Assembly (NCBI GenBank): GCA_026391215.1
Contig: JAPLDX010000108.1
Span: 1-44,647 of the forward strand
Source of the DNA: Bacteroidia bacterium
Lineage (GTDB): Bacteria > Bacteroidota > Bacteroidia > Bacteroidales > VadinHA17
Direction of reading: 5' to 3'
DNA length: 44,647 bases
Below the pieces are notes generated by a model that ran no database searches, was not told where the DNA came from, and was given only the letters and a program-made list of their open reading frames with translations. This document shows positions 1-44,647 of the stretch, one piece after another. The position numbers and the translations under genes are program-made. Numbering within the stretch: position 1 is the first letter of the stretch; every line of letters starts with the position of its first letter.

Positions 1-348
1 CAGATGGCTCACACCTTCCTTCTCAGCATTTTTTATTGAGAGCTCTACCATATCATGATTATATTCAATGCCGACAGCATAGGCGCCTCTTTTAGCAGCT
101 GAGATAACGGTCCGGCCATCTCCTGATCCCAGGTCTACAACAAAGTCTTCATGAGTAACTCCGGCCATTGAGAGCATTGTATCGACAAGCTCCTGGGGAG
201 TCGGAACCCAGACCACATCTTTCCCCGGTTGTCCTATTTCCGGCACATATCCAATGTCTGACTGATCATTCTGTGCCGTCAGGGCTAATGATGCTGAAAA
301 AATAAGCAGGAGTGCTGATAAACGGGCGAATATATTATGTGATTTCAT
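1..348 (-). CDS. Class I SAM-dependent methyltransferase with N-terminal signal peptide (C-terminal part runs off the window edge)
   Basis: Not in the ORF track. Manual translation from ATG 348: MKSHNIFARLSALLLIFSASLALTAQNDQ...GQPGKDVVWVPTPQELVDTML...VVDLGSGDGRTVISAAKRGAYAVGIEYN. SAM-binding motif I (DLGSGDG); frame open to position 1. Confidence 0.85.
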   Translation of the reverse strand, partial: MKSHNIFARLSALLLIFSASLALTAQNDQSDIGYVPEIGQPGKDVVWVPTPQELVDTMLSMAGVTHEDFVVDLGSGDGRTVISAAKRGAYAVGIEYNHDMVELSIKNAEKEGVSHL

Positions 349-358
349 GGTCTTAAAA

Positions 359-1492
359 TTACCTTTTTTCTTTGGAATTAACTACAAGCTTAAGAACATA
401 ATTTGCTATTGCAATACATGATGTCAGTCCGGGAGATTCCATACCGACAAGATTTATAAATCCCCTGAAGCCGCGTGCACACTCATCCTTTATATAAAAA
501 TCCCTTATCGGGTCTCCCGGCATTTGTGTTTTGGGACGTATGCCGGCCATTTCAGGAGCAATATCATCATACTCAAGAAAAGGAAGGAATTTTCTTGCAG
601 AACTCCAGAAGGCTTCCTGCTTTGAAGGAGTAACACTGTAGTCGTATATATTTGATTCAAGGTATGTTACATCAGGCCCCAGTTTCACTCCACCCCCCAT
701 ATCAATTGTAACATGAATGCCGATACCTTCCATGTTATGATGAGGAACAGGATAAACGAGTCTCTTTATAAGACGGTTTTTTGGCGGATTTATCCTGAAA
801 TATTCCCCCTTGCAAAACCTTATTTTAAGCTTTTCATCAATGATGCCTGCCATTTCAGAGATCTTATCCGATGTCAATCCTGCTGAATTGATTACGATTC
901 CTGTAGTAAAGGTGAATTCCGCCTTGTCTGCATCCATAAGAGTGATCATGTAACCTCTTTCAATTCTCCTGATACCGGTCACCTCGCTGCTAAATACCAC
1001 CTGACCTCCATTGTTAAGAAAATTTGTTTCAAGCCGTTTCATAAGAGAATGACTATCCACTATCCCTGTTGTCGGGGAAACCAGAGCTTTCATTGCGAAG
1101 ATATTGGGTTCCATTTCCCTGATCAGATCCTTTCCCATTAAGATCAGGTCAACATCATTCTTCCGGGCAGTCTCTTTAATTCCTTCAATTACAGCAACTT
1201 CCTTTTCATCAGTGGCGACTATCAGCTTACCGCAATTATTATAAGGAATGTCATATTTCCTGCAGTAATCATATAAAAGAGTTTTCCCCTCCACACAAAG
1301 CTTCGCCTTCAGGCTTCCCTGTGGATAGTAGATCCCTGCATGTATCACTTCACTGTTTCTGCTGCTGGTCTCCTGCCCAAAGGTCGGATGTTTTTCCAGG
1401 ATGAAGACATTCCCGTACCTCTCAGAAACTTTTTCCGCGATTGCAAGGCCAATAACGCCGGCTCCGATTATCGTAATGTCAGCATCCATCAT
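359..1492 (-). CDS. FAD-dependent oxidoreductase, L-2-hydroxyglutarate oxidase (LhgO/DAO) family
   Basis: IIGAGVIG dinucleotide-binding motif, ETSSRNSEVIHAGIYY and ESPGLTS motifs typical of LhgO-like proteins. Confidence 0.85.
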   Translation of the reverse strand: MMDADITIIGAGVIGLAIAEKVSERYGNVFILEKHPTFGQETSSRNSEVIHAGIYYPQGSLKAKLCVEGKTLLYDYCRKYDIPYNNCGKLIVATDEKEVAVIEGIKETARKNDVDLILMGKDLIREMEPNIFAMKALVSPTTGIVDSHSLMKRLETNFLNNGGQVVFSSEVTGIRRIERGYMITLMDADKAEFTFTTGIVINSAGLTSDKISEMAGIIDEKLKIRFCKGEYFRINPPKNRLIKRLVYPVPHHNMEGIGIHVTIDMGGGVKLGPDVTYLESNIYDYSVTPSKQEAFWSSARKFLPFLEYDDIAPEMAGIRPKTQMPGDPIRDFYIKDECARGFRGFINLVGMESPGLTSCIAIANYVLKLVVNSKEKR

Positions 1493-1631
1493 TTACATAT
1501 TTCAGAATCAGGTATAATAATTTATCAGTGATAAACCCGATGCCAAAAATAATCTAAATAGATCATCAATCAATAATCCTGATTATTTTCAATGAAAACT
1601 TCTAACTTTAAGTTTTTAACGGATTGAAATA

Positions 1632-3749
1632 ATGACTAAAAACCTTCCGCTTCTTTTTCTGGTTGTATCTTCTTTATTTTATGTTAGTTGTGATCAAAAT
1701 GTCAATATTGACCGGCATGCGCTGGTAACCCGGCACAATATTGAAAACTCTGTCGCTGACAGCCTCAGTTCATTATCGGTTGGCAATGGTGAATTTGCAT
1801 TTACTGTGGATCTTACGGGTTTGCAGACATTTCCTGAATTCTATTCAAAAGGAATTTCCATGGGGACCATGTCGAATTGGGGATGGCATACAGGAGAAAA
1901 TCCTCAGAACTATAAATTGTCTGATGTTTACAAGACTTATGAAGTACATGGCAGGCCGGTTGAATATGTTCACCAGTTCAGAACCGGAGACGACAGCATA
2001 AAAGTGGCGGCCTCCGACTGGCTCAGGGCTAATCCGCATCGCATTCACCTGGGAATGATCGGATTGCAGATCATTAAGGAAAATGGCACTGAAGTTACTA
2101 TTGACGATATACGGGGAAATGTGCAGAGACTCGATCTCTGGACCGGAGAAATTGAAAGCAGGTTTATCGTGGAAGGTATACCAGTGGTTGTCAGAACTGT
2201 CTGTCATCCGGAAAAGGACCAGATCTCAACCATTATTAAATCTGAGCTTATAGAGAAGAAAAGGCTGAAGATCAAAATCAGCTTTCCACTTGGCACTCCA
2301 CAACCTAACGGTTATGATTTTACTCAGCCAGATAAGCACAGTACAAAAATCTTATCGGGAAATGCAGATGAAACTTTATTCGAAAGGAAGCAGGATAATG
2401 ACCTCTATTATGTAAAGGTTTTACACAGGAATGGGACCATCAAAGAGACAGCAAAACACTCTTATATTATCGAACCGCCCGGTGAATCAGATTTTGAATT
2501 CTCATGCAGATTCAGTAAAGAGCTTATTGACAGTTCACTGGAGGATTTTACAGCTACACAGGAGTCATGCAGGATAAGCTGGCAGAATTTCTGGACAACC
2601 GGTGGAGCGGTCGATTTTTCAGACTGTACCGATCCAAGAGCTCTGGAGCTTGAAAGAAGAGTAATATTGTCGCAATATCTTACCAGGATCCAGTGCAGCG
2701 GCTCTTTCCCCCCGGCAGAAACAGGGCTTACCTACAACAGCTGGTTCGGAAAGTTTCACCTTGAGATGCACTGGTGGCATGGTGTCCATTTTGCCCTGTG
2801 GCAGCGTCAGGAGGTTCTGGAAAAACAGATGGATTATTATTTCAGGATCTTTGAAAATGCCAGTCAGACAGCGTTGCATCAGGGCTATAAAGGAGCAAGG
2901 TGGCCAAAGATGACAGATCCCTCCGGAAGGGAAAGCCCTAGTACAGTAGGTACCTACCTGATTTGGCAGCAACCTCACCCCTTGTTTTATGCAGAACTGC
3001 TTTATGAGAATGCAGAGAACAAGAAAGAAATATTGAATAAGTACAAGGATATTGTCTTTTCCACAGCAGAATTCATGTCATCCTATTCTTGGTACGATAG
3101 CATTGCCGGCCGGTATATTCTGGGACCCGTTTTGATCCCGGCACAAGAATCGCTGAACAGAGAGACTACAATTAATCCTGTATTTGAGCTCGTATATTGG
3201 TACTGGGGACTGAAAACAGCACAGGAATGGAGACGACGTCTGGGCATGGAACCTGAACCCCTATGGGCTGATATCATAAAAAAGCTCTCCCCGCTTCCTG
3301 TTATGGATGGACTTTACCTTTGCTCTGAGGATACAAAAGACTCATACAATAATACAAGGTATATGAGCGATCATCCTATAGTCTCCGGGATATTTGGAGT
3401 CCTTCCTGAAACAAAGCTTGTTGATAAAAAAATACTTGGCAATTCCCTGGATACTATTTATGCGAAATGGAACTGGGCATCTACATGGGGGTGGGATTTC
3501 CCAATGCTGGCGATGTCAGCCGCTTCGATTGGAAGAAGTGAACAGGCAATTGATTTTCTCATGATGGATGCACCAAAGAACCGGTATTTAATGAATGGAC
3601 ATAATTACCAGGATGCGAGACTGGCGATATATTTGCCTGGGAATGGAGGATTGTTAACTGCGGTTGCAAGGATGTGCGTTGAAGATAAGTTCCCGGATAA
3701 CGGAAAATGGAAGGTTAAATGGGAAAATCTGAATGATTTCGTAAAGTGA
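1632..3749 (+). CDS. Lipoprotein glycoside hydrolase, six-hairpin (alpha/alpha)6 type (often annotated GH65-like), substrate unknown
   Basis: Lipobox-like YVSC; LSVGNGEFAFTVDLTGLQT, ETGLTYNSWFGKFHLEMHWWH, WGWDFPM and YLPGNGGLL motifs reminiscent of GH65/GH95-fold enzymes. Confidence 0.65.
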   Translation: MTKNLPLLFLVVSSLFYVSCDQNVNIDRHALVTRHNIENSVADSLSSLSVGNGEFAFTVDLTGLQTFPEFYSKGISMGTMSNWGWHTGENPQNYKLSDVYKTYEVHGRPVEYVHQFRTGDDSIKVAASDWLRANPHRIHLGMIGLQIIKENGTEVTIDDIRGNVQRLDLWTGEIESRFIVEGIPVVVRTVCHPEKDQISTIIKSELIEKKRLKIKISFPLGTPQPNGYDFTQPDKHSTKILSGNADETLFERKQDNDLYYVKVLHRNGTIKETAKHSYIIEPPGESDFEFSCRFSKELIDSSLEDFTATQESCRISWQNFWTTGGAVDFSDCTDPRALELERRVILSQYLTRIQCSGSFPPAETGLTYNSWFGKFHLEMHWWHGVHFALWQRQEVLEKQMDYYFRIFENASQTALHQGYKGARWPKMTDPSGRESPSTVGTYLIWQQPHPLFYAELLYENAENKKEILNKYKDIVFSTAEFMSSYSWYDSIAGRYILGPVLIPAQESLNRETTINPVFELVYWYWGLKTAQEWRRRLGMEPEPLWADIIKKLSPLPVMDGLYLCSEDTKDSYNNTRYMSDHPIVSGIFGVLPETKLVDKKILGNSLDTIYAKWNWASTWGWDFPMLAMSAASIGRSEQAIDFLMMDAPKNRYLMNGHNYQDARLAIYLPGNGGLLTAVARMCVEDKFPDNGKWKVKWENLNDFVK

Positions 3750-3771
3750 TTTTCAATTTAAATATTTAAAA

Positions 3772-4530
3772 ATGAAAATAATTGCTGCATGTTTCCTGTT
3801 ATTATTAATTACCGGTTGTGTTAATGATAAAGAAGAGCCATGGAATCTTGTATGGTCAGACGAGTTTGATATTCCCGGATTGCCTGATACGGCAAACTGG
3901 AATTATGAGGTCGGTTATATCGCCAATAACGAACTTCAGTACTATACACCAGGGCGGCTTGAAAATTGTGTTGTCAGCAATGGGAACCTTCTCATTATAG
4001 GAAGGAAGGAACCATGGGACTGGGCAAATTATACATCAGCGAGGCTTAATACCGACAGAAAACACAGCTGGACTTACGGGAAGTTTGACGCCGGTATCAG
4101 GCTGCCGGAAGGACAGGGAATGTGGCCGGCGTTCTGGATGCTGGGGCAGAATATTCACAAGGAAGGATGGCCTAAGTGCGGAGAGATAGATATTATGGAA
4201 CATATTAACAATGAAGATATTCTTTATGGCACACTTCACTGGTATAATGATAAACATGTTATGAATGGAGACAAAACACCCTGCGATGTGACAAAATACC
4301 ATAATTACTCAGTGGAGTGGGATCGGGATTCAATAAAATGGTTCCTTGACGGGAAACAATATCATCAGGTTGCTATCAGCGACTCGGCAAACAGTACCTC
4401 TGAATTTCATAAACCATTCTATATCATCTTTAACCTGGCGATAGGAGGAGACTGGCCGAAAAATCCTGATGAAACAACACAGTTCCCTGATACAATGTTT
4501 GTAGATTATGTCAGGGTTTACCAGAAATAA
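3772..4530 (+). CDS. GH16 beta-1,3-glucanase (laminarinase-like) lipoprotein
   Basis: WSDEFD, WPAFWMLG, catalytic GEIDIMEH, VDYVRVYQ; lipobox ITGC. Confidence 0.92.
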   Translation: MKIIAACFLLLLITGCVNDKEEPWNLVWSDEFDIPGLPDTANWNYEVGYIANNELQYYTPGRLENCVVSNGNLLIIGRKEPWDWANYTSARLNTDRKHSWTYGKFDAGIRLPEGQGMWPAFWMLGQNIHKEGWPKCGEIDIMEHINNEDILYGTLHWYNDKHVMNGDKTPCDVTKYHNYSVEWDRDSIKWFLDGKQYHQVAISDSANSTSEFHKPFYIIFNLAIGGDWPKNPDETTQFPDTMFVDYVRVYQK

Positions 4531-4648
4531 AAAAGTAAAGGGATCAAGGATAAAAATCGGGATGATTTTTTACACTGATTGGTTTTTTAACAGATTATTA
4601 CTAACTTTATAAGAATAGTTCTGAGGTTTCTGGACTTGCTAAAAGTAT

Positions 4649-5380
4649 ATGGGAATGAAAAAAGCTCTGATCTTTACCTGCCTCATCATATTGGTTTCCA
4701 CCTCTTTCGCACAACAGACCATCACTTCTGCCACTCTTGTGGATCCTTCATATTTTATTACTCATACCCGTGAAGAACTGGTCCGCAAGCTTGTTGATTT
4801 GCCGTGCGGGATCAAGGCTGATGACCCTATAAAAACTATCTTTCAGAAGATTGAAACATATCTTATCAACTTTAATCCTGAGCCGGAATATTCCGATGAT
4901 GCTTTTGCAAAAGCTGCAAATATGCAGGCTCTTAAAAGTGTAATGGAGGGGGGTTATGGAATTGGTTCAGTATTAGTTGACCAGGATGGAAAGATCATTG
5001 CAGCCGGGCATAATTCCCAGATGCAGAAAAATCGTTCCGACCTTCATGCCGAAATGGCTTTAATGACCAAATTCGAAAATAGTCCCAGGTCTAAAAAGTA
5101 TATGATTCATTATGTATATAAGCCGGGATTAACCGTTTTCAGCTCTGCCGAGCCATGCCCGATGTGCTTCATCAGGATAAGCACTGCAGGCTGCGATACA
5201 AAATATTGTACTCCCGGGCCGGAAGACGGAATGGTAACAAGAGTAAGCTGCCTGCCCCCTTCATGGCGGGAAATGGCATCCAAGCAGAAAGTAGAGATTG
5301 GCGACTGCTCACCAATAATGCAGAAATTATCACACCTGTTATTCTATTCTTACCTTCTTGATAACAGGGGGCCATATTAG
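4649..5380 (+). CDS. Zn-dependent nucleoside/nucleobase deaminase (CDA/TadA/guanine deaminase superfamily) with signal peptide
   Basis: HAE...EPCPMC zinc/catalytic motifs; N-terminus MKKALIFTCLIILVSTSFA-QQ. Confidence 0.8.
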   Translation: MGMKKALIFTCLIILVSTSFAQQTITSATLVDPSYFITHTREELVRKLVDLPCGIKADDPIKTIFQKIETYLINFNPEPEYSDDAFAKAANMQALKSVMEGGYGIGSVLVDQDGKIIAAGHNSQMQKNRSDLHAEMALMTKFENSPRSKKYMIHYVYKPGLTVFSSAEPCPMCFIRISTAGCDTKYCTPGPEDGMVTRVSCLPPSWREMASKQKVEIGDCSPIMQKLSHLLFYSYLLDNRGPY

Positions 5381-5449
5381 GAGGATTATCCAGACTTCAT
5401 CAAACATTTATTAATATTCCGTAATTACTTGATCTTAACTTCATAGAGA

Positions 5450-7186
5450 ATGAGAAATATTATTTTATTCATACTGGTCCTGTTTTTTGGAATCGGATCA
5501 GGTTGTATACAGGATTCAAATTCTGACTTAACGAAATTGCCGGTAAAATTCAATTATCCGTCACTTGGTGAAAATGTCTTTGTATTTGATCCGGAAATGG
5601 ATATGAAAGAGATCCAGATAGTACTTGATACTATCTTTGCGAGACAATCTGCACGAAGGAGCGAATTCACCACAAACAGGTATGCGCTTCTTTTCAAGCC
5701 GGGAAAATATGAACTTGATGTGAAGGTGGGATACTACATGCAGATACTCGGTCTGGGCGAATCGCCTGAAGATGTGGTTATTACAGGAGCAGTGCGATCT
5801 AATTCCCGGGGAAACAGCGTGCTGGTCAATTTCTGGAGAGGAGTAGAAAACCTGACAATAGTGCCTGCAGTGGATACCACAGTAACCTGGGGTGTATCAC
5901 AGGCAGCGCCTATGAGGAGAGTATATATCAAGGGGAACATGAACCTGTTTGATAAAGGCTATGCAAGCGGCGGATTTCTTGCCGATTCAAAAATTGAAGG
6001 GAGGGTAGCTTCAGGTCCGCAGCAGCAGTGGTTTTCGAGGAACACCCAATGGGGAGAATGGATTGGAGGCAACTGGAACATGATGTTCGTTGGAGTTCCT
6101 GATGCACCCGAAGAAGACTGGCCTGCAAAACCTTATACAACAATTAATAAAACGCCTGTAATCCGCGAAAAGCCTTATCTGACAATTAACAAAAAAGGAT
6201 TCAACGTGAATATGCCTGAACTGAAGTTGAATTCTTCGGGTCCGGGCTGGGTAGACAATACGGACAACAAAACAGTATTGCAGCTGAAAAAGTTCTATAT
6301 AGTCAGACCTGATAATGATAATTCGGAGTCGATAAACGCAGCATTAAGAAAGGGAAAGAACCTGTTATTCACTCCCGGCATCTATTCACTTTCTGAAGCC
6401 CTTAAGGTGACACGGAAGGGCACAGTAATCATAGGGCTTGGAATGCCGTCACTGGAACCTCTGAACGGTAATTCAGTGATGGATATTTCTGATGTTGATG
6501 GAGTTACTATCAGCGGAATTCTACTTGATGCCGGATTGAAAAGGTCGGAGGCACTGATGGAGGTAGGAGAACCTGGTTCACCTGATTCACATGCTGCTGA
6601 TCCGACTTTCCTGTTTGACGTGTTTGTAAGGATAGGCGGTCCACATGAAGGATCTGTAAAAAGCGCCATAGTTATAAACAGCAAAAACGTAATCGTTGAT
6701 CATATCTGGCTGTGGAGGGCAGATCATGGAAACGGAGTAGGGTGGGAGAAAAACTGGTGTGCCAACGGGCTGGTAGTCAATGGAGATGATGTATTGATTT
6801 ATGGTCTTTTCAATGAGCATAATCAGGAGTACCAGACAGTCTGGAACGGCAATGGAGGCAGGGTTTATTTCTATCAGAGCGAAATGCCATATGATCCTCC
6901 CACAGCAGATGCCTGGAAACATGACGGAATAAACGGGTATGCCTCTTATAAAGTTGCAGATCACGTAAAGACACACGAAGCCTGGGGAGTGGGTATTTAT
7001 AATGTCTTTTACCAGGCTCCGGTAATTGTTGATAATGCCATTGAAACACCTGCTGCGCTTGAGGACAAGATCCATCATAAGATTATTTTCTGGCTGAACG
7101 GGAACTCAGACAGCGAGGTAAGAAGCATAATCAATGGCAAGGGTGGTCCTGTTAATCAGTCAGTGAGAAAAGCTACATTAAAATAA
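5450..7186 (+). CDS. GH55 exo-beta-1,3-glucanase lipoprotein (bacterial Lam55-type)
   Basis: RYALLFKPG, NFWRGVEN, WGVSQAAPMRR, SGPQQQW, WLWRADHG and FYQSEMPY motifs; lipobox GSGC. Confidence 0.85.
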   Translation: MRNIILFILVLFFGIGSGCIQDSNSDLTKLPVKFNYPSLGENVFVFDPEMDMKEIQIVLDTIFARQSARRSEFTTNRYALLFKPGKYELDVKVGYYMQILGLGESPEDVVITGAVRSNSRGNSVLVNFWRGVENLTIVPAVDTTVTWGVSQAAPMRRVYIKGNMNLFDKGYASGGFLADSKIEGRVASGPQQQWFSRNTQWGEWIGGNWNMMFVGVPDAPEEDWPAKPYTTINKTPVIREKPYLTINKKGFNVNMPELKLNSSGPGWVDNTDNKTVLQLKKFYIVRPDNDNSESINAALRKGKNLLFTPGIYSLSEALKVTRKGTVIIGLGMPSLEPLNGNSVMDISDVDGVTISGILLDAGLKRSEALMEVGEPGSPDSHAADPTFLFDVFVRIGGPHEGSVKSAIVINSKNVIVDHIWLWRADHGNGVGWEKNWCANGLVVNGDDVLIYGLFNEHNQEYQTVWNGNGGRVYFYQSEMPYDPPTADAWKHDGINGYASYKVADHVKTHEAWGVGIYNVFYQAPVIVDNAIETPAALEDKIHHKIIFWLNGNSDSEVRSIINGKGGPVNQSVRKATLK

Positions 7187-7246
7187 GAAAGGTGTAAATT
7201 TGACGTTATAATAATGCTTATCAAGTTTTATTTGCCCGGGGGAGCG

Positions 7247-8257
7247 ATGAAATATATTTTTGAAATATTCAGTTCATTATTTATAGTCCTTATAGCATTT
7301 CTTTTTCAGTCATGCGAAAAGAAGGAAGTTCCTGTAGTAACCACTGCAGAGGTTACAGATATTACCGGATCAGGAGCCGCATGCGGAGGGACTGTCACTG
7401 AGGAAGGCACTTCATTAGTTTATACAAGAGGTATTTGCTGGAGTACTGACAGGAATCCTTCCACAAATAACGATATAACCAATAATGGGGCAGGTTTAGG
7501 AACATATACAAGCAATATTATAGGACTGAAAGGATCTTTAACATATCATGTCAGGGCGTATGCGACTAATAGTACCGGTACAGGTTACGGTGATGAGATC
7601 AGTTTCCGGACCCCTCCACGGGATATTATCTTCAATCAGTCAATTACGTACGACAGTATATCTGATTATGATGGCAACGTTTACAGGACAGTACAGATCG
7701 GACAGCAAACCTGGATGGCTGAAAATCTGAAAGCCACTCATTATCAGGATGGAAGCGTGATCCAGAATATAAATGATCTTGGCACATGGATAACCTTATC
7801 CAGTGGAGCTTATTGTTTTTATGAAAATGATACAATCAATAAGGATGTTTTTGGTGTGCTATACAACTGGTATGCAGTAGCTGATCAACGTAAGATCTGT
7901 CCTGCAGGATGGCACGTTTCTTCAGATGATGAGTGGACAATCCTGGATGATTATCTGGGTGGATATCATTCTGCAGGAATGAAAATGAAGGAAGTTTCAA
8001 TGAGTCATTGGACTTCTCCGAATCTTGGTGCTTCGAACGAAAGCGGATTCACTGCATTACCGGCTGGTGCCCGTCGCTGGTATTTTCAGAGTGATTTCTC
8101 CGATCTTGGAACCTATGGTGTGTTCTGGACCTCAACAGAGTACAGTTCAGATAATACGAAAGCCTCGTACCGTTATCTGTTTGCAAATTCTATTAATATA
8201 TCAGGGAGTTTTTATTTAAAAGTAACAGGATTTTCGGTGAGATGCGTGAAGGATTGA
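7247..8257 (+). CDS. FISUMP (Fibrobacter succinogenes major paralogous) domain lipoprotein with N-terminal FN3-like domain
   Basis: DYDGNVYRTVQIGQQTWMAENL, LYNWYAV, ICPAGWHV, C-terminal GFSVRCVKD; YHVRAYATN FN3-like segment. ATG 7247 gives lipobox FQSC (ORF track starts at 7214). Confidence 0.88.
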   Translation: MKYIFEIFSSLFIVLIAFLFQSCEKKEVPVVTTAEVTDITGSGAACGGTVTEEGTSLVYTRGICWSTDRNPSTNNDITNNGAGLGTYTSNIIGLKGSLTYHVRAYATNSTGTGYGDEISFRTPPRDIIFNQSITYDSISDYDGNVYRTVQIGQQTWMAENLKATHYQDGSVIQNINDLGTWITLSSGAYCFYENDTINKDVFGVLYNWYAVADQRKICPAGWHVSSDDEWTILDDYLGGYHSAGMKMKEVSMSHWTSPNLGASNESGFTALPAGARRWYFQSDFSDLGTYGVFWTSTEYSSDNTKASYRYLFANSINISGSFYLKVTGFSVRCVKD

Positions 8258-8458
8258 ATTTAAATAAAAAATGAAATAAGTTAAGTTATCGGCAAAATAT
8301 TGCTAACTTCACCGATTCAGGTATTTGTTGACTTATATAACTTTAAGTCAATTCATTTATACTCGCGAAGTATTTAATCCTGCAGGAAATAACTTGAAAT
8401 TTTACTGTGTTGTGCACAGTATTGAGATCATATTAATCTGATTAATGATTTAATATTT

Positions 8459-8755
8459 ATGGGGAACGGTAAAATTACTTATAAGAATTCAACACTGAGT
8501 AAAATCCTTTTTACTTTAAGCATAATGATATTTGTGTTTTGGTTTGTGAATTATAAGATAGATATACATAATTATGCACTGGTCGGAGCGATCTTTGATC
8601 TTCTTTGGCTTTTTATGCTGATAAAATTATGTATTATACCTGTCCTGTCGTTTATACATCTGATCAGGGAAAAGTTTAACTTCAGATCACTTCACCTTTA
8701 CACCTTCATCATTGCTGTCACAAATATTTTTCTCGCGGTGTTTATTATTAAGTAA
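8459..8755 (+). CDS. Small hypothetical membrane protein (about 3 TM)
   Basis: 98 aa, three hydrophobic stretches, AT-rich. Confidence 0.55.
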   Translation: MGNGKITYKNSTLSKILFTLSIMIFVFWFVNYKIDIHNYALVGAIFDLLWLFMLIKLCIIPVLSFIHLIREKFNFRSLHLYTFIIAVTNIFLAVFIIK

Positions 8756-8819
8756 GCTCCGGGGCTTGCTGTTTAACCAGATCAGAATTAGGCAATTGTG
8801 TTATGAGCTGTTTTTTTAG

Positions 8820-8827
8820 TATATTTG
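8820..8827 (+). promoter_or_regulatory. Bacteroidota housekeeping -7 promoter element
   Basis: TATATTTG matches TAnnTTTG and ends 4 nt before ATG 8832. Confidence 0.55.
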
Positions 8828-8831
8828 CATC

Positions 8832-9059
8832 ATGAAAAATGAAATAACTATTCCGGATCATTTTCCTGAATTAAAGGAGGAAGTTTCAAAAGCGGCTGCT
8901 AAACGCAGAGAAGCGTATTCAGTTGTCAGGGATTTACAGGCAAAGGAACAGAATGAAGCAATTGCTCTCAGACTTACAAGAGAAAAAAGGGAGCAAGAGT
9001 CAATCCAAAATGAAGTTCAAATAATCACTCCTGCCGATGAAGTGATTGACATCTCTTAA
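8832..9059 (+). CDS. Small hypothetical helical protein
   Basis: 75 aa charged ORF with its own promoter element and a downstream hairpin (9101-9124). Confidence 0.55.
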   Translation: MKNEITIPDHFPELKEEVSKAAAKRREAYSVVRDLQAKEQNEAIALRLTREKREQESIQNEVQIITPADEVIDIS

Positions 9060-9185
9060 AGAACAGAAATCCTGAATATTTTTAACATTTCAAAATAATA
9101 AAGAACTAGAAATATCTAGTCCTTTAATTGTCATTGGTCTGGAAAACCACTTGCACCTTCATTTTAACTGATCAAAAACAAATGA

Positions 9186-9255
9186 AATTCTCAGGTCTGA
9201 TTCCTCAGTGCTTGAACCATTTTTTGAGTCCAGAGCTTGCTCTGGGGTTCATACC
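9186..9255. repeat. REP/MITE-like palindromic element
   Basis: GC-rich patch in AT-rich intergenic DNA with hairpin CCAGAGC-TT-GCTCTGG (9230-9245) followed by GGTTCATACC; related near-palindrome AAGCTCCGGGGCTT at 8754-8767. Confidence 0.4.
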
Positions 9256-9326
9256 ATTTGATTATTGATGATAAATGCATATATATAAAATATTAACGAT
9301 AATAATGTGTATAATTAAAATATTAT

Positions 9327-9334
9327 TATATTTG
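9327..9334 (+). promoter_or_regulatory. Housekeeping -7 promoter element for asnA
   Basis: TATATTTG about 60 nt upstream of the asnA ATG. Confidence 0.5.
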
Positions 9335-9392
9335 CTTCATTTTAATTACGTATTATTACATTATACTTCTTTTAACTTTATAAATGTAAATC

Positions 9393-10427
9393 ATGACATT
9401 TTGTATCCCAAAAGAGTACCATCCTCAATTTGTACCGGAAACTATGGAGCAAGCCATTAAAATGCTGAAAGACCGATTTCAGGAGGAGTTGTCCAAACAA
9501 TTGAATCTCAGACGAGTTACAGCCCCTCTGTTTGTTTTAGCGGGAACCGGTATTAATGACGACTTAAACGGTGTGGAACATGCTGTATCTTTTCCTGTCA
9601 GGTGCATGGGAGAGCATAAAGCAGAAGTTATTCATTCATTGGCCAAATGGAAAAGAATGAAACTCGGAACCTACGGTATTCCGGCCAATTACGGACTGTA
9701 TACTGATATGAATGCAATTCGCAGTGGTGAAGATCTCGACAATCTTCACTCTCTGTATGTAGATCAGTGGGATTGGGAACAAACCATAACGGCAGAAGAC
9801 CGTAATCTGGAATTTTTAAAGGCTACAGTCAGAAAGATCTATGAGGCAATGAAATGTATGGAGCAAATTGTGTATGAATCTTATTCTCATATCTATCCGG
9901 TTCTTCCCAAAGAAATAACTTTCCTTCACACAGAAGATTTACTGAATGAATATCCTCAATTAACTCCAATGGAAAGGGAAAGTGAAGTTGTAAAAAAATT
10001 TGGAGCCGTATTTATCATTGGCATAGGAGGTACCCTGTCGGACGGAAAAATTCACGACGGACGCGCTCCTGATTATGATGACTGGACCACTCCTACTACT
10101 GAAGGCCATAAAGGTTTGAATGGAGATATTGTTTTTTGGAATCCAATTTTGAATTCAGCAATTGAAATCTCCTCCATGGGGATTCGTGTTGATAAGGAAG
10201 CTCTACTCAATCAACTGAGAATCAGGGGTTGTGAAGAACGCACTAAGCTTGAATTTCATAAAGCTTTGTTAAAAGGGTCCTTCCCTCTTTCAATAGGGGG
10301 AGGTATCGGACAATCCCGTTTATGCATGTTTTTTTTACGCGCCGCCCACATTGGAGAAGTTCAATCTTCCGTATGGCCTGAAGAAATGATTGAAACCTGT
10401 AAAAGGCATAACATTTATTTAAAATAA
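9393..10427 (+). CDS. asnA: Aspartate--ammonia ligase (asparagine synthetase A)
   Basis: HSLAKWKR, HSLYVDQWDWE, HDGRAPDYDDW, SIGGGIGQSRL, HIGEVQ motifs. Confidence 0.96.
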   Translation: MTFCIPKEYHPQFVPETMEQAIKMLKDRFQEELSKQLNLRRVTAPLFVLAGTGINDDLNGVEHAVSFPVRCMGEHKAEVIHSLAKWKRMKLGTYGIPANYGLYTDMNAIRSGEDLDNLHSLYVDQWDWEQTITAEDRNLEFLKATVRKIYEAMKCMEQIVYESYSHIYPVLPKEITFLHTEDLLNEYPQLTPMERESEVVKKFGAVFIIGIGGTLSDGKIHDGRAPDYDDWTTPTTEGHKGLNGDIVFWNPILNSAIEISSMGIRVDKEALLNQLRIRGCEERTKLEFHKALLKGSFPLSIGGGIGQSRLCMFFLRAAHIGEVQSSVWPEEMIETCKRHNIYLK

Positions 10428-10477
10428 GACTTTTATCAGAGCAGGACAATCTGACCACCCTTAACCTATTGGTTCTT

Positions 10478-11737
10478 ATGAAGGATAGAATTAAAGAACA
10501 CATTAACAATCCCGAGAAACTTGAACAATTATATCGTGATGATAGAATGGCTTTTGAATCAAGTTTTGAAGAAGTTTATTCAGAAATAGAAACATCTGAA
10601 TTAGCAAAATACTGGAAGATCAGATTAGATTATAATAAAACGCCGGATAAGATAAAGAAATTTAATCTGCTGGATATTATTATATTGATTTCAGCATGTT
10701 TAATAACTGGATTTCTAATTAAAATACCAGATATTTTTAATGTCAGGATGACTGACTTTATTTTTTATGAGAAAAATGCAGGGATCATTGTTTTCTTTGG
10801 GCTCACTATTTACGTTGTCTGGACTAACAGAATCTTTGAACTAAAAAGACTTACACTTATCCTGATTACTTTCTTAATCCTGACAATATATGTTAATCTT
10901 TTACCATCAGTCAATGACAGTGCCTCAATTAATCTCGTGTACATTCATTTACCTCTTCTAATGTGGTGCATTTTCGGATTGGTTTATATTGATTTTAATT
11001 TAAAGGATAAAATCAAACGAATTGAGTATATAAGATACAATGGTGACTTAGCAATTCTTGTGGCGTTAATAGTTATAGCCGGGGGTATTTTGACAGGAAT
11101 CACTGTTGGCTTATTTGATGCTATTGGCATTAACATTGAAAACTTTTACATGAAAAATGTTGTAATTGCAGGGTCAGTTTCTGTACCGATAGTTGCTACA
11201 TATATTATAAAGAATTATACGGCATTAACTAATAAGATCGCCCCTGTAATAGCTAATATTTTTAGCCCGCTGGTTTTGCTTACCGCTATAATATATCTTA
11301 TGGCTTTGGCAATCTCAGGTAAAGACCCATACAGCGATCGGGAATTTTTATTGATATTTAATATTATGCTATTAGGTGTTATGGCTGTAATTGTCTTTTC
11401 AATTTCTGAAACATCAACAGCCAGGAAACAGAAATTCAATGAATTGATCTTATTTATCCTTTCAATAATAACAGTAATTATTGACTTAATTGCCTTATCT
11501 GCAATTTTTTATCGCCTGGGTACATTTGGTATAACACCAAACAGGTTAGCTGTTCTTGGTTCAAATATCTTGATTTTAGGTAACTTAGTATTGTTAATCA
11601 TTGATTTGTACAAAGTAAATTTCAAAAATATTTTGATTAAGGAAGTTGAGTTAACTATTTCAAAATACTTACCTGTTTATCTGATTTGGATACTTTTTGT
11701 AATATTTGGATTCCCTCTGATTTTTAGAATGAAATAA
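10478..11737 (+). CDS. Polytopic membrane protein, DUF4153-like
   Basis: Many TM segments; GITPNRLAVLG and IAPVIANIFSPL motifs. ATG 10478 preferred over TTG 10469. Confidence 0.7.
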   Translation: MKDRIKEHINNPEKLEQLYRDDRMAFESSFEEVYSEIETSELAKYWKIRLDYNKTPDKIKKFNLLDIIILISACLITGFLIKIPDIFNVRMTDFIFYEKNAGIIVFFGLTIYVVWTNRIFELKRLTLILITFLILTIYVNLLPSVNDSASINLVYIHLPLLMWCIFGLVYIDFNLKDKIKRIEYIRYNGDLAILVALIVIAGGILTGITVGLFDAIGINIENFYMKNVVIAGSVSVPIVATYIIKNYTALTNKIAPVIANIFSPLVLLTAIIYLMALAISGKDPYSDREFLLIFNIMLLGVMAVIVFSISETSTARKQKFNELILFILSIITVIIDLIALSAIFYRLGTFGITPNRLAVLGSNILILGNLVLLIIDLYKVNFKNILIKEVELTISKYLPVYLIWILFVIFGFPLIFRMK

Positions 11738-11810
11738 AAACAAAGACGAAGTCAGACACGGACAATAAACTACATAAACTCTTCACGATTATTACAATTT
11801 ATTCCCAGCC

Positions 11811-11949
11811 TGCAAAAGCCGGACTGCTTGACCACATTTGGCCAGATAAATTGAGTTTATCGTATTAAACTAAATAACAAGCATTTAACTCCGGCCTGAG
11901 ATGGTCAATTTGCTCCGGCCGATTGTGGTCACGGGCACTGGAATTTCCA
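11811..11949. mobile_element. IS21-family-like miniature inverted-repeat element (copy 1, 139 bp)
   Basis: TG...CA termini; imperfect terminal IR (TGCAAAAGCCGGACTGCTTGACCACATTTGGCC vs revcomp TGGAAATTCCAGTGCCCGTGACCACAATCGGCC); internal CCGGC-N6-TGGTCA repeats 24 bp apart; no transposase. Confidence 0.7.
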
Positions 11950-12024
11950 GCTGATAATCAGTTTGACTTTAGACTACAGTTGAATAGATTCAAATCTCCA
12001 ACAGGGATAATTACTTTTTTCATA

Positions 12025-12708
12025 TTATAGGGTTAGTCGGTGTAGTGCAAGGTTTCTTAAATAATTGACTGCCCCCTGAGGATCAGGTGAATAAAAGTCA
12101 GCGCCTATCTTCTCACAATATTCCTGTGTGACAGGAGCGCCGCCAACCAGAATTTTTAAACTAGGATAATTTGTTTTTAAATCAATCACAGTTTTTTTCA
12201 TGTTTTCCATTGTTGTTGTAAGTAAAGCTGATAAACCAACAATAGAACCAGGATTTTCATCGATTGCTCTAATGAATTTCTCAGTTCCTGCATCCACACC
12301 AAGGTCAATTACCTCCCATCCACCACCTTCAACCATCATTGCGACAAGGTTCTTCCCAATATCATGTAAGTCTCCAGCTACTGTTCCGATAATAAATTTC
12401 CCTTTCCTTTTTGTTTCACCTGATTGAAAATAAGGCCTGATATGGACCATCGCTCCATGCATGGCTTTTGCTGACATTAACATCTGAGGAACAAATATCT
12501 CATTCCTGCTGAACTTATTACCCACAATAGTCATTGCAGGGATCAATGCATTTTCAAGAATCTCAGTCGGTTTAATCCCATTTTCAAGAGCTTTTTTTGT
12601 CAGTTCATTTGCTCCATCCTGATCCTTCAAATTCGGTGGATAAGGACAGGCTTTGTCAATCTTCCCAAATTCAACACATTGTCGTAGTTTTTGTAGAATA
12701 TCATTCAT
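12025..12708 (-). CDS. Cobalamin-binding corrinoid protein (MtaC/MttC-like; cap plus B12-binding domain)
   Basis: GTVAGDLHDIGKNLV (DxHxxG), SALLTTT, VGGAP; N-terminal cap EIFVPQMLMSAKAM. Confidence 0.92.
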   Translation of the reverse strand: MNDILQKLRQCVEFGKIDKACPYPPNLKDQDGANELTKKALENGIKPTEILENALIPAMTIVGNKFSRNEIFVPQMLMSAKAMHGAMVHIRPYFQSGETKRKGKFIIGTVAGDLHDIGKNLVAMMVEGGGWEVIDLGVDAGTEKFIRAIDENPGSIVGLSALLTTTMENMKKTVIDLKTNYPSLKILVGGAPVTQEYCEKIGADFYSPDPQGAVNYLRNLALHRLTL

Positions 12709-12789
12709 AATTAAACTATTAATTAAAAAAATTAATCCTCAAGTCCTGCAAAATAGTAACCTCCTTAATCACTTTCTTCATACTTGCTT

Positions 12790-12821
12790 TATATTATATC
12801 TCCAAATCAAATGAATCTCAT
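12790..12821 (-). promoter_or_regulatory. Putative ECF-sigma promoter upstream of the corrinoid protein gene
   Basis: ATGAGATTCATTTGATTTGGAGATATAATATA; one of five copies with identical spacing. Confidence 0.7.
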
Positions 12822-13333
12822 AGGGAAAGTATAATTCTTTTTAGTGCATCTTGATCTTTTCTAAGGGACATAATCCAGAAGTGTACATATCACACTGTTT
12901 AAACATATTATCCGAAATGTGATCAATATATCCGTCTTATTCAGATTCTCCAGCTCTTTTTTCAGATAAAAGAATACTCATACTTTTGGTATCGTATACT
13001 ATTTGAATGTTTCTATATTCAGGTGAACCTTATTTCCAGATCTTTGTAAACTACACATTATCAGATTAATGGAAGAAGGATTTCCTTCCTGGCATACGTG
13101 CACCCAAACAAAATAAGTCCTCGCTCCCGCAGACTTATCATCTGAGTATTTAGCTTTTCACTATATAACTTTTTTCACACCACTATTTATATAATACCTT
13201 AAAAATTCTGTTCTGTATTATAGAAAATTAAACAAAAAAAGTTGGCATAATAAACACATCAATAATTGTAAGATTAAATGTTTATCATTTAACATTATTT
13301 AAAACAAGATTTTTAAACTGTTGTATTAAAGGG

Positions 13334-13341
13334 TATATTTG
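13334..13341 (+). promoter_or_regulatory. Housekeeping -7 promoter element for the ECF sigma gene
   Basis: TATATTTG, 25 nt upstream of the TTG start. Confidence 0.6.
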
Positions 13342-13366
13342 TATCACACTGATAAAAATAACTTTT

Positions 13367-13951
13367 TTGAAATCGATTCCCGACGATATTGAATTAGTTG
13401 AGAGACTGCAAAAAGGCGATGTTGAAGCATTTGACCTGATATATGAAAAATATTCAAGGAAACTCTATGCTTTTGGATTAAAATACCTCAGGTCAGCTGC
13501 AGAGACCGAAGAACTGGTCCAGTCGGTTTTTCTAAAGATATGGGAAAACTACAAAAATCTAAAAAAAGAATCATCTTTCAAATCATACCTTTTTACTATA
13601 GCATACAACGATATTTGTAAACTTTTTCGAAAGAGAAATTATCTGCAAAAATTTATCAGTGATACCCTGTACGAAAATTCTCAATCCTCTTCTGAAACAG
13701 AAGACGGGATCGACTATCAGTTTGTTCTTGAACGTGTGCAACAAATCATTGAAAAACTCCCTGAAAAGCAAAGAATCATCTTCATGAAAAGCCGACAGGA
13801 GGGTAAGTCATCCAAAGAGATAGCTGAAGAAATTGGACTTTCACCTGGAACCATTGATAATTATATATCAGAATCCCTTAAATTTATCCGTTACCGGTTG
13901 CGTAATGAAAACTTGTCAGTACTTCTGCTGTTTTCCTTGTTTTTCCTTTAA
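13367..13951 (+). CDS. ECF RNA polymerase sigma-70 factor (Bacteroidota PUL type)
   Basis: GDVEAFDLIY, ELVQSVFLKIW, FKSYLFTIAYN, LPEKQRIIF...EIAEEIG; hydrophobic C-terminal tail; adjacent to fecR. Confidence 0.93.
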   Translation: MKSIPDDIELVERLQKGDVEAFDLIYEKYSRKLYAFGLKYLRSAAETEELVQSVFLKIWENYKNLKKESSFKSYLFTIAYNDICKLFRKRNYLQKFISDTLYENSQSSSETEDGIDYQFVLERVQQIIEKLPEKQRIIFMKSRQEGKSSKEIAEEIGLSPGTIDNYISESLKFIRYRLRNENLSVLLLFSLFFL

Positions 13952-14091
13952 ATCAATAGAATCATTTCCCTTCTTAATACATCGCTGTCTGGAATATTTT
14001 TAATGTGCTTATAGACAGTGTATTATAAGCTAGTTGCGATAATACCGTCAAAGAAAAGGAATCAGCCTGAAAAGAAAAGTACATATTCCTT

Positions 14092-14123
14092 ATGAGATTC
14101 ATTATACTTGATGGTATAATATA
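14092..14123 (+). promoter_or_regulatory. Putative ECF-sigma promoter upstream of the candidate sRNA
   Basis: ATGAGATTCATTATACTTGATGGTATAATATA. Confidence 0.65.
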
Positions 14124-14124
14124 A

Positions 14125-14305
14125 ACCAACGTGAAAAACGTAATTATTAGAGGTAACTAATTATAAAGGATAAATTAATTCGGAATTCAAAACACGATTT
14201 TAATAGTTGGGTTAGTTTAGTTAGTTTAGGAGGTGTCTATGCATGCTGACAGGTACTTGTAGTTTTTTAAATAGTTCTATTTCTGCATTACCTGTCAGCT
14301 TTTTT
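14125..14305 (+). ncRNA. Candidate ECF-dependent small RNA (about 180 nt)
   Basis: Promoter motif, then an ORF-less tract containing TAGTTGGGTTAGTTTAGTTAGTTTAGG, then a terminator hairpin. Ends are approximate. Confidence 0.5.
14245..14305 (+). terminator. Intrinsic terminator-like hairpin
   Basis: GCTGACAGGTA (14245-14255) pairs with TACCTGTCAGC (14289-14299), followed by T6; extra pairing is possible inside the loop. Confidence 0.7.
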
Positions 14306-14505
14306 GTTGTGTAATATCACTTATCAACAAAAATAGTAAAGTAGTATTGTTAATTCTTCTCTGTAACTTTATATTCAAAATCCAAAAGGCCAATAAATCA
14401 ATAACCAACAATTATCTAGAATAGATTATGAACTGAGTATCGTATTCACAATATGTTAATTTAACAGAAGAAATTGATTAGATTGTAGAAAAATGCCATT
14501 TTCAG

Positions 14506-14537
14506 ATGAGATTTACCTTGTTTACGGGTATTATATA
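14506..14537 (+). promoter_or_regulatory. Putative ECF-sigma promoter upstream of fecR-susC-susD
   Basis: ATGAGATTTACCTTGTTTACGGGTATTATATA. Confidence 0.7.
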
Positions 14538-14581
14538 AATAAACTGAACGGGGAAACTGCTTTCCTCTGGTACTAAATTAA

Positions 14582-15628
14582 ATGACAATGCTGAAACAAG
14601 AAGAAATAGATAAGATAGAACGATATATTAATGGACTGTCGGACAATAAGGAAAAGACCGTTGTCGAGTCTTTATTCTCAAACGGGGGAAATAATAGTCT
14701 GTTACGTCATCACCTGGAAGAAGACTGGGATTCAATGCAACAGGGATCCGTTACAACTGATGTTGATCTCAACCACCTCCTTGATCATGTTCACCATATA
14801 ATCAGGAAAAACGAGACGTTAAAAAGGCAGAGACCTCTTCAAAAATTTATACGAGTCTACATGAAGACTGCCGCCATTCTGCTTTTACCCCTACTAATTA
14901 CAGGAGGACTGGTTTATAGTTACCTGGATTATCATAGGAAAACATTTACTGACAGGCAGGTCCTGTCCACCATTTATGCCCCTATGGGCGCACGCGTCTC
15001 CTTCAATTTGCCTGATGGAACTACCGGAATGCTTAACAGCGGTTCACATCTGACCTATACCATCCCTTTTGCAATAAACCGCCAGGTTAAACTTGAAGGG
15101 GAAGCATGGTTTGAAGTGAACCACAATGCAGATCATCCATTTGAAATAGGTACCGGAAATTCGACTGTGAAAGTGCTGGGTACAAGTTTCAATATAAGTG
15201 CCTATCCGGCAGAAAATTATATTGAGGTAGTACTTCAGGATGGCAAAGTGGAATTCCAGGATAATGAAAGCAAAGAAAAAGTTACGATGCTCCCATCGGA
15301 AAGGTTGGTATTTCAGGCCGGGAATATCAGCAAGTCAGTTACTGATCCGGAAAAGTATCATTCATGGACAGAAGGCAAGCTTGTTTTTAGAGGTGATCCC
15401 ATGTCTGAAGTTGCCCGCCGTATTGAACGGTGGTATAATGTAAAGATCAAATTGGACAACCAGGAGCTTGAAAATTATTCTTTCCGTGCAACATTCGAGG
15501 ACGACACACTCGAGGATGTACTACGGTTCTTAAGTATGACTTCTCCTATAAAATATAAGATCGCTCCACGCGAGCTAATGGTTGACGGAACTTATGAAAA
15601 AGAAGTAGTTACTATTTATCTGAAATAA
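14582..15628 (+). CDS. FecR-family anti-sigma factor
   Basis: Single TM; LPDGT..LNSGS, LEGEAWFEV, VKVLGTSFN, SWTEGKLVF, ERWYNV motifs. Confidence 0.93.
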   Translation: MTMLKQEEIDKIERYINGLSDNKEKTVVESLFSNGGNNSLLRHHLEEDWDSMQQGSVTTDVDLNHLLDHVHHIIRKNETLKRQRPLQKFIRVYMKTAAILLLPLLITGGLVYSYLDYHRKTFTDRQVLSTIYAPMGARVSFNLPDGTTGMLNSGSHLTYTIPFAINRQVKLEGEAWFEVNHNADHPFEIGTGNSTVKVLGTSFNISAYPAENYIEVVLQDGKVEFQDNESKEKVTMLPSERLVFQAGNISKSVTDPEKYHSWTEGKLVFRGDPMSEVARRIERWYNVKIKLDNQELENYSFRATFEDDTLEDVLRFLSMTSPIKYKIAPRELMVDGTYEKEVVTIYLK

Positions 15629-15690
15629 CGATTTTTTAAACTCTAAAATCTAAAAGCTATGAAAACAACCAAAGGGCCTTAAAAAACGAC

Positions 15691-15720
15691 AAAAAAAGGA
15701 AACCGCGTCAACGATTTCCC
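15691..15720 (-). terminator. Antisense-oriented terminator-like hairpin between fecR and susC
   Basis: AAAAAAA-GGAAACCG-CGTCAA-CGATTTCC; the U-run follows the stem only on the minus strand. Confidence 0.55.
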
Positions 15721-15767
15721 TAAAAAACATCATTCTGATATTTTTTAACTTAAAACACTACAAATCT

Positions 15768-18700
15768 ATGAAAAAAAACAAACCTTTTAGGGAATTGTTT
15801 TATTGTTCTCTGAAAAAAACTCTAAAAATTATGCGTAATGCTTTAATTCTACTATTTATAGGAGTCCTGCAAGCACACGCAATTGACACCTATTCACAGA
15901 AGACGAGGCTTTCCTTAGATTTTTCAGATACAGAACTAACTAAAGTTCTCGATAAAATTGAAGTGGAAAGTGAATTCTTCTTTCTTTACAATGAAAAACT
16001 GCTCGACATTGACCGTAAAGTCAGTATCACTGAAAACGATCAATTAATTAATGTGATACTAGATGATCTTTTTACTGGTACTGATGTAAGGTATACAATA
16101 ATTGACCAAAAAATCATTCTTGCTCCTGAATATTTAACGGAAAAATCTGAGATACAACAACGCTCAATTTCCGGAACGGTTGTGGACTCAAAAGGAGAAC
16201 CACTTCCAGGAGTAACAGTTCGGGTAAAGGGTACTTCAATTGGCACACAAACCGATATTGATGGGAAGTTTAAACTTTCTAACTTATCGGAAAGTTCTAT
16301 TCTAATGTTTTCATTTGTAGGTATGCAGACACAAGAGATTGAAATTACTGGTAAAGAACTTGTTAATGTTACTTTAATTGGAGAAGATGTTGGATTGGAT
16401 GAGGTCGTAGTAATTGGATATGGTACAGTCAAAAAGCAAAATATTACAGGTACAATTTCTCAAATAAAGGCAGATGCATTGGAAAACCGGGCTCTTGCAT
16501 CCTTAGGAGAGGGTTTTGCTGGCAAGATGGCTGGGGTACTTGCACAGCAAACTACGGGTAAGCCTGGATCAGAGTTATTTATTAGAATCAGGGGAACAAG
16601 TACCCTAAATGCCGGAACTGCTCCACTTTATGTTATTGATGGTGTTCCGGCAGCAGATATACAAGATATCAATCCATCTGATATTAAGTCAGTCGAAGTA
16701 TTGAAAGATGCAGCTTCTGCCGCAATCTATGGTGCCCGTGGGGGAAATGGCGTTGTATTGGTCACTACAAAGCAAGGAATTAAAGGAAAGCCAACCTTTG
16801 ATCTTGATGTGTCCTATGGATTACAAAGAGTAGACAAGAAGGTGCCAGTGTTTAACAGAAATGAGTATATCGCATATTTATCATGGGCAAGGAATGTAAA
16901 TTACATTCGTTCGGGAGGAAGTATGAATGATCCTATGGGCTCTCGCCCCATTGGTTACCAAATTCCAAATGAATGGTTGGATCCAGAATCAATGCCAGAT
17001 ACAGATTGGCAAGATGCAATATATAGAATTGCCCCAATGGCAGATTATCAATTATCTGCGTCAGGAGGTGGAGATATAGGATCTTTTATGATATCAGGTT
17101 CTTATATGAATCAATATGGTATTATGGAATGTACCGGCTATAAAAGGACCACTTTTCGCGTGAATACAACTTTAAATGTGGGGCAACATCTGAAACTGGG
17201 AATGAATATTTCCCCGTCCTATTCAATTTCAAATAACCCGGACAGCGAAGGAAAAGAAACTGTATCTCACCATGCAATTCAAATGCCAGCAATTGTTCCG
17301 TTAAATTCAATGACCGAAGAGTTGGGATACACTGCCGGAGTTAGCTTGCTGCCCAATCCTTTAATACGACTGCAGACAGTTAAGCAGGAAACGAGATACA
17401 ATAAATTACAAACCAACGTCTGGGGAGAATTAGAAATAACAAAGTCATTGTCATTCAGGTCTCAATACGGATACAATACCAGTGAATCTAAATCTACATA
17501 TTTTAGACCTTCAAATGTAAATCTAGGTAATGCTACAGGTGGTAGTTCTGCTGTAATTGATTATTACATTTGGTCACTTCAAAATACGATTACATATGCC
17601 CCAAAGATAAGTTCATTATTTGACATGAGTCTTTTGTTGGGACAGAGTATTGAAGGATCCAAAAATTATTATGTTGCTGCAGGTAAATCAGGATACCCTA
17701 ACGACCTGATTTACACCATGAATGTTGCCTCTACAGCAACTAATGCTAATTCATCGGAATCAGAGAACAGTATGTTATCTTATTTTGGCCGGTTGAACTT
17801 TAACATGAAAGATAAATATTTGTTAACAATAAATGGTCGTTATGACGCTTCATCCAGATTTGGGCCAGATACAAGATGGGGATGGTTTCCTTCTGCTTCT
17901 TTGGGTTGGAAAATTAACAAGGAAGAATTTATGAAAAACATTCCTTGGCTGGACCTGTTAAAAATCCGTCTTTCTATCGGGAAAGCCGGCAATAACAGTA
18001 TTGGAGATTATGAACCTATTGCGTTATTGAAATTATCCAATTATTCTCTTAACGGTAGCGTTGTAAATGGTCTGGCTCCTTCAACTCTCGGTAATCCGGA
18101 TTTGGGATGGGAAACAAGATTGTCAAGAAGCGTTGGACTTGATTTCGGGGCTTTCAAAAATCGTATACAGGCCAACCTCGATTATTATAATGACCTTACT
18201 ACAGACATGCTATTTAGCGTTAATGTCCCTTATATGTCAGGGTATGGTTCAGTAAGAGAAAATATTGGTAAAATCCAAAACCGTGGTTTGGAATTTGAGC
18301 TGACCACATCCAACATTGAAAGTCCATTTAAATGGACAAGTTCATTTAATATTTCCAGTAACATTAACAAAATAAAAGCGTTAGGTCTTGATGATGCGCC
18401 GATTATCACTAGCATGAATTCATATATTTGTTTTATCCAAAAAGTAGGCGAAGCAGTAGGTAGTTTTTATATGTATAAGACCGATGGGTTATTGTTAGAA
18501 GATGATTTTGACGAAACTGGTAAAGCAATCGTACCTATTGCCACGGGACAGGAAATAGGGAATATAAAGATTGTTGATACTAATAATGATGGTGTGATCG
18601 ATGCAAACGATCTGACGATATGTGGGAAGAATCAGCCTGATTTTTTGTGGGGAATCACCAATAACTTTTCCTACAAAAACTTCAGTTTGAGTGCTTTCTT

Positions 18701-19151
18701 TCAAGGCGCACAGGGTGGGAAAGTATTTATGCTTGGATTGCGACAAATCGGATATTTAAAAAAGTATTTAAGAAGCTATAAACAAATTCAGCCAAACGGA
18801 GAAAATCCGATCCCGGATTACTTAGGTGTAGATATGTCATGGGATGGGGAGACGGAAGGTGGTGTTGGAGCCAATCCAAGGTATAGTGACAGATGGCTAG
18901 ATGATGCGAGCTACACCAGACTTAAAAACATTACTATAGGTTATACCCTCCCGGAAAATTTATCCAGACGCATTGGAATTCAATCTGCCAGAATCTATGT
19001 CATGGGAGATAATGTTTTTACCTGGAGCAAATATCTGTTTGCGTCACCAGAAACAAACATGTACGGGAACCAAACAACACAAATGGGAGTTGATTATGGA
19101 ACTTATCCTATTTCAAGAAGATACAGTTTGGGTATTAATTTAACTTTTTAA
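15768..19151 (+). CDS. susC: SusC/RagA TonB-dependent transporter with N-terminal STN signalling domain (transducer)
   Basis: STN region, CarboxypepD-like domain, plug motif LKDAASAAIYGARGGNGVVLVTTK, C-terminal GINLTF. Confidence 0.96.
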   Translation: MKKNKPFRELFYCSLKKTLKIMRNALILLFIGVLQAHAIDTYSQKTRLSLDFSDTELTKVLDKIEVESEFFFLYNEKLLDIDRKVSITENDQLINVILDDLFTGTDVRYTIIDQKIILAPEYLTEKSEIQQRSISGTVVDSKGEPLPGVTVRVKGTSIGTQTDIDGKFKLSNLSESSILMFSFVGMQTQEIEITGKELVNVTLIGEDVGLDEVVVIGYGTVKKQNITGTISQIKADALENRALASLGEGFAGKMAGVLAQQTTGKPGSELFIRIRGTSTLNAGTAPLYVIDGVPAADIQDINPSDIKSVEVLKDAASAAIYGARGGNGVVLVTTKQGIKGKPTFDLDVSYGLQRVDKKVPVFNRNEYIAYLSWARNVNYIRSGGSMNDPMGSRPIGYQIPNEWLDPESMPDTDWQDAIYRIAPMADYQLSASGGGDIGSFMISGSYMNQYGIMECTGYKRTTFRVNTTLNVGQHLKLGMNISPSYSISNNPDSEGKETVSHHAIQMPAIVPLNSMTEELGYTAGVSLLPNPLIRLQTVKQETRYNKLQTNVWGELEITKSLSFRSQYGYNTSESKSTYFRPSNVNLGNATGGSSAVIDYYIWSLQNTITYAPKISSLFDMSLLLGQSIEGSKNYYVAAGKSGYPNDLIYTMNVASTATNANSSESENSMLSYFGRLNFNMKDKYLLTINGRYDASSRFGPDTRWGWFPSASLGWKINKEEFMKNIPWLDLLKIRLSIGKAGNNSIGDYEPIALLKLSNYSLNGSVVNGLAPSTLGNPDLGWETRLSRSVGLDFGAFKNRIQANLDYYNDLTTDMLFSVNVPYMSGYGSVRENIGKIQNRGLEFELTTSNIESPFKWTSSFNISSNINKIKALGLDDAPIITSMNSYICFIQKVGEAVGSFYMYKTDGLLLEDDFDETGKAIVPIATGQEIGNIKIVDTNNDGVIDANDLTICGKNQPDFLWGITNNFSYKNFSLSAFFQGAQGGKVFMLGLRQIGYLKKYLRSYKQIQPNGENPIPDYLGVDMSWDGETEGGVGANPRYSDRWLDDASYTRLKNITIGYTLPENLSRRIGIQSARIYVMGDNVFTWSKYLFASPETNMYGNQTTQMGVDYGTYPISRRYSLGINLTF

Positions 19152-19161
19152 ATGTTGGAAT

Positions 19162-20643
19162 ATGAAAAACAAGAAAATTTTAGCAATTATATTAGTCATT
19201 GCTGCTGCAATAACATTTTCATGTGAAGATTTTTTAAGCTTAAATCCCATTTCAAGTTACAATGCAGGAAGTTTCTACAAAACTCAGAAAGACTTTGAAA
19301 TGGCAGTCAATGGGATGTACAATGAATTTCAGGCTATGCACGCAGTTGTTGGAACTGGTAACATAGTACTTAATCTGGAATCTCGCTCCGATAATTGCAC
19401 ATTACAAACTGGTTATGATCCTGGTATCTTGCATCAATTCATTAACAATGCATCGACCGGGTCGACAAAAGGCTTTTGGGGAAGCTTTTATACTATTGTT
19501 CAACAAAGTAATGAGATACTTGGTAAGATAGATGCCGGAATCTTTGCTGATGAGACCAGGCGATCAAACTTAAAGGGTGAAGCATACTTCTTCCGCGGAT
19601 TAGCTTACTTTCAGCTGGGTTATCTGTTTGGCGGTGTCCCTTTGATTGATCATTCTATGAAAGTGGATGAGATTAAACAGATTGCCCGAAGTACACAAGC
19701 TGAGACATTTTCCTTTGCGGAAGCTGACCTGGTTCAGGCAATACTATTACTTCCTGATTCCTGGGTAGCAAAAGAATTAGGGAAAGCGACTAAATACTCT
19801 GCTCAAGGCATACTTGCACGGTTATATTTATTCCAAAAGAAGTATTCAGATGCGAAACCTCTGCTACAGAGCATTATTAATTCAGGAAAATATACACTAG
19901 CAACTAATTTTGTAGATTGTTTTTTGGATAAGTACGATAATAGCACTGAGCATGTATTCCAGGTTCAATGTGTTACAGGCTCTTTAGGTGAGGGGAATGG
20001 TTTTGTCGCTATGGAAGCACCTCTAGAGATTCGATCTACTGAATTTCCGAAAGGAGGATCTGCATACTATAATAAAGCCTCTTCAGATTTGTATAAATCT
20101 TATGAAACCGGGGACCTGCGCCGTAATATATCTCTTCAGAAGGGTTGGAAGAACGCAGCAGGTCAGACAGATACTATTACTATTTTTTTCGTAAAATATG
20201 CTCACGGAACGATACCTGCCTTAACGAATGATTATGCGGTTAACTTCCCTATATTACGATACACAGATGTTAAACTGATGTATGCAGAGGTATTAAATGA
20301 AGAAAATTATGATCCTGCCGGAGAAGCTTTTTCAATACTTAATGTTGTAAGGGCACGTGCAGGATTAAAACCACTTACATCAATCGAGGTTCCAACACAG
20401 GAGGCATTCAGAAATGCAATGTTGCATGAAAGGAGAGCTGAATTTGCATGTGAATACTTACGATGGTATGATCTTTTACGAACAGGTAAGGCTGTCGGTG
20501 TAATGAATGCTTTTTTTGCCCAGCCATCGGAAGGCAGCAGTAAATATAAAATGGAAGAATACATGTCTATTTTTCCAATACCGGAATATGAACTTTTATT
20601 AATTACTGATCCAAAAATCTTATGGCAAAATCCGGGATATTAA
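19162..20643 (+). CDS. susD: SusD/RagB glycan-binding lipoprotein
   Basis: Lipobox TFSC; GEAYFFRG, LRYTDVKLMYAE, ERRAEFACE..RWYDLLR, QNPGY. Confidence 0.95.
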   Translation: MKNKKILAIILVIAAAITFSCEDFLSLNPISSYNAGSFYKTQKDFEMAVNGMYNEFQAMHAVVGTGNIVLNLESRSDNCTLQTGYDPGILHQFINNASTGSTKGFWGSFYTIVQQSNEILGKIDAGIFADETRRSNLKGEAYFFRGLAYFQLGYLFGGVPLIDHSMKVDEIKQIARSTQAETFSFAEADLVQAILLLPDSWVAKELGKATKYSAQGILARLYLFQKKYSDAKPLLQSIINSGKYTLATNFVDCFLDKYDNSTEHVFQVQCVTGSLGEGNGFVAMEAPLEIRSTEFPKGGSAYYNKASSDLYKSYETGDLRRNISLQKGWKNAAGQTDTITIFFVKYAHGTIPALTNDYAVNFPILRYTDVKLMYAEVLNEENYDPAGEAFSILNVVRARAGLKPLTSIEVPTQEAFRNAMLHERRAEFACEYLRWYDLLRTGKAVGVMNAFFAQPSEGSSKYKMEEYMSIFPIPEYELLLITDPKILWQNPGY

Positions 20644-20666
20644 TATAGTTAATTGATTAATTACTT

Positions 20667-20708
20667 GAAGAAGCTCAAACCTGTATTGAAATTGGCTAGA
20701 GCTTCTTC
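20667..20708 (+). terminator. Stem-loop after susD (terminator or mRNA stabiliser)
   Basis: GAAGAAGCTC / GAGCTTCTTC 10-bp perfect inverted repeat; no long U-run. Confidence 0.5.
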
Positions 20709-20765
20709 CTTAAAAAATCAATATTTTTATCGTATTTGTCTGCCGAATCCTAAAGTAATTTTAAA

Positions 20766-21914
20766 ATGAAAAATTTAGTTAATTTCTTTATCATTATTCT
20801 AATCGCTTCATCATTAAAAGGTTACACCCAGGAGCAGCTAATGCCTGCGTTTAAAACGGACCTCACTAAAGATGATGTTAAAACAGTGCTAAAAGCAGTC
20901 GCAGACTGGCAGATCCGAACACCGCTTACACACCACCTTGCCGATTGGACAAATGCTGCTCTTTACGTAGGAATGGTTGAGTGGGCAAGTATTGCCGGTG
21001 ATGAATCATATAATACCTGGCTCTTAGGAATTGCTGAAAAAAACAGCTGGACATATTATATTCATGATAATCCCCTACGCAGGTATCTTGCTGATGATTA
21101 TTGCGTTGGCCAGACATATATTGAACTTTATCGCAAGTATAAAGATAAAGAAATGATAAAGCCAATAAGAACTTATCTTGATAAGATAATGAAGGATCCT
21201 GCTACAGGAGATCTTAAATATACCAGAACCGAAGAGTATTGGTCAAGTCAGCGTTGGTCATGGTGTGATGCACTTTTTATGGGGCCTACTGTATGGGCAA
21301 AAATGAGCAATGTGACTGGTAAGAAGAAATACCTTGATTTTATGTACCACGAATACAAAGCCACAACTGATTTCCTTTATGATAAGGAGGAACATCTCTT
21401 TTTCAGGGATTCTAGATATTTCACTCAGAAAGAAGCAAATGGTAAAAAGATCTTCTGGGGACGGGGAAATGGTTGGGTGTTTGCAGGACTCCCTATTATT
21501 ATTAGGGAACTTCCCGCCAAGTATGAACATAAAGATTTTTTTGTTGATTTATTTAAAGAGATGGCCGCAAGACTTATTTTGCTTCAGGCTAATGATGGAT
21601 TCTGGCATGCAAGCCTTCTTGATCCTGCAAGCTATCCTAATCCGGAAATGAGTGCTACTGCATTCTTTGTTTATGGTTTAGCCTGGGGTTTGAATAATAA
21701 CTATCTCGATAAGGAAACATATTTGCCGGCTTTAGTAAAAGGATGGAAATCAATGGTCACTTCTGTATGGCCCGATGGAAAAGTGGGATACGTTCAACCT
21801 GTAGGAGCAGATCCTAAAAGTGTTTCAAAGGAAATGACTGAAGTATATGGTGTTGGTGGATTTCTCCTGGCTGGAACTGAAATAACCAGGTTAATTGATA
21901 AAGGGATCCTTTAA
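20766..21914 (+). CDS. GH105 (GH88/105 clan) unsaturated uronyl hydrolase
   Basis: ADDYCVGQ, WSWCDALFMGP, FWGRGNGW, YGVGGFLLAG; signal peptide. Confidence 0.9.
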   Translation: MKNLVNFFIIILIASSLKGYTQEQLMPAFKTDLTKDDVKTVLKAVADWQIRTPLTHHLADWTNAALYVGMVEWASIAGDESYNTWLLGIAEKNSWTYYIHDNPLRRYLADDYCVGQTYIELYRKYKDKEMIKPIRTYLDKIMKDPATGDLKYTRTEEYWSSQRWSWCDALFMGPTVWAKMSNVTGKKKYLDFMYHEYKATTDFLYDKEEHLFFRDSRYFTQKEANGKKIFWGRGNGWVFAGLPIIIRELPAKYEHKDFFVDLFKEMAARLILLQANDGFWHASLLDPASYPNPEMSATAFFVYGLAWGLNNNYLDKETYLPALVKGWKSMVTSVWPDGKVGYVQPVGADPKSVSKEMTEVYGVGGFLLAGTEITRLIDKGIL

Positions 21915-22135
21915 TTAATTGTAAAGATGTATTATCCTGAAGAGAAATCTTGCCTTATAGTAAATGGAATAGACTAGGCAGCAGTGAAAAAAGTTTGATC
22001 CTCTTATATGCAAAGATGGATCATCAACTGTTCTAACCTGGATAAAATAGGTTTTTATTGTCAAGACACAGTGGAATATTGAATCTGTGTAGATTGTAGA
22101 ATTTCATCCTTGATCAGTATAATTTTATTCTAATT

Positions 22136-24691
22136 ATGAAAGCGACACAATTAGTTTTATTTGGATTTTTCAGTATGTTGGTTTTGAATTCATGTAATTC
22201 AGATAATCCCAATGCTATTGAAAAGAGAACTTATAATGGTTTCTATACAGGTTCTAACCTCAATAAAATTGCCTTTCCAATAGGAGGAATAGGGGCTGGA
22301 ATGTTCTGTCTGGAAGGAACTGGAGCTATTTCTCAAATGTCAGTCAGGAATAGTCCAGACATCTCTTCTGGGCCATTTATATTTGCGGCCATTTCATTAA
22401 AGGGAGTTAAAAATGGGGCAAAGGTATTGGAAGGTCAAATCCCAGAGTGGAAAATATTTGGACGTTCAAAATTCAATCGTGTTTATAGTGAAGCTGGCTG
22501 GGGCCTTCCGCGTTTTGAAGACACTAAGTTTCTAGCACGATTCCCATTTGCTTATATCGATCTTTATGATAATGAAATCCCTTTAAAGGTGCAAATTAAA
22601 GGATGGAGTCCTTTTATTCCAACTGATGCTGATGATTCAAGTCTCCCAATCGGGGCAATCGAATACTCATTTAAAAATACCGGGAATTCGAAATTGGAAG
22701 CAGTCTTTTCATATAATTCGATAAATTTTATGAGACAAACAAGCAACATAGCATCTGCGGCATCAGGTAGCCCGACTGTGGTCAGTAAGGCATCGATTAA
22801 ACCAATACCAAACGGATTTATATTATCAGAAGAAGGAGTAGAGAGTGCTCCATATAATAAAGGAGATTTTGCCATATTTACCAATGAGCCAAATACTATT
22901 GTAGATTACTGCTGGTTCAGGGGCGGACATTTTGATGGTATAACTATGTTATGGAATACTATAGCTAGCGGGGATACCAAAAGCAATCCGCCTATTGAAA
23001 TGGGAGCTCCAGGAGCTTCACTTTATGTTCCTTTTACTTTAAAACCAGGCGAAACCAAGGTGGTACGTTTAATGATGGCATGGTATGTTCCTAATACCAC
23101 ACTGAGGTCGGGTAGAGATCCTGAACCAGTACCGGCAGTACCATGTTGTGAAACAAACTATAAACCATGGTACACAAGCAAGTTCAAGGATATCTACGGA
23201 GTCGTTAATTTCTGGAAAACATCTTATAATGATCTTCATAAGAAATCAGAACAATTCAAAGATGCATTTTTTGCAAGTACACTCCCGGCAGAGGTAATCG
23301 AGGCTGTTGCAGCCAATTTATCAATATTAAAATCGCCAACCATCCTGAGGCAGGCTGACGGTCGAATTTGGGGGTGGGAAGGTTGTTACGACGACAAAGG
23401 CTGTTGCGCAGGCAGTTGTACTCATGTATGGAATTATGCACAAGCTATACCTCATTTATTTCCTCAATTGGAACGAACCCTCAGAGAGACAGAATTTTTA
23501 ATAAGCCAGGATACTGCAGGTCATCAAGCCTATCGTTCTGCGTTGCCAATCCGGGCGATAAGTCATAGATCTCTTGCGGCATCCGACGGCCAGTTAGGCG
23601 GAATTATCAAAGTATATCGTGATTGGCGTATAATGGGTGATAAGGAGTGGCTGAAAAATATGTATCCATTTGTTGTCAGGAGTTTAGATTATAGTATTAA
23701 ATCATGGGATCCAAGAAGTACCGGCACAATTGAAGAACCGCATCATAATACTTATGATATTGAATTCTGGGGTCCTGATCCAATGTGTACCAGCTTTTAT
23801 CTTGCTGCATTAAAGGCTATTTCTGAAATGGGTAAGTATTTAGGGGAAGATGTAACCAAATATGAAGTGCTTTATGAAAAAGGGAGGAAGGCAATGGAGA
23901 ATGAATTATGGGATGGAGAATATTTCATTCAGCAGATAAAATGGGAAGGATTGAGTGCTTCCGATCCGGTTGAAGCAGCAACTTCAGGGTCTATTGGGAC
24001 CTCCTATTCAGATGAAGCCATGAAATTATTACAAAAAGAAGGTCCAAAATACCAATATGGAAAAGGTTGTCTTTCAGATGGTGTCATAGGGACATGGATG
24101 GGAGAGATAAGTGGTTTGAAAAACATAGTTGATTCAAAAAAAATTGAAAGTCATTTGACTTCAGTATATAAATACAATTTCCTTAAGGATTTGAAAAACT
24201 TTACAAATCCTCAACGTGCATCCTTTGCATTAGGTCATGAAGGAGGACTGGTACTATGTACATGGCCTAAGGGTGGCAGCCTTTCTCTCCCGTTTATTTA
24301 TAGTAATGAGGTATGGACCGGGATTGAATACCAGGTTGCTTCTCACCTTATGCTCCATGGGCAAGTTAAAAAAGGTCTTGATATTGTTCGTGCTTGCCGT
24401 GATCGTTATGATGGTAGAGAAAGAAATCCGTTCGATGAATTTGAATGCGGACACTATTATGCACGTGCGATGTCAAGTTATGCCTTGTTACAAGGCCTTA
24501 CCGGTGCACGTTATGATGCAGTTGATCAGGTGATGTATATTAATTCACATATTGGTGATTTTACTAGTTTCCTGTCAGCCGAAACAGGATTTGGTAATGT
24601 TGGATTAAAAAATGGCAAACCATTTTTTAATGTAGTCTTTGGGGAGCTTAATATTAAAAAGTTCATTGTATCAGGCATAGAGGCAAATTGA
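22136..24691 (+). CDS. GH116 glycosidase lipoprotein (non-lysosomal glucosylceramidase family)
   Basis: PIGGIGAG, GSCTHVWNYAQA, HHNTYDIEFWG, EVWTGIEY, ECGHYYARAMSS; lipobox LNSC. Confidence 0.9.
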   Translation: MKATQLVLFGFFSMLVLNSCNSDNPNAIEKRTYNGFYTGSNLNKIAFPIGGIGAGMFCLEGTGAISQMSVRNSPDISSGPFIFAAISLKGVKNGAKVLEGQIPEWKIFGRSKFNRVYSEAGWGLPRFEDTKFLARFPFAYIDLYDNEIPLKVQIKGWSPFIPTDADDSSLPIGAIEYSFKNTGNSKLEAVFSYNSINFMRQTSNIASAASGSPTVVSKASIKPIPNGFILSEEGVESAPYNKGDFAIFTNEPNTIVDYCWFRGGHFDGITMLWNTIASGDTKSNPPIEMGAPGASLYVPFTLKPGETKVVRLMMAWYVPNTTLRSGRDPEPVPAVPCCETNYKPWYTSKFKDIYGVVNFWKTSYNDLHKKSEQFKDAFFASTLPAEVIEAVAANLSILKSPTILRQADGRIWGWEGCYDDKGCCAGSCTHVWNYAQAIPHLFPQLERTLRETEFLISQDTAGHQAYRSALPIRAISHRSLAASDGQLGGIIKVYRDWRIMGDKEWLKNMYPFVVRSLDYSIKSWDPRSTGTIEEPHHNTYDIEFWGPDPMCTSFYLAALKAISEMGKYLGEDVTKYEVLYEKGRKAMENELWDGEYFIQQIKWEGLSASDPVEAATSGSIGTSYSDEAMKLLQKEGPKYQYGKGCLSDGVIGTWMGEISGLKNIVDSKKIESHLTSVYKYNFLKDLKNFTNPQRASFALGHEGGLVLCTWPKGGSLSLPFIYSNEVWTGIEYQVASHLMLHGQVKKGLDIVRACRDRYDGRERNPFDEFECGHYYARAMSSYALLQGLTGARYDAVDQVMYINSHIGDFTSFLSAETGFGNVGLKNGKPFFNVVFGELNIKKFIVSGIEAN

Positions 24692-24789
24692 AACTATAAT
24701 AAAACATTTATGGATACAATACAAGTATTCAAAACAAATAAAAGCTGCTATAATTCTAAATTACTATTGAATTATCGATAAGTGAATCT

Positions 24790-26295
24790 ATGAAAAATAA
24801 TTGTTCTATCCTTTGGATGGTCAGGAGGTTAGTTGTTCTGATTTTATTATTGCTAGTTTTTTTCTCTCCAAGAATTGCATCTGCTCAGAATTCATGGTTA
24901 ATGCTGAATGGTATTGAAATACCAAAGAACTTCAGATCAATGCGAAGTTCCAGTGCTGCTCCCAATTTGGAAGGTTCAGACGCACGTCCTATTCCGGCCG
25001 GCAAGACGCTGGTTCTAGCTAATCTTACGGGGCCTGGACGTATCACGCATATCTGGTTCACATTAAGTCCGCACATTAATCTCTATGGAAAGAAATTTGT
25101 TTTGAAAATATTCTGGGATGGAGAACAAAATCCCAGTGTTGAGGCTCCTCTTAATGACTTTTTCTGCGAGGGACATGGAATCGATATGAATGTTCAAAGC
25201 TTTCCTTTCAGCGTATCATCGGTTGGGAGAGGACGTAACTGTTATTTTCCTATGCCATTCCGTAAGTCGGCAAGGATTGAGATCACCAATGAAAGTGATG
25301 AGCCACTACGATGGATCTGGTGGAATATTGACTGGCAGAAGCTTAACAGCTTGTCAAAAAATGTTTACTACTTCCATTCAAAATATCGACAGGAGTTCCC
25401 ATGTAAATCAGGGGGTGGTGATTATCTTATCCTGAAAGCCGAAGGGGAAGGACATTATGTAGGCTGCAATTTATCAGTACGGACTCTTAAACCTCTTTGG
25501 TGGGGTGAAGGCGATGACAAATTTTACATCGATGGCGAAACAGAACCCAGCCTGCAAGGTACAGGTGCCGAAGATTACTTTTGTCAGGCATTTGGTATAA
25601 GAGAATATGCAGGGCTGTTCTATGGATGCCCTTTTAATGAAAGTCCAGCGGTTTATCCTCGGGTTACATTATACCGGTTTCACATTCCTGATCCGGTACC
25701 TTTTTCCAAATCTCTGATGGTGACTATTGAGCATATGGGTGGAAAATACATTCCGAAGAAAGGTTATGAAGAACGTGCAGATGATTATAGTAGCGTTGCG
25801 TACTGGTATCAGAAAGAACCTCACATTGAATTTACCACAATGCCACCTCTTAAAGATCGACTTTATTCCGGGAATGTAGTTTTTATTGAAGCCGAATCTC
25901 TTGGTTATACATATGAGGCGATAGGTGGATGTCCGGGAACACGGGAATTGATTCATGCAGGCAATGACAAATTCCTTTATTTTGCTCCACTCGATGATAA
26001 AGCTTTCTTAACAGTCAAGTTCTCAGTCCGGGAAGCTTCAATTTATGATACCTGGCTGCATATGGTAAAATCATGGGATTACGGTACATACCAGGTTTTT
26101 ATAGATGGCAAATCAATAAGTAATCCAATAGATAATTATACTGAAAATGCTACACAATCAGCATCCCTAAACCTTGGTCAACTGTCTATTGAAGCAGGAG
26201 AACATACACTTCAATTTCAATGTACAGGGAAAAATCCTTTATCAAAGGGATACTCATTGGGATTAGATCGGATTGAGCTGATGCCAGTACATTGA
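24790..26295 (+). CDS. DUF2961 / GH172 glycoside hydrolase with C-terminal CBM-like beta-sandwich
   Basis: GPGRITHIW, WWGEGDDKFYIDGE, GTGAEDYF, SSVAYWYQ; C-terminal domain starting IEAES. Confidence 0.85.
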   Translation: MKNNCSILWMVRRLVVLILLLLVFFSPRIASAQNSWLMLNGIEIPKNFRSMRSSSAAPNLEGSDARPIPAGKTLVLANLTGPGRITHIWFTLSPHINLYGKKFVLKIFWDGEQNPSVEAPLNDFFCEGHGIDMNVQSFPFSVSSVGRGRNCYFPMPFRKSARIEITNESDEPLRWIWWNIDWQKLNSLSKNVYYFHSKYRQEFPCKSGGGDYLILKAEGEGHYVGCNLSVRTLKPLWWGEGDDKFYIDGETEPSLQGTGAEDYFCQAFGIREYAGLFYGCPFNESPAVYPRVTLYRFHIPDPVPFSKSLMVTIEHMGGKYIPKKGYEERADDYSSVAYWYQKEPHIEFTTMPPLKDRLYSGNVVFIEAESLGYTYEAIGGCPGTRELIHAGNDKFLYFAPLDDKAFLTVKFSVREASIYDTWLHMVKSWDYGTYQVFIDGKSISNPIDNYTENATQSASLNLGQLSIEAGEHTLQFQCTGKNPLSKGYSLGLDRIELMPVH

Positions 26296-26332
26296 AACCT
26301 ACTAATCTAATAATGTATCAAGGAATTAAAAA

Positions 26333-28453
26333 ATGAGGAAAAAAGTTGCTTATATTTTACGAACCATTGTTTGTTTTATGGCATTATTTTTAGTGCTGTT
26401 GAGATCAAATGCTCAGGAAATTAATGGTCAAAATACATTGGTCAATCATCAGGAAGAAAGAAACAAACAATATGATTGGCAGACTATTTGCACAGTGGAG
26501 GATGTTTGCAAAGTATACCCACAATTAATGATTACCCTTTTAGATGCTTTGAACATGAACTATGAGGGCCTCCGGGAAGTAAAAATGGCTCATGAAAATG
26601 GAGATATTACTCTTGCATGCACCCTGTTGCTCGACTATTACAAAAACAGCAACAAAATGCCTTTTGTCTGGCAAGTCCCGGTATTCTCAAAAAACATTAA
26701 CACCGTTGCTGACTCAAATTTGCAAAATATCTTCACTTTCTATAATAAGACTTACACAGTACCCCGAGATTCGAATGGTCATCTTAAATGGAATTACCAT
26801 GGTCCTGAGGATGATATTGAATGGGCATGGGCACTTAATCGCCATCATCATTTAGGGATATTGCTTGATGCTTATTTGCAGTCAGGTAATCCTGACTATT
26901 CCAGAGCAATAGATAGCAATATAAAAGACTGGATAATAAGCAGTTTACCTTATCCGGGGAAAAAGAGTGGCACAGAATTATGGAGGGGACTTGAAGTAAG
27001 CTTTCGTATAAAAGTATGGGCCAGAATTTTTTATACACTAATGAATTGCGATGATCTTTGCCCAGCCACCCGACTGCTGATTTTGAGCAGTATTTCCGAT
27101 CATGCTCATTATTCGCGTAATTTTCATAACCAGGGTAACTGGCTGACTATGGAAATGTCAGGACTCGCAATGGCTGCCATTTCATGGCCGGAATTTAATG
27201 AATCACCCTCATGGATTGCCTACTCTAAGGAAACCATAACAAAGAGCATGATGGGACAGGTTTATCCTGATGGTGTTCAAACCGAGTTGACTTCTGGTTA
27301 TCACCTGACTGCACTCGTTAACTTTAATCTTTTTAGGGACATTTGTCTGCAGTCAAATGAGTCATTGCCTGAAATATTCGAAGAGCAGATTGAGAAAATG
27401 TGGAATTACCTGGCTTACACGATGCGACCAGATGGGTATAGTCTTCTTAATAATGATTCAGATCTCAGAGACAACCGTGAAAAAGTCATAAATGCTTCAA
27501 CTGTTTATAAGAGAAAAGACTGGCTTTATCTTGCAACAAACGGAAAGGAAGGACAGGAACCATATGGTGAGCCATCAGTTTTTTTCCCATATGCTGGTCA
27601 TCTGATTATGCGAAGTGGTTATGAACCGGAGGCTCAGTATGGCTTTTTTGACATAGGACCATGGGGTACCGGTCATCAGCATAATGACAAGCTTAATATT
27701 TCCATATCCGCATTTGGCCAAGAATTTCTAGTCGATGGGGGCAGATTTGCTTACACGGGAGAAGTAGCTAAAAAATTCAGGAGTTATGCACGCGGAAGTT
27801 CTGGTCATAATGTAATACTAATAGACGGAAATGGACAGGCACCAGGACCAAATCTTGCTAATCAACCTCTTAATGGAGGAAATTTTACAATATCGGAAAA
27901 ATTCGACTATGCATGGGGATCGTTTAATAAGTTTAACGATACGGAAGGAATATGTGATCATACGCGTGCACTATTATATGTCAGAGATAAGTTCTGGATT
28001 GTTGTAGATCGTATAAGCACAGATCGTCCCCGGAAAATAGAAACATTATGGCACTGGCACCCCGATTGTACAGTCGAACCTGATGGAAAAAACTCAGTTT
28101 CTGGAAAAAACAGTAAGGGGAACCTGGAGATTATCCCGGTTGGTTTTCGACGACATAATCTGTCCTTTGTAAAAGGGCAGGAGAAACCTGTTATCCAAGG
28201 ATGGTACAGCAAGCAATATAATAGTGCAGTACCAAATGTCACAAGTATCTATTCTGATGAAATAAAAGGTAATACTACATTTGTTTGGATATTGTATCCC
28301 TCATCAGGTAAGTTACAACCCATAAAAGCAAAATTGGTAACTGAGAATGAAACTGATGTGAATATCAGAGTTACAAATGCAAAAGGTGACAGATGGGAAA
28401 TTACGATACCATTTTCAAACAGTAATAAAGTTGTTTTAAGATCAAATCATTAA
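26333..28453 (+). CDS. Heparinase II/III-like polysaccharide lyase
   Basis: EWAWALNRH, GNWLTME, DGVQTELTSGYH, GHQHNDKL, HNVILIDG motifs; signal peptide. Confidence 0.85.
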   Translation: MRKKVAYILRTIVCFMALFLVLLRSNAQEINGQNTLVNHQEERNKQYDWQTICTVEDVCKVYPQLMITLLDALNMNYEGLREVKMAHENGDITLACTLLLDYYKNSNKMPFVWQVPVFSKNINTVADSNLQNIFTFYNKTYTVPRDSNGHLKWNYHGPEDDIEWAWALNRHHHLGILLDAYLQSGNPDYSRAIDSNIKDWIISSLPYPGKKSGTELWRGLEVSFRIKVWARIFYTLMNCDDLCPATRLLILSSISDHAHYSRNFHNQGNWLTMEMSGLAMAAISWPEFNESPSWIAYSKETITKSMMGQVYPDGVQTELTSGYHLTALVNFNLFRDICLQSNESLPEIFEEQIEKMWNYLAYTMRPDGYSLLNNDSDLRDNREKVINASTVYKRKDWLYLATNGKEGQEPYGEPSVFFPYAGHLIMRSGYEPEAQYGFFDIGPWGTGHQHNDKLNISISAFGQEFLVDGGRFAYTGEVAKKFRSYARGSSGHNVILIDGNGQAPGPNLANQPLNGGNFTISEKFDYAWGSFNKFNDTEGICDHTRALLYVRDKFWIVVDRISTDRPRKIETLWHWHPDCTVEPDGKNSVSGKNSKGNLEIIPVGFRRHNLSFVKGQEKPVIQGWYSKQYNSAVPNVTSIYSDEIKGNTTFVWILYPSSGKLQPIKAKLVTENETDVNIRVTNAKGDRWEITIPFSNSNKVVLRSNH

Positions 28454-28517
28454 TATGCCATTGATGAAATTAGTGTGGCATTGTAATCTTGAGGATACAA
28501 GGAAATAAATCACATAT

Positions 28518-29405
28518 TTATTTCTCCATTGCATATTGTTTTTTGTATTCTTCCCAGATTTGCAGCGAACGTGTTAAAGTTTCAACAGCATCGCCGGAAA
28601 GATGATAACATTGAAGGCCTATGGGCCCGCGATAACCATTGTCTCTCAGTGACTTCACAAAATGATAAGTATCAAATGATCCCTGACCTAATGGTTGTAT
28701 CAACCGGTCCCATCCCATGCTTTTGGTGTCCCCATTATCAGCACCGCATATATTTACCGCAAACAAATATGGAGCAAATTCTTTAATTTTTTCGTCTATT
28801 CCTTCAGATCCTTCGACCTTAAGTAAATGGCAAAGATTCATTGCAGAACCGTAGTTTTTCCTGTCAACCATTTTCGCAAGTTTCACACTATGTGCTACAG
28901 TTTCACAGTAAGTTGACAGATGTGGATAAATGCACAACTTAATACCATAAGGAAGTGAATAATCAGAAAGATCACGTAATACTGCGACGATTAATTTATC
29001 ACCTGTCTCTTTATTATTCTTATAAGTATTACTTTGAATATAGAAATAAATTATACTTCCATTTGAAGATGATTTAATCATCGTTTTAATCTCATTAGCC
29101 GAGGTATCATCAAGTTTCCCATCTGCATTAAAATTTAGTGCGACATAATTAACAGGCATCTTTAGACCTTCTTCATCAAGTGCTTTTTTAAGTTCAAAAA
29201 AATCTTTATATCCGAAACCTTCTAAACCGTCATACCCAATGGTTTTTAATAATTTTGCCTTTTCAGATGCAGTTTGTGGTGCATTCTTGAACCATTTTAA
29301 AGTGTTTTGAGCATAAAAAATATTATTCAGCTTTTTTTTAGGGTACGCAATACACGAAACCAGAACTAAACTGAAAATTACGATTACAAACATTTTCATT
29401 TTCAT
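28518..29405 (-). CDS. Sugar phosphate isomerase/epimerase (AP-endonuclease 2 TIM barrel) lipoprotein
   Basis: GYDGLE, IYPH, NLCHLLK, PLGQGSFD, GYRGPIGLQCY; lipobox LVSC. Confidence 0.78.
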   Translation of the reverse strand: MKMKMFVIVIFSLVLVSCIAYPKKKLNNIFYAQNTLKWFKNAPQTASEKAKLLKTIGYDGLEGFGYKDFFELKKALDEEGLKMPVNYVALNFNADGKLDDTSANEIKTMIKSSSNGSIIYFYIQSNTYKNNKETGDKLIVAVLRDLSDYSLPYGIKLCIYPHLSTYCETVAHSVKLAKMVDRKNYGSAMNLCHLLKVEGSEGIDEKIKEFAPYLFAVNICGADNGDTKSMGWDRLIQPLGQGSFDTYHFVKSLRDNGYRGPIGLQCYHLSGDAVETLTRSLQIWEEYKKQYAMEK

Positions 29406-29416
29406 ATTTTGTTGAT

Positions 29417-30679
29417 CTAGGAATTAATTTGTTTCAACATATCTATCATAGCTACTAAGTTTTCAACAGGAACGTTGGCTTGAACATTATGCACTGTGTT
29501 AAAAACAAAGCCCCCATCCTTCCCCAGAATCTCACATTGCTCTTTCACTTGTTTCTTTACATCTTCAGGTTTTCCGAAGGCAAGTACTTTTTGGGTATCG
29601 ACACCTCCACCCCAAAATACCAGCCGCTCGTTATATTTTTGTTTTAACTGAAGGGAATCCATTCCTTCAGCGTTGATCTGGACAGGATTCAATATATCAA
29701 ATCCCGCTCTAATGAGGTTTTCAATTAAAGGTTCAACCGCTCCGCAAGAGTGCTTGAAAGTTTTCCACCGTGTATTTTTATGAATCCAGTTATTTACCTT
29801 ACGATAAAAAGGTGCATATATTTCCTCAAAATCTTCTTTAGAACAAAACTGGGAGTTTTGTGTACCAAAATCATTGCCACAAATATAAACAGCATCTATT
29901 AGATCCTTAGAATCTCCTAATATATTGATGATTTTATGCAGATTGCATATGGCTATATCTGTCTGTTTGTCAAATACATCTATTATATAATCTTTCCTCA
30001 TGAGAATAGACATATACCATTCTGAAACATCTCGTATTCCTTTAGGATTTATAAGTCCTGTACCGGGTACCAGCCCAATATCTCCGATTGCTGTTCCCCC
30101 AAAATTGACAATTATTCCCTTCTTAGTTTTAGAAGCCTTTAACACCTGTTGGTCCCAATATGTTAGATCTTCTTCAGTTATATAACTAAATTCTTCCAGA
30201 TTATCTCTGGAATCTAATGCTGTTTCATTAATAGGTTGCTGACGTATTATAGCATCGAAGAAATATCCGCTTTCTGGCATACGACCGCTCGGTGGAACTT
30301 CTGTATTGCCCTGGGGATATAGCAAAATGCTCTTGTTTTTATCATATGTTGTACAAAATTTCCCGGGTACTAATACCGTTTGATTCCAAAAGGTTTTAAA
30401 CTCTTTCCAGTTTTCATTTGCAAAACCAAACATATTAATACGGGGACTTATCCCTATTACATCGATACCTAAAACTTCCTGTAAATCAGGTTCTATTTCA
30501 CCCAACATTTGAAAAGGCTCGATAACTTTAACAGGATTCATCGACAAACCATAATACTTGCGCAAATTTTCGACCGCAAGAACATGTATTCCAGTTGTTG
30601 GCGTACTACCAAAATCTACTACAATTCTGTCAGCTTGTTTATGCTCCAAAACTGTTTTTACTCTTTGCCTTGAATTCAT
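29417..30679 (-). CDS. URO-D/MtaA-family (cobalamin-dependent methyltransferase-like) protein
   Basis: MNSRQRV...DRIVVDFG, DFGTQ, FKHSCG, GFDILNPVQ, FWGGGVDTQ, GGFVFNTVHNVQANVPVEN. ATG 30679 preferred over TTG 30691. Confidence 0.85.
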   Translation of the reverse strand: MNSRQRVKTVLEHKQADRIVVDFGSTPTTGIHVLAVENLRKYYGLSMNPVKVIEPFQMLGEIEPDLQEVLGIDVIGISPRINMFGFANENWKEFKTFWNQTVLVPGKFCTTYDKNKSILLYPQGNTEVPPSGRMPESGYFFDAIIRQQPINETALDSRDNLEEFSYITEEDLTYWDQQVLKASKTKKGIIVNFGGTAIGDIGLVPGTGLINPKGIRDVSEWYMSILMRKDYIIDVFDKQTDIAICNLHKIINILGDSKDLIDAVYICGNDFGTQNSQFCSKEDFEEIYAPFYRKVNNWIHKNTRWKTFKHSCGAVEPLIENLIRAGFDILNPVQINAEGMDSLQLKQKYNERLVFWGGGVDTQKVLAFGKPEDVKKQVKEQCEILGKDGGFVFNTVHNVQANVPVENLVAMIDMLKQINS

Positions 30680-30716
30680 ATTATAAAACAACTTTATATA
30701 AACATGAAATAAGCAA

Positions 30717-32060
30717 TTAATTATCTGTTTTCTTTACGTTCCAGAGCTGTTCAATTTCTTCCAATGATTTTCCTTTTGTTTCCGGCAAATACATATAAGT
30801 AAATAGCCATTGAATAAGAGACATCAGAGCAAGGAACATAAAGGTAATAGCTCCACCAACCGACGCTAAAAAATATGGGAAAAACAGCACTATTAAAAAG
30901 TTGAATATCCATTGAGTAAATGAAGTAAATGCGACTGCCGAACCTCTGATTTTATTTGGATATATCTCTGCAACAAGAGTCCAGAAAACAGGACCAATGC
31001 AGGATGCAAAAAATGCACAAAAAAGCAAGATACAGACTAAAGTTATCATGTTATCCAGTTTGAAATAAAACGAACAGGCTAACATTATTAAAGTCAAAGT
31101 CATCCCCATTGAACCTATCAGATAGAGCAAGCGTCGCCCTGTTTTATCAATTAGCAATATTGCAATAAAAGTGAATAAACAATTAATAAGGCCGATAAAT
31201 GAAGTATTGAGTAGTGCATTCTTTATTCCAATCCCTGCTGTCATGAGAATTTTTGGGCCGTAGTCGATTATAGTATTAATCCCGCTAATCTGTACAAGAA
31301 CAGCTAAAAAGAATCCGACCAGGATCACTTTTCGCGAATTTGGTTTAAATAGCTGTCCAATAGTTACTGATTTCATATCCCCTTTTATAGAATCAGCGAT
31401 CTCTTTGATTTCGATCTCTGCCAAATCCTTGCCTCCTATTTTGGTAAGTATTTGAAATGATTTTTCTTTTTGTCCTGCCCTAAATAGCCATCGCGGGCTT
31501 TCAGGTATGAAAAATAGTCCAATGAAAAATAATAATGAAGGGACAATTCCGGTTGCAAACATCCATCGCCAACTATTATCGACATTGTGTAACCAATAAT
31601 TGATTATATATGAGACAATTATTCCTATCGTAATAGCGAGTTGATATATAGCTACCAGCATTCCCCTGTTTCTGGATGGGGCGACTTCTGCCACATACAA
31701 AGGACAGAGAACTGAAGCAGAACCAACTGATAATCCACCAAATAAACGTGCAGAAATGAACATGGCTGAGCTAATGGAAAGTGCCGTAGCTAAACTTGAA
31801 AGTGTAAAAAACAAGGCAACATATATTAGAACTTTCTTGCGACCGTATTTATCAGCTAAAATTCCAGATCCGAAAGCTCCGATAATTGCACCAACTAATA
31901 ATGAGCTTACTCCCCAACCCAATTGAAGTTCATTCCAATGAAAATATAATTGTATAAATGGTACTGCACCTGATATTATAGCAATGTCAAACCCGAACAT
32001 AAGGCCTCCCATTGTTGCTATAAAGCAAATAATGTATATATATGCGCCTTTATTTAACAT
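30717..32060 (-). CDS. MFS sugar porter (XylE/AraE/GalP family)
   Basis: GGLMFGFD, DKYGRKK, PESPRWL, PETKGKSLEEIE. Confidence 0.94.
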   Translation of the reverse strand: MLNKGAYIYIICFIATMGGLMFGFDIAIISGAVPFIQLYFHWNELQLGWGVSSLLVGAIIGAFGSGILADKYGRKKVLIYVALFFTLSSLATALSISSAMFISARLFGGLSVGSASVLCPLYVAEVAPSRNRGMLVAIYQLAITIGIIVSYIINYWLHNVDNSWRWMFATGIVPSLLFFIGLFFIPESPRWLFRAGQKEKSFQILTKIGGKDLAEIEIKEIADSIKGDMKSVTIGQLFKPNSRKVILVGFFLAVLVQISGINTIIDYGPKILMTAGIGIKNALLNTSFIGLINCLFTFIAILLIDKTGRRLLYLIGSMGMTLTLIMLACSFYFKLDNMITLVCILLFCAFFASCIGPVFWTLVAEIYPNKIRGSAVAFTSFTQWIFNFLIVLFFPYFLASVGGAITFMFLALMSLIQWLFTYMYLPETKGKSLEEIEQLWNVKKTDN

Positions 32061-32425
32061 ACGTTTAATTTAACTAAGCAATTGAACTTTCATAATATCT
32101 TTCTATTTGAGGCAATTTTATCCTCTTCAATAGTTTTATTTACCTTTCAAGTGGTACTCGAATAGTCATCTTTTCTCCTCCAGAGATTTTGAAAGACTAA
32201 AGGTATTATCCTAATAAATGAACGCGTTTTTATTGATAACAATCTAATATGATATTAACAATCAGCTGGTAAATATTTTTGTTTTATACTGAGTGCATTC
32301 CACTATAATATTTTTGCGTCAAAATTAAATAGTTGACTTTTTCTCAAGAAGAATTGATTAATTTACTTCTAAAACAGGTTAAGAAAATTGACCAATATTT
32401 ATATTAAATAAGCCTGATGGGCAAG

Positions 32426-33919
32426 TTAGAGAGGCATATTTGGTAAATTCCATCCCTCACGATAGGTGTGCTTAATATATTCATTTGTAGATTCCACTGC
32501 ATTAAATTTAGCATACTGCGTGTTGAAATTCGGGTGACCACCTATCACTTTAAATTCATTGGAAGTAACAATATTCAATTTATCGGTAGCTGAAATATTC
32601 GTAAAACGCATATTAACAGCATCCCATTCAAGAGATTTATTGAGACTTTTTAAACGAATTGCCAGTACACCTAATAGCACCATTTCATTAAATGGACCAG
32701 CATAAGAAAAATCAGATGTAGTTTGCATCCTGTTTTCAGGCAATTCTTTGCAAGCACGAATCCAGTCTTGTTCATGTGGACCATTTATATAACCCGTTGC
32801 ACCGGGAATCCGACGTAGATAAGGCTCTATATCAGGAACACGACCTGACTTCAATCTAGCTCGAAAACCGCCACAATCAGTTATAAGTACATCTTTAGTA
32901 CCAACAAAAATGCATCCCCCTAATCTGTCGGCCATCAGGTTTTCATTTTCTGGTACAAGTTCAGAAAAGTTTGGCAAAAGCCCCCCGTCATACCAGTAGA
33001 TTTTTACCGGAGGCATAGCAACTTTAGGTAAATTCTCACGCTTAGGAAAAGAAAACTCAACTGTCTCAGCTTGAGGTGCAGATTCAGTATTAAACGTAGT
33101 AGAGCTGCCTCGAATTTTAGTTGGATATCCTAATTTTAGTGCTTTATAAACTGGATCAAGAACATGGCACGCCATATCACCAAATGCGCCAGTGCCAAAG
33201 TCCCACCATCCCCTCCAATTCCAGGGAGTATAAATATAATTATAGGGTCTCATAGGAGCAGGACCTATAAACAAATCCCAATTTAGTGTTTTTGGAACCT
33301 TCTCAACATTTGTAGGCCTTTCCAAACCTTGTGGCCATATAGGTCGGTCCGTCCATGCATGTACTTCGCTGATCTCACCTATTTCACCATTCCAAATCCA
33401 CTCACAGACCTGACGAACACCATCACCAGAATTACCTTGATTTCCCATTTGAGAAGCAACCTTATGTTCTGCTGCCAGTTTGGTAAGTAAACGTGATTCA
33501 TATATCGAATGAGTAAGTGGTTTTTGACAATATACATGCTTCCCCAATGAGATTGCTGTCGCTGCTATCACTGCATGAGTATGGTCAGGAGTAGCAATCA
33601 TCACACCATCTATTGAGTTATTCAATTCATCAAACATTCTTCGCCAATCCCAATAACGCTTTGCATTTGGAAAATCCTTGAAACAGGACTCAGCATATTT
33701 CCAATCTACATCGCATAATGCTACAATATTTTCACTTGCCATTGCACCTATATTAGGGTGCCCTTTTCCGCCGATTCCAACACCGGCAATGTTAAGTTTG
33801 TCACTTGGGGCTTTGTGTCCTAAGCCACTGATGACACTACCAGGTAATATGGTTAATCCAGCAGAAATAGTGGCGCTTTTCTTAATGAAATCGCGACGAG
33901 AAGCAATAGATGATGACAT
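32426..33919 (-). CDS. Gfo/Idh/MocA oxidoreductase with Tat signal (glycoside 3-dehydrogenase-like)
   Basis: SRRDFIK twin-arginine; APSDKLNIAGVGIGG, ATPDHTH, YCQKPLTH, GDMACH. Confidence 0.9.
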   Translation of the reverse strand: MSSSIASRRDFIKKSATISAGLTILPGSVISGLGHKAPSDKLNIAGVGIGGKGHPNIGAMASENIVALCDVDWKYAESCFKDFPNAKRYWDWRRMFDELNNSIDGVMIATPDHTHAVIAATAISLGKHVYCQKPLTHSIYESRLLTKLAAEHKVASQMGNQGNSGDGVRQVCEWIWNGEIGEISEVHAWTDRPIWPQGLERPTNVEKVPKTLNWDLFIGPAPMRPYNYIYTPWNWRGWWDFGTGAFGDMACHVLDPVYKALKLGYPTKIRGSSTTFNTESAPQAETVEFSFPKRENLPKVAMPPVKIYWYDGGLLPNFSELVPENENLMADRLGGCIFVGTKDVLITDCGGFRARLKSGRVPDIEPYLRRIPGATGYINGPHEQDWIRACKELPENRMQTTSDFSYAGPFNEMVLLGVLAIRLKSLNKSLEWDAVNMRFTNISATDKLNIVTSNEFKVIGGHPNFNTQYAKFNAVESTNEYIKHTYREGWNLPNMPL

Positions 33920-33937
33920 TTTTCAGGATATTTAAGT

Positions 33938-34690
33938 TTATAATTCTTTTATTTTAATGTTGCAGTACCAAACTTTAGTCCCATGATTTTGAAGAGAAAT
34001 ACACCCTTCATCGAATTTCCCATAATCGGGGTAATCAATCCATTTTCCACTATTACGACGCTTTTCCCAATCATCTGAATATTTAGTATATTTTACAACA
34101 ATTTCCCCATTAAGGAGTTGAGTAACGTTGTTTCCATCAACAACCAACAGGGCATTATTCCATTCTCCAAGTGTTTTATAAGGTCTTACCATAGGTGGAT
34201 ACATTGCATAATTTGCTCCACATATTTGCCAATCCTCCAAGGGATCAGACCAGTTTTCATGATCAATAATCTGAAATTCAGGACCTGTTTCATATGGAAA
34301 CTTGTACTTAAGATTCTCAGAGACCTGATATAATATACCGCTATTAGCCCCTTTTGAAAGCTTAAAATCAACACTCAAGGCAAAATTTTTATATTTTACG
34401 TTGGTAATAATATCCTGATCCTCCTGCGCCCCAACACTATTCATAGTTAAAGTACCCTCTTCAATAGTCCAACAATCGGGAAATCCAATTAAATTATATC
34501 CATGCCAACCTTTATTAGTAGTCCCATCAAATAGTAATTTCCAGTTCTTCTTTTTTTCTAATTTAGTTATAGTATTAGGCTTTGAATCTTGGGTTAACTC
34601 TGAATAGAGTATAAGAGGATCTTTGCTCTTATTTGCACAGCTAAAAATGATGGTAAATGCCACCGTACTTAATAATACTTTCGATTTCAT
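33938..34690 (-). CDS. DUF1080 (3-keto-disaccharide hydrolase/lyase) lipoprotein
   Basis: WKLLFDG, NSGI, GPEFQIID, GEWN, LQNHG..VWYCNIKIKEL; lipobox IFSC. Confidence 0.9.
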   Translation of the reverse strand: MKSKVLLSTVAFTIIFSCANKSKDPLILYSELTQDSKPNTITKLEKKKNWKLLFDGTTNKGWHGYNLIGFPDCWTIEEGTLTMNSVGAQEDQDIITNVKYKNFALSVDFKLSKGANSGILYQVSENLKYKFPYETGPEFQIIDHENWSDPLEDWQICGANYAMYPPMVRPYKTLGEWNNALLVVDGNNVTQLLNGEIVVKYTKYSDDWEKRRNSGKWIDYPDYGKFDEGCISLQNHGTKVWYCNIKIKEL

Positions 34691-34781
34691 TTTAATGACT
34701 CTAAAACAAATTATACAACTTATTTTACAAATTAATTATTCCTTAGGAACATTTTCTTAATCCTTTGGTTTCTCACATGCA

Positions 34782-34813
34782 TATATTATATCCATAACAA
34801 AAATGATTCTCAT
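34782..34813 (-). promoter_or_regulatory. Putative ECF-sigma promoter upstream of the DUF1080-Gfo operon
   Basis: ATGAGAATCATTTTTGTTATGGATATAATATA. Confidence 0.7.
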
Positions 34814-35168
34814 ATATTAAAACCATACTTTTTTACTTATGATCTTTTTTGTATCTAGATTATGCTAGAATGCTTATGAAACACTTGTCAGTAACACATT
34901 ACTTTTAATATTTTAATCTTCGATCCGCTTCCAGGTGCCATCACCAAGCTGGTATGTCTGTTAGTAACCAGAAGTTTATATTAATTTCTTATGCTGAACT
35001 CACATTAGATTAGTACAAGTAAGATGTTATGAGATTATTTAATTGATATTGTCAATTAGAATTATTAAATGTCTTTTAGAACAGATATGAATTACCTTAT
35101 ATAGTTGTCAATTTGAAATCAGAGTTACATAGGAATTATTTCTTAAGTTATCCTGTGTAGGATTATTC

Positions 35169-37949
35169 TTATTCAATAATATTTGAAAAAAAATTGTACT
35201 CTCCGGATTCAACATTAAAAATGGCATATTCATTTTCCATCTTTAAAAATGAAACGTTCTTATTTTCTATCGCAGGAGATGAACCTTCCTGGATCTCTTC
35301 AGGTGTTTTTGCCAATATATATACAGTTGCTGTCGTTCCTACCGGAATGAAGACTTTTAAACTAAGGATTCCTTTTTGTTTGGTCCATTCCGATCGGATT
35401 GTACCACTGATTGTTTTAACAGATGCTTTAACCCATGACAAATCTGAAGGAACATAAGGTTTGATAATAAAACTTCTGAATCCGGGTGAATTTTCATCAA
35501 CCTGAATCCCTCCTAATATTTTATAAAACCAGGAATCAATACTACCAAACATTATATGGTTATGTGAGTTCATGCCTTTTTCTCCCCAATGTTCTGATAA
35601 GGTGGTCTTGTTTCCGATCATATTTATCCAACTTGGGTAATCACTTTGTGTTGCAAGCCCCCAGGCAATATCGTTCCTCCCCTCACGAGAAAGGGTTTCC
35701 ATCAAATACTTGGTGCCAAAAATACCTGTAGTCAAGTGTCCTTCCCTAGATATGATATCATTGATAAGATTGTTTAAAACATCTTTTTTAAAATCTTCAG
35801 GAACGATTCCTAAGAACAATGGAAAAGAATTTGCGAACTGACTACTATCATCATATAATTTAGCATTGACATTTAGAAATTCTTCATTATAAGCCTTCTT
35901 TATACTGTCTGCAAGCTTTGAATAGGCTTCTGCATCTCTTTCGTAGCCAAGAATCTTTGCAACTTTAGTAACAATAATCGCACTTGAATAATAGAAACCG
36001 GTTGATAAAGATAAAGGATCACCTCTTTCCCATCCCTCTCCTTCAAGAGGATTTGCCCAATCGCCATATTTATCCTTAGGTAAAATAAAGCCTTTTGCCA
36101 TTGTTGAGAGGAAATCTACATATCGCTTCATTGATTCGTAATGATCAACCAGGATTTGTTTATCTCCATAATAAAGATAATGATACCAGGTGATCAGATG
36201 ATAACCACTACCATAAGAAAATGTAAAATCCCCTCCGGTGGAAATTGGACGAGGCGCAATATATGGGATATATCCATTTGAATCTTGATTGGCCTTAATG
36301 TCATTCAACCATTTCTTGTAGAATTGATTCATGTCGAAATTATAAATGGCTTCTTCAGCACTAATATGGGCGTCTCCCAACCATCCAAGCCGTTCTTCCC
36401 TCTGAGGACAATCAGTAGGGTAACCCATTAGATTAGATCTTTGTGACCAAAGGATTGCCTTATGGACATTGTTAATCTGCTCATTACTACACTCAAATTC
36501 ACCATTTGGTTCAACTGCTGAATGAACAACAATGCCATCGATATCGCGAGGCGATAACTTATAACCTAAACCTGATACTTCGACATATTGAAAACCATGG
36601 TAAGTAAAATGTGGTTCATAAGTTTCTCTTTTACTGCCTTTTGAAATATATGAATCTGTTACTATGGCTAAATGATTACTTGTTGTATCAAGCATTCCAT
36701 TTTTTATATCCTCAGCATATCTGAATACGATGCTTTTACCTTTCTCTCCTTTTAATCTGATTCTAATCCAACCAGAAAAATTTTGTCCAAAATCTACGAC
36801 GGTGATGTTATCATCAGGATGTGTTACTGAAACCGGTTTCTTTAATTCGACTCGCTTTATTGCAGGTAGTATTTGAGCTGTTAATTTGCCCAAAGGCGGT
36901 TTGATTAATTTTGCATTTACCCAATTAGAATCGTCAAAACCCGGCTTATCCCAATCGCTTAATTCTTTTGTCGCGTCATAAATTTCTCCATCATACAAGC
37001 AACTACGACGAACCGGACCATCAGCCAATTTCCAGGTTTCATCGGCAGCAATGATTTCGGTACTACCGTCACAATAAATTATGTGCATTTGCATCATGCA
37101 TCGTTTTTCACCAAACCACTGCATCCTCCAGCTCCACCATTTTGGAATGGGATTGAACCACCCATTCCCCAACATAATTCCAAACGCATTTGTTCCCCTT
37201 CCAAGAGAATTTGTGACATCGTAGGTATCGTACAGGACAATTCTATTATAGTTAGTTTTTGCTGGGTTTAAGACTTTGTCCCCTATTCTTTTTCCGTTGA
37301 TCGTTAATTCATACAGGCCCAAACCGCATATATGAACAAGAGCTTTTGCAATGGGTTTGGAAAATTGATATTCTTTCCGTAAAAGTAAGGAGCATTCATT
37401 ATATTTTATTGAATCCCCTTCATCATCTATTTCCATTTTATTCTGATAAAAACCCTCTGCATTGATAGGATCCTTACTATCTCCCTTCCCAATCCAATTT
37501 GCCTTCCATAATTTCTGATCAAGAATGGAAGTCGTAAACCGTGCTGATTTGCTGAATTTGGTAGGTTGTCCATCCTCATCCCATATCCTGATTTTCCAGT
37601 AGTAAAACTGGTTACTCTTCAAAGTCTCACCTCCGTAGGAAGCAACTTTTGAATTATCTGAGTTTATTTTCCCTGAATCCCAATAAGTCCCCTTGTTATG
37701 ACTGATATCCTCTTTGTTATCAGCAATTATTATTTGGTACGCACTCTGCTGCTTCCCTCTTTCCAGGCTTTCCTCAGTCCAGCTAAATGTTGGATAATCC
37801 ATATCAATTCCTATCGGATCGACGGCTGATTGGCATTTAAGTTCTGTTATTTTAAGTGATGATCTTTCTTTACAACCATTAATTACGAGTATATTTAATA
37901 TAAAACTAATAAAATAGATGATTTTTATTTTGTTCATTTTTTGTATCAA
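35169..37949 (-). CDS. GH78 alpha-L-rhamnosidase lipoprotein
   Basis: WDSGK, LYDGEIYDA, DFGQNFSG, PTDCPQREERLGWLGD, SHNHIMFG; lipobox INGC. Start may be the internal ATG (MNKIK). Confidence 0.93.
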   Translation of the reverse strand: MIQKMNKIKIIYFISFILNILVINGCKERSSLKITELKCQSAVDPIGIDMDYPTFSWTEESLERGKQQSAYQIIIADNKEDISHNKGTYWDSGKINSDNSKVASYGGETLKSNQFYYWKIRIWDEDGQPTKFSKSARFTTSILDQKLWKANWIGKGDSKDPINAEGFYQNKMEIDDEGDSIKYNECSLLLRKEYQFSKPIAKALVHICGLGLYELTINGKRIGDKVLNPAKTNYNRIVLYDTYDVTNSLGRGTNAFGIMLGNGWFNPIPKWWSWRMQWFGEKRCMMQMHIIYCDGSTEIIAADETWKLADGPVRRSCLYDGEIYDATKELSDWDKPGFDDSNWVNAKLIKPPLGKLTAQILPAIKRVELKKPVSVTHPDDNITVVDFGQNFSGWIRIRLKGEKGKSIVFRYAEDIKNGMLDTTSNHLAIVTDSYISKGSKRETYEPHFTYHGFQYVEVSGLGYKLSPRDIDGIVVHSAVEPNGEFECSNEQINNVHKAILWSQRSNLMGYPTDCPQREERLGWLGDAHISAEEAIYNFDMNQFYKKWLNDIKANQDSNGYIPYIAPRPISTGGDFTFSYGSGYHLITWYHYLYYGDKQILVDHYESMKRYVDFLSTMAKGFILPKDKYGDWANPLEGEGWERGDPLSLSTGFYYSSAIIVTKVAKILGYERDAEAYSKLADSIKKAYNEEFLNVNAKLYDDSSQFANSFPLFLGIVPEDFKKDVLNNLINDIISREGHLTTGIFGTKYLMETLSREGRNDIAWGLATQSDYPSWINMIGNKTTLSEHWGEKGMNSHNHIMFGSIDSWFYKILGGIQVDENSPGFRSFIIKPYVPSDLSWVKASVKTISGTIRSEWTKQKGILSLKVFIPVGTTATVYILAKTPEEIQEGSSPAIENKNVSFLKMENEYAIFNVESGEYNFFSNIIE

Positions 37950-38074
37950 TTATTAGTTAAAAAGTAGATATCAGAATAGAATAATAGTTGGTCGATTCTA
38001 TATAGCATATTGACACTTATAAATATTTAAGGTTTTAAAGACTCGTTCTGTTAATTATCCTTTCTTTAAATCAT

Positions 38075-38106
38075 TACATTATATCCATAAACAGAATCGA
38101 TCTCAT
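38075..38106 (-). promoter_or_regulatory. Putative ECF-sigma promoter upstream of GH78
   Basis: ATGAGATCGATTCTGTTTATGGATATAATGTA. Confidence 0.7.
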
Positions 38107-38182
38107 ATGAAAAGTATCTTTTTTTAGATAATTAGTGTTTTTTCTTTGAATAATCGGAATGTAGAAATACTGCTAAATATAT

Positions 38183-38320
38183 TGCAAAAGCCGGGCATAT
38201 TGACCACATCTTGCCGGTTTTCATTTCATTTTGAAATATATTAATTAATAATAATTTAGCTCCGGCTACAGATGGTCAATCCCATCCGGCGAAAAGTGGT
38301 CAAGAGCAACGGCTTTTCAA
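38183..38320. mobile_element. IS21-family-like miniature inverted-repeat element (copy 2, 138 bp)
   Basis: Starts TGCAAAAGCCGGGCATATTGACCACATC, ends GTGGTCAAGAGCAACGGCTTTTCAA; colinear with copy 1 and in the same orientation. Confidence 0.7.
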
Positions 38321-38515
38321 TCTAATTAATGCATAGAGATCATTTAGCAGTTAAGGAAGATGGATTATGATTATTACTGAATCTGATCAGTAATTTCTTA
38401 ACAGTTAGAATAGCTGAAAACTCATCAAAAAAGAAAAAGTGTACAGTGTGTTTCATTTGTCTTTCGACTGTACAAAAACTGTACACTTGACTTTTTTTGA
38501 TCTTCGCAAACCCTG

Positions 38516-38589
38516 TCGGGGTGATCTGACTCGAACAGACGACCCCTTGCACCCCATGCAAGTGCGCTAGCCAACTGCGCCACACCCCG
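38516..38589 (-). tRNA. tRNA-Pro(GGG)
   Basis: CGGGGTGTGGCGCAGTTGGCTAGCGCACTTGCATGGGGTGCAAGGGGTCGTCTGTTCGAGTCAGATCACCCCGA; full cloverleaf, anticodon GGG, CCA not fully encoded. Confidence 0.96.
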
Positions 38590-38610
38590 AATTATTTTTT
38601 TCGCCCCGGC

Positions 38611-38677
38611 CAGACGACCCTCCCGACCCATGGTCGTGATGCGCTAGCCAATCCCGAGTATTCGGGACCACACCCCG
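38611..38677 (-). pseudogene. Partial tRNA-Pro duplicate with TCCCGA...TCGGGA hairpins substituted into the D and anticodon arms
   Basis: Shares CGGGGTGTGG, TTGGCTAGCGCA and GGGTCGTCTG with the adjacent tRNA in the same order; lacks the T-loop and 3' acceptor strand. Confidence 0.75.
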
Positions 38678-38707
38678 CTTCGCACACCGTAGCTTTAGCG
38701 AAGGCGG
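38678..38707. repeat. REP-like palindromic repeat
   Basis: Minus strand CCGCCTTCGCTAAAGCTACGGTGTGCGAAG, resembling dispersed CTTCGC-AAGCTACGG intergenic repeats. Confidence 0.45.
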
Positions 38708-38718
38708 TCAATACGCTG

Positions 38719-38726
38719 CAAAAATA
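38719..38726 (-). promoter_or_regulatory. Housekeeping -7 promoter element for the pseudo-tRNA/tRNA-Pro unit
   Basis: TATTTTTG(CAGC) on the minus strand. Confidence 0.6.
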
Positions 38727-38753
38727 ATCAACTATTCCGATTCTGCAAAAAAA

Positions 38754-38788
38754 CAGCTACCGGCTACCGGCAACAGGCTACCGGCAAA
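38754..38788. repeat. Heptamer tandem repeat (CGGCTAC-like, about 5 units)
   Basis: CAGCTAC CGGCTAC CGGCAAC AGGCTAC CGGCAAA; also CCCTGCG x2 at 38801-38814. Confidence 0.75.
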
Positions 38789-38863
38789 CATACCTCATTA
38801 CCCTGCGCCCTGCGCCAAATAAATCATGATATTTAATTATATTTGGAATCAAAACTATCCTTC

Positions 38864-40030
38864 ATGAAACGAAAACCTCTAAGCCGCAGAAAATTCGTCA
38901 GTATACTTGGCGCCGGCAGCGCTCTCCTTGCAGCAAAGCCTCTTGCAGGAATTACATCTGAAACAATCCAGCCAAAACCGAAACCGGCAACAAATATCAG
39001 TGATGCAGCCAAAACTCCAAGAAAACCGGACTCTATGCCGGGAATATATCCTGGTAAAGTTATCCTGGTAAGTCATCAGAATACAGTTGTCAATAATGAA
39101 CCTGTTGAGACGGTTGCTTATATCATGCTTCAAAGAGCAATGCTGGAGCTTACGGGACAGAAAAGTCTGAAGAAGGCCTGGAGGACATTTGTAAGCCCGG
39201 GCGAAAGGATCGGACTGAAGGTGAATCCGGTAGCAGGCAAAGAGCTTTACACAAGCCATGCAGTAGTGAAATCCGTTATTAAACAATTGACAGAGAGCGG
39301 AATAAGGAAAGAAGATATAATCATCTGGGACAGAAGGGATATGGAGCTTAAAGATGTCGGCTTCACTGCAGAAAACTACCCCGGAATAAAGATCAGGGGT
39401 ACGGAGTGTAAGGATGAAAACGGTTCATTCTATGATAAGGATGGAAAACTGTACGGGGAAAGGAATATTGATAAGGATTGGTTCTACCGGGCTGATGTGG
39501 AAAGCGAATATGATGCCGAAACAATGCCTTACATGATAAATACTGGCAAGTATTCCTATTTCAGCAAAATAATAACTCAGGAAGTGGATAAGATCATTAA
39601 CATCCCGATACTGAAGAATGCCGGCAGCTCAATCACCAACGCCATGAAAAACCTGGCTTTCGGATCAGTATCCAACACCGGCCGCCTGCATGCGCAATTG
39701 TGGAACGAAACCTGCGCCGAAGTATGCGCATTCGCTCCTTTACGTGACAAAGTTGTTCTTAATATAACTGATGGACTCAAAGGATGTTTTAACGGCGGTC
39801 CGGGTGCAAATCCCCAGTTTATATGCAACTACAATACTCTCCTTGCCGGATCCGATCCTGTAGCTATGGACAGGATCGCGTATGATATAATTGCTGAAAA
39901 GAGAATCGCTGAAGGCTTGCTTAAAGAACCAAATCCGGATGTACTCACCTTCCTTAAGATGTCTGCTGATCTTGGCCTGGGCATCTGGGAGAAAGAAAAG
40001 ATTGAACTTAAGATATTTGAACTGACATAA
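38864..40030 (+). CDS. DUF362 domain protein with Tat signal
   Basis: SRRKFV twin-arginine; IGLKVN, IINIPILK, AMKNL, DPVAMD. ATG 38864 preferred because a TATATTTG promoter element (38838-38845) overlaps the ORF-track TTG. Confidence 0.82.
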   Translation: MKRKPLSRRKFVSILGAGSALLAAKPLAGITSETIQPKPKPATNISDAAKTPRKPDSMPGIYPGKVILVSHQNTVVNNEPVETVAYIMLQRAMLELTGQKSLKKAWRTFVSPGERIGLKVNPVAGKELYTSHAVVKSVIKQLTESGIRKEDIIIWDRRDMELKDVGFTAENYPGIKIRGTECKDENGSFYDKDGKLYGERNIDKDWFYRADVESEYDAETMPYMINTGKYSYFSKIITQEVDKIINIPILKNAGSSITNAMKNLAFGSVSNTGRLHAQLWNETCAEVCAFAPLRDKVVLNITDGLKGCFNGGPGANPQFICNYNTLLAGSDPVAMDRIAYDIIAEKRIAEGLLKEPNPDVLTFLKMSADLGLGIWEKEKIELKIFELT

Positions 40031-40037
40031 AGAGGTG

Positions 40038-40109
40038 AACGATCAAACGTTCAAACGATCAAACGATCGAACGATCGAACGATCGAACGATCAAACGATC
40101 AAACGATGA
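40038..40109. repeat. Octamer tandem repeat (AACGATCR) x9
   Basis: Nine near-perfect units fill the gap between DUF362 and the next gene. Confidence 0.92.
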
Positions 40110-40115
40110 ACAATT

Positions 40116-40922
40116 ATGAACAGACTTCTTATCATACTTTCACTCCTTGTTCCCCTGGCCTGCTACCCGCAGATCCCTGCTAACTTTCCCGTCATTGATA
40201 AAAATGATCTTCCCGATGCAAAACTCCAGCCTGCAAGGCACTTTACGGGAGAATCTCTTTTTGGCTATATGAACGGAGGAGCAGAACTATACAGGGAGTA
40301 TGGAATAACTGACGCCGTAATAACGGAATTTGACCTTGACGGCGGGCATTATAAATGCGAGGTATTCAAAATGACAGGACCCGAAGAGGCTTTTGGAATC
40401 TATTCTGTATCAAAATACAGGTGCTTAAGTTCTCCCCGCATTTCACAATACACCTGCCAGAACAGGTATCAGCTTCAGATCTGCAAGGGTCCATATTATA
40501 TAAGTATAATTAACCGGTCCGGGACAAGCGCCGATTCAGTAGTTCTACTGAAGACGGGGAAGATTCTTGAAGCTAAGATAAATGAGTCCTCTCCTGATCT
40601 GTCGGCTTTCATTCCCGATGCTGATTCTAATGACCTGAACCTTAATTCAATACTGGCAAAAGGAAAACTTGGTCTGGTAAATGGAGCGGCTGACTGGGAA
40701 GATTATTTTAAGGATGTGACCGGTTATTATACCCTGATATATAAGACACAGGAAAGAACCTTCGTTTCTGTCAGGTTTAAAAGACCTGAAGATTTCAAAT
40801 TGTTTATAAATTTCCATGGTTGGACCATCTGTGATTTAAGCGCTTCCGATGTTAAAAAAGCAAACGGGGAAATCCTGAGAATGCTGGGAGAGAATCATAT
40901 ACTTGTAAGATTTAATAATTGA
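40116..40922 (+). CDS. Exported hypothetical protein, DUF6599-like
   Basis: Signal peptide; LFGYMNGGAELYREYG and AFGIYS motifs. Confidence 0.65.
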   Translation: MNRLLIILSLLVPLACYPQIPANFPVIDKNDLPDAKLQPARHFTGESLFGYMNGGAELYREYGITDAVITEFDLDGGHYKCEVFKMTGPEEAFGIYSVSKYRCLSSPRISQYTCQNRYQLQICKGPYYISIINRSGTSADSVVLLKTGKILEAKINESSPDLSAFIPDADSNDLNLNSILAKGKLGLVNGAADWEDYFKDVTGYYTLIYKTQERTFVSVRFKRPEDFKLFINFHGWTICDLSASDVKKANGEILRMLGENHILVRFNN

Positions 40923-40927
40923 TTATT

Positions 40928-41932
40928 ATGGATATGTTCAAACAAATGGACGTTCAGCCCGGTTCAAATAAGGGTGATCATAATGAAACAGAAAGGGTGA
41001 AATGTCTGATAATAGGCTCAGGTCCGGCCGGATATACGGCAGCAATTTATGCTGCCAGGGCTAACCTCAATCCTGTTCTTTATACCGGAATGGAAATGGG
41101 AGGGCAGCTTACGACGACAACAGACGTTGAAAATTTCCCAGGATATCCTGATGGAATAACAGGACCTCAAATGATGGAGGATTTTAAAAAACAAGCCGAA
41201 AGATTTGGAGCAGATATTCGATTCGGCGTCGCGACAGAGGTTGATTTTTCGGGTATGAATCGAAGAGTAATAATTGATGGACACACTATGGTCGATGCTG
41301 ATGCAATTATCATAGCCACAGGCGCAACTGCGCGTTACCTTGGACTGGAAGCAGAAAAGAAATATGCCGGGATGGGCGTTTCAGCCTGTGCAACATGTGA
41401 CGGTTTTTTCTACAAACAGAAAGATGTTGCTGTTGTGGGGGGAGGAGACACTGCTGCAGAAGAAGCGACATACCTTGCGGGATTGTGCAATAAAGTGTAC
41501 TTGATCGTCAGGAGAAATGTCCTCAGGGCATCAAAGACAATGCAGCAAAAAGTGATGAACACTAAGAATATTGAGATCCTCCGGGAGCATCAGGCTGTTG
41601 ATCTTTTTGGAGAAAACGGGGTCGAAGGAGCGGTACTTGTAAAGGGAAAAGGTACCCCGCTGGAGAAGATAGTAAAAATAAAAATCGACGGATTCTTCCT
41701 GGCAATAGGACATACTCCGAATTCTGATGTTTTTAAAAAATTTATTGAGACAAATGAAGCCGGGTATATAATAACTGTCCCTGGAACCTCAAAAACAAAT
41801 GTCCCGGGAGTATTTGCAGCAGGTGATGTGCAGGATCCTCATTACAGGCAGGCGGTTACTGCTGCAGGCTCAGGATGCATGGCTGCCATCGACGCAGAAC
41901 GGTATTTATCAGAGAAGAAAAACAACATATGA
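40928..41932 (+). CDS. trxB: Thioredoxin-disulfide reductase
   Basis: IIGSGPAGYTAAIY, GGQLTTTTDVENFPG, CATCDG, AAGDVQD..YRQA. Exact start uncertain (40919, 40928 or 40934). Confidence 0.96.
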   Translation: MDMFKQMDVQPGSNKGDHNETERVKCLIIGSGPAGYTAAIYAARANLNPVLYTGMEMGGQLTTTTDVENFPGYPDGITGPQMMEDFKKQAERFGADIRFGVATEVDFSGMNRRVIIDGHTMVDADAIIIATGATARYLGLEAEKKYAGMGVSACATCDGFFYKQKDVAVVGGGDTAAEEATYLAGLCNKVYLIVRRNVLRASKTMQQKVMNTKNIEILREHQAVDLFGENGVEGAVLVKGKGTPLEKIVKIKIDGFFLAIGHTPNSDVFKKFIETNEAGYIITVPGTSKTNVPGVFAAGDVQDPHYRQAVTAAGSGCMAAIDAERYLSEKKNNI

Positions 41933-42315
41933 AAACATTTAAAAAGACATTTAAGATAAATGCTGAATCATCTGATGTGTATTCAGCTCTTACAAATCCG
42001 TATACAATTGAATTATGGTCCGGTTATCCTGCAGTGATGTCTGAAGTCCCGGGCAGCGAGTTCTCACTCTGGGAAGGTGATATCACCGGGAAAAACCTTG
42101 AATTCATCAGGGATAAGAAAGTTATGCAGGAATGGTATTTCGGCGAGCAGACTGACAAATCAATTGTCACTATATCAATTCAGCCCGAAGGGGAAAATTC
42201 ACAGGTTACTGTCGAACATACTAATATTCCGGATAAAGATTTTGCTGAAATTGCTGAAGGATGGAGGGAATATTATATTGGTGCAATAGTGAATTTCTTC
42301 AATCCCAATTTCTGA
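41929..42315 (+). CDS. SRPBCC/AHSA1 domain protein
   Basis: DVYSALT, FSLWEGDITG, GWREYY; ATG overlaps the trxB stop (ATGA). Confidence 0.85.
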   Translation: MKTFKKTFKINAESSDVYSALTNPYTIELWSGYPAVMSEVPGSEFSLWEGDITGKNLEFIRDKKVMQEWYFGEQTDKSIVTISIQPEGENSQVTVEHTNIPDKDFAEIAEGWREYYIGAIVNFFNPNF

Positions 42316-42321
42316 TCCTGA

Positions 42322-42966
42322 TCAGGAAAAGATTTTATAAAGGTCTTCAACGCCTGCATAGATAAGAGTTCCGATGCCTTTATAGCAATGTGTGTGAGCA
42401 TATTCCTGCACATCCTCGTTCCACCTTGGTATCCACGATAAAAGATACTGGTCAATATACCGCAGGATCTCCTTTCTCATCTCACAGCAGCATGGATCAT
42501 CATCAAGTACCATATATTTATCCACAAGCTTCGTAAGAAAAAGAAGCTCTATGCCGAGATGATCATCAGGAATTTTATTCAAAGGCTTTAACTGCCATCC
42601 ATACGAGTGATAAAACTCATTGACCTTTTTTCCGGCATTCTTCTTATCGGCAAGATAAATAGAAGACTGGGCAGGAGCCAGGGGCAGCCCGGTTACTGCA
42701 AAGAGCCGGTAATAATCTTCTTCAAGTCTTTTTCTGCACGTTTCTTTATCATCACACGAATCCTTTAAAAGGGATGCTGCCTTTATGAATCTTGGATTTG
42801 AGCTAGTAAAAGGGAGTTTCTTCAGATTGCCGCTTACCCAGAAATCGATCACACATTCGTCCGTGGGTTCATTCATTATCATGCTTCCGGCAAAATATAG
42901 CAGCATGTTATATCCCTTGAGAAGATTCTTTCGATCCGGTGTTATGTTATTGTTTTCAGGTTCCAT
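42322..42966 (-). CDS. TorD/DmsD-family redox enzyme maturation chaperone
   Basis: DYYRLF, PDDHLGIELLFL, LLSWIP motifs. Confidence 0.82.
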   Translation of the reverse strand: MEPENNNITPDRKNLLKGYNMLLYFAGSMIMNEPTDECVIDFWVSGNLKKLPFTSSNPRFIKAASLLKDSCDDKETCRKRLEEDYYRLFAVTGLPLAPAQSSIYLADKKNAGKKVNEFYHSYGWQLKPLNKIPDDHLGIELLFLTKLVDKYMVLDDDPCCCEMRKEILRYIDQYLLSWIPRWNEDVQEYAHTHCYKGIGTLIYAGVEDLYKIFS

Positions 42967-43023
42967 ATCAGGAGGAAGTTCCGGTATTTAAAAGTGTATA
43001 ACGAATGGCAGGGGATAATGTTC

Positions 43024-43059
43024 AAAAAAATCCCCCTCCTTGCGACAGCAGGGAGGGGG
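43024..43059 (-). terminator. Intrinsic terminator of the alpha-oxoamine synthase gene
   Basis: CCCCCTCCTTGC-GACA-GCAGGGAGGGGG stem, followed by T7 on the minus strand. Confidence 0.8.
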
Positions 43060-43087
43060 TTATAGGGGATGGGTACGTGCACTATAT

Positions 43088-44332
43088 TTATTTTGAAAAA
43101 TCTGCTACCTCGTTGGGATACAAATTGTTATCGATCTTTCTCTTGATTTCAGAAAATGCTTTTACAGTATATTCAACATCCTTTAGAGTATGTTCAGCTG
43201 TCGGGATGAGCCGCAACATGACCACATCTCTGGGGACAACAGGGTAAATGACAACCGAGCAGAATACGCCGAAATTTTCTCTCAGGTCATATATAAGCTG
43301 TGTTACCTGGAATAGCGGGCATTTGAAGAATACCGGAGTTACAGCAGATTCAGTGCGGCCGAGATCAAGTCCGGCTTCCTTTAAGCCTTTCTGAAGCGCA
43401 TGGACAATAATCCACAGCTTCTCTTTATATTCAGGATGAGCCTTGATAAGCTCAAGCCTCTTGATGGCACCAAGCGTCATGGCCATAGGGAGTGACTTTG
43501 CATAGATCTGCGACCTCAGGTTAAACCGGAGGTAGGTCACAATTTCTTTTGTGCTTGCCACGAATCCTCCGATTCCGGCCATCGATTTTGCAAAAGTTGC
43601 AAAATAAATATCTATCTGATCCTGAACTCCAAAGTGCTCCCCTGTACCTGCGCCGGTGGGTCCCATTGTTCCAAATCCGTGAGCATCATCAACCAGGAAC
43701 CGGAAATTATATTTTTTCTTCAGTGCAGCAATCTTGTCAAGCTTGCCGAGATCTCCTGCCATTCCGAAAACACCTTCCGTAATTACAAGGATACCTCCTC
43801 CTGATTCTTCAGTCAGCTTTGTTGCACGCTGAAGCTGTTTTTCACAGTTTTCAATATCATTATGCGGAAAAACAAATCTTTTACCGAAATGAAGCCTCAG
43901 TCCGTCCATGATGCATGCATGAGCTTCAGAATCATATACAATAACATCATGCCTGTCGACAAGGGAATCAATGATAGAGACCATTCCCTGGTAACCGTAA
44001 TTGAGAAGATATGCAGATTCTTTCTTTACAAATTCTGCAGCCATCTTCTCGAATCTCTCATGATTGGTGGTCTGTCCCGACATCATTCTTGCTCCCATAG
44101 GATATGCAAGTCCGTACTGTTTGGTGTACTCAGCGTCTGCTTTCCTTACTTCAGGATTATTTGCAAGTCCAAGGTAATTGTTCAGACTCCAGTTCAGTAC
44201 TTCTTTTCCCCTGAACATCATCCTGGGTGCAATCTCTCCCTCAAGTTTCGGGAACATGAAATAGCCATCAGCAAGTCCTGAGTACTGCCCGAGGGCACCC
44301 TTGTTTGATTTGATTTTGTCAAAAATATCCAT
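43088..44332 (-). CDS. PLP-dependent alpha-oxoamine synthase family enzyme (BioF/Kbl/serine palmitoyltransferase-like)
   Basis: NNYLGL, HACIMDG, EGVFGMAGD, VDDAHGFG, TFAKS. ATG 44332 preferred; TACTTTTG promoter element at 44360-44367. Confidence 0.88.
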   Translation of the reverse strand: MDIFDKIKSNKGALGQYSGLADGYFMFPKLEGEIAPRMMFRGKEVLNWSLNNYLGLANNPEVRKADAEYTKQYGLAYPMGARMMSGQTTNHERFEKMAAEFVKKESAYLLNYGYQGMVSIIDSLVDRHDVIVYDSEAHACIMDGLRLHFGKRFVFPHNDIENCEKQLQRATKLTEESGGGILVITEGVFGMAGDLGKLDKIAALKKKYNFRFLVDDAHGFGTMGPTGAGTGEHFGVQDQIDIYFATFAKSMAGIGGFVASTKEIVTYLRFNLRSQIYAKSLPMAMTLGAIKRLELIKAHPEYKEKLWIIVHALQKGLKEAGLDLGRTESAVTPVFFKCPLFQVTQLIYDLRENFGVFCSVVIYPVVPRDVVMLRLIPTAEHTLKDVEYTVKAFSEIKRKIDNNLYPNEVADFSK

Positions 44333-44494
44333 GATTATTTTGTTTGAATAAAATTTTCCCAAAAGTAAAAATTAACACCTGTTTCCTGATACCTATTTAT
44401 ACCTAATTTATAAACACAACCCTTTTTCTTATTTATTTTGAAGGACTACCCTTTTTTACAAATTACTTTAGTAGAAATTGTTAAGGATCTTGGG

Positions 44495-44516
44495 GATTCC
44501 TCGCTTCGCTCGGAAT
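44495..44516. repeat. REP-like repeat remnant
   Basis: GATTCCTCGCTTCGCTCGGAAT, a GC-rich imperfect hairpin in AT-rich intergenic DNA. Confidence 0.5.
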
Positions 44517-44647
44517 TGTAAATGTTAGATAATTCGTAGACAATATTTACTTTATACTTAAAATGAATATTTAGTCTATGAGAGATAATACAAGTAATCT
44601 GACTCTTACAAGAAACTATCTTCAGAAGTATCGATTCTTAATTAGAG

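Follow-up and report, generated by a model that had tools for sequence, protein, structure and literature searches.

A PUL in a sediment Bacteroidota genome with a candidate cobalamin-dependent branch for demethylating neutral O-methylated sugars

Described demethylation systems

Sugar demethylation has so far been attributed only to an oxygen-requiring enzyme. This is a cytochrome P450 of marine Bacteroidota, which demethylates 6-O-methyl-D-galactose in an oxidative, monooxygenase-catalysed reaction (Robb et al. 2018, PMC6292453); passages of a second paper give formaldehyde as the product (PMC10033563). Here we describe a corrinoid protein (CP) and a URO-D-like protein (UROD-L) encoded in one glycan-degradation PUL, with UROD-L beside a sugar importer. 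Judged from sequence, they probably serve the O2-free removal of methyl groups from sugars. The proposed role is that of the P450, removal of a methyl ether from a PUL-released monosaccharide, but the system would need no O2 and would keep the methyl group, as methyl-THF. Our literature search found no publication describing a B12-dependent methyl-sugar demethylase system of this kind.

In acetogens and Desulfitobacterium, the corrinoid-dependent O-demethylases of aryl methyl ethers consist of a substrate-specific methyltransferase (MT I; OdmB/VdmB), a CP, an MT II and an activating enzyme. Common to both systems are a stand-alone CP with a DxHxxG motif, a URO-D-fold protein as substrate-specific partner (proposed here for UROD-L) and a pterin-binding methyl-CP:THF methyltransferase, which in our genome lies on another contig, C10. 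The two systems also differ. The aryl enzymes use a phenyl methyl ether, whereas the substrate proposed here is an alkyl (sugar) methyl ether; UROD-L belongs to a separate family of ~420 aa without a significant sequence match to solved structures in the PDB; a MetH-type activation domain replaces the RACE/ASKHA activator; and its genes are distributed over three contigs, with one CP copy wired into the PUL.

The nearest chemical precedent is MtaB–MtaC, because, with zinc assisting, it transfers methyl from an aliphatic oxygen to Co(I). Some relatives with UROD-L also have clusters of MtaB, CP and RACo, but MtaB (PF12176) and UROD-L (PF01208) belong to different Pfam families and MtaB was not found in our genome. 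The MtaA/MtbA/CmuA proteins (TIGR01463) and those of the Mlp clusters (PMC10418091) share the URO-D fold with UROD-L and, like it, cluster with genes for CPs and activators. The paper by Kountz and Balskus on Mlp contains no occurrence of sugars and none of Bacteroidota (PMC10418091).

The island, its corrinoid protein and a shared upstream motif

The window (the whole stretch analysed, 44,647 nucleotides) comes from a sediment Bacteroidota genome. Its island is a glycan-degradation PUL under ECF-sigma/anti-sigma control. The forward strand encodes an ECF sigma factor (13367-13951; Sigma70_r2, Sigma70_r4_2), a FecR-type anti-sigma factor (14582-15628; FecR, FecR_C), a SusC-like TonB-dependent transporter (15768-19151), a SusD-like protein (19162-20643), a Glyco_hydro_88 protein (GH88/GH105; 20766-21914), GH116 (22136-24691), DUF2961/GH172 (24790-26295) and a heparinase II/III-like protein (26333-28453). 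On the reverse strand are a glycoside 3-dehydrogenase of the BT_2158 family (32426-33919; NF058561, 854.6 bits, cut-off 750), a DUF1080/3-keto-disaccharide hydrolase (33938-34690; PF06439, 147.5 bits) and a GH78 alpha-L-rhamnosidase with five Bac_rhamnosid domains (35169-37949). Open reading frames, Pfam and NCBIfam place every gene described in an earlier note on this DNA where that note had put it. Three of its four glycosidase assignments, GH78, GH116 and DUF2961/GH172, are upheld; the fourth, GH105, is not separable from GH88 by Pfam. The heparinase-like gene was absent from its list, and the 3-dehydrogenase and DUF1080 genes were likewise missing.

The CP (227 aa; 12025-12708, reverse strand; Pfam B12-binding_2 68.5 bits, B12-binding 90.1 bits) is a stand-alone protein divergent from the ECF sigma gene across a 658-bp spacer, an arrangement noted earlier and confirmed by open reading frames and Pfam. 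Its DxHxxG motif reads G-D113-L-H115-D-I-G118, with residues that all 18 of the CPs aligned have in common. By its profile and structure matches the protein is of the methyltransferase type, neither of the photoreceptor nor of the mutase type: the NCBIfam MtgC/MtbC/pyl_corrinoid models score 141-195 bits, and the best PDB matches include 1y80 (top, E 2.1e-48) and 4jgi, which we take to be Moorella and D. hafniense corrinoid proteins. Stand-alone B12-binding regulators do exist, and the divergent ECF sigma gene could suggest that the CP, like CarH or AerR, senses B12 or light and regulates that sigma system instead of carrying methyl groups. We regard this as extremely unlikely, given a CarH model score of 34 bits (cut-off 400), E values of 1e-4 or worse for CarH structures in the PDB, and 76% identity to the CP that heads a MeTr–MTHFR operon on C10. 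The window gene is probably a recent duplicate of that C10 copy, now under the PUL's own promoter-like motif.

That motif spans 33 nt (TATGAGA-N3-ATT-N11-TATAAT-R-TA). With up to 2 substitutions permitted, a scan of the complete genome (3.39 Mb) finds it exactly 4 times, each time inside the island, and a scan of three 1.5-Mb shuffles finds it nowhere; the sharing of this motif is genuine and goes far beyond what chance would give. One copy lies 82 bp upstream of the CP start codon (12790-12822, reverse), a second upstream of the fecR–susCD–GH genes (14091-14123, forward), a third upstream of the DUF1080 and 3-dehydrogenase genes (34782-34814, reverse) and a fourth upstream of GH78 (38075-38107, reverse). 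The motif previously seen at the CP gene, fecR–susCD and GH78 is thus substantiated, and its restriction to the island links the CP gene with the PUL. No copy stands directly before the unit formed by the MFS porter, UROD-L and TIM-barrel genes. This unit follows the DUF1080 and 3-dehydrogenase genes after a gap of 365 bp in which no terminator-like site is predicted, and the third motif copy may possibly serve it too, by co-transcription.

UROD-L and its linkage to corrinoid proteins and sugars

UROD-L, our candidate substrate:corrinoid methyltransferase (MT I), is a 420-aa protein encoded on the reverse strand (29417-30679). The open frame reaches a TTG at 30691 (29417-30691), but its homologues, like the recorded 420-aa form (P0004), show the true start to be the ATG at 30679. 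The gene sits 25-37 bp past the MFS sugar porter gene (30717-32060, reverse) and precedes the TIM-barrel gene (28518-29405, reverse) by 11 bp. This is the tight unit reported before, then put about 17 kb from the CP gene; the measured distance of 16.7 kb counts against pairing of the two proteins.

UROD-L represents a large, uncharacterised family spread over many phyla (50-79% identity). PF01208 matches residues 274-421 only, at 50 bits, and the NCBIfam MtaA/CmuA models reach 33-38 bits, far under their cut-offs of 235-244. By hhalign, UROD-L is a homologue of the MtaA-like corrinoid methyltransferases over residues 218-424 (99.8% probability, E 8e-28). UROD-L is about 80 aa longer than MtaA/MtbA/CmuA, and its N-terminal half, the first ~217 residues, had no match in any comparison tried. 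UROD-L is not HemE. No HemE model is among its five NCBIfam matches, and it does not group with true HemE; such a grouping would, by the earlier note, have refuted the idea.

Three residues, His314, Cys316 and His401, are invariant in the family and form a probable metal site. The invariant H-S-C-G falls in the same alignment columns as the H-x-C-G of MtaA-like proteins. His401 aligns on their second Cys, so that UROD-L lacks the second of MtaA's zinc Cys residues, and the aligned His is also present in HemE.

UROD-L is linked to CPs by adjacency and by co-occurrence. Among 80 UROD-L loci surveyed, many of them short, four have a CP gene less than 100 bp away on the same strand (L087, L074, L076, L088) and three more have one within 5 kb (L079, L075, L092); a fifth genome, G027, also has a CP gene within 100 bp. 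The five genomes with adjoining genes come from three phyla, and the CP-near loci are recorded as Actinomycetota, Tannerella/Tannerellaceae, Acidobacteriaceae, Terrimicrobiaceae and Chloroflexi. Genes for a MetH-activation-like and an MtaA-like protein accompany the pair in L076 and G027; in the latter the module (FecR, UROD-L, CP, activation domain, MtaA-like, SusCD) lies inside a PUL, between fecR and susC/susD. Related URO-D domains are even fused to a CP (P0138, P0139, P0141, P0172). Against pairing, the fetched flank is without a CP in 72 of the 80 loci, many of these being short. At a threshold of E <= 1e-32 to the window CP, each of the 30 UROD-L genomes that lack a CP close by encodes a stand-alone one elsewhere. 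In a 201-genome class sample only two genomes have such a CP, the same two that have UROD-L, and it was found in 0 of the other 199, although the genomes compared are related, so that these counts are not independent.

Links of the family to the import and phosphorylation of sugars also recur. A ROK kinase is found at 20/80 loci, a glycoside 3-dehydrogenase at 19/80, a DUF1080 protein at 12/80, an MFS porter at 8/80 and GH172 at 7/80. On C133 our genome has a second UROD-L paralogue, with an MFS sugar porter gene directly after it and then DUF5107 and GH2, and UROD-L is on record as a fusion to GH3 (P0124) and to an MFS sugar porter (P0125). Because the 3-dehydrogenase and DUF1080 genes are commoner neighbours than the CP gene (7/80), we considered that UROD-L might be a cobalamin-independent enzyme of a periplasm-to-cytoplasm 3-keto-glycoside route, for instance one that decarboxylates, isomerises or hydrates a sugar derivative after its import. 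The URO-D fold does include the cofactor-free HemE, with its His at the position of His401. In that case the window CP would have a separate role in methyl transfer. The contrast between 30/30 and 0/199 genomes, the adjoining genes in three phyla, the invariant MtaA H-x-C-G, the URO-D–CP fusions and the PUL's motif on the CP gene make this improbable.

A proposed route and the parts in trans

The MFS porter (Sugar_tr, 388 bits) scores 378 bits with TIGR00879, above the cut-off of 237.8, and 366 bits with an XylE-like model (NCBIfam). These matches make it a neutral-sugar porter, XylE/GlcP-like, so the methyl-uronates once proposed among the substrates are less likely. The xylose-isomerase-like TIM-barrel protein (AP_endonuc_2, 70 bits) was previously seen as an epimerase and would have been a cytoplasmic partner of UROD-L. 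It carries a lipoprotein signal, MKMKMFVIVIFSLVLVSC, an N-terminus ending in the lipobox LVSC, and is therefore probably periplasmic; it is a better fit with the periplasmic glycoside 3-dehydrogenase/DUF1080 route.

Further parts are encoded on C10, in an operon of CP, Pterin_bind, MTHFR, Met_synt_B12, GH3 and CE15. It supplies a methyl-CP:THF methyltransferase, an MTHFR and a MetH-type activation domain that stands alone. In the PDB, the Pterin_bind protein is matched best by corrinoid/THF methyltransferases, headed by 4o0q, which we take to be the D. hafniense O-demethylase MT II. A search of the genome (98.9% complete) found no MtaB, MttB or RACo, so that URO-D-family proteins are the only recognisable CP partners besides MeTr. 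RACE/ASKHA activators were also not found in the genome; by domain content, the activator is the MetH-type domain. The expectation that methyl acceptor and reactivation are supplied in trans therefore holds, with both on C10, except for the type of activator.

The explanation that we favour, at somewhat better than even confidence, is a PUL with a recruited cobalamin-dependent methyl-transfer branch, in which UROD-L and the CP demethylate a neutral O-methylated monosaccharide. The PUL glycosidases, with the periplasmic 3-dehydrogenase, DUF1080 and TIM-barrel proteins, would free this sugar, and the MFS porter would take it up. UROD-L, as substrate-specific MT I, would activate the ether oxygen at His314, Cys316 and His401 and pass the methyl group to Co(I) of the CP. 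The MeTr-like enzyme of C10 would unload methyl-Co(III) onto tetrahydrofolate, the adjoining MTHFR would connect methyl-THF with the C1 pool, the activation domain would repair oxidised Co(II) protein, and the demethylated sugar would enter ordinary catabolism. Further points count against this explanation. An alkoxide leaves poorly in comparison with the phenolates that the known O-demethylases release from their substrates, and UROD-L is also recorded in Streptosporangiaceae and Acidobacteriaceae, which are largely aerobic lineages. The earlier interpretation, B12-dependent sugar O-demethylation in a PUL, is partly supported, in its non-HemE protein, CP linkage, in-trans parts and sugar context, and is corrected in transporter substrate, TIM-barrel role and activator type.

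The donor need not be a sugar. It might be methanol from methyl-esterified pectin-like glycans, a methoxylated aromatic or a cyclitol such as pinitol, while the neighbouring porter would serve the PUL's ordinary sugars. The closest CP orthologues in relatives adjoin MtaB (PF12176, 525.7 bits) and RACo, a CE15 esterase comes after the C10 operon, and UROD-L clusters with MtaB in L075, L079 and L086, which makes a small C1 donor conceivable; without MtaB in our genome, methanol would need another enzyme. Known UroD-superfamily O-demethylases, OdmB and VdmB, use aryl methyl ethers, according to passages of one paper (PMC10418091). However, MtaB and UROD-L are unlikely to be redundant within one cluster, methanol needs no porter, and sugar porter genes directly adjoin UROD-L in the window and on C133. 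With the ROK kinases and the fusions to GH3 and a sugar porter, this leaves a corrinoid pair with a non-sugar donor a doubtful but serious alternative to methyl-sugar demethylation.

In principle corrinoid methyl transfers can run either way, MtaA-type enzymes are established to pass methyl groups from corrinoid to acceptor, and the C10 MeTr and MTHFR could supply methyl-THF. The flow might thus run from methyl-THF through CP and UROD-L to a sugar, imported or nascent, or to some other acceptor, in biosynthetic or modifying methylation. This seems very unlikely in a context that is catabolic throughout (SusCD, glycoside hydrolases, sugar importer, ROK kinases, AraC or ECF substrate-responsive regulators); moreover, SAM is normally the donor in biosynthetic sugar O-methylation. 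The CP, pterin-binding and activation modules of C10 are homologous to those of MetH but are separate polypeptides, in an operon without a homocysteine domain. The genome's own MetH is encoded elsewhere, on C105.

The corrinoid gene and the regulon of the glycan locus

The gene for the corrinoid protein (CP) sits at the edge of a low-GC island. This island covers 12.0–38.1 kb of the window (GC 0.33–0.39 versus 0.41–0.43 in the flanks) and contains a polysaccharide utilization locus (PUL), with adjacent SusC and SusD genes, an ECF sigma factor, FecR and glycoside hydrolases, GH78 among them (Pfam). The plus strand encodes the ECF sigma factor (13367–13951), FecR (14582–15628), SusC, SusD, Glyco_hydro_88, GH116, DUF2961/GH172 and heparinase II/III-like proteins, all assigned by Pfam. 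The minus strand, assigned by Pfam and NCBIfam, encodes GH78, a 3-keto-disaccharide hydrolase with DUF1080 and a glycoside 3-dehydrogenase of the BT_2158 family (854.6 bits against a cut-off of 750), followed by an MFS sugar porter, the 420-residue URO-D-like protein that we call UROD-L, and a xylose-isomerase-like TIM-barrel protein. CP itself (12025–12708, minus strand) is a stand-alone protein of 227 residues at the left edge of the island, and its gene is divergent from that of the ECF sigma factor. The earlier note had called and placed the CP gene, the UROD-L unit and the PUL correctly. All the island genes it named are present; the periplasmic-type 3-dehydrogenase and DUF1080 were missing from its list. 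The UROD-L gene (29417–30679, minus strand) lies where it was reported, with its true start at the ATG at 30679, and the TIM-barrel partner, described there as an epimerase, has a lipoprotein signal.

What links CP to the PUL is a shared upstream motif. A repeat search returned a family of about 34 nt that precedes four transcription units in the island: the CP gene (82 bp ahead of the ATG), fecR–susCD with the glycoside hydrolases, the DUF1080/3-dehydrogenase unit, and GH78. Aligned along the direction of transcription, the four copies have 31 invariant columns and the core TATGAGA-N3-ATT-N11-TATAAT-R-TA. The first reading had seen this motif before the CP gene, fecR–susCD and GH78. A both-strand scan of the whole 3.39-Mb genome, tolerating two substitutions, found those three copies and the one before DUF1080 and nothing else; shuffled sequence gave zero. 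The copy at 34813–34785 appears as ATGAGA-17-TATAAT in a simple sigma-70 scan. On the sequence evidence, the CP gene belongs to the same regulatory set as the PUL. We infer that the island's own ECF sigma factor acts on the motif. The porter–UROD-L–TIM-barrel unit has no motif copy of its own. It begins 365 bp behind the 3-dehydrogenase gene, and no terminator-like site is predicted in that gap.

Several features of the region deserve mention in their own right. The sigma and fecR genes are separated by 630 bp (13952–14581), and 459 bp lie between the upstream motif and the annotated start of fecR. Such a distance implies an extended leader or else a small gene that has escaped annotation. An element of about 145 nt flanks the island in two directly oriented copies (11811–11955 and 38183–38326; 70–82% identical), with further copies on two other contigs of the genome (C124:4399–4548 and C115). 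No Rfam family matched anywhere in the window, this element included, and the genome's sole cobalamin riboswitch (Rfam) is on contig C73, away from the CP and UROD-L genes. Three window ORFs match no Pfam family: 1632–3749 (705 aa), 5450–7186 (578 aa) and 10469–11737 (422 aa). The last of these, convergent with the CP gene, has no NCBIfam match either.

The predicted methyl carrier and its candidate partners in trans

CP has B12-binding_2 and B12-binding domains and a DxHxxG motif, the residues of which do not vary among the 18 aligned CPs. Methyltransferase-type NCBIfam models (MtgC, MtbC and pyl_corrinoid) match it at 141–195 bits. A CarH/AerR-type regulator is not indicated, the CarH model scoring 34.2 bits against a cut-off of 400. 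Its closest PDB relatives are 1y80 (E 2e-48), 7xcn (a trimethylamine methyltransferase corrinoid protein) and 4jgi; CarH chains follow at E 1.7e-4 or worse. We therefore class CP as a predicted protein of the methyl-carrier type.

The genome, which is 98.9% complete, encodes a second stand-alone CP on contig C10. The two share 76% identity, and no CP of 30 other genomes exceeds 68% identity to either, so we read them as products of a recent duplication. We also considered that the window CP might be the remnant of a decayed cluster of CP, MtaB (methanol:corrinoid methyltransferase) and RACo (reductive activator), such as that of locus L099. By tblastn, neither the window nor the genome as a whole shows remnants of MtaB, RACo or AraC, and the sigma factor, FecR and SusC of L099 are merely 27–39% identical to their window counterparts. 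We rejected this origin.

The second CP heads an operon that also encodes a Pterin_bind protein, an MTHFR with DUF5981, a protein with the Met_synt_B12 activation domain, a GH3 enzyme and a CE15 glucuronyl esterase. The Pterin_bind protein (103 bits) has the features of a methyl-CP:tetrahydrofolate (THF) methyltransferase (MeTr, or MT II), matching PDB entry 4o0q and the MeTr of the CO-dehydrogenase pathway (E 1e-37). The activation protein matches PF02965 at 36.6 bits and 1j6r in the PDB. The CP–MeTr–MTHFR–activation operon recurs in loci L095 and L096. On C10, the GH3 and CE15 genes (34166–37756) lie behind it on the same strand; L096 and L102 also have GH3 relatives close to their CP operon.

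The earlier note had expected an activator and a methyl acceptor to be supplied in trans. The MeTr-like enzyme and the MetH-type activation domain of C10 bear this out in kind. A RACE/RamA-type (ASKHA) activator is not among the parts: PF14574 has no match in the genome, and the C10 operon has the MetH-type domain instead. Models for MtaB, MttB and RACo likewise find no match in the genome.

Could the C10 activation domain merely serve the methionine synthase MetH? We rejected this, as the B12 part of MetH on contig C105 lies in an 836-aa frame that, by its length, appears sufficient to include an activation domain of its own. That MetH holds the genome's sole homocysteine methyltransferase domain. 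Its reading (C105:41234–43708) is broken by a single TAA into a frame of 378 aa with the homocysteine domain and one of 836 aa with the pterin and B12 domains. A sequencing error, a pseudogene or a split gene could each account for this.

Four genes of the URO-D family complete the inventory. Besides UROD-L, there is a paralogue on contig C133, an MtaA-like protein on C119 (one of the shorter URO-D methyltransferases; best PDB match 4ay7), and a Cys-less form on C38. Given the C10 operon and the lack of MtaB, MttB and RACo, the URO-D-family proteins are the only candidates in this genome for the donor side, and predicted acceptor and repair functions are present in trans.

The UROD-L family and its linkage to corrinoid proteins

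UROD-L is a distant member of the URO-D superfamily. PF01208 covers just the last third of the protein (50 bits, profile positions 206–345 of 346) rather than its full length. At E ≤ 0.01 NCBIfam gives five matches, all far under cut-off: four methylcobamide methyltransferase models and one MetE-like model. A grouping with true HemE, which the earlier note had said would speak against its reading, was not seen, there being no hemE model among the five; HemE chains in the PDB are found at E 0.07 or worse. UROD-L also falls outside the MtaA/CmuA family as modelled (TIGR01463, 33 bits versus a cut-off of 235.4; PRK06252, 38 versus 244). PDB searches with the sequence or a 30-sequence profile gave no significant relative, and a search of the Atlas with the homologue P0097 returned only that protein's own URO-D clusters.

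The family is very large and tightly conserved. More than 8000 relatives are recorded, and all 8000 scored candidates have E ≤ 0.001; among the matches listed, relatives are 371–478 aa long and 60–79% identical. A scan of species-representative genomes confirmed 124 relatives. The best 80 of these 124 loci, at 50–64% identity, carry record titles from Bacteroidota, Chloroflexi, Verrucomicrobiota, Acidobacteriota, Actinomycetota, Planctomycetota, Lentisphaerae, Spirochaetes, Fibrobacteres, Latescibacterota and Bacillota.

Conservation points to a putative metal site. Invariant residues include H314 and C316 (in K-H-S-C-G), H401-N402, D274, D332, N335 and Q338; Cys385 is not conserved across the family. 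Profile against profile, UROD-L aligned over residues 218–424 with a set of 11 shorter URO-D proteins of these genomes (99.8% probability, E 8e-28). In that alignment H314-S-C316-G falls on the H-I-C-G of the C119 MtaA-like protein, and His401 on the Cys in the S-A-G-C-E of the latter. The same register was obtained against MtaA (4ay7), without significance. The MtaA-like proteins of the compared set have the pattern H-x-C-G ... G-C, which we take to be the MtaA zinc site. On this alignment UROD-L keeps half of that site, with His replacing the second Cys. The first ~217 residues matched nothing in the comparison.

Is UROD-L linked to corrinoid proteins elsewhere? We grouped the ORFs of the 80 loci (all those of 90 aa or more) into clusters and scored them anew against reference proteins. 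In four loci UROD-L is followed immediately, and on the same strand, by a CP gene: L087 (at 0 bp), L076 (at 20 bp), L088 (at 78 bp) and L074 (at 94 bp). In L079, L075 and L092 the CP gene lies at 1.5–4.2 kb, which brings the total to 7 of 80 loci, many of them just a few kb long. The order in L076 is UROD-L, CP, MetH-activation-like, MtaA-like; in L074 it is SDR, UROD-L, CP, MtaA-like, SusC, SusD. L087 also encodes a RACo activator (262.9 bits).

A sharper picture comes from a sample of 201 genomes of the window's class, in which only our genome and G027 have UROD-L. On one strand, G027 encodes FecR, UROD-L (417 aa), CP (211), a MetH-activation-like protein (221), an MtaA-like protein (335), SusC and SusD: by gene content, a complete putative methyltransferase module within a PUL. 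Matches to the window CP at E ≤ 1e-32 are confined to the same two genomes. The other matches listed are all in frames of 550–1500 aa, the size of MetH, and 27 weaker matches fall outside those listed. Two unpublished genomes, G171 and G090, count only among the 199 genomes without a stand-alone CP; the sole listed match of G171 is in a 1224-aa frame and that of G090 in a 1242-aa frame, both MetH-sized. Furthermore, in 30 of 30 UROD-L genomes with no CP in the fetched flank, a stand-alone CP occurs elsewhere, in frames of 195–261 aa for nearly all. Because the genomes are mutually related and the groups were picked by feature, we treat these co-occurrence counts as strong hints and not as statistics.

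The neighbourhood check proposed in the earlier note thus turned up adjacent pairs in L087, L074, L076, L088 and G027. Within our own genome the coupling consists of the shared regulon motif only. Taken with adjacency in five genomes and co-occurrence, it genetically couples a candidate substrate-specific methyltransferase to CP.

Sister-type URO-D domains are also fused to a CP, in P0138, P0139, P0141 and P0172. Over 167 residues P0139 and UROD-L share 32% identity, and these fused domains carry H-C-D, not H-S-C. For a tree of 81 UROD-L members we took the 79 proteins of 395–480 aa from the 93-member URO-D cluster, omitting 14 outside that length range, and added those of C133 and G027. The tree has several clades that differ in their neighbours, and CP is adjacent in more than one of them, which suggests several substrate specificities under one mechanism.

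Two other cluster types were seen. In Bacteroidales/Prolixibacteraceae-type MAGs (L097, L099, L100, L101, L103 and L104; for example L099:3710–8512), CP–MtaB–RACo genes accompany a divergent AraC gene. With MtaB at 525.7 bits (PF12176) and RACo at 205.7 bits (PF14574), neither of which occurs in our genome, these are predicted methanol:corrinoid methyltransferase systems as in methanogens and acetogens. L102, L105, L107, L110, L111 and L112 (for example L110:7041–11830) share a conserved cluster in which CP and a URO-D::thioredoxin fusion (448–539 aa) are accompanied by CobW, a MetH-activation-like protein and, as seen in L110, a homocysteine S-methyltransferase (PF02574). By its domains, it looks like a split methionine-synthase-like methyl-transfer system.

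A proposed sugar substrate and mechanism

The neighbours of UROD-L point to carbohydrates. Both UROD-L paralogues of our genome adjoin sugar-porter MFS genes: the window porter is XylE/GlcP-like and above the TIGR00879 cut-off at 378 bits, and on C133 the porter directly follows UROD-L and precedes DUF5107-TPR and GH2 genes. Across the 80 loci, the most frequent neighbours are a ROK sugar kinase, often directly downstream (20), and a glycoside 3-dehydrogenase (19), followed by DUF1080 and AraC regulators (12 each), SDR (11), FAD oxidoreductase (10), MFS sugar porters, SIS-domain proteins and phosphotriesterase-like proteins (8 each), GH172 (7) and SusC (5). Longer recorded forms join UROD-L to GH3 (P0124, 1030 aa) or to a sugar-porter MFS (P0125, 840 aa); they may be gene-calling fusions. 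The predicted porter and ROK kinases suit a neutral hexose, deoxyhexose or pentose better than they suit a uronate; a possible alternative is an O-methyl cyclitol.

Sugar methyl ethers block glycosidases and catabolic enzymes. We propose that UROD-L would act as the substrate:corrinoid methyltransferase (MT I) on an imported neutral O-methylated sugar and that CP would carry the methyl group. The C10 MeTr-like enzyme would pass it from CP to THF, and the C10 MetH-type activation protein would repair the corrinoid. More speculatively, the periplasmic 3-dehydrogenase, DUF1080 and TIM-barrel proteins might detach methylated residues beyond the reach of ordinary glycosidases; this role is modelled on what we understand of the BT2156–2160 pathway.

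How firmly can this be held? That UROD-L is a corrinoid-dependent methyltransferase we regard as highly probable. The full mechanism is the most economical explanation, and we lean modestly towards it. Against it count the half-MtaA-like metal site, the many UROD-L loci (most of them) with no adjacent CP, and the chemistry, an alkoxide being a demanding leaving group. The occurrence of UROD-L members in largely aerobic lineages is a further weak point. Moreover, an MtaB-like gene occasionally shares a cluster with UROD-L (L075 and L079), so that a small C1 donor instead of a sugar is possible. Of the B12-dependent demethylation put forward in the earlier note, comparative genomics strongly supports the link to B12, and the sugar substrate is plausible. 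Whether UROD-L is the founding member of a family of O2-independent, cobalamin-dependent demethylases for aliphatic (carbohydrate) methyl ethers is, in our estimate, evenly balanced.

The proposed demethylation has the same architecture as the known MT I/CP/MT II systems for aryl methyl ethers and methanol. It differs from them in the use of the UROD-L family as MT I, in the proposed class of sugar substrates, in the MetH-type activation domain that replaces RACE in our genome, and in its integration into PULs. The one bacterial remedy described, the methyl-sugar demethylation of PMC6292453, is oxidative and uses a cytochrome P450 monooxygenase; the introduction of that paper states that methylated sugars resist gut degradation and accumulate in sea water. 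The UroD-superfamily Mlp methyltransferases, as presented in PMC10418091, are shorter MtaA-like proteins of sulfur or selenium metabolism. A literature search over the main texts of one full-text library found no corrinoid-dependent sugar demethylase.

If the proposal is true, anaerobes of sediments, soils and guts could use methylated sugars thought recalcitrant, and the methyl groups would enter the folate C1 pool. Bacteroidota would plug the module into PULs either whole, as in G027, or through a duplicated carrier under a PUL promoter, as in the window. Such a route would account for the handling of methylated sugars in anoxic communities, tie glycan degradation to B12 demand and C1 metabolism, extend corrinoid methyltransferase chemistry to alkyl ethers as a new substrate class, and assign a function to a very large uncharacterised family. 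It is directly testable with two small soluble proteins, UROD-L and CP. None of the sequence data sets listed as containing this stretch is RNA; they are metagenome DNA contigs from freshwater sediment and landfill.
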